A DNA stretch of 64,000 nt from a candidate division FCPU426 bacterium (GCA_963719085.1 CAVRAL010000001.1:192001-256000); one strand, 5' to 3'; positions 1 to 64,000 are shown, counted from the stretch's first letter. A program made the numbers and translations. Notes: generated by a model from the letters alone, not told the origin.

Positions 1-8
1 GGGGCCCC

Positions 9-530
9 GTGCCCGAAAGCTACTGGTTGACCAAGGTCTTCATTTTTGATTTTGATTGGGTGGTGCGGGAAGCGGAACTGGCCCGCCACGCCATGCCGGA
101 CCAGGCGCAAGCCCATTCCAGCCTGGAAGGCCTCAAAGAAACCTTTCGGATGCTTCGCGGGTTTGAGGTGCGCCTGGCCATGACCTCCAACTTCACCCAA
201 AAACAAGTGGTTGAAAAGCTCCACAACTTAAACCTGGCGGAAGATTTTGACTGTATCCGCTGCGCGGAAGAACTGCCCTCGCTCAAGCCCAATCCGGATT
301 TAAATTTCAACGTGATGGAAACGCTGGGTATCCGGGCCATCAAGGCCATCGCTTTTGAAACCAGCCCCGAAGGCATCGAGGCCGCCCGCAAGGCCGATGT
401 TTTTTGCGTGGTTCCGCCTTCGCTTCAAGGGCGTGGCGATTACGTTTTGAACTCGGTCACCGAGGAGCATTTGATCGGTCTTCTGGAAAAGATGGACCTT
501 CAAAAGCGGAAAATTTTGTCCCTCATTTGA
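9..530 (+). CDS. HAD-superfamily hydrolase (beta-phosphoglucomutase/CbbY-like), divergent
   Basis: FIFDFD motif I, TSN motif II, KPNPD motif III, AFETSPEGIEAARKA resembling motif IV (EDSxxG, D replaced by T). The start is near the window edge and uncertain. Confidence 0.7.
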   Translation: MPESYWLTKVFIFDFDWVVREAELARHAMPDQAQAHSSLEGLKETFRMLRGFEVRLAMTSNFTQKQVVEKLHNLNLAEDFDCIRCAEELPSLKPNPDLNFNVMETLGIRAIKAIAFETSPEGIEAARKADVFCVVPPSLQGRGDYVLNSVTEEHLIGLLEKMDLQKRKILSLI

Positions 531-540
531 CAAGTGGCGA

Positions 541-1377
541 TTAGGGATAAGCCGCCATTGAGGCTTTCATGAAAGCCTCGATCGTCGGGCGGTAAGTTTC
601 GGCCACTGATGGGAAATCCAGATGGTCGATGCCCTTCAACACGATGAACTGTTTCGGCTCCGCCGCTTCCGCGAAAACCTTCCGGCCCAAGGCGATGGGG
701 ATCACCGTGTCGTTCTCGGCGTGAAAATCCAATAAGGGACAAGTCCGCTGGGCCACATATTTTTCCGTCTCGAACTTATCCTGGATCATAAAGGGAAAAA
801 CCAACAGCCAGGGAAAGCGGGTCCGGGACACGGCGTAAATCGAGGGGAAGGCGCCTTCCAAAAAAAGCCCAGCGGGATGGGTGTGGGTCGCTAGTTGCGC
901 GGCCACCGAAGAGCCCAGTGAATGGCCCCAGATAAAAACATGGTTTTCGGGATAGCCCTTGGCCAGCACCCATTGGCAGGCCGCCAAGGCGTCCCTATCG
1001 ACAGCCGCCTCGCTGAGGGGCGCTTTTTCACTATCCCCATAGCTTCGGTAATCAAACAAAAGCGCGTCGAATCCATAACTGTAAAAAATCTTGGTGACCT
1101 TGGCCAAAAGCGAAAGCGTCGCGGCGTTACCGTGGCAATAGACCAAAACCGGTTGATGGGCGGAGGGATGGGGATGGTGGACCCACCAACCATTGAGGGT
1201 GACCCCATCGGAGGTCACGAAACTCACGTTTTCATAGGGCTGGTTGTATTTCATCGGCGTAGTGACGTGGTCCAGGGGTCGTGGGACAAAGACCAGCTGT
1301 TTTTGCCGGAGGGCGAAGGCCGCCACGATGGTCAGGTAAGCGCAAAGAATGGGGAGTAGGACGCGTTTCATGGGCAC
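541..1377 (-). CDS. Alpha/beta hydrolase (ABHD12/13/17-like) with N-terminal membrane anchor
   Basis: HGNA oxyanion motif, DYRSYG, GHSLG nucleophile elbow, D (ENDTVIP) and H (GIDH) of the triad. Confidence 0.9.
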   Translation of the reverse strand: MPMKRVLLPILCAYLTIVAAFALRQKQLVFVPRPLDHVTTPMKYNQPYENVSFVTSDGVTLNGWWVHHPHPSAHQPVLVYCHGNAATLSLLAKVTKIFYSYGFDALLFDYRSYGDSEKAPLSEAAVDRDALAACQWVLAKGYPENHVFIWGHSLGSSVAAQLATHTHPAGLFLEGAFPSIYAVSRTRFPWLLVFPFMIQDKFETEKYVAQRTCPLLDFHAENDTVIPIALGRKVFAEAAEPKQFIVLKGIDHLDFPSVAETYRPTIEAFMKASMAAYP

Positions 1378-1525
1378 CTCGGGAAGTTGATTGGGCCAAA
1401 GTGTAGCAAAAACCCCGGAAGGATGAACCCCTTAAACGAGTGAGTTTTAAGGGGAAGATTTCGAAACCTCCGGGGTCTGGATTTGATATTGAGAGTGATT
1501 GCATTTCATCCGGCGGGGGATTAGC

Positions 1526-1927
1526 TTGAAGCCCATGTTATTAAAGTCCTTTTGCGTCCTATTGACGGTTGGGTTTTTGGCCCTTGCGCCTTGTCTGCCG
1601 CCGGCGCCGATGGAGGGAGTTCAAAAAACCGATTTAAGTTCCGCATGCCCGATGAAGGGCCTTTGCGGCATGACTTGCTGTTGTTCGGCCAAACAAAAGT
1701 CTTCGCTTTGCGGCGGGTCCTTGCCGGAGGGGCTTTACGCGGCGGGTTGTGTGCCCCTGAACGGCAAGGGGCTCTTTTTTTCCAGTCCTACGGCCAAGTG
1801 GGTACCCGCCCGTTTTGCCTGGATTTTCCGGGGGATTTCTTTGAACCCCATGGTTGTTTCCAATTCGTTGCCTTCACTTCAAACTGAACCCATCTCGCCA
1901 CCACCCCGGATTTCACTCCTTTCTTGA
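1526..1927 (+). CDS. Cys-rich secreted/leader-type small protein (DUF2946/CruR-like architecture)
   Basis: Hydrophobic N-terminus, CPMKGLCGMTCCC cluster, C-terminal SPPPR; lies directly upstream of a Cys-motif barrel gene. Start uncertain (1499/1526/1535). Confidence 0.6.
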   Translation: MKPMLLKSFCVLLTVGFLALAPCLPPAPMEGVQKTDLSSACPMKGLCGMTCCCSAKQKSSLCGGSLPEGLYAAGCVPLNGKGLFFSSPTAKWVPARFAWIFRGISLNPMVVSNSLPSLQTEPISPPPRISLLS

Positions 1928-1985
1928 AATTTCTTGGCGATCCGCTTCCCGTGGACGCAAATTTCGATTTTAAAAGGAGATTCAA

Positions 1986-2969
1986 ATGTTCCGATTATTC
2001 TTTCGTTTATTTTCATGTTTGTTTCTTGCCCTGACAACCGGGGCTCAAGCCTGCTCGGTCTGCGGCTGCGGGGATCCGATGCAATCCTCGGCGAACGCCC
2101 ATCCTTTGGAAGGCGCGGTTCGGCTGGACTTTGAGACGATTTACCTGACCGCCAGCGCCCAAAGCGATGACGATGCCACGCAGACCGAGGCGGTGCGGCA
2201 GGTCAATCTCAATACCACGCTGAATTACAGTCCCACCAACGATATGACCTTGACCTTGATGCTGCCCTTGGTGGAAAAATATTGGACGCTTTCCGCGGGA
2301 GACGCGCCCGCGGTGCCGGGGGGCGCGCTGGCGGATACGGGGACGCCCTTTGGCATCGGCGACATCATGGTGGGGGCCCGGTACTTTTTTTGGCAGGATA
2401 CGGACTTCAAGACGAAGCAGCATCAAGCCTTGGCGATTTCGGCGGGAACTTACCTTCCGACGGGACCCACCAATATCAATTCGGGCATTACGGGAGGCCC
2501 CATCGATACCCACGCGCAATTGGGTACGGGAGCTTTCGGGTTTTATGGGGGGCTTCTTTACAACCATGTTTGGGATGACCTGACGATCAGCGCCAATTTC
2601 AACGTGGTGGCCCATACGAAAGCCCTGACCAGCGATTCGACCAGCGCGGTATGGGATTACACCTTTGGTACTTCTTATACCGGAGGCATTTCGGGCCAAT
2701 ATCACTTGGAAGATGATCTGGGAATTTCCCTGGCGGTGGAAGCCCGTTATGCCACCGCGGATACGGAGGCCAATGACAGCCAGACCGCGATCATCACCGC
2801 CCCCAACACGGGCGGAACGGTCCTGGACCTGTCCCCGGGTTTTTCCTGGAACATCTCGGGCGACTCGGTTCTTTACGCCAAGGTTCAAGTGCCGGTTTAC
2901 ACCAGCCTTTTTGGCGTACAGGAAATCGATCCGACTTACTTATTGGGAACCCAGTTTTTAATTAAATAA
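1986..2969 (+). CDS. Outer-membrane beta-barrel transporter-like protein with N-terminal CSVCGC motif (putative metal uptake)
   Basis: Signal peptide ending AQA then CSVCGCG; GIGDI and QLGTG motifs typical of MetA-pathway/SphA-like barrels; amphipathic strands; near-terminal Phe; SD AAAGGAG at 1973-1979. Confidence 0.7.
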   Translation: MFRLFFRLFSCLFLALTTGAQACSVCGCGDPMQSSANAHPLEGAVRLDFETIYLTASAQSDDDATQTEAVRQVNLNTTLNYSPTNDMTLTLMLPLVEKYWTLSAGDAPAVPGGALADTGTPFGIGDIMVGARYFFWQDTDFKTKQHQALAISAGTYLPTGPTNINSGITGGPIDTHAQLGTGAFGFYGGLLYNHVWDDLTISANFNVVAHTKALTSDSTSAVWDYTFGTSYTGGISGQYHLEDDLGISLAVEARYATADTEANDSQTAIITAPNTGGTVLDLSPGFSWNISGDSVLYAKVQVPVYTSLFGVQEIDPTYLLGTQFLIK

Positions 2970-2994
2970 GTTCCAGTTTCTTTAATGGCCGTTT

Positions 2995-3034
2995 AAAACC
3001 GCCTGGGAATAGTTCCCGGGCGGTTTTATTTTTT
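2995..3034 (+). terminator. Rho-independent terminator
   Basis: aaaaccgcctgggaa-tag-ttcccgggcggtttt hairpin followed by a T-tract. Confidence 0.8.
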
Positions 3035-3077
3035 GTTATATTTTGCCGTCGTTACTTTTTAGGAGGCTTTTACGCCC

Positions 3078-4313
3078 ATGGCCCGATCCAAAGCTTCAAC
3101 ACCCCCCTCCCGGCACGCTTTGGCTTTCATCTTTATCACCGTTGTGTTGGACATGCTGGCCCTGGGCGTCATTATTCCCATCCTGCCGAATTTGGTGGTG
3201 AGTTTGATGGCCGGCGACAACGTGAAGGGTGCTTTAATGGTCGGGCTCTTCGGCACGGTTTTCGCCCTGATGCAATTTATTTTTTCCCCCATTCTTGGGT
3301 CTTTGTCCGATCGTTTTGGCCGCCGTCCGGTGATTCTTATTTCGAATTTTGGGATGGGATTGGATTATGGGGTGATGGCCCTGGCCCCCACGGTTCGATG
3401 GTTGTTTTTGGGCCGGGTTATTTCCGGTATCACGGCTTCCAGCGTAGGGACGGCCTTCGCTTATATCGCGGATTCCACCACGCCCAAAACCCGAGCCGCC
3501 GGGTTCGGCGTCTTGGGCGCGGCCTTTAGCATTGGATTCGTGGTGGGGCCGGGAGTGGGCGGATGGCTGGGGGATATCAGCCCACGCCTGCCCTTTTGGG
3601 TGGCGGCGGGGCTTAGCTTATTGAACTTTCTTTATGGTTATTTCGTGCTTCCGGAATCGCTCAAACTATCCCGGCGCGCTCCCTTCAGCTGGAAAAAGGC
3701 CAATCCCGTTGGGTCCTTGAAGCTGCTCAAGTCCCATTCCGAATTGTTCCGGTTGGCCCTTATTTATTTCATCAACAACCTGGCCCACGGGGTTTTGACC
3801 AGCGTGTTCGTGCTTTACGGGGGTTACCGCTATCACTGGAGCGAGAAGATGATCGGGTTCACCTTGATGCTGGTGGGAATCTCAACCGGCATCGTCCAAG
3901 GCGGCTTGATACGCCCCGTCGTCAAAAAGTTCGGGGAAAGGCGCTCGCTTTTCGCCGGGTTGGGTTTTGGTTTAGCCGGATTCGCCTTGTTTGGTTGGGC
4001 GCCCACGGGTTGGATTTTCTGGTGCGCCATTCCCTTGATGGCGCTCTGGGGTTTGGCGGGTTCACCGCTTCAAAGCCTGATGTCCAAGCGGGTAAGCCAT
4101 TCCCAGCAGGGCCAATTGCAGGGAGCCAACGGCAGTATCCGGGCTATCGCTGAACTGGCCGCGCCCTTTATTTTCACGGGCATCTACGCTTATTTCATCG
4201 GCCCCGCGCAAGCGCGGCCAATGCCGGGCGCGCCCTTTTACCTGGCGGCGCTTTTTATGGTCGTCGCCGGGTTGATGGCTTGGCAGGCGGGAAATAGACT
4301 AAGCCGGACCTGA
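3078..4313 (+). CDS. MFS efflux transporter, DHA1/TetA-like family
   Basis: LDMLALGVIIPILP, motif A GSLSDRFGRRPV, GRVISGI, GFVVGPGVGG, LPES, QGQLQG; about 12 TM segments. Confidence 0.9.
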   Translation: MARSKASTPPSRHALAFIFITVVLDMLALGVIIPILPNLVVSLMAGDNVKGALMVGLFGTVFALMQFIFSPILGSLSDRFGRRPVILISNFGMGLDYGVMALAPTVRWLFLGRVISGITASSVGTAFAYIADSTTPKTRAAGFGVLGAAFSIGFVVGPGVGGWLGDISPRLPFWVAAGLSLLNFLYGYFVLPESLKLSRRAPFSWKKANPVGSLKLLKSHSELFRLALIYFINNLAHGVLTSVFVLYGGYRYHWSEKMIGFTLMLVGISTGIVQGGLIRPVVKKFGERRSLFAGLGFGLAGFALFGWAPTGWIFWCAIPLMALWGLAGSPLQSLMSKRVSHSQQGQLQGANGSIRAIAELAAPFIFTGIYAYFIGPAQARPMPGAPFYLAALFMVVAGLMAWQAGNRLSRT

Positions 4314-4367
4314 TAGGGTTTTCGAAAGCCTACTGATAATGGGTCGACTTATTTAAAGGAGCGGTTT

Positions 4368-4613
4368 ATGCACCAACTCATCTGGGATTTAATCGTAGGA
4401 GCCATCATCGGCTGGTTGGCGGGAATCATCGTTCAGGGCGCGGGGATGGGCATCCTGACCAATATCGTGGTGGGGATTTTGGGCGCCATTTTGGGCGGCT
4501 ATCTTTCCGGTTTTCTTCACGTCAATATCTCGGGTTTTTGGAGCGCCTTGGGTATGTCGGTTTTGGGCGCGGTGATTCTATTGGTTCTGCTTCGGTTGAT
4601 CCGGTCGAAATAA
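4368..4613 (+). CDS. GlsB/YeaQ/YmgE (transglycosylase-associated) membrane protein
   Basis: IVGAIIGWLA...NIVVGILGAILGG...SVLGAVILL pattern, 81 aa, SD AAGGAG. Confidence 0.9.
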   Translation: MHQLIWDLIVGAIIGWLAGIIVQGAGMGILTNIVVGILGAILGGYLSGFLHVNISGFWSALGMSVLGAVILLVLLRLIRSK

Positions 4614-4623
4614 GGCAAGCGGA

Positions 4624-5754
4624 ATGCCCTTGGTTTATCCCGCGAAGGCTTACGCCGCCGATGGCGGGGGCGGCGCGCGCGATTGCAAGCTCACCCTGGG
4701 CTCTTCCAGCCTGAACGCCGAGACCGAGGACGGCCTTTCGTTCCAATGGGGTTACCGCGATATTCAGCCGAGCCAAACCGGGGAAGACGGCGGGTATCTT
4801 CTCCTAAAGTACTCGGGCAGGGCGCCGGCTTTTGACGGAAGCCTTATCGTCCAAGATGAGGAATTTCGGTCGGCCCTAGCCGAAAAAATGGATGAACCGC
4901 AAAAAAAATTCCTTCTTCGCTTTTCGAAACAACATAAACAAATCCTGTTCACGAAATGGCGCAATTTAATCCTAGCGGGTTTGGGTTTGGTCTTTTTTCT
5001 GGTGGGCGGCTATTGGGCCTTGGGCCATTGGGCGGCGGATTTCGCGGCCAAGCACTTGCCGATCCCCGCTGAAGTGGCCTGGGGGGAAATCCAAGCCCAG
5101 GCCGAATTGGCCCAGCAAAAAGCCGTCACCGAAGGGCCCGTGGTGGACGCGGCGCGGACCATCCTGAAACGGTTGGCCGCGGCGGTTCCGAATAATCCGG
5201 GTTATCCTTTCGAGATTCATGTGATCGAAGACCCCGAAGTGAACGCCTTCGCGCTTCCCGGCGGACAGATCTTTCTTTTGACGGGCTTGGTCAAAAAGGC
5301 CCAAAGTCCCGAGGAAGTGGCGGGGGTTTTGGCCCACGAGATGCAGCATGTGCTGCACCGGCATGTGGTGCGCCGCACGGTTCAGGAGATGGGTTTGCGG
5401 CTTTGGATCACGGTTTTGTTCGGACACGGGGCTTATTCCACTCTGGCCCAACAAGCGGGGAAGGTTCTTAATTTATCCTTTAGCCGGGGGCAGGAATCCG
5501 AAGCGGATCTGGATGGGGCGAGGCTTTTGGCCCGAGCGAACCTTCCTATCAAGCCGTTGGAAGTTTTTTTCTCAAGATTGGCCCAGGAACAAGGCGCCGC
5601 GGGCGGCAAGGCCATGGCTTTTATTTCCGATCATCCGGCGAGCCTGGATCGGGTACAGGCTTTGGAGGACCTAGCTAGAACAATTGAGCCCAAAAACCCG
5701 CAGGGTTTTCCGGCCATTGATTGGAAACAGGTTCAGGATTCGTTAAAAAAATAA
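4624..5754 (+). CDS. M48 family zinc metallopeptidase
   Basis: VNAFALPGG, VLAHEMQH (HExxH), FSRGQESEAD, SDHP; one TM segment. Confidence 0.92.
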   Translation: MPLVYPAKAYAADGGGGARDCKLTLGSSSLNAETEDGLSFQWGYRDIQPSQTGEDGGYLLLKYSGRAPAFDGSLIVQDEEFRSALAEKMDEPQKKFLLRFSKQHKQILFTKWRNLILAGLGLVFFLVGGYWALGHWAADFAAKHLPIPAEVAWGEIQAQAELAQQKAVTEGPVVDAARTILKRLAAAVPNNPGYPFEIHVIEDPEVNAFALPGGQIFLLTGLVKKAQSPEEVAGVLAHEMQHVLHRHVVRRTVQEMGLRLWITVLFGHGAYSTLAQQAGKVLNLSFSRGQESEADLDGARLLARANLPIKPLEVFFSRLAQEQGAAGGKAMAFISDHPASLDRVQALEDLARTIEPKNPQGFPAIDWKQVQDSLKK

Positions 5755-5763
5755 AAGCAAAGG

Positions 5764-5862
5764 CATTTTTCAATGATTCGCGCGGATAAACGCGGATTCT
5801 ACTGAAAAGAGGAGACGCGGATATTTTTAATCAGCGTTCATCCGCTTTTATCAATGTAAATG
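5764..5862. repeat. Palindromic tandem-unit element, CGCGGAT type (copy 1)
   Basis: Left arm cgcggataaacgcggat and right arm atcagcgttcatccgc are inverted; homologous in opposite orientation to 61932-62049. Confidence 0.7.
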
Positions 5863-5902
5863 ATTGTCGTTGCTTTTTTTAAAGTCATGATAAGGAGACC
5901 TC

Positions 5903-7399
5903 ATGTCTAAACTGATTTTAGCGATTGACCAAGGCACCACGGGGACCCGCACCTATCTTTTGGATCACGCGGGCAAGGTGGTGGGGAGCGCTTACCAGGA
6001 ATTCACCCAGTATTTTCCCAAGCCCGGATGGGTTGAGCATGACGCCGCTGAAATTTGGCGAACCGTGGAAGCCACCGGTAAAAAGGCGCTTAAGGCGGCG
6101 GGGGTAAAACCCTCGTCGGTGGCCGCCATCGGCATCACGAACCAACGAGAAACCACGGTTCTTTGGGACCGGAAAACCGGAAAGCCCATCCACAAGGCCA
6201 TTGTCTGGCAATGCCGCCGTACGGCGCACCGCTGTGATGAATTGAAAGCCCAAGGAAAAGAAAAACTATTTTTAAACAAAACCGGGCTGGTCCTCGACGC
6301 TTACTTTTCAGGAACCAAGGTTGAATGGCTTTTGAAAAATGTTCCGGGCGCGGCCAAAAAGGCCGCCAAGGGGGAATTGGCTTTCGGCACCATTGATAGC
6401 TGGCTGCTTTGGAACCTGACCGGTGGAAAAATTCACGCCACGGACTATACCAACGCTTCCCGAACCCTTCTTTTTAACATCAAAACCAAACAATGGGACC
6501 CGGCGCTTTTAAAAGCGCTTCACGTTCCCGCTTCACTCTTGCCCAAGGCCCTGGCTTCGGCCAGCTGGTTCGGAAAAACTTCGGCTAAAAGTTTTTTAGG
6601 CGCGGGCATCCCCATCACCGGCATCGCCGGGGACCAACAGGCGGCCCTCTTCGGGCAAGGGTGCCATGAGCCTGGAACCCTCAAGAATACCTATGGCACC
6701 GGCTGTTTCTTGCTTTTGAACTTGGGCCACAAATTTTTGATCTCCAAAAATAAGCTTTTGACCACCTTGGGTTGCGATGGAAAAGGCCGGCCGGTTTATG
6801 TGTTGGAGGGCGCGGTTTTTATCGGCGGGGCGGCCATTCAATGGATTCGGGATGGATTGAAACTGATTAAAACCTCGGCGGAATCCGAAAGGGTGGCGGC
6901 TCAGGTGCCGGGTACGGATGGAGTTTATCTGGTTCCGGCCTTTGTGGGCTTAGGCGCGCCCTATTGGGACGGCCATGCCCGGGGCGCTTTGGTGGGACTC
7001 ACGCGGGGAACGAAAAGGGAACATGTGGTCCGGGCCGCGCTGGAATCGATGGCTTACCAAAGCCGGGATTTGGTGGACGCCATGCTCAAGGATTCCCGTT
7101 TAAAGCTCAGGGAATTACGGGTGGATGGCGGGGCCTGCCGGAATAATTTACTGATGCAGTTCCAGGCGGACATCCTAAAGGTGAGGATCAACCGCCCCAA
7201 GGGCGTGGAAACCACGGCCATGGGCGCCGCTTATTTAGCGGGCCTTCAAATCGGCTATTGGAAAAACAGCGCCCAGATCCAAAAGATCCGCCGGGTGGAT
7301 CGGGTCTTTAGCCCCAAGATGAAAGAAGATACCCGCAAGCGTTTGTGGGCGGGATGGAAGCGCGCGGTGGAGCAAGTTTTGACGAAAATGCCGTCCTGA
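5903..7399 (+). CDS. glpK: Glycerol kinase
   Basis: AIDQGTTGTR, GITNQRET, WQCRR, YFSGTK, GDQQAALFG, KNTYGTGCF, VDGG. Confidence 0.97.
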   Translation: MSKLILAIDQGTTGTRTYLLDHAGKVVGSAYQEFTQYFPKPGWVEHDAAEIWRTVEATGKKALKAAGVKPSSVAAIGITNQRETTVLWDRKTGKPIHKAIVWQCRRTAHRCDELKAQGKEKLFLNKTGLVLDAYFSGTKVEWLLKNVPGAAKKAAKGELAFGTIDSWLLWNLTGGKIHATDYTNASRTLLFNIKTKQWDPALLKALHVPASLLPKALASASWFGKTSAKSFLGAGIPITGIAGDQQAALFGQGCHEPGTLKNTYGTGCFLLLNLGHKFLISKNKLLTTLGCDGKGRPVYVLEGAVFIGGAAIQWIRDGLKLIKTSAESERVAAQVPGTDGVYLVPAFVGLGAPYWDGHARGALVGLTRGTKREHVVRAALESMAYQSRDLVDAMLKDSRLKLRELRVDGGACRNNLLMQFQADILKVRINRPKGVETTAMGAAYLAGLQIGYWKNSAQIQKIRRVDRVFSPKMKEDTRKRLWAGWKRAVEQVLTKMPS

Positions 7400-7431
7400 T
7401 ATTTTAAAATAGGTTTATTTGGGGAGAAATT

Positions 7432-8580
7432 ATGAAAAGTAAATTAACGTACGGCGGTTTTTGGGTCAGACTCCTCGCTTGGACGCTCGATCTTATTATT
7501 CTTATGGTTCTTTTGCTTGTCCCGATGATCGTTTTTAGCGTCGCGCTTTCGGTTGTCAGTGTCCGAGGCGGAAATTTTTCTCCGGCACAATGTCAAACAA
7601 TCGGTTTTTGGTTCGGCTTATTCGCGATGATTCTATTGAAATGGCTCTATTTCACGATTATGGAATCGTCGCGTTTACAAGCCACAATGGGTAAAAAAAT
7701 TCTTCATTTGAAGGTGACGGACATTAGAGGGAAGCGAATTAGTTTTGGACGGGCCAATGCCCGCTATTGGTCCAAAATGCTTTCGACGTTATTTTTTTCA
7801 ACGGGTTTTGTCATGATCGGAGTTTCACAATTGAAACAGGGGCTTCATGACAGAATAGCGAAGACCTTTGTGGTTCGGACTGAGCCGGGGGAAAGCGAGG
7901 AATCATCGGTTGACGAAGGGAACGCGGCGAGTAAAGATTATTTGGAAAAAATCACGCCAACCGCCTTTTTTGAGGTTTGGTTTCATCCTCGTAAAGTGGT
8001 TCGAACCATTATCGCGACCCGGCCAGGCTATTGTGTTTGGGCGTTCATTCTTACCTACGCGGTTCTTCAAGCTTTTCTTCCCGAGGATTACGTTTCTTTT
8101 TTAGGCCAAATGCCCCTGGGCATTACCGTTCTTATCGGAATCCTGTTCTCGCTGCTTTTGGATGTGACGGCGTTTGTCGTTCTGGGCGGGCTTACTTATC
8201 AGTTGGGGAAATGGCTTGGTGGAAAAGGAAGTTGGGAAGATATGGAGGTAGCCTATGCCTGGGCCTATCCACCGGCCTTAATCGGAATCCTCTTTATGCA
8301 ATCCCGGGGCCTTCCGGTTTGGTTCCAAATGATCGCGGGTGAAACCGACAGTAGAGCCTTGTTATTACAACCGCATCAGTGGTGGCAAATCTTATTTCAA
8401 GGCATTTCGGCCATTCTCACGGGTTGGACCATCCTCTTATGGATTATTAATATTTCTGAGGCCCATAAGTTATCCATCCCGCGATCGATCGGAATTGTCG
8501 TTTTGGTTTTTATTCCGATCGTTTTATTGACCATTGGTTTCGCGGTGTTCATCGCTTCGCGTGATTTTTCGGGGCACTAG
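7432..8580 (+). CDS. RDD-family domain fused to a Yip1-like membrane domain
   Basis: YGGFWVRLLAWTLD, QATMGK, KQGLHDRIAKTFVV (RDD); VWFHPRKV...LGGKG...NISEAHKLS (Yip1-like). Confidence 0.8.
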   Translation: MKSKLTYGGFWVRLLAWTLDLIILMVLLLVPMIVFSVALSVVSVRGGNFSPAQCQTIGFWFGLFAMILLKWLYFTIMESSRLQATMGKKILHLKVTDIRGKRISFGRANARYWSKMLSTLFFSTGFVMIGVSQLKQGLHDRIAKTFVVRTEPGESEESSVDEGNAASKDYLEKITPTAFFEVWFHPRKVVRTIIATRPGYCVWAFILTYAVLQAFLPEDYVSFLGQMPLGITVLIGILFSLLLDVTAFVVLGGLTYQLGKWLGGKGSWEDMEVAYAWAYPPALIGILFMQSRGLPVWFQMIAGETDSRALLLQPHQWWQILFQGISAILTGWTILLWIINISEAHKLSIPRSIGIVVLVFIPIVLLTIGFAVFIASRDFSGH

Positions 8581-8609
8581 GCGAAAAGAATCGATAAGGA
8601 GAATTTTCA

Positions 8610-9329
8610 TTGAAAGATTTCTTCCCCTTGACGGTCCTACTCATTTTTCTTCCTTCGGCGCTATTGGCCCAAAGTATCACCCCGGTTTTGCCTCAGCCAA
8701 TATCCGCGCCCCTTTTCCTGAGACCGGCCGACAAAACTCCTTTGGACGCGCTCAATAGTCCGGCGGTTCCGGATCAGGGGTTCGATGGAAACCCGCTGGG
8801 AGCCGATGAGGCGATTGACGCTCCCCCGGCGGATATCCTGAACCAACTGTCAGAACCTCATCTTTTTGAGAGCATCAAAGCGGCCAAGAAAAAAGAGGCG
8901 GGAATCAACCAAATCCATTGGCACGCCAGTGATGATTTGAACTATGGCCACTTCCGGGATAAGGAAGGGAACAACTGGTACGGCTGGAGCGATGGCCAGG
9001 CCTTTCATTGGATCCTGGCGTTGGGAAACCGCTACTGGTGGCACGATGACTTCGCCGGGCATTGGCTTTATTTCGCGAAAAACCATTGGTGGAGGGCCGA
9101 TGGCCAATCCGCCAATCAAATTCAAGTCATTATCGACGGGGAATATTACCTTTGCCAAAGGGATGGAACCATTGTCAAGGACATGGGTCAGGATGGGAAC
9201 GGTCAAATTCTCAGCGGCAGTGGGCGTTACCAGGGGGATTTTCGCGGAGGCCACGGCGGTCATGCCGGTGGACATGGTGGTGGGCATTCCGCGAATGGCT
9301 CGAGCGGAGCGGGGACGTCAGGCCAATAG
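8610..9329 (+). CDS. Secreted hypothetical protein with Trp/aromatic-rich central region and Gly/His tail
   Basis: Signal peptide (ALLA-Q); WYGW, FHW, YWWHD, HWLYF, HWWR; SD AAGGAG upstream. Confidence 0.6.
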   Translation: MKDFFPLTVLLIFLPSALLAQSITPVLPQPISAPLFLRPADKTPLDALNSPAVPDQGFDGNPLGADEAIDAPPADILNQLSEPHLFESIKAAKKKEAGINQIHWHASDDLNYGHFRDKEGNNWYGWSDGQAFHWILALGNRYWWHDDFAGHWLYFAKNHWWRADGQSANQIQVIIDGEYYLCQRDGTIVKDMGQDGNGQILSGSGRYQGDFRGGHGGHAGGHGGGHSANGSSGAGTSGQ

Positions 9330-9429
9330 ATCAAAATGATAAAATTTTGATGGCCGGACGGCGGGTTTATTTGTTCTTTAAAAAACCAGGGTACCTTAAG
9401 ATGCAGGTTCAATCCATTCAAGGACTGCC

Positions 9430-9966
9430 ATGACCCGTTTTCTTCTCGTTTTGTTTTTGGTTTTTACATTTAATTCGCCGGTCTTGGCGAAAAACGCGCA
9501 ACCGGATAACACTCCGCCTTTTGCGCCCATCCAATCCCATTGGACCCTCTGGGACGGCATGCAGTATTTGCGGAATGATCACGTTCTTTCCGAACCCGAA
9601 TTGAACAGCTTGATTCGGTCGCTCAAAGATCAACAGGCTACCGAACTTTTAGTGAGCGGCGAATCGGACGGGACATTGGGAGGGATCGGAGTGGGCGCCT
9701 CCATTGTGGCGTCGATCCTCATCTTGTTTTTGCCCGGCACCCATTTCCAATTATTGGGCCTGAACGTCGCTACCCCCTATTTGCCGGTCGCGGCGCCCGG
9801 AACAGTTTTGGGAATTGTGGGGGGAGTTCTTGAGGCGCAAGCCAACACCGAAAAATACGCCGCCGTCCAACGTTACAACCGCCTCACCAAGCAGGACCAA
9901 TCGTTGACTTGGAATTTTTCGCCCCAAAAGAATGGGATAGGGTTGAATATGGGTTATGCCTTTTAG
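9430..9966 (+). CDS. Hypothetical exported/membrane protein
   Basis: Signal peptide, hydrophobic hairpin, AVQRYN, terminal GIGLNMGYAF strand. Confidence 0.6.
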   Translation: MTRFLLVLFLVFTFNSPVLAKNAQPDNTPPFAPIQSHWTLWDGMQYLRNDHVLSEPELNSLIRSLKDQQATELLVSGESDGTLGGIGVGASIVASILILFLPGTHFQLLGLNVATPYLPVAAPGTVLGIVGGVLEAQANTEKYAAVQRYNRLTKQDQSLTWNFSPQKNGIGLNMGYAF

Positions 9967-9994
9967 CTCCAGGAACAACAGATAAGGAAAAACG

Positions 9995-10930
9995 ATGAAA
10001 ACCCGCCAACTCGGTAATTCGGATTTACATATCACGCCTTTGGGTATCGGGACCTGGGCCATCGGCGGCCCGGACGGCAACTATCATTGGGGCCCGCAAA
10101 GCGATGAGGATTCCATTAAGGCCATCCACCGGGCTTTTGAAAAGGGGATCAACTGGATCGACACCGCCCCCGCTTATGGCCGGGGCCATTCGGAAGAAGT
10201 CGTGGGCAAAGCGATCCGTGGGCTCAATCCCAAGCCTTATGTTTTCACGAAAAACTCATTGGTGTGGGGAGCGGACCGGGTCGTGACCAACCGGCTTAAG
10301 GCGGATTCGGTGCGGAAGGAATGTGAGGACAGCCTTCGGCGTCTGGGGGTTGAATCGCTGGACCTGTGGCAAATCCATTGGCCCAATCCGGATGTTGATA
10401 TTGAGGAAGGTTGGACCGAGATGGCCCGACTGCAAAAAGAGGGCAAGGTCCGTTGGATCGGCGTTTCCAACTTCAGTCCCGCCCAAATGAGAAGGGCCCA
10501 GGCGATCGGCCCCCTTACCTCGCTCCAGCCGCCCTATTCGGCCGCGCGCCGGGACATCGAAGCCGAAATCCTGCCCTTTTGTAAGGAAAACAATATTGGC
10601 GTCATTGTTTATTCGCCCATGCAAGCCGGGCTTCTGAGCGGCCGCATGAGCCGGGAGAGGATTCAAAATCTACCCAAAGGCGATTGGCGTCCCGGAAACG
10701 ACCAGTTTAAGGAGCCGCTTCTGACCCGCAATCTGGCCCTGCAGGAGGCGTTGTCCAAGATTGGCGCGAAATACGGCTATAGCGCGGGTGTCGCGGCCTT
10801 GGCTTGGGTCTTGAGGCGCGAGGAAGTGACCGGTTCTATTGTGGGCTTCCGCCATCCGGATCAGGTGGATGACCTGATCGCGGCGGGAGAGTTTAGGCTT
10901 TCGAAAGAAGAAATGGAAACATTGGCTTAG
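9995..10930 (+). CDS. Aldo/keto reductase
   Basis: LGIGTW, IDTAPAYG, SEEVVG, DLWQIHWP, GKVRWIGVSN, QPPYS, YSPM. Confidence 0.95.
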   Translation: MKTRQLGNSDLHITPLGIGTWAIGGPDGNYHWGPQSDEDSIKAIHRAFEKGINWIDTAPAYGRGHSEEVVGKAIRGLNPKPYVFTKNSLVWGADRVVTNRLKADSVRKECEDSLRRLGVESLDLWQIHWPNPDVDIEEGWTEMARLQKEGKVRWIGVSNFSPAQMRRAQAIGPLTSLQPPYSAARRDIEAEILPFCKENNIGVIVYSPMQAGLLSGRMSRERIQNLPKGDWRPGNDQFKEPLLTRNLALQEALSKIGAKYGYSAGVAALAWVLRREEVTGSIVGFRHPDQVDDLIAAGEFRLSKEEMETLA

Positions 10931-11018
10931 TTTTGGGGGCGAAGTCAAACGCGTTAGTCGGATTCAGCGCTTTTTTGTCCCGGTCATTCAAGGGCTGTAA
11001 ATCTCCGCGGGTCTAAAT
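10927..11018 (-). pseudogene. Remnant 3' end of an acpA-like phosphoesterase gene (direct repeat of 13652-13741)
   Basis: Minus strand reads *TRGDLQPLNDRDKKALNPTNAFDF versus ETRWGLTPLNDRDKKAVNLTNAFDF in the intact gene; 28-bp exact match 10968-10995 = 13691-13718. Confidence 0.85.
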
Positions 11019-11043
11019 TGAAGCGTCGAATAGATGGATCGCG

Positions 11044-11661
11044 CTACTTTGCGTTCTTGATTTTCAAAATCCTCCAATACCCGAAAGGGCGAGTGGGGAT
11101 GTCCTCGGCTCCCGCCAAACCTGTTTTGTCGATGAAATCATCCTGATAAAAAACGGGCTCAAATCCCAAGACGGATGCCAAGGGTTTGATCCCCTTTTCC
11201 ACGATCGTTGCCATGGAATGGCGGCGGCTGAAATGGCTGAGGATGTATAGGTATCCCCCGGGCCGGGTGACCCGCTTCATTTCTTGTACCATGGCGGCGG
11301 GGTTGGGAATGACGGAAGCCACATAGAGGGCCAGGCATTGGTCGAAAGAATCATCCTTAAATTCCAGATTTTCGGCGTCCATCAATTGAAGGTCGGAACG
11401 CAAACGGCCTGATTTTTTCGCGCGGCCTAAAGCCTTTTCCAACATGGGGGCGCAGGCGTCAATTCCGGTTAATTGGGCGTCGGGAGGGTAGAAGGGAATC
11501 GAAAGTCCCGTGCCGATGCCGATTTCTAAGACCCGGTTCCCCGCGGACCATTCGATTTGCCGCAGGGCTTGGCGGCGTCCGGGGTTCAAGGAAATTCCGA
11601 AAACAAAATCATAAAACCCGGCGTATCGCCGGTAAGCGCTTTGAATGGATGCGGCGTCCAT
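11044..11661 (-). CDS. pmtA: Phosphatidylethanolamine N-methyltransferase (PmtA-like class I SAM methyltransferase)
   Basis: AYRRYAGFYDFVFG, VLEIGIGTG, MDAENLEF, EMKRVTRPGG, HF motif. Confidence 0.8.
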   Translation of the reverse strand: MDAASIQSAYRRYAGFYDFVFGISLNPGRRQALRQIEWSAGNRVLEIGIGTGLSIPFYPPDAQLTGIDACAPMLEKALGRAKKSGRLRSDLQLMDAENLEFKDDSFDQCLALYVASVIPNPAAMVQEMKRVTRPGGYLYILSHFSRRHSMATIVEKGIKPLASVLGFEPVFYQDDFIDKTGLAGAEDIPTRPFGYWRILKIKNAK

Positions 11662-11741
11662 GCGGGATTCCGTGGTGATAGGGTCGTAAGCCGGGACATT
11701 CTAAGGGAAATGACGTTGGAGGGAATCTGTTTTCACGTCTC

Positions 11742-13616
11742 TTATTGGGTCGAGAAATGGTCGAGCGCCCGCCTCCTAAATTCACTAAGAAGCGTGGTGG
11801 GCGCGGCGGGGATCAAGTTGGTCAGGCCCGCCGGGTCTTGGAGCAGATTCACCAATTTTTCGTTTGAGGGAAGCAGTGTCTGGTTCGCCAGGGGGCGGCT
11901 GTATTCCAAAAGCTTTTTTCCGTCATAAAAAACAACCGCGCCTTGGTCCCCGGGTTGGAACGACGGGGTGAAATGGTAGCTCCAGGGATCGGTCCTGGGT
12001 TTCAGAAGCGATTGACCGGCCCAGGTGGGAGGAGGTGTTAATCCCGCCAATTCAGCCACGGTGGGGGCGATGTCCAATTCGGTGGCGAAAAGTGGCTGGG
12101 TGAAGGCCGGAAGCGGCGAACTGCCGCTAAAAAAAAGCGGTGTGTGCAGGATACAGGGGGTTGTGTAATGTCCGTGGCCGTAATGGCCGTCTTCCCCCAA
12201 AAGCTCCCCATGGTCGGCTGTTAGTACCACCAGATAATCCTTCAAATATCCCTTTCGACCCAGGATTCCAAAAAGATTTTTCAAAACGGAGTCGGCTTGC
12301 AGAATCCGGTCGTCGTAAAGATTGACGGCGTATTGGGCTTTGAGGGCTGGCGAGGATCCCTTTTCATGGGTTTCGCCGATGGGTTGGTATTGTTGGTATT
12401 GGTCGTGGAACCGGCCCGCCTGGTGGACCGACATTAGGTGAAAATAAAAGAAGTGAAATTTTCCGTCGTCCGGTTTTAAGCCCTCTAGCAGCGCGGGAAG
12501 GGCTTCGTCGTCGTCAATGCTGTAGCCCGGCGGGAAGGCGGTGCCGTCCAAACAAGTGGATATCTTGTGGCCGTAAGAATTATCGAAGTTATACCAGTGG
12601 TGGTCGCCGGACAGGTAAAGAAAATCCTGAAAGCCGTTGTCCGCCAAAAAATCGGCGAGCGTGTAGTTTTGGGAGCTGATTTCAGGAACCGGCTTGGAGG
12701 TGAGAATGGACATGATTCCCACCGCGGATTCAGAACCATTGGCCAGGCACCAGCCGATTTTCCGGGTCCGGGTGGAAGTTAAAAAGCTTCCCAAGAAGGG
12801 AGTGGTGGACCTCGCGCGGCCGTAGGCGGGCAGTTGGTCGGCCCGCAACGCGTCCACGATAACGAGGATGATGTTGTGGACTTTGGGGATGCGGGGGCGT
12901 GTTTCCATTTCCGCTTGTTTGTCCAGAGCGGCCCATCGCAGCCGTTCCGGGTCCATGGGAAATTTTGTTTTTTCCACCGTGAAGAACCCCCGTATGGGAT
13001 CCTGGAGCAGGCCGCCGCCCAAGGCTTGCTCAGGGTTGGCCCGGCAAAAAAGCACCAAGCTGGCCGTCCAAACCAAACACAGGATGACAAGCGACGTCAT
13101 TTTTGGAGCCCGGTTCCGGTTGAAATTTTCGAAGCGTTCTTTGACCCACCGGTCTAACGCGGCCGCCCGGGCTTGGTAAAAAGCCACGAAACCGATGAAG
13201 GAAAAGGCCGCGAGCGATAACGGAATCCAGGGCGATATCGAAAAGTCGCCGGCCACTTGAAAAAAGCGGGATAAGAAACGGCCCACGATCAGGTAAGTCG
13301 GCGTATCGCCCCAGCACCAGTTGCCGACCGCCGCGCTGAGATAAAGTAGGAAAAGAAAATAGAAACTCAACGCGGGGATGAGCGCCGGAATCCCCCGAAC
13401 CGGCCAGAGGATGTTATTTTCCAGCGTTTTCCGGACAGCGAGGAATACTAGGAATGTGGCCAGAATCCATAGGGCGAGGATATAAAGGTGGACGAGGACA
13501 AAAGGAAGGCCCGCCCCAAAGCGCAGGAGCGCTAAGCCTATATAGAGGATTCCCCCCAAGGCGGGGGGGATCCAAAGAGAGGCCGGCGGCGGAAGGGGAA
13601 AAAGGGCGTCGCGCAT
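11742..13616 (-). CDS. Membrane-anchored sulfatase-fold enzyme (LtaS/phosphotransferase-like)
   Basis: About 5 N-terminal TMs; NIILVIVDALRAD, HLMSVH, YDDRI, TADHGE, GHG, LDIAPT; lacks the CxPxR/SxPxR sulfatase signature. Confidence 0.8.
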   Translation of the reverse strand: MRDALFPLPPPASLWIPPALGGILYIGLALLRFGAGLPFVLVHLYILALWILATFLVFLAVRKTLENNILWPVRGIPALIPALSFYFLFLLYLSAAVGNWCWGDTPTYLIVGRFLSRFFQVAGDFSISPWIPLSLAAFSFIGFVAFYQARAAALDRWVKERFENFNRNRAPKMTSLVILCLVWTASLVLFCRANPEQALGGGLLQDPIRGFFTVEKTKFPMDPERLRWAALDKQAEMETRPRIPKVHNIILVIVDALRADQLPAYGRARSTTPFLGSFLTSTRTRKIGWCLANGSESAVGIMSILTSKPVPEISSQNYTLADFLADNGFQDFLYLSGDHHWYNFDNSYGHKISTCLDGTAFPPGYSIDDDEALPALLEGLKPDDGKFHFFYFHLMSVHQAGRFHDQYQQYQPIGETHEKGSSPALKAQYAVNLYDDRILQADSVLKNLFGILGRKGYLKDYLVVLTADHGELLGEDGHYGHGHYTTPCILHTPLFFSGSSPLPAFTQPLFATELDIAPTVAELAGLTPPPTWAGQSLLKPRTDPWSYHFTPSFQPGDQGAVVFYDGKKLLEYSRPLANQTLLPSNEKLVNLLQDPAGLTNLIPAAPTTLLSEFRRRALDHFSTQ

Positions 13617-13651
13617 ACCCTTAAATTAACATTCAAGGATGAAAATTTCCT

Positions 13652-15013
13652 TTAGTTTCCGGAGAAGTCAAAGGCGTTCGTCAAATTCACCGCTTTTTTG
13701 TCCCGGTCATTCAAGGGCGTTAAGCCCCAACGGGTCTCAATCAATTTCAAAATTGAAGTGGTGTCATAGACGGTCTTGTCCACGAAGTTTTTCTTGGCGT
13801 AAGGCGAAACCACGATCAAGGGCAGGCGGATGCCCGGGCCCAATGAATCGCGGATAGGCGGGGCCACCTGGTCCCAGCGGCCTCCATGATCGTCATAGGT
13901 AATCAAGATCGCCGTGTCTTTCCAATAGGGGCTGTCTTGAACGGCCTTCACCAAGCTCAGCACATATTCCTGGCCCGCTTGGATATCCGAATAGCCCGGA
14001 TGCTCGTCATTCTCGCCCAAGGCCTTGATCCAGCAAACCGACGGCAAGTTTCCGCTTTTCAAATCGTTCAAAAAGTCTTCCTTATCTTTCAAGTGCGTGT
14101 GATCCACGGAGGTGGGACTGGCGTATTTTTTAAAATAGATGAAGGGTTGGTGATGGTACTCATAATCCTCGTCGGCTTTACCGGCCAAGGCGTCATTGAA
14201 CCCTTCCGCGTACCAAGCCCATGAAATATTTTTATCGCTCAGGCGGTCGCCGATCGTCGGCACATCGGACCCGGGCACCAATTGATCCTTCGGGGTCTTG
14301 GGATCATGCGGAATATTTTCGGTCTGGCAATTGTTGATCACGTCACCCTCGGGGCTGAGGAAGCCGTCCTTGATCAAATTGCCCTTGGCGTCCAATTGGG
14401 CGCGCAGGGTGGCGGGGGCGCTTTTCCAGGAAATGGTGTCGGCGCAAATCAAATACAAATGATTCAAGAGGGAACCGCCAAAGGCGCCTTGGAAATAATG
14501 GTCGCAAAGCGTGTATTGGCCGGCCAGCCGGCCTTCAGGTAATTTCGACGCGTCAAAGTAGCTCATGACCAATCCGCCGTTGTCGCTTCCCGAGACGAAC
14601 TTGTCCATCTTGCCGCCATCGATCTGGTTTTGTTCCTGATAATAACGGTGAACCAAATCGCCGGTTTTGTCCGTTGTCTTGATGTAGTTCAAAAGATCAA
14701 AAGGCTTCACCGGCAGGTTGTCGGGGAAGCGCTTGTCCAAGGTAATAAATTTGGTTTTTTTATCGATGCTTAAAGCCGGTTGGGGCAAAACCGTGAGGGG
14801 TTTTCCTCCGTCGTCCACCTGGTCGAATTTCGCGTCGGGACTTTGGATGCCTTCGGCGCCCGGGAAAGACCCATAGAGTCCGTCAAAGCTCCAGTTTTCT
14901 TGGTAGATCACGATCACATGGTTAATTTTTTGAAGATTTGAATTCTGGGCATAGGCGCTCGAAAGCCCCATAAAAAGACCTAAAATCAGCCCGGCGGGGG
15001 ATAAAAACCTCAT
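13652..15013 (-). CDS. Acid phosphatase AcpA / phospholipase C (phosphoesterase family)
   Basis: Signal peptide, HVIVIYQENWSFD, DHYFQGAFGGSLLNH, HHQPF, DEHPG, TYDDHGG, GPGIRLP. Confidence 0.92.
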   Translation of the reverse strand: MRFLSPAGLILGLFMGLSSAYAQNSNLQKINHVIVIYQENWSFDGLYGSFPGAEGIQSPDAKFDQVDDGGKPLTVLPQPALSIDKKTKFITLDKRFPDNLPVKPFDLLNYIKTTDKTGDLVHRYYQEQNQIDGGKMDKFVSGSDNGGLVMSYFDASKLPEGRLAGQYTLCDHYFQGAFGGSLLNHLYLICADTISWKSAPATLRAQLDAKGNLIKDGFLSPEGDVINNCQTENIPHDPKTPKDQLVPGSDVPTIGDRLSDKNISWAWYAEGFNDALAGKADEDYEYHHQPFIYFKKYASPTSVDHTHLKDKEDFLNDLKSGNLPSVCWIKALGENDEHPGYSDIQAGQEYVLSLVKAVQDSPYWKDTAILITYDDHGGRWDQVAPPIRDSLGPGIRLPLIVVSPYAKKNFVDKTVYDTTSILKLIETRWGLTPLNDRDKKAVNLTNAFDFSGN

Positions 15014-15173
15014 TTAACAGCCTCCCAGAAAGCTTTATTTTGAGCCCTTTTTAGGCCCTTTCCGGCTCAAAGCCTAGAGCCGAACCCAGAATTAACCTCC
15101 TTTTTACAGGATTTGGGAATCTTCCCCACCTGGCTTTAGGCTTAAAAATAGTTGAAATATATAGAAAAAGTCC

Positions 15174-15201
15174 TTGACCTGGCCCAAAAGTTCAACATAA
15201 T
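15174..15201 (+). promoter_or_regulatory. Sigma70-type promoter of the dcw cluster
   Basis: TTGACC (15174-15179), 16-nt spacer, CATAAT (15196-15201). Confidence 0.6.
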
Positions 15202-15207
15202 GGCGGC

Positions 15208-15236
15208 AAGTGGGGAAAAGTGGTTTAAAGTGGGTA
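15208..15236 (+). promoter_or_regulatory. MraZ operator: three GTGG(G) repeats at 10-bp period
   Basis: aagtgggga / aagtggttt / aagtgggta at 15208, 15218, 15228, matching known MraZ-binding repeats upstream of mraZ. Confidence 0.85.
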
Positions 15237-15276
15237 AAACTACCGAAAACCCTTATTTTTCAAGGTTAAGGGCGCC

Positions 15277-15735
15277 ATGTTTCGAGGGATCTTTCACAAC
15301 CATTTAGATGAAAAGGGACGGCTCAATATTCCCGCCCGTTTGCGGGAGCAGATTAAGTCCGATCACGAAATGCCTTTGGTTTTGACCTTGGGATTTGACC
15401 AATCCTTGTTTTTGTACCCGATGGACGCGTGGAAAAAAATCGAGGACCAATTGTCCTCGCTCAACAGCCTCAGCCCGGAAGTCCGGCAGTTTCAGCGGAT
15501 GATCTTGGGCAACAGCGATGAAGTGGAATTGGACCAGCAAGGACGCATCATCATCTCGCCGATCCTCCGCAAGGAAGCGGGGCTCTCGAAGAACGTGGTG
15601 ATCGCGGGGATGCTGCACCGCATCGAGATTTGGGATAAAGAAAAGTACGAGACTTATCACGCTCAAAGTTCGCAGTCGTTGGAGCTCTTGGGCCAGAAGC
15701 TTTCGGATAAAGGGATTCAGTCGTTAACTCTGTAG
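15277..15735 (+). CDS. mraZ: Division/cell wall cluster transcriptional repressor MraZ
   Basis: MFRG, LDEKGRLNIP, LDQQGRI, IEIWD. Confidence 0.96.
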   Translation: MFRGIFHNHLDEKGRLNIPARLREQIKSDHEMPLVLTLGFDQSLFLYPMDAWKKIEDQLSSLNSLSPEVRQFQRMILGNSDEVELDQQGRIIISPILRKEAGLSKNVVIAGMLHRIEIWDKEKYETYHAQSSQSLELLGQKLSDKGIQSLTL

Positions 15736-15846
15736 CGGGGTGTTGAAAAAGTTGGGACGAAAAACTTTTTCGGTTGAGTAAACCCTGGGGCTGCTAGACA
15801 GGTTTTTGAAAATTTTTTAGAGCAACCCGCGGATCGGGAGTGACGA

Positions 15847-16200
15847 ATGGAAATCGGAATAGAAGTTAAGGAGAAATTTTCGCTCCTTTCCATCGTCGGG
15901 GATATGGATGACGACGATTTAGAAAAGTTGGAACAATCGATCGAGACGTTGATGGGGAAGGGCTACCGCCGGGTGGTCCTGGATTTGACTCAGGTCTCAA
16001 CGATGAGCGCCAATGGGTTGGGGACCCTGGCTCGTCTTTGGAGTCGGATTCGCTTCAAGAGGGGGGACCTGAAGATCGTGGGGCTCAACAGCCGGCTCAA
16101 ATATTTGTTCCGGTCGATGGGGGCCGAAGGAATGTTTGAGACTTACCGCGATGTTCGGGAAATGATGGAAAAGACCGGCCGCTTGCCGGTTGTCGCGTAA
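15847..16200 (+). CDS. STAS-domain protein (anti-sigma factor antagonist-like) 1
   Basis: GDMD, VVLDLTQVSTMSANGLGTL, GDLKIVGL, 117 aa. Confidence 0.85.
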   Translation: MEIGIEVKEKFSLLSIVGDMDDDDLEKLEQSIETLMGKGYRRVVLDLTQVSTMSANGLGTLARLWSRIRFKRGDLKIVGLNSRLKYLFRSMGAEGMFETYRDVREMMEKTGRLPVVA

Positions 16201-16221
16201 AAGAATTGGGGAGATATACCG

Positions 16222-16557
16222 ATGCCGGTTACAGCCAAAGCGGAAACCGTTACCGTGGTTCGTTTAGGTGGCGAATTGAGCCAGGACGAGGTGACGTCAC
16301 TGCTCCGGGTTCTTACCGACTTGGTGCTGTCCAACAAAACAAAGGTGGTGCTGAATTTCCGAAAGGTGACCCACATGTCCCTGAACGGCATCGCCAAGCT
16401 GGTCGAGAAAAGCCTTCGCTTTAGGGCGCTGAACGGTGAGATCAAAATCGCCGGCATGGCCCCTTACGTCACCAACCTTTTCAACCTAGTGGGTGCCTCT
16501 TCCCAATTCGACATCGTGTCGAGCGAAGAAGAAGCCATTGCCCGCTTTGAAAGCTGA
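16222..16557 (+). CDS. STAS-domain protein 2
   Basis: VVRLGGEL, VVLNFRKVTHMSLNGI, GEIKIAGM, SEEEAI. Confidence 0.85.
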   Translation: MPVTAKAETVTVVRLGGELSQDEVTSLLRVLTDLVLSNKTKVVLNFRKVTHMSLNGIAKLVEKSLRFRALNGEIKIAGMAPYVTNLFNLVGASSQFDIVSSEEEAIARFES

Positions 16558-17500
16558 CCCTTCTCACCAACCGGTCCTTTTGGCCGAAACGGTGGAATGG
16601 TTGTCTCCTCCCGAGAATGGGACCGTCTTGGACGGAACCTTCGGGTTGGGAGGCCACGCGGCTGAGTTATTGAAACATTTGACCCACGGCCGTTACGTGG
16701 GGTTGGACCAGGATGCCGATGCCCTTCAACACGCTGGCCGAGCACTGAAAGACGACCCCCGGGTCATCCTTCGTCAGGCTAACTTCGCCGACCTCCTGGA
16801 TGTGCTGACAAACCTTGGGATCTCAGAGGTGGACAGCGTGTTGATGGATATTGGCGTATCCTCATTACAATTGGATTCGGCTTCGCGCGGTTTTTCATTC
16901 CAGCAATCAGGCCCGCTGGACATGCGCATGGACCAATCCGCCCCCCTTTCGGCTTCCAACGTCGTCAATGAATATTCCGAGGAAAAACTGTCCCAAATCT
17001 TTTGGGAATACGGCGAAGACCGCAAGGCCCGGGCCTTGGCCCGGGCCATCGTGAAGGCGCGCGAGCAAAAGCCCTTTGAAACCACCGATGAGCTGGCCGC
17101 TTTGGCCAAACGGGTCAATTACCAACCGGCCAGCAAGGGCGCCCAAAAACACCCGGCCACCCGGATTTTCCAGGCCATCCGTATGGAAGTGAACCAAGAG
17201 CTTCAGGTTTTGGAAAGGGGCCTGAAGGCCGCGCTTCAAGTCTTGAAGCCAGGCGGCCGCGTGGCCGTCATCACTTTTCATTCCTTGGAAGACCGGATCG
17301 TCAAACAATTCTTCAAAAAAGAAAGCGTTGATTGTATCTGCCCTCCCGAGATTCCTTTCTGCCAATGCGACCACAAGGCTTCCCTTGAAATACTGACCCG
17401 CAAACCCGTCACGGCCTCCGAAGCCGAGACGGAGCGAAATCCCCGCTCCCGCAGCGCCAAGCTTCGGGTGGCCGAGAAATTGGCCGGAGGGCGCGTTTAA
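16547..17500 (+). CDS. rsmH: 16S rRNA m4C1402 methyltransferase RsmH (MraW)
   Basis: HQPVLL, DGTFGLGGH, DIGVSSLQLD, RGFSF, PLDMRMD, FHSLEDR, NPRSRSAKLR. Start inferred at TTG 16547 (or 16538). Confidence 0.96.
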   Translation: MKADPSHQPVLLAETVEWLSPPENGTVLDGTFGLGGHAAELLKHLTHGRYVGLDQDADALQHAGRALKDDPRVILRQANFADLLDVLTNLGISEVDSVLMDIGVSSLQLDSASRGFSFQQSGPLDMRMDQSAPLSASNVVNEYSEEKLSQIFWEYGEDRKARALARAIVKAREQKPFETTDELAALAKRVNYQPASKGAQKHPATRIFQAIRMEVNQELQVLERGLKAALQVLKPGGRVAVITFHSLEDRIVKQFFKKESVDCICPPEIPFCQCDHKASLEILTRKPVTASEAETERNPRSRSAKLRVAEKLAGGRV

Positions 17501-17935
17501 ATGAGCCCAGCGCCCACCTTTAAAGAACAAGTGGTCAGCACCGCCAATGACGTGGTGGACGCCAGCCTTTTTTGGCGGGGCAACCTGGCCAAGGCGGTCC
17601 AACGCCGGGATTTTAAAGGGACCATTTGGGGTGTTCTGGCCCTGACCTTTTTTCTTTTTATCTACGTCTGGCAGCACATGCAGGTGATCAAGCTCGGCTA
17701 TGAGGTTCAGGCGCTGAAGTCCCAAAAAGAGGAATTGAGCAACCAATATTATTACCTTCAATACAAACTCCATGACGTGGACAGCCTGGCCCGGGTGGAA
17801 ACGCTGGCCCAGTCCCAATTGGGCATGACCACACCCCGCTCGGATCAAGTGGTCATCCTGAAGGACGAGGATTCCTCGGCCCCGCATTGGTTGACGGTGT
17901 GGATCAACGCGGTCAAGGGGCTGGGGTCCAAATGA
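17501..17935 (+). CDS. ftsL: Cell division protein FtsL
   Basis: Single TM, coiled coil, ARVETLAQSQLGM; lies between rsmH and ftsI. Confidence 0.85.
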   Translation: MSPAPTFKEQVVSTANDVVDASLFWRGNLAKAVQRRDFKGTIWGVLALTFFLFIYVWQHMQVIKLGYEVQALKSQKEELSNQYYYLQYKLHDVDSLARVETLAQSQLGMTTPRSDQVVILKDEDSSAPHWLTVWINAVKGLGSK

Positions 17936-20076
17936 GTGCTTTTCAAACCATGACCCAGTCCGAAAAAAGGCTTTTTGGCGTCAAGCTCGTCATTCTTTTT
18001 TGCGCCCTCCTGGTGGAAGGCCGGTTGGTTTACCTGCAGGTCATCAAGCACGGCGAGTTCCGCGAGATGTCCGACCGGCAACAGTTCACCCCGCGGGATG
18101 TGCAGGCTTCCCGGGGATTGATTGAGGACCGCAATGAAAGCCCCTTGGCCGTGAATGTCGATCTTTTCAACGTCTGCGCCCATCCGGACCTCATTACGGA
18201 CAAAGCGGGAACCGCGCGGGTGCTTTCCCAGTGCCTGGGGATGCCTTATGGGGAGATCGCCGCCAAGTTGTCCCAGGATAAATCTTTCGTTTGGCTGGCC
18301 CGACAAGTGCCTTATGAGCGCTCCACCGCGGTGGAAAGCTTGAAGCTCCAAGGGGTCGAGGCTTTCCGGGAACAGCGCCGTTTTTATCCCGACCACGATA
18401 TGGCGTCCCACGTGGTGGGATTCGCCGGGATCGACAACCAGGGTTTGGACGGCTTGGAGCGCCTTTATGACACCTCGCTCAAGGGAAAAATCGGGAAGGT
18501 CGTGGCCGAGCGCGACGCGCGGGGACGGGTCGTGATCGAGGACAGCAAAAAAATCGCCGCCGGAACCGACGGGCTCAATATCGTCACCACCTTGGATAAA
18601 ACCATCCAGCACATCGCCCAAGTGGAACTGGAAAAAGCTTTCATCAAGTACAAGTGCAAAGCCGCCTCGATCATCGTCATGGACCCGCATACGGGCCAGC
18701 TTTTGGCCGTGGCCAATTACCCGAACTTCGACCCGAATGATTTTAAAAGCTATGGCAAGGAAATTTGGAGCGACCGGGCCGTGTGCGACTCGTTTGAGCC
18801 GGGCAGTACCTTCAAGTTGGTGACCATGGCGGGCGCCTTGGAAGAGGGCGTGGTGAACGAGGATGACAAATTTTTCTGCGAGAACGGGCATTTCCTCACC
18901 GACTACGGCCGGATCGTGACCGACCACGAGAAATTCGGATGGCTGACAGTCCGCGAGATATTCGGCTATTCCAGCAACATCGGCACCACCAAAGTGGCCA
19001 TGAAGCTGGGCAAGGATAAACTTTACGCTTACGCCAAACGTTTTGGTTTCGGCGATTTGAGCGGGGTGGACCTGCCCGGCGAGGCCACCGGGACGCTGCG
19101 GCCCGTGGATAAGTGGAGCGGAACTTCCATCACCACGATCCCTTATGGTTACGAGGTTTCCACCACGCCCATCCAAATTCTCGACGCTTACGCGGCCATC
19201 GCCAACGACGGCGTTTTGATGAAGCCCTATATCGTCCAGCGGATGGAAACCATCGACGGCCGGACGGTGAAAGAATTCGGACCCAAGAAGGTGCGCCGGG
19301 TTTGCTCGGATAAAACCGCCAAGCGCATGACCGACATGATGCGATGGGTGGTGCAAAACGGAACGGGCACCGCCGTGGCCCTGCCCAACTACGACATCGC
19401 GGGCAAAACGGGGACCGCCTACAAGTTTGTGGGCAAACAATATTCCAAATACAGCTATGTGTCGTCTTTCGTGGGCTTTGTCCCGGCTGAAAACCCCAAA
19501 TTCGCCATCTATGTCTCGCTGGACGATCCCCGGGGTATTTACTGGGGCGGCTATACGGCGGGTCCGGTGTTTAAAGAAGTGGCGAAGCGGGCCATGGCTT
19601 ATGACTTGATCCCGCCCTCGGGGGTGGACGCTCCCGCGGTGGCCGCAGCGCCGATCTCCAAAACCATGCCTTCGTTCGCGGGCCTGACTCCGGCCCAATG
19701 CCAATGGCTGGCGCAGGAGGCCGGTCTGAAATTACGGTTTTCGGGCAAGGGTGAAAGGGTGACGGATCAGTCGCTCAAGGCGGGCGTGAGCTTTTCCGAT
19801 CCCGCTCAAGAAAAGCTGGTCCTGACCTTGGGCGTCCCCGCGAACGCCGCGGCCCCGCAAGGCAACGGCGTGATGCCCGACCTTCGTGGAAAAACCAAGC
19901 GGCAGGCTTTGGCCTTGGTGGCGCCCTTGGGAATCACGGTGAACTTCCGGGGCCAAGGAATTGTCCAGAATCAGTTCCCGCTTCCGGGCCAATCCGTGGG
20001 CGCCGCCGGCCTTTGCGAGCTTAATTGCGACTTGCCGATGGCCGACTCCCAGGTTTCCGCGGGAGGCCATTCGTGA
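17932..20076 (+). CDS. ftsI: Class B penicillin-binding protein FtsI with C-terminal PASTA domains
   Basis: RGLIEDRN, RFYP, EPGSTFK (SxxK), SSN, KTGT; MPSFAG and MPDLRG PASTA starts; ATGA overlap with ftsL. Confidence 0.95.
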   Translation: MSAFQTMTQSEKRLFGVKLVILFCALLVEGRLVYLQVIKHGEFREMSDRQQFTPRDVQASRGLIEDRNESPLAVNVDLFNVCAHPDLITDKAGTARVLSQCLGMPYGEIAAKLSQDKSFVWLARQVPYERSTAVESLKLQGVEAFREQRRFYPDHDMASHVVGFAGIDNQGLDGLERLYDTSLKGKIGKVVAERDARGRVVIEDSKKIAAGTDGLNIVTTLDKTIQHIAQVELEKAFIKYKCKAASIIVMDPHTGQLLAVANYPNFDPNDFKSYGKEIWSDRAVCDSFEPGSTFKLVTMAGALEEGVVNEDDKFFCENGHFLTDYGRIVTDHEKFGWLTVREIFGYSSNIGTTKVAMKLGKDKLYAYAKRFGFGDLSGVDLPGEATGTLRPVDKWSGTSITTIPYGYEVSTTPIQILDAYAAIANDGVLMKPYIVQRMETIDGRTVKEFGPKKVRRVCSDKTAKRMTDMMRWVVQNGTGTAVALPNYDIAGKTGTAYKFVGKQYSKYSYVSSFVGFVPAENPKFAIYVSLDDPRGIYWGGYTAGPVFKEVAKRAMAYDLIPPSGVDAPAVAAAPISKTMPSFAGLTPAQCQWLAQEAGLKLRFSGKGERVTDQSLKAGVSFSDPAQEKLVLTLGVPANAAAPQGNGVMPDLRGKTKRQALALVAPLGITVNFRGQGIVQNQFPLPGQSVGAAGLCELNCDLPMADSQVSAGGHS

Positions 20077-21560
20077 GGCTTCAAGCCCTGCTGAAAATCC
20101 TGAAACCCAAGAAAGTTTCCTTGAAGGCCAATCCTGAAATCTCGGGAATCGCCGAGAATTCCAAACAAGTCAAGCTCGGGGAACTTTTCGTTTGTGTCGC
20201 CGGCGCTAAGCAGGACGGCCGGACTTTCGCGAAGGAAGCGGTCAAAAACGGCGCCGCCGCCTTGATCGTGGAAGGCGAGGCGATCCCGGAAATTTCGGTT
20301 CCCCAAGTATTGGTCAAGGACAGCCGGGAAGCGCTGGCCAAGGCCGCCCATTTTTATTACGGATTCCCGTCCCGTCAGGTGAAGGTCATTGGGGTCACGG
20401 GGACCAAGGGCAAGACCACCACGACTTATTTAATCCGTTCGATCTTGGATCAAGCGGGTTTTAAGACCGGGTTGGTGGGGACGATCGCCTACGAGATCGG
20501 CGGTAAAAAAGTGGAGGCGAGCAATACCACGCCCTCGGCTTTGACCCTGGTGAAACTGCTTCGGGAGATGGCGGAGGCGGGCTGCGCCTGGGCCGTGATG
20601 GAAGTGTCGTCGCACGCACTGGAAATGAAACGGGTATTGGGCATTGAGTTTGCCGGTGCCGTTTTCACTAATTTGGGACGCGACCATTTGGACTATCACA
20701 AGACCTTCGCCAATTATTTCAAGGCCAAAAGCCGCCTCTTTACCGAGTTCAAAACCGTAAAAGCCCGCGCGGTGAACGCCGACGACACTTATGGCAAAAA
20801 ACTTTTGACCCGCTTGAAATCAAAAGGAACGGGATACGGCGTGAAACAGAAATGCGCTTACCAGGCCTCGGAGGTCGAGCTGAAGCCCGGGCACCTTCGC
20901 TTCAGCGTGAAGGGCCAAGCTTTTGAGATCCCCATGACCGGTCTTTTCAATATTTATAACGCGCTGGCCGCCCTTTCGGTTTTGAAGGAACTGGGTTTTT
21001 CCTGGGCCGCGCTTCAAAAAGGGCTGGCCATGGCGCCTCCCGTGCCGGGCCGTTTTGAGCAGGTCAAGGGCGGACAGCCTTTCACTATTTTGGTGGATTA
21101 CGCCCATACGTCCGACGCCTTGGAGCAGGCCTTGACCGCGTGCCGCCAGCTGATGGAGGCGCCGGGGCAATTGGGACAGGGGCATCGATTGATTTCGGTT
21201 TTTGGCTGCGGCGGGGACCGGGATAAGACCAAAAGGCCCTTGATGGGGGAGATCTCAAGCCGCTTGGCGGACCTGACCGTCATCACATCGGACAATCCCC
21301 GCACGGAAAAACCGCGGGTCATTTTGGATGACATTCTTCGAGGCATCCCGGCCCAGTCCATTCAAAACGGCCACCGCCGGGTTTGGGTGGAAGAGGACCG
21401 GGGTAAGGCCATCCGCTTGGCCCTGTCCATGGCGAAGGCCGGCGATGTGGTCTTGATCGCGGGAAAAGGCCATGAGACTTACCAGATCATCGGGGAAAAC
21501 AAACAGCATTTCGATGACCGGGAAGAAGCGCTCCAAGCGTTGAAAGAGATGTCCAAGTGA
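20073..21560 (+). CDS. murE: UDP-MurNAc-tripeptide synthetase MurE (mDAP-type)
   Basis: GVTGTKGKTT, MEVSSH, DHLDYH, VDYAHT, GCGGDRD, DNPR, GKGHE; GTGA overlap with ftsI. Confidence 0.96.
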   Translation: MRLQALLKILKPKKVSLKANPEISGIAENSKQVKLGELFVCVAGAKQDGRTFAKEAVKNGAAALIVEGEAIPEISVPQVLVKDSREALAKAAHFYYGFPSRQVKVIGVTGTKGKTTTTYLIRSILDQAGFKTGLVGTIAYEIGGKKVEASNTTPSALTLVKLLREMAEAGCAWAVMEVSSHALEMKRVLGIEFAGAVFTNLGRDHLDYHKTFANYFKAKSRLFTEFKTVKARAVNADDTYGKKLLTRLKSKGTGYGVKQKCAYQASEVELKPGHLRFSVKGQAFEIPMTGLFNIYNALAALSVLKELGFSWAALQKGLAMAPPVPGRFEQVKGGQPFTILVDYAHTSDALEQALTACRQLMEAPGQLGQGHRLISVFGCGGDRDKTKRPLMGEISSRLADLTVITSDNPRTEKPRVILDDILRGIPAQSIQNGHRRVWVEEDRGKAIRLALSMAKAGDVVLIAGKGHETYQIIGENKQHFDDREEALQALKEMSK

Positions 21561-21640
21561 GCCCCGAGGCCAGGGAGATCCAGAGAACCACGCTTATTCC
21601 AACGCCTATCTCTGGATCTCCGTGTTCTCGGACAAGCCGA

Positions 21641-21721
21641 TTTACCGCGAAGCCGCGAAGCCGCAAAGAAAAAATGATTTTATTCTCATTTGTTCTTGGC
21701 GTCTTGGCGTCTTGGCGGTGA
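21641..21721. repeat. Palindromic tandem-unit element, CCAAG/CTTGG family (murE|murF)
   Basis: accgcgaagccgcgaagccgcaaag ... cttggcgtcttggcgtcttggcggtga. Confidence 0.8.
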
Positions 21722-21729
21722 GGGGTTCC

Positions 21730-23073
21730 GTGCTTCCCTGGACTTTGCGGGAGACGGCGGCTTTGGTGAATGGCCGGATCGTGGAAGGGAAAAACGATTT
21801 AGTGGTGACGGGGGTTTGCCACGACACCCGCGCCGTTCAAAAAGGATTCCTGTTCACGGCGATTCGGGGGGCTCGGCTCGATGGGCACCGGTTTTTAGCC
21901 GAGGCGAAACGAAAAGGCGCGGTGGCGGCGCTGGTCTCGCGCTTTGTCGCGGGAGTGAAACTGCCCCAAATTTTGGCGCCGGAGACCACGGCGGCCTTGG
22001 GCGAATTAGGCCGGACCCAGCGCCTGCAATGGGGGGGGCCGGTGGTGGCGGTGACGGGCAGCGTGGGGAAAACCACGGTGAAAGATTTGACGGCCCACTT
22101 GTTGGGCGGAAAGTTTAAGACGCTCAAGACCCAGGGCAACCTGAACAATCAGTTCGGCCTGCCCTTGAGTTTGCTGAAGCTGACGGCGGCCCACGAGGCG
22201 GCCGTGGTGGAGTTGGGGATCAACCATCCGGGCGAGATGGAATGGCTGTCGGAGATCGCCCGGCCGGATACGGCGGTGGTGACGGCGATTGGGGAAGCCC
22301 ATCTGGGTTTCTTTAAGGGGAAGAAGCAGCTGGCCGAGGAAAAATTGAAGATCGCCTCGCATTTGAGGCAGGGGGGGAGTGTCGTGCTAAACGCCGAGGA
22401 CGACTACTTGAAAAAGAATTTGGAGAACAAAAAAAGTTTCGGCTTGCGCCAGGGCGATGTCCGGGCCTGGGGCCTCAAACTTTTGGGGCTTAAGACCCAA
22501 TTCACCCTTTGGGCGGAGGGCCGCGCCTTCCGAACCAGCCTGGCCATGCTGGGCGAGCACAATGTTCAAAACGCCTTGGCGGCCACCACGGCGGCCATGA
22601 CCCTGGGGGTTTCGGCCGAGGAATGCGCGAAACGCCTCAGCACGTTTAGGGTAGAGGCCCCCATGCGGATGGAATTGAAAAAGCGCGACGGAATTCTATT
22701 TATTAATGACGCTTATAACGCCTCGCCCACCTCCATGGTGGCGGCTTTGGCGGCCTTTGAGCGGGTTCCGGCCAAGGGGTATAAGTACGCGGTTTTAGGG
22801 GACATGTTGGAATTGGGCGATTATTCCCTCGGCGCCCACGCGCAGATTTTGCGCTTGGCCCTGATGGAGCCTTTGGATGGACTCATTTTGGTCGGCGACG
22901 GGATGGGCGAAGCCTTGGATCACACGGCGATCCGGAAAAATTTCAGGATCTGGCATTTTCCCTCGGCGGGCCTGACCGGTAAATTTTTGAGGCGCAAATT
23001 GGTGAAGGGTGACGCGGTGTTGCTCAAGGGTTCCCGGGGCATGGCCCTGGAAAAGGTGTTGGACGCGTTTTAA
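21730..23073 (+). CDS. murF: UDP-MurNAc-pentapeptide synthetase MurF
   Basis: DTR, DGH, VTGSVGKTT, NLNNQFGLP, ELGINHPGE, NDAYNASP, GDMLELG, KGSRGM. Start reassigned to GTG 21730 after SD GAGGGG. Confidence 0.95.
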   Translation: MLPWTLRETAALVNGRIVEGKNDLVVTGVCHDTRAVQKGFLFTAIRGARLDGHRFLAEAKRKGAVAALVSRFVAGVKLPQILAPETTAALGELGRTQRLQWGGPVVAVTGSVGKTTVKDLTAHLLGGKFKTLKTQGNLNNQFGLPLSLLKLTAAHEAAVVELGINHPGEMEWLSEIARPDTAVVTAIGEAHLGFFKGKKQLAEEKLKIASHLRQGGSVVLNAEDDYLKKNLENKKSFGLRQGDVRAWGLKLLGLKTQFTLWAEGRAFRTSLAMLGEHNVQNALAATTAAMTLGVSAEECAKRLSTFRVEAPMRMELKKRDGILFINDAYNASPTSMVAALAAFERVPAKGYKYAVLGDMLELGDYSLGAHAQILRLALMEPLDGLILVGDGMGEALDHTAIRKNFRIWHFPSAGLTGKFLRRKLVKGDAVLLKGSRGMALEKVLDAF

Positions 23074-23088
23074 AAAAAGAGAGGTAAT

Positions 23089-23180
23089 TTTTACCACCAA
23101 GGCACCAAGACGCCAAGGAGGCTTAAGGAAAAAATCCTCAGGTTTTCAAATCTTTGATTTCTTGGTGTCTTGGTGGTGAG
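23089..23180. repeat. CCAAG/CTTGG palindromic element (murF|mraY)
   Basis: ttttaccaccaaggcaccaagacgccaag ... cttggtgtcttggtggtgag. Confidence 0.85.
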
Positions 23181-23222
23181 AGAGATTGAGACTTAGCTTA
23201 AGAAACGATCGGAGATCGAAAA

Positions 23223-24311
23223 GTGCTTTACCACTTGTTATATCCGCTGGCGGATAAATTTATCGGGTTCAACGTTTTTCGCTATGTGACCTTCCGCAGC
23301 GTTTACGCCGCCATCACGGCTTTTGGCTTGTGCCTGCTTTTGGGCGGCGCGGTCATCGCCCGCATGCGGGCCGCCCAGTTGGGCGAAAAGATCCGCCACG
23401 ACGGGCCGGCCAGTCATTCCGCGAAGGCGGGTACGCCCACCATGGGCGGGGTTCTTATTCTTTTGACGCTTCTCATCAGCGCGCTGCTTTGGGTTCGGTG
23501 GGACTCCAAGTTTTTGTGGTTGGGGGTTTTTTCACTGGTTTGGTTCGGCCTGGTCGGGTTCGTCGATGACTACTCAAAACTCGTCGGCAAGGGAAAAAGC
23601 CGGGGAATGTCCAGCGCCACCAAGCTTGTTTTGCAGACCGTGGGCGCCGCCATCGTGGTGGCCCTTTATATGTGGGCCCTGCCCGATGATTTCGCGCTTC
23701 GCACCTCCATCACCCTGCCTTTCATCAAGGTGCCGGTGGACCTGGGGATGTTTTACCCCTTTTTCGCCGTGCTCGTCATCGTGGGCGCTTCCAACTCGGT
23801 CAACCTCACCGACGGGCTCGATGGATTGGCCATCGGCTGTTCCACCTTTACGGCCATGGCTTTTGTGGTCATCACCTACGTGTCGGGCAATATCAAGTTC
23901 AGCGAGTATCTCAAAATCATCAGCGTGCCCGGCACGGGTGAGCTGACGGTCATGTGCGCGGCGCTGGTCGGGGCGGGGCTGGGGTTTCTTTGGTTCAACG
24001 CGCATCCGGCCCAGATCTTCATGGGCGACACGGGTTCGTTGGCCCTGGGCGGTCTTTTGGGCACCATCGCGGTGATGGTCAAGCAGGAGCTTTTGCTGGT
24101 GATCGTGGGCGGCATTTTCGTGGTGGAGGCCCTGTCGGTCATTATCCAGGTCACGTCTTATAAATTCAGCGGCAAGCGCGTCTTCAAGATGGCGCCCCTG
24201 CACCACCATTTTGAGCTGTCGGGCGTCCCGGAATCCAAACTCATCGTCCGATTTTGGATCGTGGCCATTATTTTGACATTGCTGACACTGTCGACGCTGA
24301 AACTGCGTTAA
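23223..24311 (+). CDS. mraY: Phospho-MurNAc-pentapeptide transferase MraY
   Basis: GTPTMGG, DDY, NSVNLTDGLDGLA, FMGDTGS, MAPLHHHFE. Confidence 0.97.
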   Translation: MLYHLLYPLADKFIGFNVFRYVTFRSVYAAITAFGLCLLLGGAVIARMRAAQLGEKIRHDGPASHSAKAGTPTMGGVLILLTLLISALLWVRWDSKFLWLGVFSLVWFGLVGFVDDYSKLVGKGKSRGMSSATKLVLQTVGAAIVVALYMWALPDDFALRTSITLPFIKVPVDLGMFYPFFAVLVIVGASNSVNLTDGLDGLAIGCSTFTAMAFVVITYVSGNIKFSEYLKIISVPGTGELTVMCAALVGAGLGFLWFNAHPAQIFMGDTGSLALGGLLGTIAVMVKQELLLVIVGGIFVVEALSVIIQVTSYKFSGKRVFKMAPLHHHFELSGVPESKLIVRFWIVAIILTLLTLSTLKLR

Positions 24312-24328
24312 GAGGAAAAAATGATGGA

Positions 24329-24447
24329 AACCAACACAAAAAGCCAACGCCAAGACGCAAAGGAAAGCGAAAGATATGTTTGAAAAACATTCTCGTTTTG
24401 CCCTTCTTGGCGTCTTGGCGTCTTGGCGTTGGTCGTTTGTGTTGGTT
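24329..24447. repeat. CCAAG/CTTGG palindromic element with extended outer stem (mraY|murD)
   Basis: aaccaacacaaa..ccaacgccaagacgc ... gcgtcttggcgttgg..tttgtgttggtt. Confidence 0.85.
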
Positions 24448-24470
24448 CTGACTTTGGAAGGGGTCGCGAA

Positions 24471-25847
24471 GTGATCTATGTCCATAACAAACAAGTGGCG
24501 GTGATCGGCTTGGGCCGCTCGGGACTGGCTGCGGCGCGTCTTTTGTCCGTGCGGGGCGCCCAAGTGGTGGTCCTGGACGAGAAGACGCCGGAAAAGCTAG
24601 GTTCCTGGATCGACAAGGCCAAGGACCTGCCGATCCGTTTGTCGTTGGGGAAAATGGACTTGACGCTCCTTTTGTCCTCGGATTTGATCGTCACCTCGCC
24701 CGGGGTGCCTTTTGACCATCCGGCCTTGGAACAGGCCCGGGACAAGGGAATCCGGGTGATCGGGGAGCTGGAATTGGCTTACGGTTATTGCCCGGCGCAA
24801 GTCGCCGCCATCACGGGCACCAACGGCAAAACCACCACCACGGCCCTGACGGCCGCCATGATCGCGGCTTCCGGCAAAAAAGCCATCGCTTGCGGGAATA
24901 TCGGCCGGGCTTTCGCCGAGGCGGTCTTTGAGCTTTCGGCTGAGGATTGGGCGGTCTTGGAAGTTTCCAGTTTTCAATTGGAGACCATTGAGACTTTCAG
25001 GCCCAACTTGGCGGCGATTTTAAACGTCACTCCGGATCATTTGGACCGGCATGGCAGCATGCAGGCTTATGTCGAGATGAAGTCCCGGATTTTCGAGAAC
25101 CAAAAACCCGAGGACGCGGCGGTCTTAAATGTGGGCGACAAATACACCCCCATCTTCGCGGGGCTTTTAAAAAGCCGGCTGCACTTCTTCGGTTTCGCCG
25201 AGAAGGCCAAGGATTTGGGCCGTCCGGGCTGTTACGTGGTGGGAAATCAATTGGAACTTTTAGGGCGTCCCTTGTTGAAGTCCGCCGATTTAAAAATTCC
25301 GGGGCCCCATAATTTAGAAAACGCCTGCGCGGCGGCGATGCTGGCCTCGCTGGCGGGTGTTTCGGATTCGGACATCGCCCGGGCTTTGGCGGAATTTAAC
25401 GGGGTGGAGCACCGGTTGGAAAAGGCCGGCGTGATCGAGGGCGTGAGTTTTATCAACGACTCCAAGGGAACCAACGTGGATTCGGTCTTGAAGGCGCTGG
25501 AAAGTTTCGAGCGCCCGATCGTTCTTATCCTGGGCGGCCGGGACAAGGCCGGGGACTTTAGGACCTTGGCTCCTTTGGTAAAGGAAAAAGTGACCCGGGT
25601 GGTGGCCTTCGGGGAATGCAAAGCCAAGGTGGTTCAACAGCTTTCATCCACGGCCACCGTGGTGGAAGCCGAAACCTTGGAAGAGGTGGTGAATGGGGCT
25701 TTCGCGGCCAGTGAAAAGGGGGGCACGGTGCTTTTTTCCCCGGGCTGCGCCAGCTTTGACATGTTTCAGAATTACGAGGATCGGGGCCGTCAGTTTAAGG
25801 ATTTGGTTTTGAAGTTGGCTTTAGCCAAGTCCACGGCTAAGGCTTAA
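24471..25847 (+). CDS. murD: UDP-MurNAc-L-Ala:D-Glu ligase MurD
   Basis: GLGRSG, SPGV, ITGTNGKTTT, GNIG, EVSSFQL, DHLDRH, NDSKGTN, SPGCASFD. Start reassigned to GTG 24471. Confidence 0.96.
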   Translation: MIYVHNKQVAVIGLGRSGLAAARLLSVRGAQVVVLDEKTPEKLGSWIDKAKDLPIRLSLGKMDLTLLLSSDLIVTSPGVPFDHPALEQARDKGIRVIGELELAYGYCPAQVAAITGTNGKTTTTALTAAMIAASGKKAIACGNIGRAFAEAVFELSAEDWAVLEVSSFQLETIETFRPNLAAILNVTPDHLDRHGSMQAYVEMKSRIFENQKPEDAAVLNVGDKYTPIFAGLLKSRLHFFGFAEKAKDLGRPGCYVVGNQLELLGRPLLKSADLKIPGPHNLENACAAAMLASLAGVSDSDIARALAEFNGVEHRLEKAGVIEGVSFINDSKGTNVDSVLKALESFERPIVLILGGRDKAGDFRTLAPLVKEKVTRVVAFGECKAKVVQQLSSTATVVEAETLEEVVNGAFAASEKGGTVLFSPGCASFDMFQNYEDRGRQFKDLVLKLALAKSTAKA

Positions 25848-25856
25848 GAAAATAAG

Positions 25857-25956
25857 TTTTACCGCCAAGGCGCCAAGGACGCCAAGGACGGAAAAACAAA
25901 AAGATATTTTGAAGGGGTTCGACTTTCTTGGCGAACTTGGCGTCTTGGCGGTGAAA
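25857..25956. repeat. CCAAG/CTTGG palindromic element (murD|ftsW)
   Basis: ttttaccgccaaggcgccaaggacgccaag ... cttggcgaacttggcgtcttggcggtgaaa. Confidence 0.88.
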
Positions 25957-26270
25957 TAGTTTTGGCTGAATTTTAGGTTTTAAAGGGAGTCATTTTTACA
26001 TTCGGATTCTAAGACTACGCCTTCTACGCCACTCAACACCTACTACACCTGGCTTGGAATCCGAATGAAAGAATGACAGCCAAAAAAAGAAGTTAAAAAG
26101 TCATTCTGTAACAACCCCTGAAGCCGGGGGATTCAGGGGTTTATGAAAAGATGAATCCTATTTATTAGGGAATCATCTTTGGGCGCCATTGGAAGCTGTC
26201 CCTTCAAATGGCCATGGGGGACGACCTCCTTGTTATTGGCGGTCCGAAGTCGGTTTTATAGAAGTTATTT

Positions 26271-27431
26271 TTGGAGGCAGTTTTGAATTTTAAGACTCGA
26301 CAATTGGAATCGCCGGATTTTCTGCTTTTCCTGATCACCCTGATTCTCACGACTTCGGGACTGATCATGGTCTATAGCGCGTCGGCCATTTTGGCCCACG
26401 ATGAGTACGGCAATTCTTACTATTTCTTCGGCCGCCAACTCCTTTGGATTTTGGTGGGAAGCGCCGCGGCTTGGGTCGTCAGCCGGGTCGATTTGGAAAC
26501 CTTCCGGAGCCTGGCCATACCGGCCCTTTTGGTTGGGTTTTTCCTCATGGCCCTGGTTTGCGTGCCGGGCATCGGCCGCACCGTGGGCGGAGCCCAGCGC
26601 TGGTTTCGCTTGGGCCCCCTTTCGTTCCAGCCTTCCGAAGTCATGAAAATCATCCTGATCTTTTACCTGGCGGATTCCTTGGACCGGCGCCGGCATCTTT
26701 TGGTCAACTTTTCCGGGCTCATGCCCTACCTGGTTATTTTGGGGATCACCATGGTCTTTTTGGAAAAACAACATGACTTCGGGACGGCCGTACTCCTGGC
26801 TTTGGTCACCATCCTGATGCTCTTTTTGGCCGGCATGCCCTGGGGTTATTTCGTGATCCCGGTTTCCATCCTGATCCCGGTTTTTATCTTCCTGGTGGAA
26901 TCGGCCAGCTACCGCATGCGCCGCATCACGGCCTTTTTGAATCCTTGGGACGACCCGCAAGGCGCCGGATTCCAGCTGATTCAAAGCTTGATCGCGGTGG
27001 GCTCGGGCGGGCCCTTCGGCGTGGGACTTTCCAACAGCTCCCAAAAGCTTTTTTACCTGCCGGCTCCGCACACGGATTTTATCTTCGCCATCATCTGCGA
27101 AGAGCTGGGATTGGTGGGGGCGGGGGCTTTGGTGGCCTTCTTCGCTTTTTTCATCCTGCGGGGATTCAAGGTGGCCGAAACCGTAGGGGCCCGCCAGGGC
27201 GGTTTTTTCGCGTTCCTTTTGGCTTCGGGCATTACGGCTTTGATCGGCTTCCAGGCCATCGTGAACTTGGGCGTGGTGACCGGGCTTTTGCCCACCAAGG
27301 GAATTCCCTTGCCGCTGATTTCGTACGGCGGATCGTCCATGGTCTTCACCCTGGTCTCCATCGGCATTCTTTTCAACATTTCCCGGGGGGTGAAGCTGCA
27401 TTTCCCCTTCAGCGGAAAAAGGACGGTTTGA
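26271..27431 (+). CDS. ftsW: SEDS peptidoglycan polymerase FtsW
   Basis: MVYSAS, GAQRW, FQPSE, DFG, LPAPHTDFIF, PTKGIPLPLISYGGSS. Confidence 0.96.
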   Translation: MEAVLNFKTRQLESPDFLLFLITLILTTSGLIMVYSASAILAHDEYGNSYYFFGRQLLWILVGSAAAWVVSRVDLETFRSLAIPALLVGFFLMALVCVPGIGRTVGGAQRWFRLGPLSFQPSEVMKIILIFYLADSLDRRRHLLVNFSGLMPYLVILGITMVFLEKQHDFGTAVLLALVTILMLFLAGMPWGYFVIPVSILIPVFIFLVESASYRMRRITAFLNPWDDPQGAGFQLIQSLIAVGSGGPFGVGLSNSSQKLFYLPAPHTDFIFAIICEELGLVGAGALVAFFAFFILRGFKVAETVGARQGGFFAFLLASGITALIGFQAIVNLGVVTGLLPTKGIPLPLISYGGSSMVFTLVSIGILFNISRGVKLHFPFSGKRTV

Positions 27432-27435
27432 GGAT

Positions 27436-28563
27436 ATGACGGATATGGACCGCGGCGAAAAAGTGAAGGTCATCATCACCGGCGGCGGCACGGGCGGCCA
27501 CGTGTTTCCGGGCATCGCTTTGGCGCAAGAATTGGGACGCCGTTCCTCGGTGAAAGTTCTTTATGTGGGCAAGGTGACCGGGCCTGAAAGCAAATGGGTC
27601 ACGGACCGGGGATTGCCCTTTGAGGGGATCAACGCCAGCGGTTTTCCGCGGGGCTTCAGTTTAAAACTTTTCACCTTTTGGATCGACCTATTGAGGGGAT
27701 TTTCCCAGGCCTCTGGAATTTTGAAAAAATTCCGGCCCCAAGTGGTTTTTTCAACCGGCGGCTACGTGTCGGTGCCGGTGTCGGTGGCGGCGGCGTTGAA
27801 GGGGATTCCGGTGTTGTTGTTCGAGCCCAACGTGACACCGGGCTTGGCGGCCCGGGTTTTGTCCTTTTTCTCAAGCCGGGTTTTCACGGGATTTAAAAAA
27901 ACCTCGGAAACTTTCGCCAGGTCCAAATCAGTTTGGAGCGGGATCCCGGTGCGCCGGGAGATTTTAGAGGCCCGAAAAGAGGAAGCCCTGAAAAGTTTCG
28001 GTCTGGACGGCGAAAAGATCACCCTGCTTCTTTTGGGGGGGAGCCAGGGGGCCCATGCCTTGAACCAAATGATGAGCGGCGCGATCCAGGTATTGAACGA
28101 CGGCGCCGATCCCTTGCAGGTTTTGATGATGACGGGATTTTCCGATTATCAATGGGTGCTCGATGAGACGGGCAAATGCGCTTTGAAGGTGGTCTTGCGG
28201 CCCTTTTTCAGCGACATCCAACAGGCTTACGCGGCCGCGGATTTGGTCGTGGCCCGCTCCGGCGCCATTACTTGCGCGGAGCTTTTATCCCGGGGCCTGC
28301 CGTCCCTGTTGATCCCTTATCCCCACGCCTCGGGCCACCAGGAAGCCAACGCGCGGGCGCTGGAAGAAGCCGGCGCGGCGGAAGTGTTGCTCGAAAAAGA
28401 TTTGCAAAAGGGTTTTTTGGCCGACCGGATCCACGATTTGGTCGCTCATCCGGAACGTTTAAAGCGCATGGGCCTCAAGGCCCGTGAAATTTACAAAGAG
28501 GACGCCTCGGCCTTGATCGCCGAGAACCTGTTGGAATTCGCGTCGCAAAGGAAAAGCGCATGA
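27436..28563 (+). CDS. murG: Lipid II GlcNAc transferase MurG
   Basis: GGGTGGHVFPG, GGYVS, GGSQGA, RSGA, HQEANA. Confidence 0.96.
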   Translation: MTDMDRGEKVKVIITGGGTGGHVFPGIALAQELGRRSSVKVLYVGKVTGPESKWVTDRGLPFEGINASGFPRGFSLKLFTFWIDLLRGFSQASGILKKFRPQVVFSTGGYVSVPVSVAAALKGIPVLLFEPNVTPGLAARVLSFFSSRVFTGFKKTSETFARSKSVWSGIPVRREILEARKEEALKSFGLDGEKITLLLLGGSQGAHALNQMMSGAIQVLNDGADPLQVLMMTGFSDYQWVLDETGKCALKVVLRPFFSDIQQAYAAADLVVARSGAITCAELLSRGLPSLLIPYPHASGHQEANARALEEAGAAEVLLEKDLQKGFLADRIHDLVAHPERLKRMGLKAREIYKEDASALIAENLLEFASQRKSA

Positions 28564-29960
28564 GCCTGTCCCAGTTTTTAACCCAGCCCCTGGGGTCCGT
28601 GAAAAGGGTCCATTTTATCGGCATCGGCGGCGCCGGCATGAGCGGCATCGCGGCGGTGCTCTTGAGCCTGAAATACCAAGTAACGGGATCGGACTTGAAA
28701 CCCAGTGAAGTGACGGACCGCTTGATCGCCATGGGCGCCAAGATCGCCTTTGGCCACAAGGCCGCCAACGCGGTGGGTTCGGACGTGGTGGTTTATTCGG
28801 CGGCGGTTCCCTTGGACAATCCGGAGATCACCGAAGCCCAAAAGCGGCAAATCCCGGTGATCCAACGCACCGAAATGCTGGCCGAACTGATGCGGCTCAA
28901 ATACGGAATCGCGGTCTCGGGCACCCACGGTAAAACCACGACCACTTCCATGATCGGGCTGGCTTTGACCGAGGGAAAACTGGACCCGACCTTGGTGATT
29001 GGGGGCCAAGTGGACGCTTTCAAGTCCAACGCCAAACTGGGAAAAAGCGATTATCTGGTGGCCGAGGCCTGCGAGGCTTTCGGCGAGTTTTTCCTGCTCT
29101 CGCCCATGATTTCCATCATCACCAATATCGACGACGATCACTTGGACTATTACGGTTCCATCGAGAAGGTGCGGGATTCTTTCGTGACCTTCGCCAACAA
29201 AGTTCCTTTTTATGGCTGCGTGATTTTGGGGATCGATGACAAGCAGATCCAGTCCATGGTCGGGCAAATTAAGCGCCGGGTAGTGACCTATGGGCTTCAA
29301 AAACCGGCCCAGGTGATGGCCCGCAAGATCAAATACGAAAAAGCCGGGTCGATCTTTGAGGTGGCCCGGGACGGAAAAAAGCTCGGCGTGGTCCACTTGG
29401 GCGTGCCGGGCCGGTTCAACATTCAAAACGCTTTGGCCGCCATTTCGGTGGCGCTGGAACTCAAAGTTCCCTTCAAGGCGATCGCGGCGGGGTTGGCCCG
29501 CTTCCATGGGGCCCAGCGCCGCTTTGAGATCAAGGGAACCTTCAAGGGCGCCACGGTGGTCGATGATTACGCCCACCATCCCACAGCGGTCTTGGAAACC
29601 TTGAAAGCGGCCAAGCATTTCGCCGGAAGCAAAAAGTTGGTGGTGGTGTTTCAACCCCATCTTTTTTCCCGGACCCAATTGCTCCGGGACAAATTCGGCA
29701 AGGCCTTTGGCGACGCGGATGAGGTGATCATCACCGCCGTTTATCCTTCCCGGGAAAAGCCGATCCCGGGCGTGACGGGCAAAACTTTGGTGGAGGCGAT
29801 CCGGGAAAACGGCCACAAGTCGGTGGCGTCTTTTGAGGATAAGACGGCCCTTTTGGAATATTTAAAAGGCCATCTGACCGGCAAACATGTGCTTTTGACC
29901 ATGGGCGCGGGGGATATCTGGAAACTGGGTTCGGACCTGGTCCAGAAACATAAAGGTTAG
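28560..29960 (+). CDS. murC: UDP-MurNAc:L-Ala ligase MurC
   Basis: HFIGIGGAGMSG, GTHGKTTT, DHLDYY, DDYAHHP, FQPH, MGAGD. Confidence 0.97.
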   Translation: MSLSQFLTQPLGSVKRVHFIGIGGAGMSGIAAVLLSLKYQVTGSDLKPSEVTDRLIAMGAKIAFGHKAANAVGSDVVVYSAAVPLDNPEITEAQKRQIPVIQRTEMLAELMRLKYGIAVSGTHGKTTTTSMIGLALTEGKLDPTLVIGGQVDAFKSNAKLGKSDYLVAEACEAFGEFFLLSPMISIITNIDDDHLDYYGSIEKVRDSFVTFANKVPFYGCVILGIDDKQIQSMVGQIKRRVVTYGLQKPAQVMARKIKYEKAGSIFEVARDGKKLGVVHLGVPGRFNIQNALAAISVALELKVPFKAIAAGLARFHGAQRRFEIKGTFKGATVVDDYAHHPTAVLETLKAAKHFAGSKKLVVVFQPHLFSRTQLLRDKFGKAFGDADEVIITAVYPSREKPIPGVTGKTLVEAIRENGHKSVASFEDKTALLEYLKGHLTGKHVLLTMGAGDIWKLGSDLVQKHKG

Positions 29961-29969
29961 GAAAAAATG

Positions 29970-30051
29970 ACCACCAAGGCACCAAGACACCAAGGAAGGC
30001 GGAAAGAAAATTCGATTTGTTTTTTTCTTGGTGTCTTGGCGTCTTGGTGGT
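29970..30051. repeat. CCAAG/CTTGG palindromic element (murC|murB)
   Basis: accaccaaggcaccaagacaccaag ... cttggtgtcttggcgtcttggtggt. Confidence 0.88.
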
Positions 30052-30067
30052 GAGGAACTTTTTCGTC

Positions 30068-31015
30068 GTGGATTTTGGGGAACTGAAGAAACGGCTTAAG
30101 GGCCGGGTGGAATTGGGCGCCTCAATGGCGCTAGCGACCAGCTACCACATCGGGGGCGCCGCGGGGGCCTTGGTGGAGCCGCAAGACGTGGAAGATTTAA
30201 AGACTTTGATGGGCTGGCTTGGGGAAACCCAGACGCCCTACCTCATTTTGGGCGGGGGAAGCAACCTGCTTTTCGCCGATGAGGGCTTTCAAGGCGTGGT
30301 GATCCGCCTGGGACGCGGGTTCCAAGGCGTGCAGGTGGAAGGGGATCGGGTTCGGGTGAAAGCCGCCACCAAATTGGTGACGGTTCTCAATCGGGCCCGG
30401 GAAGAAAACCTGGGGGGCGTCGAGTTTTTCGCCGGCATCCCGGGAACCATCGGCGGGGCGGTGTCCGGGAACGCCGGGGCTAAAAAGGCCTGGATCGGGC
30501 CCACGGTGGAGGAGCTTTTGATCGTGACGCCTGAGGGCGAGGCGAAGGTTTTAAAGAAGGCGGACTACGTTTACGGATACCGCGCCTCCTCGTTGAAGAT
30601 GAGCGGAAATGTTTTGGTGGAGGCGGTCTTGAGGCTCAAAAAAGAGCCCCAGGCGGAGATTGAAAAAAAAGTGAGGGACTATTTCAAGGTGCGCCGGGGG
30701 AAACAGCCCCGGGTGGAGCCCAACGCGGGAAGCGTTTTTAAGAACCCCGAGGGAAACTTCGCGGGGCGTTTAACCGAGTCGGTGGGACTCAAAGGCTTCA
30801 AGGTGGGCGGGGCTGAGGTGAGCCAAATTCACGCCAACTTTATCGTGAACGACGGAAAGGCCAAGGCCCGCGATGTGGTGGCGGTGATGCGGGAGATTCA
30901 GAAACGGGTATGGGCTGAGTACCAGATCAAACTGGAGCCTGAAATCCTTCCCTTGGGGGATTGGGATTGGGCCGAGATTCAGGATGTGTGGTGGAATTTG
31001 GAAAAGAAGTTTTGA
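30068..31015 (+). CDS. murB: UDP-N-acetylenolpyruvoylglucosamine reductase MurB
   Basis: IGGAA, GGGSNLL, GIPGTIGG, NAGA, YGYR, NAGSVFKNP, HANF. Start reassigned to GTG 30068. Confidence 0.95.
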   Translation: MDFGELKKRLKGRVELGASMALATSYHIGGAAGALVEPQDVEDLKTLMGWLGETQTPYLILGGGSNLLFADEGFQGVVIRLGRGFQGVQVEGDRVRVKAATKLVTVLNRAREENLGGVEFFAGIPGTIGGAVSGNAGAKKAWIGPTVEELLIVTPEGEAKVLKKADYVYGYRASSLKMSGNVLVEAVLRLKKEPQAEIEKKVRDYFKVRRGKQPRVEPNAGSVFKNPEGNFAGRLTESVGLKGFKVGGAEVSQIHANFIVNDGKAKARDVVAVMREIQKRVWAEYQIKLEPEILPLGDWDWAEIQDVWWNLEKKF

Positions 31016-31075
31016 ATTTTAAGTTCTAAGTTTTGAGTTCTTAAACTTAAAACTAAAAACTGAGAACTCAAAACT
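31008..31075. repeat. Inverted heptamer tandem repeat (AGTTTTG-like x5, then AAACTNA-like x5) at murB|ddl
   Basis: agttttg aatttta agttcta agttttg agttctt | aaactta aaactaa aaactga gaactca aaact. Confidence 0.8.
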
Positions 31076-31089
31076 AGGGCAGGAAACGA

Positions 31090-32070
31090 ATGAGTACAAG
31101 GAAAGCAATGAAGCCGAAAACCGGAGCGGGAAAATTGAAAGTGGGTGTCCTGATGGGCGGTTGGAGCTCGGAACGCGCGGTGTCTTTGGTCTCGGGCCAA
31201 AAGGCGGCGGAGGCTTTGAAAAAGGCGGGCTTTTCCGTGGCGATTTTGGATTTGACCTCCACCGACCGGAACGAAAAGAAACTCGCGGCGAGGTTGAAAA
31301 AGGCCCGCTTGGACGCGGCTTTGATCGCCTTGCATGGCGGTTACGGGGAGAACGGCGGCATCCAGTCCTTGCTCGAACGTTTGAGGATTCCCTATACGGG
31401 ATCGGGTCCCTTGGCTTGCGGATTGGCCATGCAAAAGGCCTGCGCCAAGCTGGTGCTGGAAGCCAACGCGGTGCCGACGGCGCCTTGGCAGGCGTTGGAA
31501 CGAAAAACCTCGAATGACAATCGGGGCAAAGAAGTGATCTTGAAATTGCCGCTGGTGGTCAAGCCCGCGGACGGGGGATCGGCGATCGGGGTGACGATCG
31601 CGCGCAAAAAAGAACAATTGAGCCCGGCCTTGAAAACGGCCTTTAAAACCAGCCAATGGGCGGTGGTGGAGAAATTCATCGAGGGAGTGGAAGTGACGGC
31701 GGGAGTTTTGGAAGACAAGGCGCTTCCTTTAATCGAGATAGTGCCCGCGAACGATTTTTACGATTACGACGCCAAATACACGCCGGGCCGCTCCAAACAC
31801 GTGATTCCGGCCCGGTTGTCCAAGGCGGTGACGAAAAAAGTCCAAGCCGCGGCGTTAAAGGCGGGCCGGGTATTGGGATGCCGTGATTTTTACCGGGTGG
31901 ACTTGATCGTGCCGAAAAAAGGCGGCCCGCAAGTTTTGGAAGTGAACACGGTTCCGGGCATGACGGGAACCAGTCTTTTTCCGGAGGCCGCGGCGAAGGC
32001 GGGCACGCCTTTCCCGAAGCTTTTGAAGCGGTTGGTGCTTTTGGCGCTGAGCCGGAAAGGCCGTGATTAA
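31090..32070 (+). CDS. ddl: D-alanine--D-alanine ligase
   Basis: GGWSSERAVSL, LHGGYGENG, PYTGSG, VKP, FYDYDAKY, LEVNTVPGMT. Confidence 0.96.
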   Translation: MSTRKAMKPKTGAGKLKVGVLMGGWSSERAVSLVSGQKAAEALKKAGFSVAILDLTSTDRNEKKLAARLKKARLDAALIALHGGYGENGGIQSLLERLRIPYTGSGPLACGLAMQKACAKLVLEANAVPTAPWQALERKTSNDNRGKEVILKLPLVVKPADGGSAIGVTIARKKEQLSPALKTAFKTSQWAVVEKFIEGVEVTAGVLEDKALPLIEIVPANDFYDYDAKYTPGRSKHVIPARLSKAVTKKVQAAALKAGRVLGCRDFYRVDLIVPKKGGPQVLEVNTVPGMTGTSLFPEAAAKAGTPFPKLLKRLVLLALSRKGRD

Positions 32071-33134
32071 TGTATTACCGGGGGTCCCGAGTTTCTTTAA
32101 GCGAAAGCCGGGATCATTTTCATCCCAGCGTGGGGCCGAAGACCTGGCGGGACCGGGCGGCTTCCCGCGCGCAGGAAAAGCCGAAGGAAAAGATGTTTCG
32201 GCTGTCGTTGAAGCTGGTCCGCAAGCCAAAGCGCCAAGCCCCCCTGTTTTCGGGGGCTCGGGCAACGGAAGTACAAGAACAAGTCGTTCATGGATTCTAC
32301 CGGCCCAGCCGCTTGACGAGGGCTTCCAACGGCGGCGCCGCCGCGGTGGATGGCCGGGATGGTCTGCGGCCTGGTTTCGCGGTTCCGCCTTTTGTGGGGA
32401 AGCTGGGGATGCCGATTTTAAAAGCGGGATTGGTGTTGGGGTTGGTGGGGGCCTTGGTGTGGTCCAAGGTGAAGACCTCGGATTTGCTGCAGCAGATGTC
32501 GGGCTTGACGCTCTCCAAAATCAGCGTGGAGGGCGACCATTATTTGACGGAGGATGAAGTGATCGCCGCGGCCAAGGCGCCCCTGGGAGTCAATATGTTC
32601 AAGCTCGATCTGGGCGATATCTCCGCCAAGGTGGGAGCCTTGAGCTGGGTGAAAAGGGTGTTCGTCGAGAGGCGCCTGCCCAAGTCCCTGCTCATTTCCG
32701 TGGACGAGCGCAAACCCCTGGCCCTGTTGGACCATGGGGATCTTTACGCCGCGGATGCGGACGGCCGGATTTTATCCCCTTCGCAAGCCCTCTCCGGCGT
32801 GGACCTGCCGGTGGTGTCGGGCCTTGATTTTACCCCGGACGCCGTGGGGACCACGCTGGAGGCGGCCAGCTTGAAGCCGGCGCTGGATTTTTTGGAATTC
32901 CTGAAACACCAGGACGGGTCCTTGGCCCAGGACGTTTCGGAAGTGAACCTGGCGGAGCCCGGGTGCTTGAAGGTGACTTTTATCGACGGCGTGGTGGCCC
33001 GGTTTAACCCCTTGGTGACCGAGGACGAGCTGAGGCATATGGCGCTGGTGTTGGGCGATTTGAATTTAAAAGGGAAAAAGGCGGCCAGCCTGGACTTTCG
33101 TTACAAAGACGAAGTGCTGGTGAGGACGCGATGA
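32070..33134 (+). CDS. ftsQ: Cell division protein FtsQ/DivIB with long N-terminal cytoplasmic extension
   Basis: TM at about aa 117-132, POTRA (ISVEGDHYL...WVKRVFVERRLP...ERKP), LDFRY; lies between ddl and ftsA. Confidence 0.88.
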   Translation: MYYRGSRVSLSESRDHFHPSVGPKTWRDRAASRAQEKPKEKMFRLSLKLVRKPKRQAPLFSGARATEVQEQVVHGFYRPSRLTRASNGGAAAVDGRDGLRPGFAVPPFVGKLGMPILKAGLVLGLVGALVWSKVKTSDLLQQMSGLTLSKISVEGDHYLTEDEVIAAAKAPLGVNMFKLDLGDISAKVGALSWVKRVFVERRLPKSLLISVDERKPLALLDHGDLYAADADGRILSPSQALSGVDLPVVSGLDFTPDAVGTTLEAASLKPALDFLEFLKHQDGSLAQDVSEVNLAEPGCLKVTFIDGVVARFNPLVTEDELRHMALVLGDLNLKGKKAASLDFRYKDEVLVRTR

Positions 33135-33170
33135 ACATGAAAAGAGGAACCATGGATAAAAACAATATTA

Positions 33171-33265
33171 ACCACCAAGACACCAAGACACCAAGTTTAA
33201 AAGGTAACGATGGAACTCAAAAGCAAAAGTTTTTGACTTCCTTGGCGCCTTGGCGTCTTGGTGGT
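33171..33265. repeat. CCAAG/CTTGG palindromic element (ftsQ|ftsA)
   Basis: accaccaagacaccaagacaccaag ... cttggcgccttggcgtcttggtggt. Confidence 0.88.
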
Positions 33266-33299
33266 GAAAAACATGTTTTAAAACAAGGGGGTGAATGAA

Positions 33300-34565
33300 A
33301 TGGCTAAGGAAATAAAACAAGACGTGGTGGTGGGTTTGGACCTGGGGACGACCAAGGTTTGCACCATCATCGGGGAGCTGGATGACGAGGGCCAGGTCCA
33401 CATCATCGGCGTGGGCACCACCCAGTCGACGGGTTTGAAAAAAGGCTCGGTGGTCAACATCGAGCAAACCATCAACTCGATTAAAAAATCCATCCAGGAC
33501 GCGGAGCGCATGGCCGGGGTGGAAGTGACCTCGGTTTACGCCGGGGTGGCCGGAGGGCACATCAAGGGCCTCAACAGCCGGGGCGTCATCGCAGTGTCCC
33601 GCCGGGACAAGGAGATCACCGAGGAAGACAGGGAGCGCGTCATTGAGGCCGCGCAGGCCATCGCCATCCCGCTGGACCGGGAAATCATCCACGTGATTCC
33701 CCAGGAATATATCGTGGACGATCAGGACGGCATCAAGAATCCCGTGGGCATGTCGGGGGTTCGATTGGAGGCCGAGGTCCATGTGGTGACCGGCGCGGTG
33801 ACCAGCGTGCAAAACATCGTGCGCAGCGTGGAGCGGGCGGGGGTTTCCGTCAACGACATCGTGCTGCAGCCCCTGGCTTCCGCGGAGGCCATCCTTTCGG
33901 CCGACGAGAAAGAGCTGGGCGTGGTGCTCATTGATATCGGCGGAGGGACCACGGATATCGCGGTTTTCATCAACGGATCACTTTGGCACACGGGCATCAT
34001 CACCTTAGGGGGGGCCTTGGTCACCAGCGACGTGGCCGTGGGTTTGAGGACGCCCAACACCGAGGCGGAAAGCATCAAGACGCATTTTGGGAGCGCCTAT
34101 ACCGCCATGGTGAAAGAAGAGGAAGAAATCACCGTGCCGGGCGTGGGCGGGCGCCCGGACCGGCGCATGCCGCGGCGGGTATTGTCTGAAATTATTGAGG
34201 CCCGCATGGAGGAAATTTTTGAGCTGGTTTCCGCCGAGCTTAAGAAACACGGGTTTGAGGACCGCATCCCCGCGGGGGCGGTTATCACGGGCGGGTCTTC
34301 CTTAATGGAAGGCACGGCCGAGTTGGCGGAAAAAATCCTCCAGCTTCCGGTGCGCATTGGGTCGCCCAAACGGGTGGGCGGGTTAACGGATGTGGTTTCC
34401 AACCCCATGTATTCCACCGCGGTGGGATTGGTTTTGATGGGACTTCGGTCCCACTCGGGGCCTTCGTCGGCGGCCGGGAAGAAAAGCGCGGGCGCCAAGC
34501 AAGGCGGCGGAATGCTGCAGGACATCCTGGGCCGGATGAAGGGTTGGTTCGGAGATTCGATTTAA
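33300..34565 (+). CDS. ftsA: Cell division protein FtsA
   Basis: GLDLGTTK, PVGMSGVRLE, DIGGGTTD, ITGG, YSTAVGL. Confidence 0.97.
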   Translation: MAKEIKQDVVVGLDLGTTKVCTIIGELDDEGQVHIIGVGTTQSTGLKKGSVVNIEQTINSIKKSIQDAERMAGVEVTSVYAGVAGGHIKGLNSRGVIAVSRRDKEITEEDRERVIEAAQAIAIPLDREIIHVIPQEYIVDDQDGIKNPVGMSGVRLEAEVHVVTGAVTSVQNIVRSVERAGVSVNDIVLQPLASAEAILSADEKELGVVLIDIGGGTTDIAVFINGSLWHTGIITLGGALVTSDVAVGLRTPNTEAESIKTHFGSAYTAMVKEEEEITVPGVGGRPDRRMPRRVLSEIIEARMEEIFELVSAELKKHGFEDRIPAGAVITGGSSLMEGTAELAEKILQLPVRIGSPKRVGGLTDVVSNPMYSTAVGLVLMGLRSHSGPSSAAGKKSAGAKQGGGMLQDILGRMKGWFGDSI

Positions 34566-34572
34566 CGGCGGA

Positions 34573-34659
34573 TTTACCGCCAAGACGCCAAGTGCGCCAA
34601 GAAAGGCAAAGATTAAGAGATTTTGAAGTCCTTGGCGAACTTGGCGTCTTGGCGGTGAA
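34573..34659. repeat. CCAAG/CTTGG palindromic element (ftsA|ftsZ)
   Basis: tttaccgccaagacgccaagtgcgccaag ... cttggcgaacttggcgtcttggcggtgaa. Confidence 0.88.
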
Positions 34660-34734
34660 AAGGTTTTGAATTTGTAGTGGGTTGGACTTTGGAAAGGTGG
34701 TGATTGTTTGGCACTGGAACTAAAGGGTTGAGGG

Positions 34735-34790
34735 GCGCGGGGGCGCGAGTCTTCGCCGCCCAAAGGGCGTGAGGCTTCACGTCCCTGCGC
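34735..34790. repeat. REP-like inverted doublet of GC-rich hairpins
   Basis: gggcgcgagtcttcgccgccc and agggcgtgaggcttcacgtccct, flanked by gcgcgggg/ccctgcgc. Confidence 0.5.
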
Positions 34791-34842
34791 TTAAAAAATG
34801 GGGTTTAAAGTTTCACCAAAAAAATCAAGATGAGGGGGATTT

Positions 34843-36003
34843 ATGATCGAGTTCGCGGAAGACGATGTGACGCAGTATCTGGCCCATTTGAAGGTGATCG
34901 GGGTCGGCGGCGGCGGTTGCAACGCCATCAACAAAATGATTGAGGCCGGGATTGAGGGGGTGGAATGCATCTCCGCCAATACGGACTACAAATCGCTTCG
35001 CCGCAGCAAAGCGGCTAAAAAAATCCAACTGGGAAAGTCCTTGACCAAGGGCTTGGGCTCGGGCGGAAATCCCACGACCGGCAAAGAAGCGGCCACCGAG
35101 TCCATCAACGAAATCCAGCAGGCGCTGGAAGGCGCGGACATGGTGGTGGTGGCCTGCGGGATGGGCGGCGGCACGGGAACGGGCGCGGCCCCGATCGTGG
35201 CGGAGGTTTCCAAAAAGATGGGAATCCTGACGGTGGGCGTGGTGAGCCGTCCCTTTGAGTTCGAGGGACCGGTGCGCAAGGCCCAGGCCGAGGACGGACT
35301 CAAGGCCATGATGCCCCACGTGGACGCCATTGTGGTGATCCCCAACGAACGCATCAACATGGTTTGCGAGCAGGACATCGATTTGTCCTCCGCTTTCAGC
35401 CGCGTGGATGACGTTCTGGTGCAGGCCATCCAGGGCATTTCCATGGTCATCCACTCGGAAGGGATCATCAACCGCGACTTCGCCGACGTGAAGCGCATCC
35501 TGACCGCCAAAGGCAAGGTCTTGATGGGAACCGGTTACGGGACCGGCGAGGACCGGGCCTTGAAAGCGGTCCAAAAAGCCGTCAACAGCCCCTTGCTGGA
35601 GGATGTGGATATCGCTGGCGCCACCGCGGTTTTGGTGCAGGTGACCGCGGGCGCGAACTTCAGCTTGAACGAGTTCAACCAGATCAACGGGTTCCTGCAG
35701 AAGGCGGCCCGGCCTGGCGCGGAAATCATCCCCGGCATCGTGAAGGACGAGAATCTTCGCGACGGCCTGCGGGTGACCATCATCGCCACCGGTTTCGACC
35801 AAGTGAAATCGGCCGACACCGCCACGGTGATCGACCTGAAGAACTTCGTCAATCCGAACTTCCAAACCTCCAAGGGGGACACCGCGGCTTCGATCGGCGC
35901 GGAGGATTTCGAGGGGGATATGGGCATCAAGTTGACCGAAGGGCAGTACGAGATTCCGGCTTACCTGCGCCGCCGTTTGGCCAGCAAGCCGTTTAACAAC
36001 TAA
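34843..36003 (+). CDS. ftsZ: Cell division protein FtsZ
   Basis: GVGGGGCNA, GGGTGTG tubulin signature, INRDFADV, IIATG, C-terminal EIPAYLRR. Confidence 0.98.
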   Translation: MIEFAEDDVTQYLAHLKVIGVGGGGCNAINKMIEAGIEGVECISANTDYKSLRRSKAAKKIQLGKSLTKGLGSGGNPTTGKEAATESINEIQQALEGADMVVVACGMGGGTGTGAAPIVAEVSKKMGILTVGVVSRPFEFEGPVRKAQAEDGLKAMMPHVDAIVVIPNERINMVCEQDIDLSSAFSRVDDVLVQAIQGISMVIHSEGIINRDFADVKRILTAKGKVLMGTGYGTGEDRALKAVQKAVNSPLLEDVDIAGATAVLVQVTAGANFSLNEFNQINGFLQKAARPGAEIIPGIVKDENLRDGLRVTIIATGFDQVKSADTATVIDLKNFVNPNFQTSKGDTAASIGAEDFEGDMGIKLTEGQYEIPAYLRRRLASKPFNN

Positions 36004-36023
36004 GGCGGTAAACAGCGGCATTC

Positions 36024-36113
36024 ACCACAGAGTTACACAGAGTGAACAGAGTAAGGATCAAACCCTATTTGGGATTTGGTTTTACTCCGAGTAACTCGGT
36101 GTAACTCCGTGTT
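36024..36113. repeat. Palindromic tandem-unit element, ACAGAG type (after ftsZ)
   Basis: accacagagttacacagagtgaacagagtaa ... ttactccgagtaactcggtgtaactccgtg. Confidence 0.75.
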
Positions 36114-36280
36114 TCAAAGATTTTGACTGTCTTTTTGGCCCGGCGCTCGTCGGGCCGATGAGACGGAAGCACGGCGCCCGGACCCTTTGGTGCTCCGGGA
36201 ACACCCCCTACGCTTTTCGACACCTGGGGTGCCTCCCCGTGCTTCCGTCCCATCGCTGGGGATTTTTTTAGAGGATCCCC

Positions 36281-37591
36281 TTGGGAAAGGAAACCGATTT
36301 GCGTCGATTGGTTGTTTTTTTTATTTTTGCCCTAACCGCGTTAGGGGCCGCGGTGGTTTATTCGGCCGCCGCGTCCTCCGAAGGGATGATGCCAACGCCT
36401 TCGGCCGCGCCTCCGGTGGACACGACCTTCAATGTTTTGTGCTACCACCGGTTCATCTATCACCCGGTGAAGACCACTTCGGATTACTTGATGCCGGTGG
36501 ACAATTTCCGCTGGCAGATGCAGTACCTGAAAGACAACGGTTTCACGCCCATCAGCGTTGATCAACTTTTGGATTTTTGGGACAAGGGCTCGCCGCTTCC
36601 CCCCAAACCGGTTCTTTTGACCTTTGACGACGGATTTAAAAGTGTTTACGAGAAGGCTTTTCCGGTGTTGAAAGAATTCCACTATCCGGGAATTCTTTTC
36701 CTGATTTCCAGCTTCGTGCAAAACGGGGACGCCTGGGGGCTCCACCACAAGGACAATAGCGGGCGCATGGCGCTCAATGACGCCGAGATTGAGGAAATGG
36801 AAAAGGCGGGGCTGGTGGTGGAATCCCACACGGTCAGCCATTTGAATATGGGATTGGAAGCTGAAAAAAGAAGTCCGGCCGATTTTAAGGCGTTGGTCCA
36901 AAGGGAATTGGGATATCCCGTCGATTTTTTCGCCGGCAAGTTCGGCCAAAAGCCCGAGCTTTTAGCTTATCCCTACGGCGTTTATAACGACGAGGTCCTC
37001 AAAGAGACGGCGGCGCTTTACCGCCTGGCCTTCACGGTGAACGCGGGGCCCAATGACCGCACGGTTGATCCTTATAAGTTACGCCGGTTTTTGATCCTGG
37101 GCGATACCAGCCAAAAGGAATTCGCGTCGATGTTTGGGGATAAGGTTTTGCATATCGCCCACGCGGGTCCGGGGGATGGCCAGGTGATTTGGTCGCGTAA
37201 GCCGCTGATTTCCATTCAAATCCTGGACGACGTGGACCCCAAGTCGGTGGCGCTGAATCTTGAGACCAAACGCTTAAAAACTACCTATGACCCGCGATTG
37301 CGTTTGGTGACCTACCGGGTGGAACAACCCATCCGCATGGGCGGGCACCAATTGACCTTGAGGGCCAAAGATATGGCCGGGAATACCCGGGTTTTCAGTT
37401 GGTATTTCCGCGTGAAGCACCGCTTGGAACCGGCCCTGTCCCCGACGCCAATCACCCCAATTCCGGCCGCGTCGCCCACGCCCCTTATGAGGACTTCGTC
37501 CCCCATGGGGACTTCGTCCACTGCGAGGACTTCGTCCCCAATGGGGACTTCGCCACCAGCCATGATGAAGGTGGGCCATGACTCCCAATAA
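36281..37591 (+). CDS. Polysaccharide deacetylase (NodB/CE4) with C-terminal Ig-like domain and Pro/Thr tail
   Basis: LCYHR, LLTFDDG, SHTVSH, AYPYG; signal peptide. Confidence 0.9.
   Translation: MGKETDLRRLVVFFIFALTALGAAVVYSAAASSEGMMPTPSAAPPVDTTFNVLCYHRFIYHPVKTTSDYLMPVDNFRWQMQYLKDNGFTPISVDQLLDFWDKGSPLPPKPVLLTFDDGFKSVYEKAFPVLKEFHYPGILFLISSFVQNGDAWGLHHKDNSGRMALNDAEIEEMEKAGLVVESHTVSHLNMGLEAEKRSPADFKALVQRELGYPVDFFAGKFGQKPELLAYPYGVYNDEVLKETAALYRLAFTVNAGPNDRTVDPYKLRRFLILGDTSQKEFASMFGDKVLHIAHAGPGDGQVIWSRKPLISIQILDDVDPKSVALNLETKRLKTTYDPRLRLVTYRVEQPIRMGGHQLTLRAKDMAGNTRVFSWYFRVKHRLEPALSPTPITPIPAASPTPLMRTSSPMGTSSTARTSSPMGTSPPAMMKVGHDSQ
37489..37560 (+). repeat. 4 x 18-bp intragenic tandem repeat
   Basis: gaggacttcgtcccccat/ggggacttcgtccactgc/gaggacttcgtccccaat/ggggacttcgccaccagc encoding RTSSPM GTSSTA RTSSPM GTSPPA. 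Confidence 0.85.
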
Positions 37592-38987
37592 ACCCCTCTT
37601 TTTCCCGAAATTTTTGTTTTTCGGGCTTTTAATCCTGGCGCTGGGGACTTTTTCACGGGCGGGTGACGATTCCGTTGCTCTCCAATATACCTATCGGGCG
37701 GATCAGGGAAGCGTTTCCTTATTGAAGGATCAAAACGGGAAAAGATACGTTCCCCTGATGGACGCCGCGAAATTTTACGGCATCGACGTGGCCTTTGACG
37801 CCCAGACCCGGAAGATTCTTTTGAAGAAGGGAAACCGGACGGTCAAGATCATCCTATCCCAACCGGTTTTTCTATTGATGAACCCTTCCGCATCCGCCCC
37901 CATTGATCCCGTGGAGGTGATCTCGGGTCAATTGGCGGTGCCGATCGAGTCCATCGGCGACATCTTGAGCGGCGTGCTGAATATCAACGTTCGATACCTT
38001 TCGGACTCCCAAACGGTCATGGTGGGGGGAGTTTCGGACAACGAAATCCGTCAGGAAATTTTGACCCAAGCCCAATCCTTGACTCCGACGCCTGGGACTA
38101 AATTGGTCCTGATGGCCGTACCGACCGCCACGCCCGCGATGGTGGTGGAAGCGCCTCCCACGGCCACGCCGCAATTAGTCATCGAGGCCCCTAGCGCGCT
38201 CGTGACACCCACCGAAACCGTGGACTCCGAAGACCAAGATGAGACCCCCGCGCCTATTCCTGGAAAAGATGAATTGCCGCCGTCCAAGAATGTGTATCAG
38301 GTGCGCCGTATCATCATCGACGCTGGGCATGGAGGTGTGGATAACGGAGCCCGCGGTTATGACAAGCGCTATACCGAAAAGCAGGCGACCTTGGATATCG
38401 CCAAAAGGGTCGCCGGGATATTGAACAAGCAAAATGACCTGGATGTCTTTTTAACCCGCACCGCCGATTATTACATCACGTTGAAATACCGGACCACCTT
38501 CGCCAATGAGCATAACGGTGACCTTTTTGTTTCCATCCATTGCAACGCCAATCCCAACACCGAGGCCTATGGGACCGAAACCTACTTCTACAGTACGAAG
38601 GCCTCCAACCAAGCCGCTGAAGTGGCGGCCGTGCATGAAAACGGGGATGGCGACGCCATTGATTCCATACTCAACTCCCTTCACAATCAGGCCTACCGCC
38701 TGCGTAGCTTCGAATTGGCCAAATTGGTGGATGCCCACATCCGCGAGAGGATGGGCCAGCATATCCGCCGAATCCAGCAGGCGCCTTTTTATGTCCTGGC
38801 GCGCGTCAACATGCCGTCCATATTGGTGGAAACGGCCTTTATCACCAACCCCAAGGAAGAGGAAAAGTTGAAGGATGAGGATTGGCGGGACAAAATCGCC
38901 CACGCCATAGCCGACGGCATCCTGGCTTACCGGGATGAAATGAAGAAAGTGGAGGGAAGCTTTGGAAACCAAACCAGCACTCAGTGA
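37578..38987 (+). CDS. N-acetylmuramoyl-L-alanine amidase (Amidase_3, AmiC-like)
   Basis: IIDAGHGG, TEK, SIHCNA, FYVL, PSILVETAFITN; N-terminal stalk-like domain (YVPL) and PTATP linker. Confidence 0.93.
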   Translation: MTPNKPLFFPKFLFFGLLILALGTFSRAGDDSVALQYTYRADQGSVSLLKDQNGKRYVPLMDAAKFYGIDVAFDAQTRKILLKKGNRTVKIILSQPVFLLMNPSASAPIDPVEVISGQLAVPIESIGDILSGVLNINVRYLSDSQTVMVGGVSDNEIRQEILTQAQSLTPTPGTKLVLMAVPTATPAMVVEAPPTATPQLVIEAPSALVTPTETVDSEDQDETPAPIPGKDELPPSKNVYQVRRIIIDAGHGGVDNGARGYDKRYTEKQATLDIAKRVAGILNKQNDLDVFLTRTADYYITLKYRTTFANEHNGDLFVSIHCNANPNTEAYGTETYFYSTKASNQAAEVAAVHENGDGDAIDSILNSLHNQAYRLRSFELAKLVDAHIRERMGQHIRRIQQAPFYVLARVNMPSILVETAFITNPKEEEKLKDEDWRDKIAHAIADGILAYRDEMKKVEGSFGNQTSTQ

Positions 38988-39807
38988 GGATGTAAAGGCC
39001 GCCCAAACGGGCGGTCTGACGCTTTTAACTTTTCCGAGGTTCGCGGATTCGAAATCCGTGAAGCACGTGATTTCCACCCGCTTGGGCGGCGTGAGCCGGG
39101 GCGTTTTTAGTTCCCTGAATCTCAGCACCCAAGTGGGCGATGATCCCTTGAGGGTTTCCCAAAACCGGGAACTGTTTCGTCTTGGCGCGGGTTACGCCAA
39201 GACCCGGCTGGTGCAGGCCAAACAAATCCACAGCGATATCGTGTTGAAAGTGGGCGCGGGCGATGTGAAGAGCCTGCCGGTGAGCGGGCCTTGGAAAGAA
39301 GGCGACGCGTTGATCACGGCTGAGAAAAACGTGACCTTGATGATTTTGGTGGCGGATTGCCTGCCCGTTTTATTTTACGACCCCGTCCACCAGGCCATCG
39401 GCTTGGCCCACGCGGGATGGCGGGGCACGGCCACCCACATCGCGGCCAAGACCCTTTTGTCCATGGGGGAGGCTTTCGGCACCCAGGCTTCCGAGGTGAG
39501 GGTGGCTCTGGGACCCTGTATTGGGCCCTGTTGTTATGAAGTGGGGGATGACGTGAAGGGACAGTTTGATGAAATCTTCCCTTGGTCTTCCGAGGTTTTT
39601 CAAAAATCTTTCGAGGGCCGCTTTAAGCTCGACCTGCCCGAGGCCAATGTCCGCCAATTGCTGGACCTTGGGGTTTTACCGGAAAATCTGGTTCGCTCCA
39701 ACCTTTGCACCGTTGACCGCAAAGATTGGTTTTATTCCCATCGGGCGGAGGCTTCACCGGAGAAATCCACCGGCCGCCTGGGCGCCTTTTTAATGCTGGC
39801 GGATTAA
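38962..39807 (+). CDS. pgeF: Peptidoglycan editing factor PgeF (YfiH)
   Basis: STRLGGVS, SLNL, QIHS, ADCLPV, HAGWRG, GPCIGPCCYEVG, FYSHR. Confidence 0.95.
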   Translation: METKPALSEDVKAAQTGGLTLLTFPRFADSKSVKHVISTRLGGVSRGVFSSLNLSTQVGDDPLRVSQNRELFRLGAGYAKTRLVQAKQIHSDIVLKVGAGDVKSLPVSGPWKEGDALITAEKNVTLMILVADCLPVLFYDPVHQAIGLAHAGWRGTATHIAAKTLLSMGEAFGTQASEVRVALGPCIGPCCYEVGDDVKGQFDEIFPWSSEVFQKSFEGRFKLDLPEANVRQLLDLGVLPENLVRSNLCTVDRKDWFYSHRAEASPEKSTGRLGAFLMLAD

Positions 39808-39877
39808 GGCTGGTTTTGGGAAGAACGTTAAAAAACGAAGGCGTAACACGCGCCTATTTCTTCGAATTTTCAACGCC

Positions 39878-39906
39878 TTGACGGCCCACCAATATCCCGA
39901 TAAGGT
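39878..39906 (+). promoter_or_regulatory. Possible sigma70 promoter of the autotransporter gene
   Basis: TTGACG-N17-TAAGGT. Confidence 0.35.
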
Positions 39907-39958
39907 TTATCCATATTTGTTGTCCGATCTACCTAATTCCTTTAAAGGAAAATATCGT

Positions 39959-42900
39959 TTGATCTTGAGCCGCCGTTTCCCAATCCTATTTTTCCTTTCT
40001 TTGGGTGTCTTAATCCCCTCGGGGTCAATGGCCCAAACCGCGCCCATCACCGTGGGCGTCTTCAATAACAACGGGGATTCCAGCGTGGGCTCTTTGGGCG
40101 GGGCCGTGACGGCGGTTAACGCCGATCCTTCGGGCGGCGTGATTACCTTTGGCACACTCCTGAGCAATGCCATGACTTTATCCGGGCCTTTGTCCGAAAT
40201 TTCTAAGAATGTCACTTTAGAAGGGCCGGTCGCCGGTTTTTTGGTGGAAGGCGCCTCAGGGTCCACCGCCAATCTGACGGCGGATGGGGTCTTAGGCCTT
40301 CAGGCCGATTCCAGTTCCTTTCAATTTGGATTAGAAGGCGGCGCGGCTTCCGGCGCCGGGGGCACTGGCGGGGGATCGTTCCTAACTTCCTCAACCCTTA
40401 ATCTAGGCTCGAATTCAACTTTGAACCTGACGGGTGCCGAGGGTAATTCGGGAAGCGGCGCCGCCGGGGGGGATGGCGGTTCGGCCTTTTTGGTTACAAC
40501 CAATATGACCCTTGATTCTTCCACCGCTGTGACGCTTTTGGGCGGAGCGGGCGGGGGCGGCGGAACCGGTACGGCGGGGTTCGACGCTTCGGCGGGCGGG
40601 GACACTTCTTTTAACGCGACCTCAGTGACTTTTAATTCCAACAGCGACTTATTTTTAGAAAGCGGCGCGGGATCGGCGGGCGGTCAGGGAACAGTTTCCA
40701 TGGGCGGAGCGGGTTCCCGGGGCGGCTTGGCGGTCTTAACGATGGGTGACGCGGTCTTCGCTTCGGCGACGACCTTATCGGCTTTGGGCGGCAACGGCGG
40801 GGCGGGTGGGGAAGGCGTGAGCGAAGGCGGCGCGGGCGGGACGGGGGGCGGGGCGCAGTTGGATTCAAATACGCTGTCTTTGGCTCCGGGATCCGCGCTT
40901 AACTTTACCGGCGGAACGGGCGGCGCGGGGGGATCAAGCGACACGACCGAGGGCGGCGACGGCGGCGCGGGGGGAAGTGTGAGTGTGGTCGCGGTTTCAG
41001 CCACGATTGTCAATGGAACCGTGAGCATGACCGGAGGACAGGGCGGGGCCGGAGGCGTGGGAATTACCTTGGGCGGCGCGGGCGGTCGGGGGGGCGGGGT
41101 TGATTTTGGTTTTTCCAATCTTTCTTTTAGTTTGGGATCGAAAGTCCAAATCGACGGCGGCCAGGGAGGGGACGGGGCTTCGGGTTCAACCGGGGGCTCG
41201 GATGGTTCGGGCGGCGCTGTTACTTGGACGTCTTCCGGTGTGACCCTTTTGTCGAGCTTGACCCTGGACGTCCAGGGGGGAAGCGGCGGCAACGGTACGA
41301 CGGGCGGCAATGGGGGCGCGGTGGGTGTGACCCTCGGTTTGTTGAACCTCGGGACGAACGCGGCCTTAACCATTGCCGGTGGCACCGCTTACGGGATCGG
41401 GTTGGGCGGGGACGTGAGCTTTCAACCGGGCACGCTTCAATTGGGCAACGGGACCGTTTTAACTTTGGAAGGCGGTCTTACGAATGGAGGATCCGCGGTG
41501 GGCGGCTCAGTGACGGTTGATTCGGTTTCCGTCAGCCTGGGCGCGGGCGCGACCCTGGACCTTGACGGCGGCAATAGCTACGCGGCCTTGGAAAATCTGG
41601 AGGGGTCGGGAACCGTCACCGTGAGCGGGGTTACTTCGGGTCAACTGCAATTATCCGACGGACTTTTTTCTGGGACTATCGGCGTGGATAGCCTGATGGA
41701 AAGCGGTCCGGGTACTTTCATCTTAGACGGCGCGGCGACGGTTTCGGACGGAGTCACCGTGGCCAGCGGTGATTTTGAGGTGGGCGACAATCCCTCGTCC
41801 TCCGCGGTTTGTCATGGCACGGTCCAAGTCAATTCCGGCGCCCTCTTGAGCGGCCAGGGAAGCGTGAATGGACTGGTCACCAATGACGGCCTGGTTCAGC
41901 CCGGAAGCTCGGGTCCAGGAACCTTGACGGTGGCCAGCTATACCCAAAACGCGGACGGCACTTTGGGCATCTTTTTGAGGCCTTCCGGCCAATCCAGTCT
42001 CTTAAATGTAACCGGCGCGACCCAGTGGGACGGTACCTTGTCTTTGGAAGAACAAGGGGCTTTCGGCCTTCGCTATAGCTATGTGATTCTTGACTCGGGA
42101 AGCCCGATCAGTGGGGCCGTCACCTCAGTGACCCAGACTGTGCCCGGCTTTTCCGCCACGCTTTCCGGAACCAACGCCGTGACGTTGACCTTAAACCGGA
42201 TTAATCCCGACTTTAATCATTTCGCCTCGACTTCCAATCAAACGGCGGTAGCGGCGGTTTTAAATCTTCATTTAAATGATCCGGATGGCGCTTTCTTTAC
42301 AAAGTTAAATGAAATTTACGCCATCGGCACGGGATCGGTTTTGGACTCACTTGACGGCGTGATGTATACGGCTTTACCCCAAGTTATTTTAGATAACAAT
42401 CAATTTGAAAATAGCTTGTTGCTCGACCGGTTGGATCAGGGAGTCTTCGGAACCCTCCCGCGTGCGTCTTCCGCCCTCGTCAGCCAAATTTTGTCCTCCG
42501 ACATGAGCGGCGCGGGCGCCCCGATTTCCGGTTTGAAATCCGCCGGTTCGCCCCATGGATTTTGGATCCAAAATGTCGACAGCTTTGGCGGCACCAGCGC
42601 TACGGCCAATGTGACCGGTTTCAACAAGACCAACTACGGCTTTTTGGCCGGCTATGACGATCAATTCGGCGCCTTCACGGCGGGCGTGGCCGGCGGCTAT
42701 CTGCACACGGATTTGAAATCCGCGGATCAAAGCGACAGCACGGGCGTCAACGGCTATCAGGGGATGCTTTACACCAATATGGCTTGGGGCGCGATTGAGA
42801 CGGGACTGGTGTTGGGTTTTGGCGTGGATCATTTTGATTCCACCCGGACCCTATCCTTGGGAAGCGATGTCAGCCAAGCGATGGGAACCTTCAACGGCAC

Positions 42901-43381
42901 CCAATGGGGCGGCGATTTGCGGATCGATTCTCCTTTGAATTTCGCCGGCTGGAGTTTAAAACCCCAGGTGGGCGCCCAATATATCCGCCTGTCCCAAGAC
43001 GCCTTCACGGAAACCGGGGCCGGAACTTTGGATTTAACCGTCCCGGCCGTTACTGAGAGTTCTTTGCGGCCTTATGTGGGAATGGAGGGCTGCAAAAACC
43101 TCAAACTGCAAAAGGGGCTTGAGCTCATCCCTGACTTTAATTTAACCCTGAGCGACGAGGTCTTGAGCCAATCCAACCAATCGCACATGACCTTGGCCGG
43201 GGCTTCCACACAGGCCTTTACCATCCAGGGCTTGGGCTCCGAATCCCTTTTGGTCGGGGTGGGCGCGGGGGTGAACTTTCTTTTTAATAAACAATTCAAC
43301 CTTTTCGCCCATTACCTGGGAAGTTTCAGCCAGAACCAGTCGATGAGCACGGTGAACGGCGGCTTAAGCCTGGCCTTTTGA
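39959..43381 (+). CDS. Autotransporter with Gly-rich repetitive passenger domain
   Basis: Signal peptide; GGxGGxGG repeats; PGSSGPGTLTVASYTQ junction motif; NQTAVA; C-terminal barrel ending GLSLAF. Start inferred at TTG 39959 after AAAGGA. Confidence 0.88.
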   Translation: MILSRRFPILFFLSLGVLIPSGSMAQTAPITVGVFNNNGDSSVGSLGGAVTAVNADPSGGVITFGTLLSNAMTLSGPLSEISKNVTLEGPVAGFLVEGASGSTANLTADGVLGLQADSSSFQFGLEGGAASGAGGTGGGSFLTSSTLNLGSNSTLNLTGAEGNSGSGAAGGDGGSAFLVTTNMTLDSSTAVTLLGGAGGGGGTGTAGFDASAGGDTSFNATSVTFNSNSDLFLESGAGSAGGQGTVSMGGAGSRGGLAVLTMGDAVFASATTLSALGGNGGAGGEGVSEGGAGGTGGGAQLDSNTLSLAPGSALNFTGGTGGAGGSSDTTEGGDGGAGGSVSVVAVSATIVNGTVSMTGGQGGAGGVGITLGGAGGRGGGVDFGFSNLSFSLGSKVQIDGGQGGDGASGSTGGSDGSGGAVTWTSSGVTLLSSLTLDVQGGSGGNGTTGGNGGAVGVTLGLLNLGTNAALTIAGGTAYGIGLGGDVSFQPGTLQLGNGTVLTLEGGLTNGGSAVGGSVTVDSVSVSLGAGATLDLDGGNSYAALENLEGSGTVTVSGVTSGQLQLSDGLFSGTIGVDSLMESGPGTFILDGAATVSDGVTVASGDFEVGDNPSSSAVCHGTVQVNSGALLSGQGSVNGLVTNDGLVQPGSSGPGTLTVASYTQNADGTLGIFLRPSGQSSLLNVTGATQWDGTLSLEEQGAFGLRYSYVILDSGSPISGAVTSVTQTVPGFSATLSGTNAVTLTLNRINPDFNHFASTSNQTAVAAVLNLHLNDPDGAFFTKLNEIYAIGTGSVLDSLDGVMYTALPQVILDNNQFENSLLLDRLDQGVFGTLPRASSALVSQILSSDMSGAGAPISGLKSAGSPHGFWIQNVDSFGGTSATANVTGFNKTNYGFLAGYDDQFGAFTAGVAGGYLHTDLKSADQSDSTGVNGYQGMLYTNMAWGAIETGLVLGFGVDHFDSTRTLSLGSDVSQAMGTFNGTQWGGDLRIDSPLNFAGWSLKPQVGAQYIRLSQDAFTETGAGTLDLTVPAVTESSLRPYVGMEGCKNLKLQKGLELIPDFNLTLSDEVLSQSNQSHMTLAGASTQAFTIQGLGSESLLVGVGAGVNFLFNKQFNLFAHYLGSFSQNQSMSTVNGGLSLAF

Positions 43382-43411
43382 GAAACGGTTAAAGGGCTTG
43401 ACCGTTTTGTT

Positions 43412-43747
43412 ATGATTCTCCCCATGAAAAATCAATTTCTACCCTTGAGAATTGTCTGCTGTATCGGCTTCTTGAAGGCTTTCGCGAACATATTTTTCAT
43501 ATACTCGCCGACCATTTGGCAGGTCAACGCCTGGTATCCGGGCTATTTTGTTGTGGGCAACACGGTATCCGTGATCGCGCTCGGCGGGTTTTGGGTATTG
43601 CGGCGCTGGGCTTTTCCGGTTTACGCCCTCTACGCCCTTTTTGCCCAAGTGGTTCCGCTTCTGCTCCATCGATGGGATAGCTCGATTCTTGTGCTGCCGC
43701 TTTTGACATTAATGGTCGCGGCCTTTTATTACGGGAAAATGAAATGA
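43412..43747 (+). CDS. Small hypothetical membrane protein (about 4 TM)
   Basis: Hydrophobic; GFWVLRRWA; overlaps the next start (ATGA). Confidence 0.6.
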   Translation: MILPMKNQFLPLRIVCCIGFLKAFANIFFIYSPTIWQVNAWYPGYFVVGNTVSVIALGGFWVLRRWAFPVYALYALFAQVVPLLLHRWDSSILVLPLLTLMVAAFYYGKMK

Positions 43748-44751
43748 AGGCCGCCGGACGCATTCTTCTGCCAAAACCTTTTTCACTGGGTCTGACCCTT
43801 TTGTGCGGCCAATGCTTCCGCTGGGAAGGCCCGAATAATCATTCCTGGTTCGAGGGCGTGGCGGGCGGGGCGTGTTGGAAGCTTCAACAAGAAGGGGATT
43901 TTCTTAACTGGCAATGCGGCACCGAACGGGTACGGGGCCGCGCCGCCGAAGAGTGGCTCAGCCATTATCTGAGCTTGGACGATGACCTGGCCGGGTGGGT
44001 CAAGGAATACGCGGACCATCCCATGTTGGAACAATCGATTAAGACCTTGGAAGGACTCCGGCTCATCCGGCAGGAGCCTTGGGAATGCTGCGTTTCTTAT
44101 ATGTTCGCCCAAGGGCTTTCGGTGAAGGTGATCCGGCAAGCCCTTCGAAAATTTTGCGCGGCCTATGGCGGCCCGGTCGAAGGCGCTCCGGGGGTTTACG
44201 CTTTTCCCGAACCCGAACAGCTGGTGGGATTAACCGCCCACGTCCTAAAACCTTTCACCAACAACTATCATGCCCGGGCCGACCGGATTATCCGCGCCGC
44301 CCGGGTGGTGAAAACCGGCGTGATTTCACTCCCGCATTTAAGGACGCTCCCTTGCGATGACGCCCGTTCGGCTTTGATGGGATTGGACGGGATTGGGCCT
44401 AAGATCGCCGATTGCATCCTGCTTTTTTCCTTGGATCAGGCTTCGGCTTTTCCGGTGGACCGCTGGGTTTTGCGGGCCATGAAGCGCCATTTCCGCTCCG
44501 TCAAGCTTTTGGGCGCGGGGGAAGAAGCGCCGACGGCCTCCCAATATCCGAAGATTGTGGGGAAGGCCCGTCGTCATTTGGGTCCGCGCTGTGGATTGGC
44601 CAGCGAATACTTGTTTCTTTTCTTGCGGCTATTAGAAGACCGGAAATTGCGCGAGGAATTGGAGCCCTACTTGAGCCGGGCCTTGCCCCCCTTGGCGGAA
44701 AGTTCAAAGCCGCCCCGGAAAAAGCTCCGGTTTAAGCCGGGGAAAAATTAG
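43744..44751 (+). CDS. 8-oxoguanine DNA glycosylase (Ogg1-like, HhH-GPD)
   Basis: TLLCGQCFRW, GLRLIRQEPWE, GIGPKIADCILLF (catalytic K), FPVD. Confidence 0.92.
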   Translation: MKAAGRILLPKPFSLGLTLLCGQCFRWEGPNNHSWFEGVAGGACWKLQQEGDFLNWQCGTERVRGRAAEEWLSHYLSLDDDLAGWVKEYADHPMLEQSIKTLEGLRLIRQEPWECCVSYMFAQGLSVKVIRQALRKFCAAYGGPVEGAPGVYAFPEPEQLVGLTAHVLKPFTNNYHARADRIIRAARVVKTGVISLPHLRTLPCDDARSALMGLDGIGPKIADCILLFSLDQASAFPVDRWVLRAMKRHFRSVKLLGAGEEAPTASQYPKIVGKARRHLGPRCGLASEYLFLFLRLLEDRKLREELEPYLSRALPPLAESSKPPRKKLRFKPGKN

Positions 44752-44883
44752 CTGACAAGATTGGGTTTCCTGTTTTTTTAAAAGAATTAAGTGACATTCT
44801 CAAGAATTCCCATGTATTTTATAAATGTTGAATAAACTGTGCAGGGTTTTGAAAACCCTGTTTTCCATCAATAGGTGCGCGCC

Positions 44884-46299
44884 ATGAAACCATCGCTTTT
44901 AATCGTGGATGATGAAGAAAGTGTCCGGGAATCCTTCCGCCTGGCCCTTCAAGACGACTATGAGCTGACCTTCGGCGAGGATTCCAAAAGCACCCTGAAC
45001 ATCCTCAAGACCAAAGTTTTTGACTTGGTTTTGCTCGATATCATGCTGCCGGACGGCTCGGGCATGGATCTTTTACGCCAAGTCAAGCGGCGGGGCGAAA
45101 GCATGGAAGTCATCATGGTCACGGCGCTTCAAAGCATCGACACGGCCCTGGAGGCCATGAAGTGGGGCGCTTACGATTACATCACCAAGCCTTTTAAAAT
45201 TGAGGAACTTTACGAGATCATCAAACGCGTCTTGAATAAGCGGGACCTGGAACGCGAAAACGCTTTTTTGCGCGGGGAAGTGTACCATCCCAAGCCGGTG
45301 AGTCTGATCGGGCAAAGCAAATCCCTACAGGAAATGTTGAAAAAAATCGAGAACGCGGCCAAGACCGATATGCCGGTTTTGGTCAAGGGGGAGATCGGGT
45401 CGGGCCGGCAGGAAGTGGCGCGCCAGATCCACCATTCCAGCGCCCGGCAGAAGAAGCCTTTCATTACCGTGCATTGCGGAAGCATCGCCAAGGGCCAGTT
45501 TGAAAGCGAGCTTTTCGGTTTGGAACGCCAGGACGCCCGGGGACGCACCTCGCCCCAAATCGGCCAGTTGGAATTCGCCAACGAAGGAACCCTTTTTCTG
45601 GAGCAGGCCGACCGGCTTCCGGATGAGATACAAGAAAAACTTCTGCGGGTTTTTCACGAGAAAAAAATGACCCGGGCGGATCACGCGGTCACCATCCCCT
45701 TGGATTTAAGGGTCATCGCTTCCATGGATATGGATCCCGAAAACAAGCCCCGGGAAACCGAACTTCGCGGAGACTTTTTACAGTTCCTCAACGGCTTTCC
45801 CCTGGTCGTGCCGTCTTTGCGGGACCGCAAGGAAGATATCCCTGAATTGATCGAGCATTATCTCAAGCAAGTCAACCGCAAGGCCCGCATGACGGTCAAG
45901 ACCATCTCCAAAGAGGCCGTGCAGTTTTTCACCCACTACACCTGGCCGGGCAACTTGCAGGAATTGGAAAACAGCATCGAGATGATGGTGCTTTTCGCCG
46001 GCCGCGACACCCTGACGCTGGAAGACATTCCCTTGGATATCCTGGTCAAACAGATCGACCTGGCCAAGACCAAGGAAGAAGCCAAACTGTCCCTTAAACG
46101 GGTGAGGCATCAATTTGAGCGGCATTACATCCGCAAGGTCCTGGAGCGCACCCGCGGCAACCAGACCCGTACGGCCGCCACCCTGGGGCTCCACCGCAAT
46201 ACCCTGATATGGAAATTGAAGGAATTGGACCTGGAAGAGGACTACAAAAAGATCGTCAAAAAGCGCCGGGAGCGTGGACTGGGTTTTAGGAATATCTGA
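44884..46299 (+). CDS. NtrC-family response regulator with degenerate AAA+ domain and Fis-type HTH
   Basis: REC (VDDE, LLD, KPF); AAA-like GEIGSGRQ, ESELFG, GTLFLEQ, WPGNLQEL; HTH GNQTRTAATLGLHRNTL. Confidence 0.9.
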   Translation: MKPSLLIVDDEESVRESFRLALQDDYELTFGEDSKSTLNILKTKVFDLVLLDIMLPDGSGMDLLRQVKRRGESMEVIMVTALQSIDTALEAMKWGAYDYITKPFKIEELYEIIKRVLNKRDLERENAFLRGEVYHPKPVSLIGQSKSLQEMLKKIENAAKTDMPVLVKGEIGSGRQEVARQIHHSSARQKKPFITVHCGSIAKGQFESELFGLERQDARGRTSPQIGQLEFANEGTLFLEQADRLPDEIQEKLLRVFHEKKMTRADHAVTIPLDLRVIASMDMDPENKPRETELRGDFLQFLNGFPLVVPSLRDRKEDIPELIEHYLKQVNRKARMTVKTISKEAVQFFTHYTWPGNLQELENSIEMMVLFAGRDTLTLEDIPLDILVKQIDLAKTKEEAKLSLKRVRHQFERHYIRKVLERTRGNQTRTAATLGLHRNTLIWKLKELDLEEDYKKIVKKRRERGLGFRNI

Positions 46300-46460
46300 C
46301 AACCCTTGCCGACTTTTTGCCCGAAGCTTTTTCATCCGACTTCGCAGAAAAACCTGCATATAAGTAGAAACGCATAGAAAGCTACGCCGGATGTCGCAGG
46401 AAGAGAACGTGAGGATGCCCGGCATAGCGTAGCGAAGACGGGCAACGGGTACCATGGTCT

Positions 46461-46489
46461 TTGCCGCGCAGCTCCATCTGTGCCATAAT
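46461..46489 (+). promoter_or_regulatory. Sigma70-type promoter upstream of the histidine kinase
   Basis: TTGCCG-N17-CATAAT with TG at the extended -10 position. Confidence 0.5.
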
Positions 46490-46530
46490 CGATTTTGAAA
46501 TTAATCCATTCCGGCCGGTGAGAGTGACTC

Positions 46531-47661
46531 TTGGATCGTTTGACCGTATTTCAAGATTTGTTGGACAGTATGCCGTCCGGTCCGTCGCGGCAGGCCGCTG
46601 ATTTTTCTTCCGCTGAGAAAATTCTCCAAAACCACTTGGGCTTGTCCCAGGTCCATTTTTTCAAGGCCCATCCGGAAGGATTGGCCTCCCATTCTGAAAG
46701 CGCTTTGAAGCGACTTTGGATTCCCCTCTCGAGCGCCCCTTACCGGCATTTGATGAAGACCCGTAAGAGCTGGGAAAGCCAACCGGCCCGGGGGGATTGG
46801 GCCCTGCTGGTTCCGGTCCTTTCCGGCGACAGGCTTTTGGGCGCCATTGGTTTGGGCCCCAAGAAAAACAAAAAGCCTTTTTCCCGGGACGAGAAGGCTT
46901 TTTTAGGACTGGTCGCTTTTTTCCTGCGGGAACCCTTGGAAGCCCAAGCTCTTTGGACCCAAGTGGGCCGGCTCAACCGCCAGGCGGCCTTGGGGTTCGT
47001 TTCCGGCATGCTGGCCCACGAGATTCGAAACCCCCTGACCGCGCTTCAAACTTTGCTTCAATTGTTTCCCCAAAAATCCGGGGATGAAAAGTTCCGGATG
47101 GATTTTCAACGGATCGTACTGGGCGAGGTGGAGCGGCTCCAGTATCTCTCGGAAAATTATCTCTCCTGGCTCAAGGCCGAACCCGCGCAAGAACAGGTTC
47201 TTGACCTCAATCCGGTGGCGGCCCGGGCGGTCGAGTTTTTAAAACCGCTCTTTAAGGCCAAGGGCGCCGAAATTTTGTTGAAGACCCAGGGGCCGGTTTG
47301 GATCCGGGCCGGGGCTTTTCAATTGGAAAGCCTTCTTTTGAATTTGGCTCAGAACGCCTATCACGCTTTGCCTGAGAAAAAAGGAAAGGTCGCGATCGCC
47401 GTCGGCCGCTCGGTCCGGGTCAAGGGGCGGCCGGGCGCCTGGGCGGAGATTCAGGTTTCGGATAATGGCCGGGGAATTCCGAAAGCGAATTTGAAAAAAA
47501 TATTCGATCCCTTTTTCACCACCCGGCCGGACAGCGCCGGATTGGGGCTCCTGATTTGCCGGCAGATCGTGGAAATGTTCCAGGGATTTTTGACCGTCGC
47601 CAGCCGGCCGCGGGGAAAGACCGCGTTTAAGGCCTATTTTCCCTTGATTTCCAAGCCTTAA
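46531..47661 (+). CDS. Cytoplasmic sensor histidine kinase (GAF-like + HisKA + HATPase)
   Basis: AHEIRNPL H-box, NLAQNA N-box, DNGRG G1, FDPFFTT F-box, AGLGL G2. Confidence 0.9.
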   Translation: MDRLTVFQDLLDSMPSGPSRQAADFSSAEKILQNHLGLSQVHFFKAHPEGLASHSESALKRLWIPLSSAPYRHLMKTRKSWESQPARGDWALLVPVLSGDRLLGAIGLGPKKNKKPFSRDEKAFLGLVAFFLREPLEAQALWTQVGRLNRQAALGFVSGMLAHEIRNPLTALQTLLQLFPQKSGDEKFRMDFQRIVLGEVERLQYLSENYLSWLKAEPAQEQVLDLNPVAARAVEFLKPLFKAKGAEILLKTQGPVWIRAGAFQLESLLLNLAQNAYHALPEKKGKVAIAVGRSVRVKGRPGAWAEIQVSDNGRGIPKANLKKIFDPFFTTRPDSAGLGLLICRQIVEMFQGFLTVASRPRGKTAFKAYFPLISKP

Positions 47662-47725
47662 ATCAAAGCACAATTCCCCATGCAATTTATCCCGATTTCT
47701 GATAATTTATTGGTCAGATTGTGGG

Positions 47726-48313
47726 ATGGAGGCGCGTATGAAAAAAGAACTTCGATTCCTCATTTTGGAAGATGACGCGGGCTTCCGCAAAATGTTGGAA
47801 GGCGTTTGCGCCGAATTGGGCAAGGTCACCGCTGTTTCCGACGCCGAGGCCGCTTCCAAGCTTTTGACCCAACACACCTTTGATGTGCTTCTGCTTGATT
47901 GGCACTTGAACTCGGACGATTTCAACCGCCGGTTGACCCGGTTTCAGTCCAACGCCTCCCGGATCGCGCTTTTCACCATTCCGAGCTTGGAAGACGTGGT
48001 TCGGGCCATGAAAATGGGCGCCGCGGACGTTTTTTGGACCACGCAGGAGCCCCGGGTTTTAATTGAAAAAATCAAGAATTGCCTGCGAAACACCAAAAGT
48101 TCCAATCCGTTCAAACACGCTTTTGTTTCCGAATTGGCCGAATCGCTCAGTGAAAAGGCCTTTTTGCAGGAGCTATCCCTTTTCCGGGCCCGCAAAGAAT
48201 TTTCCAAAACCTTCATCCAATATCTGTTGGATCAGCCCAATATCCAGAGGGATCGGCTGGCGGGCTTAATGAATGTGAGCCTTCGAACCCTTCATCGCTA
48301 CCTATCGGTTTGA
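47726..48313 (+). CDS. Atypical response regulator (REC + Fis-like HTH, no AAA domain)
   Basis: LEDD, LLD, AMKMGA; C-terminal LAGLMNVSLRTLHR HTH; conserved receiver Lys not evident. Confidence 0.8.
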   Translation: MEARMKKELRFLILEDDAGFRKMLEGVCAELGKVTAVSDAEAASKLLTQHTFDVLLLDWHLNSDDFNRRLTRFQSNASRIALFTIPSLEDVVRAMKMGAADVFWTTQEPRVLIEKIKNCLRNTKSSNPFKHAFVSELAESLSEKAFLQELSLFRARKEFSKTFIQYLLDQPNIQRDRLAGLMNVSLRTLHRYLSV

Positions 48314-48438
48314 CCTTTTGGCCCCCGAAGGGGAGTCAAAAGGCCCTAAAATAAGGGAAAAGAGCCAAAAAGTCCTTGCCAAGACCCCGGCGCTTTTGTA
48401 AGAATACCATCTGGATGCACTAATCCAGGAGGTGGACG

Positions 48439-48714
48439 TTGACTAAGAGCGAATTGCTGGGAAGTTTAGCCAATGACACGGGTTTGAAGAAAAAAGACGT
48501 GGATAACGTTTTGCAGGCTTTGCGTAACACGATTTACAAAACCTTAAAGACCGAACACAAGATCAAGCTCGACGGTTTGGGCGTGTTTCAATTGAAAGAC
48601 CGTAAAGCCCGCCAAGCGCGGAATCCTCGCACGGGCGAGATGGTCAATGTGCCGGCTAAGAAAGTCGTTAAATTCCGTGTTTTGAAAGATTTGAAAGAAG
48701 CCGTTTTATCATAA
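48439..48714 (+). CDS. hup: HU family DNA-binding protein
   Basis: MTKSEL, GLGVF, ARNPRTGE; SD AGGAGG. Confidence 0.95.
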   Translation: MTKSELLGSLANDTGLKKKDVDNVLQALRNTIYKTLKTEHKIKLDGLGVFQLKDRKARQARNPRTGEMVNVPAKKVVKFRVLKDLKEAVLS

Positions 48715-48737
48715 TCCAGGCTTTTTGAAGCTTTTCC

Positions 48738-48774
48738 AAGCATCCTGTCAAATTGGCAGGGTGCTTTTTTATTT
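48738..48774 (+). terminator. Rho-independent terminator after hup
   Basis: aagcatcctgtcaa...ttggcagggtgctt hairpin followed by a T-tract. Confidence 0.8.
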
Positions 48775-48786
48775 CCCGCCCTTCGA

Positions 48787-51084
48787 TTGAGGAGAATTCT
48801 TCCATTGAGAAAATCTTTTTTCAAATTCGGCCTTGGAAGCCGGGGAAACCTCATGATGATTTTGTTTTCCGGTTGGTTCCTTTTTGTTTTTATCCGTTAT
48901 TTTCAAGATATCCCCAATCCCTTCGCCGTGATTTTTGCCCAGCTTCATTTAGGCCGTTTTGGGCCTTCGGGATGGGCACAACCTTTGGGGGTGGAGACGG
49001 AGTCCTTCATCGCGTTCGCGGTATTCTTCTTGGCGATCCTCAACAGCTGGTGGTTGGGCTCGGTGGTTTGGGAATGGTTAGGGCCGGACAAACAAAGGGG
49101 TTTTGTCCCTTGGGCTTTTGAGCTGGGGTTGGGCGCCTTGGCCTCCAGTCTTTTTTGGATGGGGACGGGTCTCAATCGTTTGTGGTTCCCTTATTTATTG
49201 GCGGCTTTGGGGATTCTAGCCCTAGGGCCCGCTTGGATGAAACTCAAAAGCCGGATGGTCCAATTTCCGAGGACGCTTGCGCGGCCATGGGCGGGTCCGC
49301 CCATGGGCTGGATCCTGACTGGCTTCGTGGGAGTGGCTTTTTTATACGGAGCTTGGGGCTTCCTCCAATGCTTTTTACCCGAAACCTTTTACGATTCGCT
49401 CAACTACTTTTTGGGCGTTCCCCAATATTGGATTTTTAAACATGGGATTACGGATGAGCCGGGCCATATCCTGGCCAGCTACTTTCATGGCGGAACCCTT
49501 TATTTTATGGATGGCTTTTATTTTGGCGGGACCGAGGCGGCCAAATTTTTAAGTTTCGGCGCCGGTTTCTTAAGCGCGCTTTTCGTGGGGGCATGGGTGA
49601 AGGAAGAAGCCGGGGCCAATGCCGGATGGGCCGCCTTTGCCCTTACCGCCACTTTCCCGCTTCTTTTTCTAAACGGATGGGCGACCAGGGTGGACGGCCT
49701 TTTAACCTTTTGCCTGCTTTTGTTCTTTTACGCTTGCCGGCGTTTTTTAAAGGAAACGAGGCCGCGGTTTTTTAAGTCCTGGGGCCTATTGGCGGCGCTG
49801 TTGGCGGGATTCGCCATGACGATTAAGCCGACCGCGGCGGTGGGCGTCGCGGCGATTTTTTTTGTTTCCCTCGGTGACCTTCGCCGGATCAAGGCGAAGG
49901 GCTTTGGAATTTGGATGGCGCTTTTGGGCGTCAGCTTGGCCTTGGTGGCGCCTTGGTTTTTAAAGAACGCCCTCTTTACGGGGAATCCTTTTTTCCCTTA
50001 CGCTTTTTCCTTTATGGGCGGCCGGTCCTTTTTCGCCCCTGGCGGCGCCGCGCGCCTTCTTTACGAAAACCAGCAGTTTCTCGCGTTGGGCCCCGATTTG
50101 AAAAATTGGGTTACTTTTCCTTGGCGGCTTTTGATGCCGGGCTCCGGCGGCAATGGACAATTTATGGGGCCTTTGATCTTGGCCTTTCTGCCCCTGTGCC
50201 TGCCGTTGCTCTTCAAAAAAGGCGAACCGCGATTTTGGGCCGCGACAGCCTTGGTTTACTTGGGGATCGGGTTGTGTCTTTCCCACATGCTTCGGTTTGT
50301 CCTGCCCGCCTTCGCCCTTTTATTCATGGCCTGGGCCGGGTGGGCCGCGCGGGAGAAAGGTTTTTTCGAGAAATCCGTGGCGATTTGGGGATTGGCGGCC
50401 GCCCTTTTGGGGCTGCCTTATTTTTTAGACACCAGCGCCCGTTATTTTGACGGCTGGGGCGTTTGGACGGGCTTGGAAACTAGAAGCCAATACCTGGCCC
50501 GAATGGTCCAAAACCCCTATGAGGACCTGGTGGAATGGACCGACGCTCATTTAGCCCCGGACGCCCGAGTGCTTCTGGTGGGGGATACCCGGGGACTTTA
50601 TTACCGCCGGGATTTTTTGGCGAACTCCGCTTTTGACGAACCCGCGTTGGAAATGATCGCCCGGACTTCGGCCACGCCCGGGGAAATCGCCGAGAAAGTC
50701 AAACGCCTCGGGGTGAGCGACGCTGTCGTGAATATCCCGGAAGGCATCCGGATTTCAGAGGACTACCATCTTTATGAGTTGACGCCCCAGGAATGGGACC
50801 GGCTTAACCGTTATTTGGCGCTCTATTGGAAACCGCTTTATTTCAACCATTTCCGAGCGGTTTACGCGGTTGAGGCTAAGCCGGCGCCGGCGGGTTCGTC
50901 AGTCCTCGGGCCTTTGAATCCTTTTTCTTTTTTCGCGCCGCCCGCCTATGATTTTAGCCGGGCCATGGAGGCTGGAAATTTACCGGCCGCCTTGGCGGCG
51001 GCCAATGCCCAAACCGTTCTTTTTCCCGGGGATCCCTTTTGGGCGGGAAAAAAAGTCTCGGTACTTTCCCGAAAAGGATATTGA
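48787..51084 (+). CDS. Polytopic GT-C-fold glycosyltransferase-like membrane protein (paralogue 1)
   Basis: PETFYDSLNY loop acidic motif, KPTA, PWFLKN..TGNPFFP, LRF, GDTRGLY; many TMs. Start uncertain. Confidence 0.7.
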   Translation: MRRILPLRKSFFKFGLGSRGNLMMILFSGWFLFVFIRYFQDIPNPFAVIFAQLHLGRFGPSGWAQPLGVETESFIAFAVFFLAILNSWWLGSVVWEWLGPDKQRGFVPWAFELGLGALASSLFWMGTGLNRLWFPYLLAALGILALGPAWMKLKSRMVQFPRTLARPWAGPPMGWILTGFVGVAFLYGAWGFLQCFLPETFYDSLNYFLGVPQYWIFKHGITDEPGHILASYFHGGTLYFMDGFYFGGTEAAKFLSFGAGFLSALFVGAWVKEEAGANAGWAAFALTATFPLLFLNGWATRVDGLLTFCLLLFFYACRRFLKETRPRFFKSWGLLAALLAGFAMTIKPTAAVGVAAIFFVSLGDLRRIKAKGFGIWMALLGVSLALVAPWFLKNALFTGNPFFPYAFSFMGGRSFFAPGGAARLLYENQQFLALGPDLKNWVTFPWRLLMPGSGGNGQFMGPLILAFLPLCLPLLFKKGEPRFWAATALVYLGIGLCLSHMLRFVLPAFALLFMAWAGWAAREKGFFEKSVAIWGLAAALLGLPYFLDTSARYFDGWGVWTGLETRSQYLARMVQNPYEDLVEWTDAHLAPDARVLLVGDTRGLYYRRDFLANSAFDEPALEMIARTSATPGEIAEKVKRLGVSDAVVNIPEGIRISEDYHLYELTPQEWDRLNRYLALYWKPLYFNHFRAVYAVEAKPAPAGSSVLGPLNPFSFFAPPAYDFSRAMEAGNLPAALAAANAQTVLFPGDPFWAGKKVSVLSRKGY

Positions 51085-51087
51085 TCA

Positions 51088-53484
51088 ATGAAGGATGAGA
51101 GTGAGAAGTCACCGTCGCCGGCGGGAGCCCGGCCGGCCTGGATTTTGATTTTTCCCTTGGGTTGGGCCCTTGTCGTTTTTTTTAAATACTTCCATTATTT
51201 TGGTCTTTATCTGCCTAATGGGCCGCGCCTTTTCAGCGCCGCCCCATGGCCCGAGGCGGAATTCGCCGGCCGGTTGCTGATATGGGGCCAATCGCTTTGG
51301 ATCTTATTTTGCGCCGCCGCTTTGATGGGGGTGATCCTCGCTTGGGGAAGCCGGTCGCGGCGGTGGTTGGGGCTTGGGGTGGAAGATCCTTGGATGCGGG
51401 CCGCCTTGAATTTTGGTTTTGGCATTTTGGGGTTTGATCTTTTATGGCTGGGAACCGGGCTTGCCCATTTGTGGTGGACCCCGCTGTTGGCGGTGGTATT
51501 GGCGGCCGCCGCGGGGGTCGCTCTTTGGGACTGCGCCCGCGCGGCGCGGGAAAGGAGCTTTTCTTTCCCGGTTTTTTGGCCCCGGGGGCAGTGGGCTCTC
51601 GCGGGAATCGCCTTCGTTTATCTGGCGCTGGTCTGGGGTCATGGCCTGGCCCCCGAGACTTTTTATGATTCGATGGTTTATCACTTGGCGGTCCCTTCGG
51701 ATTGGCTGTTGCGGCATCAAATAACCGACAATCCCGCGAACTTTTTTTCCAACTATCCTTATGGCGCCGAGCTCTTTTTTTTAAACGGCCTTTTCGTTCA
51801 AGGGACGGAGACGGCCAAGTGCCTGCACGCGGGGGCCTTCCTCTTTTGCGCCCTGGCGGCCGGGGGGTGGGCCCGGGAAATCGCGGGGCCCCAAGCCGGA
51901 TGGCTCACCCTGGGGATGGCGCTTACCCTGCCGCTTCTGGCCTTGAACGCCTCCACAACCCAGGTCGAAGGCGTATTGTCCCTCTTCACCGTCCTTTTTC
52001 TTTACGCGCTTTGGAAAGCGTTCAGCGGGAAAACCACGGAAGCGGGATGGGTTTGGGCCTTCGGTCTTTTGGCGGGAGCCGGTCTTTCGGTTAAGTACAC
52101 GGCCGCGGTGGGTCTTTTGGGAGGGCTGCTGGGGCTGGGCCGGGGAGCTTTTCAAAAATCAAAATTGACCGCTTGGTTTTGGGCCGGGGCGGGCGCGCTC
52201 CTGGTTTTGGGCCCTTGGCTAGTTAAAAATTTCTGTTTTACCGGCAATCCGTTTTTTCCTTATCTCGCCCATTGGCTCGGGGAAAACCGGCTTTCGGACG
52301 GGGGATACGCCAGGCTTTTGGCCGAACAGCGGGCCTTCGACATCGTCCATGGATGGTCCTGGTTGACCCTGCCTTGGCGGCTGATTATGTCCAATCCGGA
52401 TGGCTACAATTTCGCCGGGCCCTTGGGCCTGGCGCTTTTGCCCGCCCTTTTTTTCAAGCAGTTCAAGGATCCGGTCCTTGGTTTTTGGGCCAGGTCCACC
52501 GGGTTTTATTTCGCGGCCGGTCTCTTGATCACCCACATCCTTCGTTTTATGGCGCCCGCCTTCATCGTGTTTTATATTTTAGCCGGCGCTTTTTTCGCCG
52601 GCGCCGGAAGGGGCTGGGCGCGGACTTTAAGTTGGGGGGCGGCCCTTTGCGCTTTTCTTTGTTTTTTTTATTTGGCCTCCATCAGCGTCTTTTACTACGC
52701 TTGCGGGGGGATTTGGTGGGGGAAGCAGACGCGCGCGGATTATCTTCAAGGACCGGGAAAGATCACCCCTTACGCTTCCATGGCGGATTGGGTTTCTAAA
52801 AACCTGCCGCCGGAGTCCCGGCTTTTAATCGTGGGGGACGCCCGGGGGCTTTATTACGACCGGCCTTTTTTGGCCAATTCGGTTTTTGACACCCAGGTTT
52901 TGGCCCGGGCGGCCGAAGCGCAAAAAGACGCGCCCGGCATCCGGTTGGCGCTTTTGAAACTGGGCGTGACCCATTTGGCGGTCAACGGCCCGGAAGGGGT
53001 GCGGGTTTCGTCCGATTATCACCATTACGATTTGACCCCGGAAGCTTGGGCGAGGCTGGACGATTTTTTCAAGACCCAAACCACGCTGATTTACGACCGG
53101 AAATTCCAGAGCGTCTATGCTTTAAGGCCGCCGGCGGCCATGCCGAACGTCGAGCCCATGCCGATCCTGTTTTTTACCGCCCCGGGCAAGAGCTTTATTG
53201 AGGACTACCAGCGTCAAAATTGGGCGGCGGCGGATCAGGCGCTGGACCAGGCGCTGGCGCTTTACCCGGCTTGTGTTTTTTGGTGGGAACAAAAGGCCGT
53301 GGTCGCGTCCCGATTGGGCAAGAATCCCGAGTCCGAAAAGCTTTTTGAAAAGGCGGCCGGAATGGGCGATTTAACCCCGGAAGGCTATCAACAATGGGCC
53401 CAAAACGCCGAGGCAGGGGGTTGGGGGACAAAAGCTTCGAGGATTTTGGCGCGGGGCCGCAAGCTTTATCCCGGACAGTTTTAA
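51088..53484 (+). CDS. Polytopic GT-C-fold glycosyltransferase-like membrane protein (paralogue 2) with C-terminal TPR-like helices
   Basis: PETFYDSMVYHL, KYTA, PWLVKN..TGNPFFP, GDARGLY; colinear with the upstream paralogue. Confidence 0.72.
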   Translation: MKDESEKSPSPAGARPAWILIFPLGWALVVFFKYFHYFGLYLPNGPRLFSAAPWPEAEFAGRLLIWGQSLWILFCAAALMGVILAWGSRSRRWLGLGVEDPWMRAALNFGFGILGFDLLWLGTGLAHLWWTPLLAVVLAAAAGVALWDCARAARERSFSFPVFWPRGQWALAGIAFVYLALVWGHGLAPETFYDSMVYHLAVPSDWLLRHQITDNPANFFSNYPYGAELFFLNGLFVQGTETAKCLHAGAFLFCALAAGGWAREIAGPQAGWLTLGMALTLPLLALNASTTQVEGVLSLFTVLFLYALWKAFSGKTTEAGWVWAFGLLAGAGLSVKYTAAVGLLGGLLGLGRGAFQKSKLTAWFWAGAGALLVLGPWLVKNFCFTGNPFFPYLAHWLGENRLSDGGYARLLAEQRAFDIVHGWSWLTLPWRLIMSNPDGYNFAGPLGLALLPALFFKQFKDPVLGFWARSTGFYFAAGLLITHILRFMAPAFIVFYILAGAFFAGAGRGWARTLSWGAALCAFLCFFYLASISVFYYACGGIWWGKQTRADYLQGPGKITPYASMADWVSKNLPPESRLLIVGDARGLYYDRPFLANSVFDTQVLARAAEAQKDAPGIRLALLKLGVTHLAVNGPEGVRVSSDYHHYDLTPEAWARLDDFFKTQTTLIYDRKFQSVYALRPPAAMPNVEPMPILFFTAPGKSFIEDYQRQNWAAADQALDQALALYPACVFWWEQKAVVASRLGKNPESEKLFEKAAGMGDLTPEGYQQWAQNAEAGGWGTKASRILARGRKLYPGQF

Positions 53485-53507
53485 TCTTAAAGACGGTAAC
53501 AAAACAT

Positions 53508-53632
53508 TTTTTCACCGCCAAGACGCCAAGGACGCCAAAAACAAAGAAAGACTAGAAATCCGGCAAAAGGTTTTAAAATCCCCGCTTTTGTTTTTGTTTT
53601 TCTTGGCGAACTTGGCGTCTTGGCGGTAAAAA
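53508..53632. repeat. CCAAG/CTTGG palindromic element
   Basis: ttcaccgccaagacgccaaggacgccaa ... cttggcgaacttggcgtcttggcggtaaaa. Confidence 0.88.
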
Positions 53633-53697
53633 TTGACGTTAATTTTATTTCTGTTGTCGGTTCTTAATATTTCCAAAAAAGATTCAGAGAGGCTTTC

Positions 53698-55608
53698 ATG
53701 ACGGACCGGTTCTCTAAAATCGCGATGGGCCTGCTTTTGATTTGGGTCCCCTTGGCCTATTACTACCGGGCCGTGGACGGCTTTACCTTGCCCAAGGAAT
53801 TGGTCGGCTTGCTGGCCCTGGTATTTTTAGGCGGGCTTTTGCTGTTCTCGGGCGCCCCGGGCCTTGGACGGTTATCCTTGCTTTGGCTCGCGGGCTTATT
53901 TTTGCTTTGGATGACCGGGGATTCGTTGGCGGTGGGTTTGGTGAAGACGGAGGCGCTGAAGGGCTTAATCCACTTCGTCTTGATCGTGGGAACGCTTTGG
54001 AGCGCGGTATTTCTGTGCGCCCGGGGCCTTTCCTATGAGCGGCTGCTCCACTATGCCCTGGGAGCGGGAGTTTTCATGGCCCTCTATGGAATTATCCAAA
54101 CCATGGGCGGTGATCCCACCCAATGGACCACGCGCTTTTCCAGCCGGGCCTTTTCCACCCTGGGGAATCCGGATTATCTGGGCGGGCATCTGGCGGCCTT
54201 GATTCCCTTGGCGGCGGTTTTAACTTTACGCTCCGAAAATCGGCGGGCTTGGCTTTCTTACCGGTTGATAACCGTTATATTCCTGGCCTGCCTTTTGATG
54301 ACCAAGGTCCGGGGGGCGGAAATCGCGGTAGCGGGGGCCTTTTTCTTTATCGCGTTTTTCTTTTTTAGGCCTTGGGGGCGGGACCTCTATACCCAGAACC
54401 GTAAAGTCATTTTAGGCTTTTTGGGAATTGTGTTGATCCTGGGCTGTATTGGGGTGATTTGGAAGGGAAATCTTTCTTTCGTGAGCCAATCCCGGGTCTC
54501 CGTCGACCAGCGGGTCGCCATTTATAAAACGGCTTGGCAGATAATCCGTGAAAATCCTTTGCTGGGGATCGGCGCGGGCCAAGTGGGCATGGTTTATCCG
54601 GCGTACCAATTTAAACCTTACACCCCTTCGGATTATTCCAACCATCCCTATGTCTATACCGAGCATATTCACAACGAGTTCCTGCAATTTTGGGCCGAAG
54701 GGGGCTTGATCGGGCTTTTGTTGTTTATCGCGGTATTGGCCGCTTACGCGATGGCGCTTCGAAAAACATTGGCGCTGTCCTCCGTCTCCTCCAAAGACCG
54801 GGAGTTGTTGTTGGGCGTGTCAGCGGGTCTGATCGCGCTTTTGGTCCAGGCGCTGAGCAATTTTCCTTTTCAAATCGCCCCCACGGCTGTTTTATTCGGA
54901 TTGTTTTTAGCCGCGCCCTTGGCTTTGAGGCCCGGGCCGGTTCCGGACCAGCCCTTTAGACTTTCGGGACTTCAATGGGCGGTGGTGGGTTTGGCGCTTT
55001 TCGGGATGGCCGGCGTGGGTCTTCGCATGGTGGGCGCTTCCATCGCCTATCGAAATACCGCCGGGGAAATCGGATTGGGGAACCATGATAAGGCGGTTTA
55101 TTACGGCGGGCGGTTGGTGGGTTTGTCGCCCCAAAATCCCAAGGATTGGAATGTGGATGGGCAGGCGCTGGAGCTGGGAGGACAAAACGACGCCGCGCTT
55201 CAAGCCTTTCAAAAGTCCTTGGACTTGAACCCGGATTACGTTGAGAACCTCATGGCGATGGCGGACTTGAAAGCCAAGGCCGGTCAACTGCCCGAATCCT
55301 TAGGGCTGGCCCAAAGGGCTTTGGCCGTGACGCCGAATTTTGTGGGCCCGCTTTGGGTTCAGGCCTATTGCCAATACCAGTTAAAGCAATATCCCCAAGC
55401 CGCCGCCAGCTTCCAACAATTTCTGGGTTACGCGCCCCAAAGCCCGGATGCTTGGACGGGACTGGGGGTCTGCGACATCCACTTGGGTAAAAAAGCCGAC
55501 GCCATTCAGGCTTGGCGCAAGGCCCATCAATTGGCGCCGGATAACGCCCAAGTCATCCAGTTTTTAAAAGGCGCCGGCGACTCCGCTTTTTTGAAAAACC
55601 CTTCTTGA
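53698..55608 (+). CDS. O-antigen ligase/Wzy_C-family membrane protein with C-terminal TPR repeats
   Basis: STLGNPD, TKVRG, R..IY, PLLGIGAG, HIHNEFLQ..EGGLIG; TPR-like tail. Confidence 0.85.
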   Translation: MTDRFSKIAMGLLLIWVPLAYYYRAVDGFTLPKELVGLLALVFLGGLLLFSGAPGLGRLSLLWLAGLFLLWMTGDSLAVGLVKTEALKGLIHFVLIVGTLWSAVFLCARGLSYERLLHYALGAGVFMALYGIIQTMGGDPTQWTTRFSSRAFSTLGNPDYLGGHLAALIPLAAVLTLRSENRRAWLSYRLITVIFLACLLMTKVRGAEIAVAGAFFFIAFFFFRPWGRDLYTQNRKVILGFLGIVLILGCIGVIWKGNLSFVSQSRVSVDQRVAIYKTAWQIIRENPLLGIGAGQVGMVYPAYQFKPYTPSDYSNHPYVYTEHIHNEFLQFWAEGGLIGLLLFIAVLAAYAMALRKTLALSSVSSKDRELLLGVSAGLIALLVQALSNFPFQIAPTAVLFGLFLAAPLALRPGPVPDQPFRLSGLQWAVVGLALFGMAGVGLRMVGASIAYRNTAGEIGLGNHDKAVYYGGRLVGLSPQNPKDWNVDGQALELGGQNDAALQAFQKSLDLNPDYVENLMAMADLKAKAGQLPESLGLAQRALAVTPNFVGPLWVQAYCQYQLKQYPQAAASFQQFLGYAPQSPDAWTGLGVCDIHLGKKADAIQAWRKAHQLAPDNAQVIQFLKGAGDSAFLKNPS

Positions 55609-55761
55609 AATAAGCTTATTTTCTCCCCAATTTAAAGCCAGGAGCCGGGCACCCCCTAAGCGCCTGGAATCTCTGTATTTCCCGTTAAAGCGGTGCTAAA
55701 TTGTTTTGTAGGAAAGGGTGTTTTTCGGCTTTGGCCGGGGAACACTAGTAAAGGGTGCGCC

Positions 55762-57975
55762 ATGGGTATTCAAGCCTTACTTGATCCGTCCAATATTTCC
55801 GCGACCGGGTTGACCCCCGCGGAGAGCCATCTCAATCGTCCCCTCATTCAAAAGGCCTATGAGTTCGCGAAAAAGGCCCATGAAGGCCAACAGCGGCTTT
55901 CGGGCGACGCTTATTTAACCCACCTGGTCGGCGTGGCGGAAATCCTCGAAGAGCTCCATATGGACTCCATCACCATCGCGGCCGCGCTTTTGCACGACAT
56001 CCTGGAAGACACCACAGTCACTTATGATCAATTGAAACAGGAATTCGGCGAGGAGATCGCCAACCTGGTCGAGGGCGTGACCAAACTTTCCACCCGCAAA
56101 TTCCAGGACGCTACCGTGCGCCAAGCCGAAAGCACCCGCAAGATGCTGGTGGCCATGGCCAAAGACGTGCGCGTCATCCTCATCAAATTGGCCGACCGAA
56201 CCCACAATATGCGCACCCTGGAATTTTTACCCCAGGACCGGCAGGAAAAAATGGCCCGGGAGACGCTGGATATTTACGCGCCCCTGGCCCATCGGCTGGG
56301 AATGGCCAAGATCAAGAGCGAGTTGGAAGACCTGTGCCTGCGCTACCTGCGGCCCGAGGTTTACCGCGACCTGGTGAAAAAAGTGGCCATGAAAAAGGCC
56401 GAGCGCGAAAAGATGGTGGAAACGGTTAAGGCCCTGATTGAGAAGGGTTTGAAAGAGGCGGGCATCACCGCCCAGGTCCAAGGCCGCTCGAAACATTTCA
56501 CCAGCATTTACCAAAAGATGACCGAGCAGGGAAAAGATTTTGATGAGATTTACGACCTGATCGCGATCCGGGTTTTGACCAACACGCTGAAGGAATGCTA
56601 TGAGGTTTTGGGGATGGTGCACACCCTTTGGAAGCCCCTGCCGGGGCGTTTCAAGGACTATGTGGCCATGCCCAAGAACAACCTGTACCAGAGCCTGCAC
56701 ACCACCGTGATGGGGCCCTCGAACCAGCCTTTGGAAATTCAGATCCGTACCTACGAAATGCACCGCACCGCCGAGGAAGGCATCGCGGCCCACTGGATTT
56801 ATAAAGAGGGCCGTGGGTTTGAGAAAGAGGACCAGAAATTCGCCTGGATGCGGCAACTCCTCGACCTGCAGCAGGACATCAAGGACACCACGGAATTTTC
56901 CGAGGCCATGAAGGTGGATTTGTTCGAGGACGAGGTCTTTGTTTTTACCCCTAAGGGCGATGTGAAGGAGATGCCCCGGGGAGCGACGGGCCTGGATTTC
57001 GCCTATACGGTCCATACAGATGTGGGCACCCATTGCATGGGCGTCAAGGTGAACGGTCAAATGGTACCGCTGAAATACATCCTTAAAAACGGCGACATTG
57101 TGGAAGTCTTGACCCAGACCTCCCGCACGCCCAGCCGCGATTGGCTCAAGATTGTCACCACGAGCCGGGCGAAGAACAAAATCCGCCACTGGTTCCGAAC
57201 CCACTTGTCGGCCGATGAAATTGATAAGGGACGGCACTTGTTGGAAAGGGAAGCGGTCCGCTTGGGAGTGGACTTCAACGAGGCGCTTAAGTCGGGCTTG
57301 CTTGAGAGCCTGGTTTCCGATTTCGGGTGCCATAACGTGAACGAACTTTTGGCCAATACGGGCCACGGGGAAATCTCGGCCAAGACCCTGCTCAACCGGA
57401 TTACGGCCAAACTCGAGGAGTCCCAGCCGGAAAAGGCCGAGAAGGCCCCCAAATTGGATGAAAAGAAACCCGAGCCCCACACCTATCGGAGCCTGACCCA
57501 GGAGCCCGTGCGCAATATCCCGATGGAAAAGGGAATCTCCATTTCGGGCAAGACCGACTGGCTCATTCGTTTCGCCCGCTGCTGCACGCCGGTGCCCGGC
57601 GACCCCATCGTGGGTTATATTACCCGTGGACGGGGCGTCTCCGTGCACCGCACCGATTGCCCCAACACCCTGCTTTTGCCCGACGGCGAAAACCGGATGA
57701 TCAAGGTTTCTTGGGAAGCCAATGAGGGACAGGTTTACGAGGTGGCGGTGGAAGTGAAGGCCCGGGACCGGGACAAGCTGTTATCCGACATGCTTTTGGC
57801 GATCTCGGAAGAAGGCGTCATCATCAACGAGGCCAATGCCAAGACGGTGGAAGGCGGCTGGGCCCAAGGTTATTTCCTTTTAGGGATTTCTTCGGCGGAC
57901 CAACTGCAAAAGGTCCTGAAAAAACTGGAACGGGTGCAGGGCGTGGTGAACGCGCGCCGGATTGAGCCGCGTTAA
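55762..57975 (+). CDS. rel: Bifunctional (p)ppGpp synthetase/hydrolase Rel
   Basis: HD domain (LLHDILED), KLADRTHN, GRSK, YQSLHT, EIQIRT, TGS (FTPKG), ZFD (ARCC, HRTDC), ACT. Confidence 0.97.
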   Translation: MGIQALLDPSNISATGLTPAESHLNRPLIQKAYEFAKKAHEGQQRLSGDAYLTHLVGVAEILEELHMDSITIAAALLHDILEDTTVTYDQLKQEFGEEIANLVEGVTKLSTRKFQDATVRQAESTRKMLVAMAKDVRVILIKLADRTHNMRTLEFLPQDRQEKMARETLDIYAPLAHRLGMAKIKSELEDLCLRYLRPEVYRDLVKKVAMKKAEREKMVETVKALIEKGLKEAGITAQVQGRSKHFTSIYQKMTEQGKDFDEIYDLIAIRVLTNTLKECYEVLGMVHTLWKPLPGRFKDYVAMPKNNLYQSLHTTVMGPSNQPLEIQIRTYEMHRTAEEGIAAHWIYKEGRGFEKEDQKFAWMRQLLDLQQDIKDTTEFSEAMKVDLFEDEVFVFTPKGDVKEMPRGATGLDFAYTVHTDVGTHCMGVKVNGQMVPLKYILKNGDIVEVLTQTSRTPSRDWLKIVTTSRAKNKIRHWFRTHLSADEIDKGRHLLEREAVRLGVDFNEALKSGLLESLVSDFGCHNVNELLANTGHGEISAKTLLNRITAKLEESQPEKAEKAPKLDEKKPEPHTYRSLTQEPVRNIPMEKGISISGKTDWLIRFARCCTPVPGDPIVGYITRGRGVSVHRTDCPNTLLLPDGENRMIKVSWEANEGQVYEVAVEVKARDRDKLLSDMLLAISEEGVIINEANAKTVEGGWAQGYFLLGISSADQLQKVLKKLERVQGVVNARRIEPR

Positions 57976-58361
57976 TGGAAAAAGAAATGATCCGGTCCGA
58001 CGGCGCCCCCTCGCCGATTGGGCCCTATTCGCAGGCCGTGGCGGCGGGGGATTTTATTTTTTGCTCGGGCCAAATCCCCCTGGACCCGGCGACCAACACG
58101 TTGGTGAGCGGGGATATCCGGGTCCAAGCCGAGCGGGTTTTGGATAATTTGCAGGCGGTGCTGAAAGCGGCGGGGTCCGATTTGGACCGGGCCGTGAAGA
58201 TCACGGTTTATTTGAAAGACATGAATGACTTCGCCGCCTTGAATCAGGTTTTTGAGGGCCGGTTCAAAACCCATCCCCCTGCCCGGGCGGTGGTCCAGGC
58301 GGCGGCTTTGCCGAAGAACGCCTCCATTGAAGTGGATTTGATCGCGTTGAAGGGGAATTGA
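57975..58361 (+). CDS. ridA: RidA/YjgF family enamine/imine deaminase
   Basis: PIGPYSQA, SGQIP, PARA, LPKNASIE. Confidence 0.93.
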   Translation: MEKEMIRSDGAPSPIGPYSQAVAAGDFIFCSGQIPLDPATNTLVSGDIRVQAERVLDNLQAVLKAAGSDLDRAVKITVYLKDMNDFAALNQVFEGRFKTHPPARAVVQAAALPKNASIEVDLIALKGN

Positions 58362-58497
58362 TCCGGCTTTCAAGGAACTGGTTTGCAATCGTGAAAGACT
58401 GTTTCCGCTGGAGCCGCTTAGCGAAATTAAAAGTGAGGATCGGTCCGCCCCATCGGGGCTAGGACCTTCAGAAATTTCTCAGCGGAAAGGTTGACTG

Positions 58498-60315
58498 ATG
58501 CCGGGAACTCCTTGCGTGAACCATGCCGACCGAGACGCGGTCGGTAACTGTAGCCGTTGCCACCGGTTTTTCTGCGGCGCTTGTTTGGGGCTCGATTCCA
58601 AAATGCAGCCCATCTGCGCCAGCTGTGAGAAAGAGACCGGCGCGGCGTCTTTGGGCGCGCAGCAGCCGGCCCTGTCCCCTTTGGGGGCGCCGGCCGGGGT
58701 CATTCCACCGTCTTCGGTGGGGGGGGCGTCCAAACCTGGATTTGATGTTTTGAAACACAAAATGGAAGAGGATGATCCTCTAGGGCTTTTAAACACGCCG
58801 GCCCCGGCAGCGGCGCCTAAGGCGCCGATTAAAGCCGAAGCCGCGGCTTCCTCGTCGGAAGAAGTTTTGAGTGAAGAAGACGCCATGGAAATCGACGTGG
58901 ATGTGCCCTCCGCGCCTAAGCCCCAGGCGCCCGCGCCTGCCGTCGCGGCGCCAAAGATTTCGTCCGGGTCGCTTTTGGATGATTTACTCACCACGCCCCC
59001 TTCGGCAGTTGTGCCTCCGATCAAAGCGCCGGCCCCCGCGGCGGGACCTGTGATCGCCCCGTCGCCTTCGATCACTGCCCCGGTGATGCCGCAACCGATG
59101 TCCCCTGCGGCATCCTCCTTGGGGACCGTGTCAGCGCCCAAGCCCCAGTCTCCCGTGATCCCGGCTTCTCCCGCGGCATTTGATGCCCCGGCCGGGTCCG
59201 CTCCCGCTTTCCCAAAAGCGTCTCCCTTGGGGACCGCGCCCGTCGCCCCTTCGACATTTGCCCCGACGACGGTTGGGATACCGGCTTCCCCCTCCGCCGG
59301 GTTGGACGATCTTTTGAAGCCCCCGCAGCCGATCGCGCCGGCCGCCGCGCCATCCGCCCCCGCTTCGGGGACTGCGCCGGCCGGCGGGTTGGATGATTTT
59401 CTTTCCGCGCCGATCGCCAAACCCAAGCTTCCGACCGTGACTCCCGTGACTCCGGCCAAATTGAATCTCGACATAAAGCCGGCGGTTCCCATGGCTTCGT
59501 CCGCGCCCCTGCCCGTGTTGGATCCCATCAAGCCATCCATGCCCAAGCTGAACCCTTCGGCGCCCGTTCCCAAGGCGATCGATATTCCGGCCGCGAAGGT
59601 TTCCCTGCCCGATGAGGATTTGAGTCCTAAAGAAAAAGGGACCGGGTTAATGGCCGCGTTGCTTAATTCCAACCTCACGGTCATGAAAATTAAAATTCCT
59701 TATTATGCTTTGGCGGCCGCCTTGGTGGTTTTTTTAGGGCTGGCCGGGTGGGGAATCGCCTCGGCCGGCGGCGGACCCTCGATTAAGATCGTGGACACGA
59801 TCGCCCCGCTCCAAATCGTGCAGGTGGACGCCAGCCAGATCGCCGACATGGACATCACGACCTATTCGGATATCCAGACCAAGCTCCAGGCCATGCAGTT
59901 CACCAACTTTATCCAGATGACGGTGCCCGAGCTTCCCTCGCCCAATTTTTTTAACGTCCAAATGAAACCGGAATCCGGCACCTATGCCGAGGTCATTAAG
60001 ATGCCGGGGCAGTTAAAACCGGTGCTTTCTTACGTGACGGTTTTCACCAACGGCGTTTGGTATTCCACCAATGGCTGGGACGGGAAAAACCAGGAACTGG
60101 AATATTTGGTAAGCGAGTTTGATCCTAATGACGATCCGGACCAGTTATACGTAGCCCATATCCAAGGAGTGGACAAGCTCAAGAGCGATAAGGGCTGGGA
60201 CACGCAAACCATGAGCGAGGACCGCTATCTAGCCGCCTTCAGCGATCATGTGCGCTGGTACCTGGATTACAAGGATATCGCCGGATACCAAGCCGACTTC
60301 GCCGACTGGCATTGA
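58498..60315 (+). CDS. Hypothetical bitopic membrane protein: B-box-like Zn finger, long Pro/Ala linker, TM, C-terminal globular domain
   Basis: CVNH-x7-CSRC-x4-CGAC-x10-CASC; about 340 aa of low complexity; TM YYALAAALVVFLGLAGWGI. Confidence 0.75.
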   Translation: MPGTPCVNHADRDAVGNCSRCHRFFCGACLGLDSKMQPICASCEKETGAASLGAQQPALSPLGAPAGVIPPSSVGGASKPGFDVLKHKMEEDDPLGLLNTPAPAAAPKAPIKAEAAASSSEEVLSEEDAMEIDVDVPSAPKPQAPAPAVAAPKISSGSLLDDLLTTPPSAVVPPIKAPAPAAGPVIAPSPSITAPVMPQPMSPAASSLGTVSAPKPQSPVIPASPAAFDAPAGSAPAFPKASPLGTAPVAPSTFAPTTVGIPASPSAGLDDLLKPPQPIAPAAAPSAPASGTAPAGGLDDFLSAPIAKPKLPTVTPVTPAKLNLDIKPAVPMASSAPLPVLDPIKPSMPKLNPSAPVPKAIDIPAAKVSLPDEDLSPKEKGTGLMAALLNSNLTVMKIKIPYYALAAALVVFLGLAGWGIASAGGGPSIKIVDTIAPLQIVQVDASQIADMDITTYSDIQTKLQAMQFTNFIQMTVPELPSPNFFNVQMKPESGTYAEVIKMPGQLKPVLSYVTVFTNGVWYSTNGWDGKNQELEYLVSEFDPNDDPDQLYVAHIQGVDKLKSDKGWDTQTMSEDRYLAAFSDHVRWYLDYKDIAGYQADFADWH

Positions 60316-60393
60316 GTTTCGGTGATTAGTCCAAAATGGCCTAACGCCCCGCGTTTTTTCAAATCCACTTAAAAACGGTTGCCGGGGCTCGGG

Positions 60394-61925
<1,532 letters not shown>

Positions 61926-61931
61926 AGTCCG

Positions 61932-62049
61932 TTTACATTGATGAACGCAGATGGACGCGGATGAATAAAACCCAACCAGTCGATTTTTTGATTCCGTCTT
62001 TTTAGTGATTTGGTTGATTTAAATCGGAGTTTATCCGCGTTCATCATTG
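61932..62049. repeat. Palindromic tandem-unit element, CGCGGAT type (copy 2; guaB|guaA)
   Basis: tttacattgatgaacgcagatggacgcggat ... atcggagtttatccgcgttcatcattg. Confidence 0.75.
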
Positions 62050-62079
62050 TTTCATTGCCTGAACTTTTAAGGAATCCTT

Positions 62080-63630
62080 GTGAAACACGATCTTGTCATT
62101 GTTTTGGATTTCGGGGCTCAGTACAGCCAGCTCATCGCCCGCCGGGTTCGGGAATCCAAGGTTTACTGCGAAATCCTGCCCTTCAACACGCCGACCGCTA
62201 AAATCCTCGAGAAAAATCCCAAGGGCATCATCCTGTCCGGCGGGCCTTCCAGTGTTTACGCCCCCGGCGCGCCCCATGTGAAGGCGGATCTTTTTGAAAG
62301 CGGCGTGCCGATGCTCGGTATTTGCTACGGCATGCAGCTCATCAGCCAGGCCTTGAAGGGGAATGTCCAAAAAGCCTCCAAGCGGGAATTCGGGCTGGCT
62401 CCGCTTCACATCAAATCCGCGAAGCTTCTTTTCGCCGGGCTTCCGTCCAAACTCAATGTTTGGATGAGCCATGGGGATCAAGTCACCCGCATTCCAAAAG
62501 GATTTAAAAGCCTGGCTTCCACCTCCACTTGCCCCTTCGCGGCGGCCTATGATGAAAAACGGCGGATTTACGGAATCCAGTTCCACCCCGAAGTGGTCCA
62601 TACCCAAAAGGGCAGCCAGATCTTGCGGAATTTCGTCTTGAAGATCGCGAAGGCCAAACCCACTTGGACCATGGATTCTTATGAAAAAATAGCCATCGCC
62701 GAAATCCGGGCCAAGGTCGGGAAGGGCCGGGTGCTTTGCGGCGTTTCGGGCGGCGTGGATTCCACCGTGGCGGCCACTTTGATCCACCGGGCGGTGGGGA
62801 ACCAGTTGGATTGTGTTTTCGTGAACAACGGGGTTTTGCGCCAAGGCGAGGCCGAGCAAGTGGTCAAGATGTTCAAGGAACAACTGCGGATCCCGCTTCA
62901 TTACATCAACGCGGAAAACGAGTTCTTGAAGCTTTTGGAAGGCGTCAGCGAACCGGAGAAAAAACGGAAAATCATCGGGAACACTTTTATCCGGGTCTTC
63001 GAGAAAAAGGCGCGGGAACTGCAAAAGAAAAAGGGCCCCTTTGAGTTCCTGGCCCAGGGAACCCTTTATCCCGACGTGATCGAAAGCGTTTCGGTGAAGG
63101 GCCCCTCGGCGACCATCAAGAGCCATCACAATGTGGGCGGCCTGCCTAAGGATATGAAATTTAAACTGGTCGAGCCCTTGCGGGAACTGTTTAAGGATGA
63201 GGTGCGGGAATTGGGCAAAGAACTCAAGGTGCCCCATGATCTTTTGTGGCGTCAGCCTTTTCCCGGTCCGGGTTTGGCGGTGCGGCATATCGGGCCTTTG
63301 ACGAAAGCGAGGCTTGATGTTTTGCGCAAGGCGGACGCCATTGTGCAGGAAGAAATCGCCAAGGCGGGGCTTTATCACTCCATCTGGCAGTCTTTCGCGG
63401 TCCTCACGCCGGTCAAATCCGTGGGGGTTATGGGCGATGAAAGAACTTACGAGAGCGCCTGTGTCATCCGGGCGGTCCATTCCACCGACGGCATGACGGC
63501 CGATTGGGTGAAGCTTCCCTATGACCTTTTAGGCAAGATGTCCAACCGCATCATCAATGAGGTCCGCGGCATCAACCGGGTGGTTTATGACATCACCAGC
63601 AAGCCCCCCGGCACAATTGAGTGGGAGTAG
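62080..63630 (+). CDS. guaA: GMP synthase (glutamine-hydrolysing)
   Basis: [41 protein letters not shown]. Confidence 0.98.
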
Positions 63631-63645
63631 ATAAGAACCTCAATT

Positions 63646-63775
63646 AAAACCATTTTCACCGCCAAGACGCCAAGTTCGCCAAGAACGGCTAAAAACAAGA
63701 ATTTAACACGAACCATGATCTATTTTGTTTTGCTTTTCTTGGCGTACTTGGTGTTTTGGCGGTAAAACTGGTTTT
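63646..63775. repeat. CCAAG/CTTGG palindromic element (after guaA)
   Basis: aaaaccattttcaccgccaagacgccaagttcgccaag ... cttggcgtacttggtgttttggcggtaaaactggtttt. Confidence 0.88.
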
Positions 63776-63874
63776 GCTGGAATCCTTGAGTTTTTTCTGA
63801 GCTGATTTGTTCCTTGTGGCCCCGCTTTAAGCCCTATAAAATCTATTGGTTTGGACATTCCACCGGGGGTTTTC

Positions 63875-64000
63875 ATGAAACAATCCTTCGCCTTGTTGGC
63901 CGGCCTCTTTTTGGCCCTCTCAATCCCTTGCCGCCTTTGGGCCTGGGGGGACTATGGGCACCAGGTCATCGCCCAAATCGCTTATGACAACTTAAGCGCC
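63875..64000 (+). CDS. S1/P1 nuclease, N-terminal fragment (runs off the window; not in the ORF track)
   Basis: MKQSFALLAGLFLALSIPCRLWA-WGDYGHQVIAQIAYDNLSA: signal peptide followed by the WGxxGH motif. Confidence 0.8.
   Translation, partial: MKQSFALLAGLFLALSIPCRLWAWGDYGHQVIAQIAYDNLSA

Follow-up and report, generated by a model that had tools for sequence, protein, structure and literature searches.

The window, by which we mean the whole 64,000-nt stretch of DNA that was analysed, carries a dcw cluster in which NCBIfam confirms murE, murF, mraY, murD, ftsW, murG, murC, murB, ddl, ftsA and ftsZ; ftsQ, the one exception among the gene names used here, had no NCBIfam match at 1e-10. A preliminary description of this DNA had placed nine elements of one design in the window, seven of them in dcw junctions, and all nine are indeed present at the starts it gave. 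The murE|murF copy (21641..21721, plus strand) is a hybrid with CTTGGCG units in its right arm. Its left arm consists of CGCGAAG and CGCAAAG units instead of CCAAG, so the fold (-46.1 kcal/mol) has one mismatch per unit, and its right end, GGTGAGGGG, lies 9 nt ahead of the likely GTG start of murF. On the same strand follow the murF|mraY copy (23089..23180; CACCAAG/CGCCAAG arms, -48.2 kcal/mol) and the mraY|murD copy (24329..24447), which combines GCCAAG and GCAAAG units with additional outer ends, AACCAACACAAA...TTTGTGTTGGTT, that resemble the arms around the GxxExxY gene at G000:C4:283823. The remaining dcw copies, again on the plus strand, lie at murD|ftsW (25857..25956; CGCCAAG arms, -59.3 kcal/mol, starting 10 nt past the murD stop), murC|murB (29970..30053; CACCAAG arms, -51.8 kcal/mol), ftsQ|ftsA (33168..33269; CACCAAG arms) and ftsA|ftsZ (34573..34660; CGCCAAG arms, -55.9 kcal/mol, starting 8 nt past the ftsA stop). 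The last two elements, both plus-strand and of the CGCCAAG class, are found between an 798-aa ORF and an IctB-like gene (53510..53631) and 24 nt past the guaA stop (63654..63767). Both the spacer and the flanks of the 53510 copy resemble those of a copy at G000:C1:690245, thus this is a paralogous segment.

Related palindromes had also been reported for the murB|ddl gap and the 3' flank of ftsZ, and we find them, neither with an assigned strand. The murB|ddl palindrome (31017..31076) is built of AT-rich tandem GTTTTGAGTTCTAA-type units (-22.5 kcal/mol, z -4.5) and is a class separate from the nine-copy set, shared with the congener; the ftsZ flank element (36021..36113) belongs to a class with CACAGAG units. 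As was claimed, every spaced junction from murE to ftsZ carries an element; the junctions free of one are the tight ones (ftsW|murG 4, murG|murC -4, ddl|ftsQ -1). Folded as RNA, eight of the nine copies each give one long hairpin (-44 to -59 kcal/mol, z -4.3 to -9.6), and 0/200 shuffles fold as well. The outer stem ends in GGTTTT; an intrinsic-terminator consensus scan with loops limited to 3-8 nt flagged no element (32 in total, 32.7 when shuffled). The window has no Rfam rRNA match and, in agreement with the preliminary description, no GxxExxY gene.

Each element has two inverted arms of at least two tandem 7-11-nt units, an arm typically being about three tandem 8-9-nt C(G/A)C-NN-AG units plus a AAAACCnTTTTC end. 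The arm design had been described as uniform, but the murE|murF left arm is not CCAAG and the 24329 copy is without the GGCGGT end. The extent given for the inverted ends was too short: the conserved end, AAAACCnTTTTC|ACCGCC ... GGCGGT|GAAAAnGGTTTT, reaches 12 nt further out than the earlier limit. The element ends are AAAACCnTTTTC-ACCGCCAAG, with no GTAG or CGTC head. The unit classes (CCAAG, CAAAG, CAGAG and CGAAG) are one or two base differences apart per 7-nt unit. The arms covary (Fisher 1.3e-5), and conservation of the units far exceeds what pairing needs; the same units are found in nuclease cassettes. That arms are conserved and spacers are not holds for the whole set, as 52/60 short-copy spacers are singletons, and the sole good pair sits in the paralogous segment. 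Short copies keep their arms and a Shine-Dalgarno-like RAnGGC stub beside the 5' arm, and their spacers contain no detectable remnant of a GxxExxY gene. With no common interior, they give no impression of having been copied from each other; the unrelated spacers and the missing gene remnant together mean that they are neither fresh mutual copies nor recent deletion products. No target-site duplication, for which a comparison with empty sites had been proposed, was seen in 47 aligned flanks, filled and empty pairs being too diverged to decide. What look like direct repeats in the flanks come from the outer, self-complementary portion of the inverted end.

The copies are dispersed and not a local oddity of the dcw cluster. 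Genome-wide, left arrays are followed by right arrays within 150 nt in 56 cases, and the opposite order occurs once, a pattern well outside what chance would give. An arm profile run over the genome returned 160 arms, with 63 pairs and 34 unpaired. All 60 paired copies are intergenic, in a genome with an intergenic fraction of 13.3%, and all lie between protein-coding ORFs; 44/60 short copies are of the CGCCAAG subtype. The suspected preference for co-directional junctions is real (52/60, 64-72% expected), and copies begin at a median of 20 nt past the stop codon of the upstream gene (<=40 nt in 45/52). Copies are also clustered, with 17 neighbour pairs <=5 kb apart where 5.5 are expected, a number reached in 0/2000 draws. 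Read in the sense direction, 40 copies have their G-rich RAnGGC side 5', 9 have it reversed and 3 are ties (p 9e-6), a bias that is inseparable from replication direction, since the 5 discordant short copies divide into 3 that follow transcription and 2 that follow replication.

The preliminary description mentioned that similar palindromes flank GxxExxY genes in other bacteria and proposed a search for copies that enclose an ORF. This link proved right in the present genome and in relatives. All four GxxExxY genes (PF13366/TIGR04256) of this genome lie between tandem-unit inverted arms and are co-oriented with both neighbours. Between paired arms <=1500 nt apart there is never anything other than a GxxExxY gene or a further small repeat; no RAYT is enclosed, and TIGR02436, the S23p family, is matched by 0 proteins of this genome. 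The gene at G000:C4:972859, with CACCAAG arms, is the only CCAAG-class gene copy here, and none in this genome has arms of the majority CGCCAAG subtype. Among relatives, GxxExxY is present in 17/20 genomes of the same family, and clear tandem-unit arms surround 45/47 full-length matches, the two exceptions being degenerate (L016) and atypical (L075). CCAAG-class arms enclose the gene in ten of the relatives (L023, L025, L029, L036, L040, L042, L048, L049, L051 and L070). Across 12 named phyla, 51/73 loci with both flanks pass a strict arm test, and the opposite arrangement is found in 6. Arm class changes 9 times on the nuclease tree, compared with 23.9 times when shuffled (as low in 0/200), and the GATG arm class is one clade with support 99. 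The data show that the arms and the nuclease gene travel together, and that arm class tracks the nuclease tree. Arms number 0-72 in the family genomes and 109 here. They are more numerous where a CCAAG-class gene is present (medians 34 and 11.5, one-sided p 0.011), in a comparison that is post hoc and made among non-independent kin; the congener, whose genome is 82% complete, has 33 arms and no GxxExxY match.

To our knowledge, no biochemical activity has been reported for any GxxExxY protein. The nuclease is under constraint: six residues (E34, D74, E84, K86, Q98 and Y102) do not vary among 34 sequences. The modelled structure has a pLDDT of 94.9, and its top Foldseek matches, the Cas4 protein 4ic1 (SSO0001; E 3.7e-4) and lambda exonuclease, each reach a modest TM of ~0.5; the sequence itself has no match below E 0.09 among solved structures. 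The cassette protein shows the catalytic residues of the PD-(D/E)XK superfamily (E...D...ExK plus QxxxY) on an alpha-beta-beta-beta-alpha-beta core and fits the RecB/Cas4/lambda-exonuclease-like branch. A paper that classifies PF13366 (PMC3424549) gives its function as unknown.

Orthologous junctions, the other proposed test, show turnover even within the genus, with empty, filled or other-class sites in relatives. At ten sites compared with the congener, two have the same class, one a related form, three another class and four no such element. The murC|murB junction of the congener has a GATG-class element, its ftsA|ftsZ site an unrelated plain hairpin, and its guaA 3' site two CGCAGAG-class elements; at ftsQ|ftsA, the same class occupies the same site, with an identical outer flank and an unalignable spacer. 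L001, a genome from the same genus, has an empty murD|ftsW site. In a relative's contig (run X4), 23 other letters connect 23076 with 23224, thus its murF|mraY site is empty, and in a contig of the same run 30 other letters connect 29956 with 30095, a second empty site (murC|murB). Further away, murE|murF is tight in five genera (-1 to -4), and murC|murB measures 44-81 nt and has no hairpin in 6 genomes. In the 4 orthologous pairs that could be compared, of 5 tried, the spacers resembled each other no more than randomly paired ones, although saturation could hide a likeness. Orthologous junctions have thus acquired, lost or exchanged elements within short evolutionary distances. The dcw junctions of most of 16 genomes carry some tandem-unit hairpin, with differing sequences. 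A hairpin in the same dcw junctions of most genera could also mean that one is wanted there.

We consider it fairly probable (about 60%) that what we see are the gene-less representatives of a hairpin-cassette family, tolerated as selfish DNA at operon junctions. As gene-less copies of a widespread element whose full form carries a nuclease gene, they look like selfish DNA settling between operon genes. The complete cassette would be a small promoter-less GxxExxY gene, for a putative RecB/Cas4-like PD-(D/E)XK enzyme, between two inverted arms; it may persist at operon junctions since it is harmless there, and host read-through transcription of the junctions could be the route to nuclease expression. 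We infer that the nuclease is the mobilising enzyme. It might recognise the repeats of the matching arm class, probably where the DNA is extruded as a hairpin or cruciform, and the breaks it makes would let arms spread or be copied. Findings that count against this reading are the unrelated spacers with no target-site duplication found, the majority CGCCAAG subtype with no gene copy of its own in this genome, the 33 arms of a congener without a GxxExxY match, and the hairpins present in the same dcw junctions of most genera. Gene-less copies would then be relics or be served in trans, and the hairpins of -45 to -60 kcal/mol between the cistrons of dcw mRNA are probably tolerated or processed, not needed. 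We found no published description of such an element, and we name them GxxExxY-linked tandem-unit hairpin cassettes.

The most serious competitor, which we nevertheless regard as unlikely, is that the elements are RNA hairpins serving the host as useful inter-cistron stem-loops, with the nuclease gene as a passenger. They could protect the upstream message against 3'-exonucleases, offer RNase III cut sites or attenuate read-through, and so lead to differing expression of dcw genes. The sense orientation and the position ~20 nt past stop codons fit this, as does the presence of some tandem-unit hairpin in the same dcw junctions of most of the 16 genomes. The sense-strand fold is also the more stable one in 37/52 copies (Wilcoxon p 0.008; G-U pairs 185 vs 120). 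However, a C-to-T bias on the leading, non-template strand could account for this asymmetry, and there is no sense-strand G-U excess within the arms (84 vs 76). A needed hairpin is also hard to reconcile with junctions that are tight or overlapping in several genera (murE|murF in 5 genomes), with the hairpin-free murC|murB gaps, with the copies missing from the congener and run X4, or with an arm number of 0 to 109 among relatives. Moreover, unit sequence is conserved beyond pairing need and common to nuclease cassettes, and no unit of the murE|murF copy is free of a mismatch. Less probable still is that these are old resident palindromes, fixed early in the family and changing in place by concerted evolution, with no movement today. 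Different classes at one junction would then be a single lineage, its units drifting through slippage inside arms and through copying from one arm to the other. The small distance between classes and the block-like difference of the whole murE|murF arm would allow this, and unrelated spacers are expected of old copies. But discrete classes reappear across many sites, genomes and phyla and track the nuclease tree; sites are empty in the congener and five genera; copies are clustered and their numbers differ widely. Orthologous spacers that resemble each other like random pairs speak against it too, with the reservation about saturation made above.

The preliminary description drew a REPIN/MITE-like analogy, which is not supported if taken literally. 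It is very improbable that an ordinary MITE or REPIN is moved here by a transposase other than GxxExxY. Such an element would indeed show long inverted repeats at its termini and numerous, clustered copies in intergenic DNA, but Y1/RAYT (PF01797) has 0 matches in this 99% complete genome while 6/14 control genomes match, and paired arms within 1500 nt have nothing but GxxExxY genes or small repeats between them. Without a RAYT, with no target-site duplication found and with unrelated spacers, the elements do not appear to be REPINs or classical MITEs. We give hardly any credence to the idea that they are binding-site arrays for a regulator of cell-wall and division genes. The tandem units do resemble iterons and are dense in the dcw cluster, but about 60 to 75 copies lie beside unrelated genes, they are placed after stop codons and not at promoters, and in 12 named phyla these arms surround nuclease genes.

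The elements of our preferred reading, that of a nuclease-linked selfish cassette, can be compared with known systems. REPs are short imperfect palindromes of 20-40 nt with a GTAG or CGTC tag at the head. The likeness of REPIN/RAYT to the present family lies in the few gene copies flanked by their own palindromes, the tens of gene-less inverted intergenic pairs, a repeat type that goes with the gene lineage and copy numbers that differ between relatives. The enzyme is different, however: a PD-(D/E)XK nuclease here, an HUH Y1 transposase there. The arms differ too, being three tandem 8-9-nt units with an A/T-tract end, and the interiors of short copies are unrelated. Intervening sequences (IVS) of 23S rRNA contain a promoter-less ORF in a long stem that is transcribed by the host and cut by RNase III, and are thought to be selfish. 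Our cassettes share with them a small promoter-less ORF within a long stem, in the sense orientation of a host transcript and dependent on the host. Yet they lie between protein-coding genes, as all 60 paired copies do, so that an IVS in helix 25 or 45 is rejected, and their ORF is GxxExxY and not the four-helix-bundle S23p. MITEs such as Correia/NEMIS, ERIC and RUP are ~100 bp long, intergenic and co-transcribed, with terminal inverted repeats that form RNA hairpins. In these respects the short copies are alike, being probably co-transcribed with their neighbours; they differ in internally repetitive arms, in interiors that are not shared, in the lack of any target-site duplication found, and in that no parent IS with a DDE transposase is among the genes enclosed by arm pairs <=1500 nt apart. 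For these systems we refer to work on REPIN/REP-BIME elements with the RAYT (TnpA-REP, Y1 HUH) transposase (PMC3116915, PMC3333891), on REPs (PMC3733652), on the 23S rRNA IVS of Coxiella burnetii with its S23p ORF (PMC4990558) and to a review of bacterial MITEs (PMC3184786). Homing endonuclease genes offer a further parallel, as they too have a nuclease as sole cargo, patchy filled and empty sites and a spread across many phyla. The cassette gene, however, is outside introns and inteins and is not LAGLIDADG, GIY-YIG or HNH, and it is accompanied by many gene-less satellites with palindromic tandem-unit ends.

The repeats in the dcw operon are gene-less members of a family of hairpin cassettes linked to GxxExxY genes, and they turn over at operon junctions. 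All nine elements that the preliminary description had placed in the window are there, and the observation as such is confirmed. The window corresponds to positions 192001-256000 of contig C1. The genome (3.04 Mb in five contigs, 99% complete) has a cluster in which murE, murF, mraY, murD, ftsW, murG, murC, murB, ddl, ftsA and ftsZ are recognized by NCBIfam; the ORF called ftsQ has no NCBIfam match at 1e-10, and the copy at 63654 lies downstream of guaA (NCBIfam). The claim that every spaced junction from murE to ftsZ is occupied also holds, the only element-free dcw junctions being of 4, -4 and -1 nt, while the related palindromes noted at murB-ddl and in the ftsZ 3' flank are an AT-rich tandem-unit palindrome and a CACAGAG-unit element, respectively. 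In 13.1 kb there are seven CCAAG-class copies, where the density in the genome as a whole would predict 0.32 (Poisson 5.5e-8). The murE-murF copy is a hybrid, with a CGAAG-type left arm and a CCAAG-type right arm. Folded as RNA, eight copies each give one long hairpin, at -44 to -59 kcal/mol, and none of 200 shuffles is as stable. No Rfam family reaches its gathering score within the window, near 25840-26290 the sole matches are to long-hairpin miRNA models and score far below threshold, and a terminator scan, uninformative here because of its restricted loop size, flags none of the elements, its total being at chance level.

The family is indeed dispersed. By a strict pattern the whole genome contains 149 arrays of each kind, left and right, and left-then-right pairs at up to 150 nt number 56, as compared with a single right-then-left pair. 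With an arm profile, 160 arms are detected, of which 34 have no partner and the rest make 63 pairs, and a hairpin census with exact cores over all classes, which misses degenerate classes, counts 67 elements against 6 in its control. By our own ORF-based gene calls, all 60 pairs with a spacer of at most 150 nt are intergenic, in a genome of which 13.3% is intergenic. The suggested preference for operon junctions is borne out: 52 of the 60 lie between co-directional genes, where 64% would be expected from intergenic length or 72% from gaps of at least 60 nt, and the others are between divergent (4) or convergent (4) genes. Elements start at a median of 20 nt downstream of the stop of the upstream gene. 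They are also clustered: neighbours no more than 5 kb apart form 17 pairs, where 5.5 would be expected, and none of 2000 draws reached 17. Their inverted end is conserved over about 42 nt, AAAACCnTTTTC-ACCGCCAAGACGCCAAGTTCGCCAAG; the CGCCAAG subtype accounts for 44 copies and CACCAAG for 11, and 5 are mixed. The arms covary, in that the subtype agrees between the two arms of an element (49 and 11 versus 6 and 5, Fisher 1.3e-5), the agreement score covering the 47 of 60 copies with ends fixed by the search pattern.

A link of such palindromes to GxxExxY genes had been put forward, and it proves true in this genome. An arm pair 414 nt apart (G000:C4:972781-973262, G000 being the studied genome and C1 to C5 its contigs) encloses a 130-aa ORF matching TIGR04256 GxxExxY (1.7e-43) and PF13366 (9.1e-43). 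GxxExxY genes number four in the genome; one contains an internal TGA, and all lie outside the window, as had been stated. TIGR02436 has no match genome-wide. Each of the four genes stands between inverted arms made of tandem units (three classes in total, CACCAAG, GCAAAG/GCTAAG and GATGAACGC) and points in the same direction as the gene on either side. The link extends to relatives. GxxExxY is present in 17 of 20 family genomes, and clear tandem-unit arms are found at 45 of 47 full-length hits, the exceptions being one degenerate locus (L016) and one atypical locus (L075). On a nuclease tree from a quick search (43 proteins; L027, where the motif is absent, was excluded, and seven loci were fetched later) the arm class changes 9 times against 23.9 in shuffles, and 0 of 200 shuffles are as low. 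With a single protein as query, the CACCAAG-armed one, relatives of 50-64% identity that have arms are found in records named for 12 phyla. A strict arm test is passed by 51 of the 73 loci with both flanks, and by 6 in the opposite arrangement, which served as the null because arms are common to different loci and a mismatched-flank control is therefore not valid; judged by eye, loci with arms are more than these 51. At one locus of a relative (L026, G017:C60) the arms of the GxxExxY gene are of a more elaborate design, with CCACCAG units separated by small GC-rich hairpins, e.g. GCCGCCCTTGGCGGC.

We know of no function for the GxxExxY proteins, a large family found in many phyla. Among 34 sequences, E34, D74, E84, K86, Q98 and Y102 do not vary. 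The structural model is confident (pLDDT 94.9) and by fold is closest to Cas4 SSO0001 and lambda exonuclease (TM about 0.5), Hjc scoring lower; a sequence search for related solved structures found none. The role of the nuclease, as well as any function that the elements may have as RNA, we infer. In a superfamily survey, the function of PF13366 is given as 'Unknown' (PMC3424549), and a reverse-transcriptase preprint mentions it in passing. In the literature searched (subscription journals lie outside it), PF13366 appears only in tables or in passing, and no paper links the family to repeats.

Of 18 other genomes of the family, 15 contain the arm pattern, and the number of arms ranges from 0 to 72, as compared with 109 in the studied genome; outside the family 1 of 12 genomes has the pattern, and the reversed pattern gives 0 or 1. 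Across 15 relatives the dcw gaps vary widely in length (murE-murF, for instance, is 169 nt here and -1 or -4 in five genomes), and filled junctions in other genera have the same design built of other units: CACGAAG, CACAGAG, ACACGGAT and GAATTAGGAAT. The proposed comparison of orthologous junctions does yield empty sites. At ten sites compared with one congener (DNA identity 75-84%), the latter is element-free at four (murD-ftsW, ftsA-ftsZ, C1:463112 and C1:465987), has the same class at ftsQ-ftsA and murB-ddl, a related form at C1:470654, and another class at mraY-murD, murC-murB and the guaA flank. Contigs of a relative from metagenome run X4 bridge the murF-mraY and murC-murB elements with 23 and 30 other letters, which we take as moderate evidence of what may be further empty sites, because these are metagenome contigs placed at 85% likeness. 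In four pairs of orthologous spacers compared between the studied genome and the congener, the scores do not exceed those of random pairs, a comparison in which saturation may mask likeness. Next to guaA in the congener (L066, G001:C167, about 820-960), the last 30 or so nt of the gene are duplicated some 80 nt apart around an unrelated insert, with two CGCAGAG-class elements downstream.

The preliminary description considered a non-autonomous element of the REPIN or MITE type. Its statement that spacers are unrelated stands, since 52 of 60 have no relative in the genome, and in the only good spacer pair the flanks are similar too. Taken literally, the comparison itself is not supported. Differently from REPINs and MITEs, here the Y1 transposase is absent from the genome, no target-site duplication is found in the 47 of 60 copies with ends fixed by the pattern, and the mostly unrelated spacers hold no remnants of GxxExxY genes, giving only 11-14-nt chance-level matches to 51 gene-bearing loci. 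Similarity between flanks was considered as a target-site duplication and rejected, as it is the outer part of the inverted end.

These differences, together with the murE-murF hybrid and the swaps of class at fixed junctions, motivate another reading, to which we assign a probability of somewhat less than one in five. GxxExxY nucleases would drive an undescribed kind of selfish element, in which it is the arms that spread and not a fixed unit. The code read by each nuclease lineage would be short, the two bases NN that vary in the C(G/A)C-NN-AG unit, which is present three times per arm; at junctions between genes the nuclease would cleave hairpins or arms, onto which its own arm class would then be written during repair. 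Such rewriting would account for four observations: arm classes that differ at one junction between close relatives, the occurrence of hybrid elements, arms that are alike around unrelated spacers, and the lack of a visible target-site duplication. Should the nuclease indeed move or rewrite the arms, its enzyme family would set this type of mobile element apart from all described miniature elements.

The window ties the GxxExxY protein to repeats that fill nearly all open junctions of a highly conserved bacterial operon, and it accounts for a class of intergenic repeats left blank by genome annotation. A concrete and testable job is proposed for the protein, which would recognize and cut its own tandem-unit arms. 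The operon is also a natural system in which to ask how stable intercistronic hairpins are tolerated in essential operons.

The inner edge by one arm carries RAnGGC, the Shine-Dalgarno region of the gene-bearing form. In the sense direction this side is 5' in 40 copies and the other side is in 9, with 3 ties, and the more stable RNA fold is that of the sense strand in 37 of 52 copies; G-U and A-C mismatches inside the arms are balanced (84 versus 76). Because genes are strongly co-oriented with replication, transcription and replication are inseparable as causes of this bias, and of the five short copies where the two are discordant, three follow transcription and two replication.

The long gaps of the cluster hold other conserved structures. 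In the murD-ftsW gap, at 25990-26076, a hairpin with stem CATTCGGATTC...GGAATCCGAATG is found at the same place in 16 of 16 family genomes compared. Its loop of about 35 nt has three or four CAACACC/CTACGCC-like repeats, and it is flanked by TCATTTTT...AATGA. Its RNA form has a folding energy of -35.6 kcal/mol (z -5.6), and Rfam gives no match; a leader or small RNA preceding ftsW is one possibility. More conserved or structured stretches adjoin elements at 26080-26270 (murD-ftsW) and 34660-34840 (ftsA-ftsZ); in the latter region, GGGGCGCGGGGGCGCGAGTCTTCGCCGCCCAAAGGGCGTGAGGC upstream of ftsZ is nearly identical in the congener.

Elsewhere in the genome, a CACCAAG-armed element at G000:C5:121511-121775 has a 209-nt spacer containing a second long palindrome, CCCCTCTCCCCTTGAGGGAGAGGG...CCCTCATCC...GGGAGAAGG. 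Finally, a two-hairpin element of about 75 nt has four genomic copies (C1:467897-467971, C1:348973-349048, C4:1132133-1132208 and C4:148151-148207), each of which interrupts a right arm at one identical point, where CTTG of the second unit is split from GCGTC; it resembles a second small element with the arms as its target.
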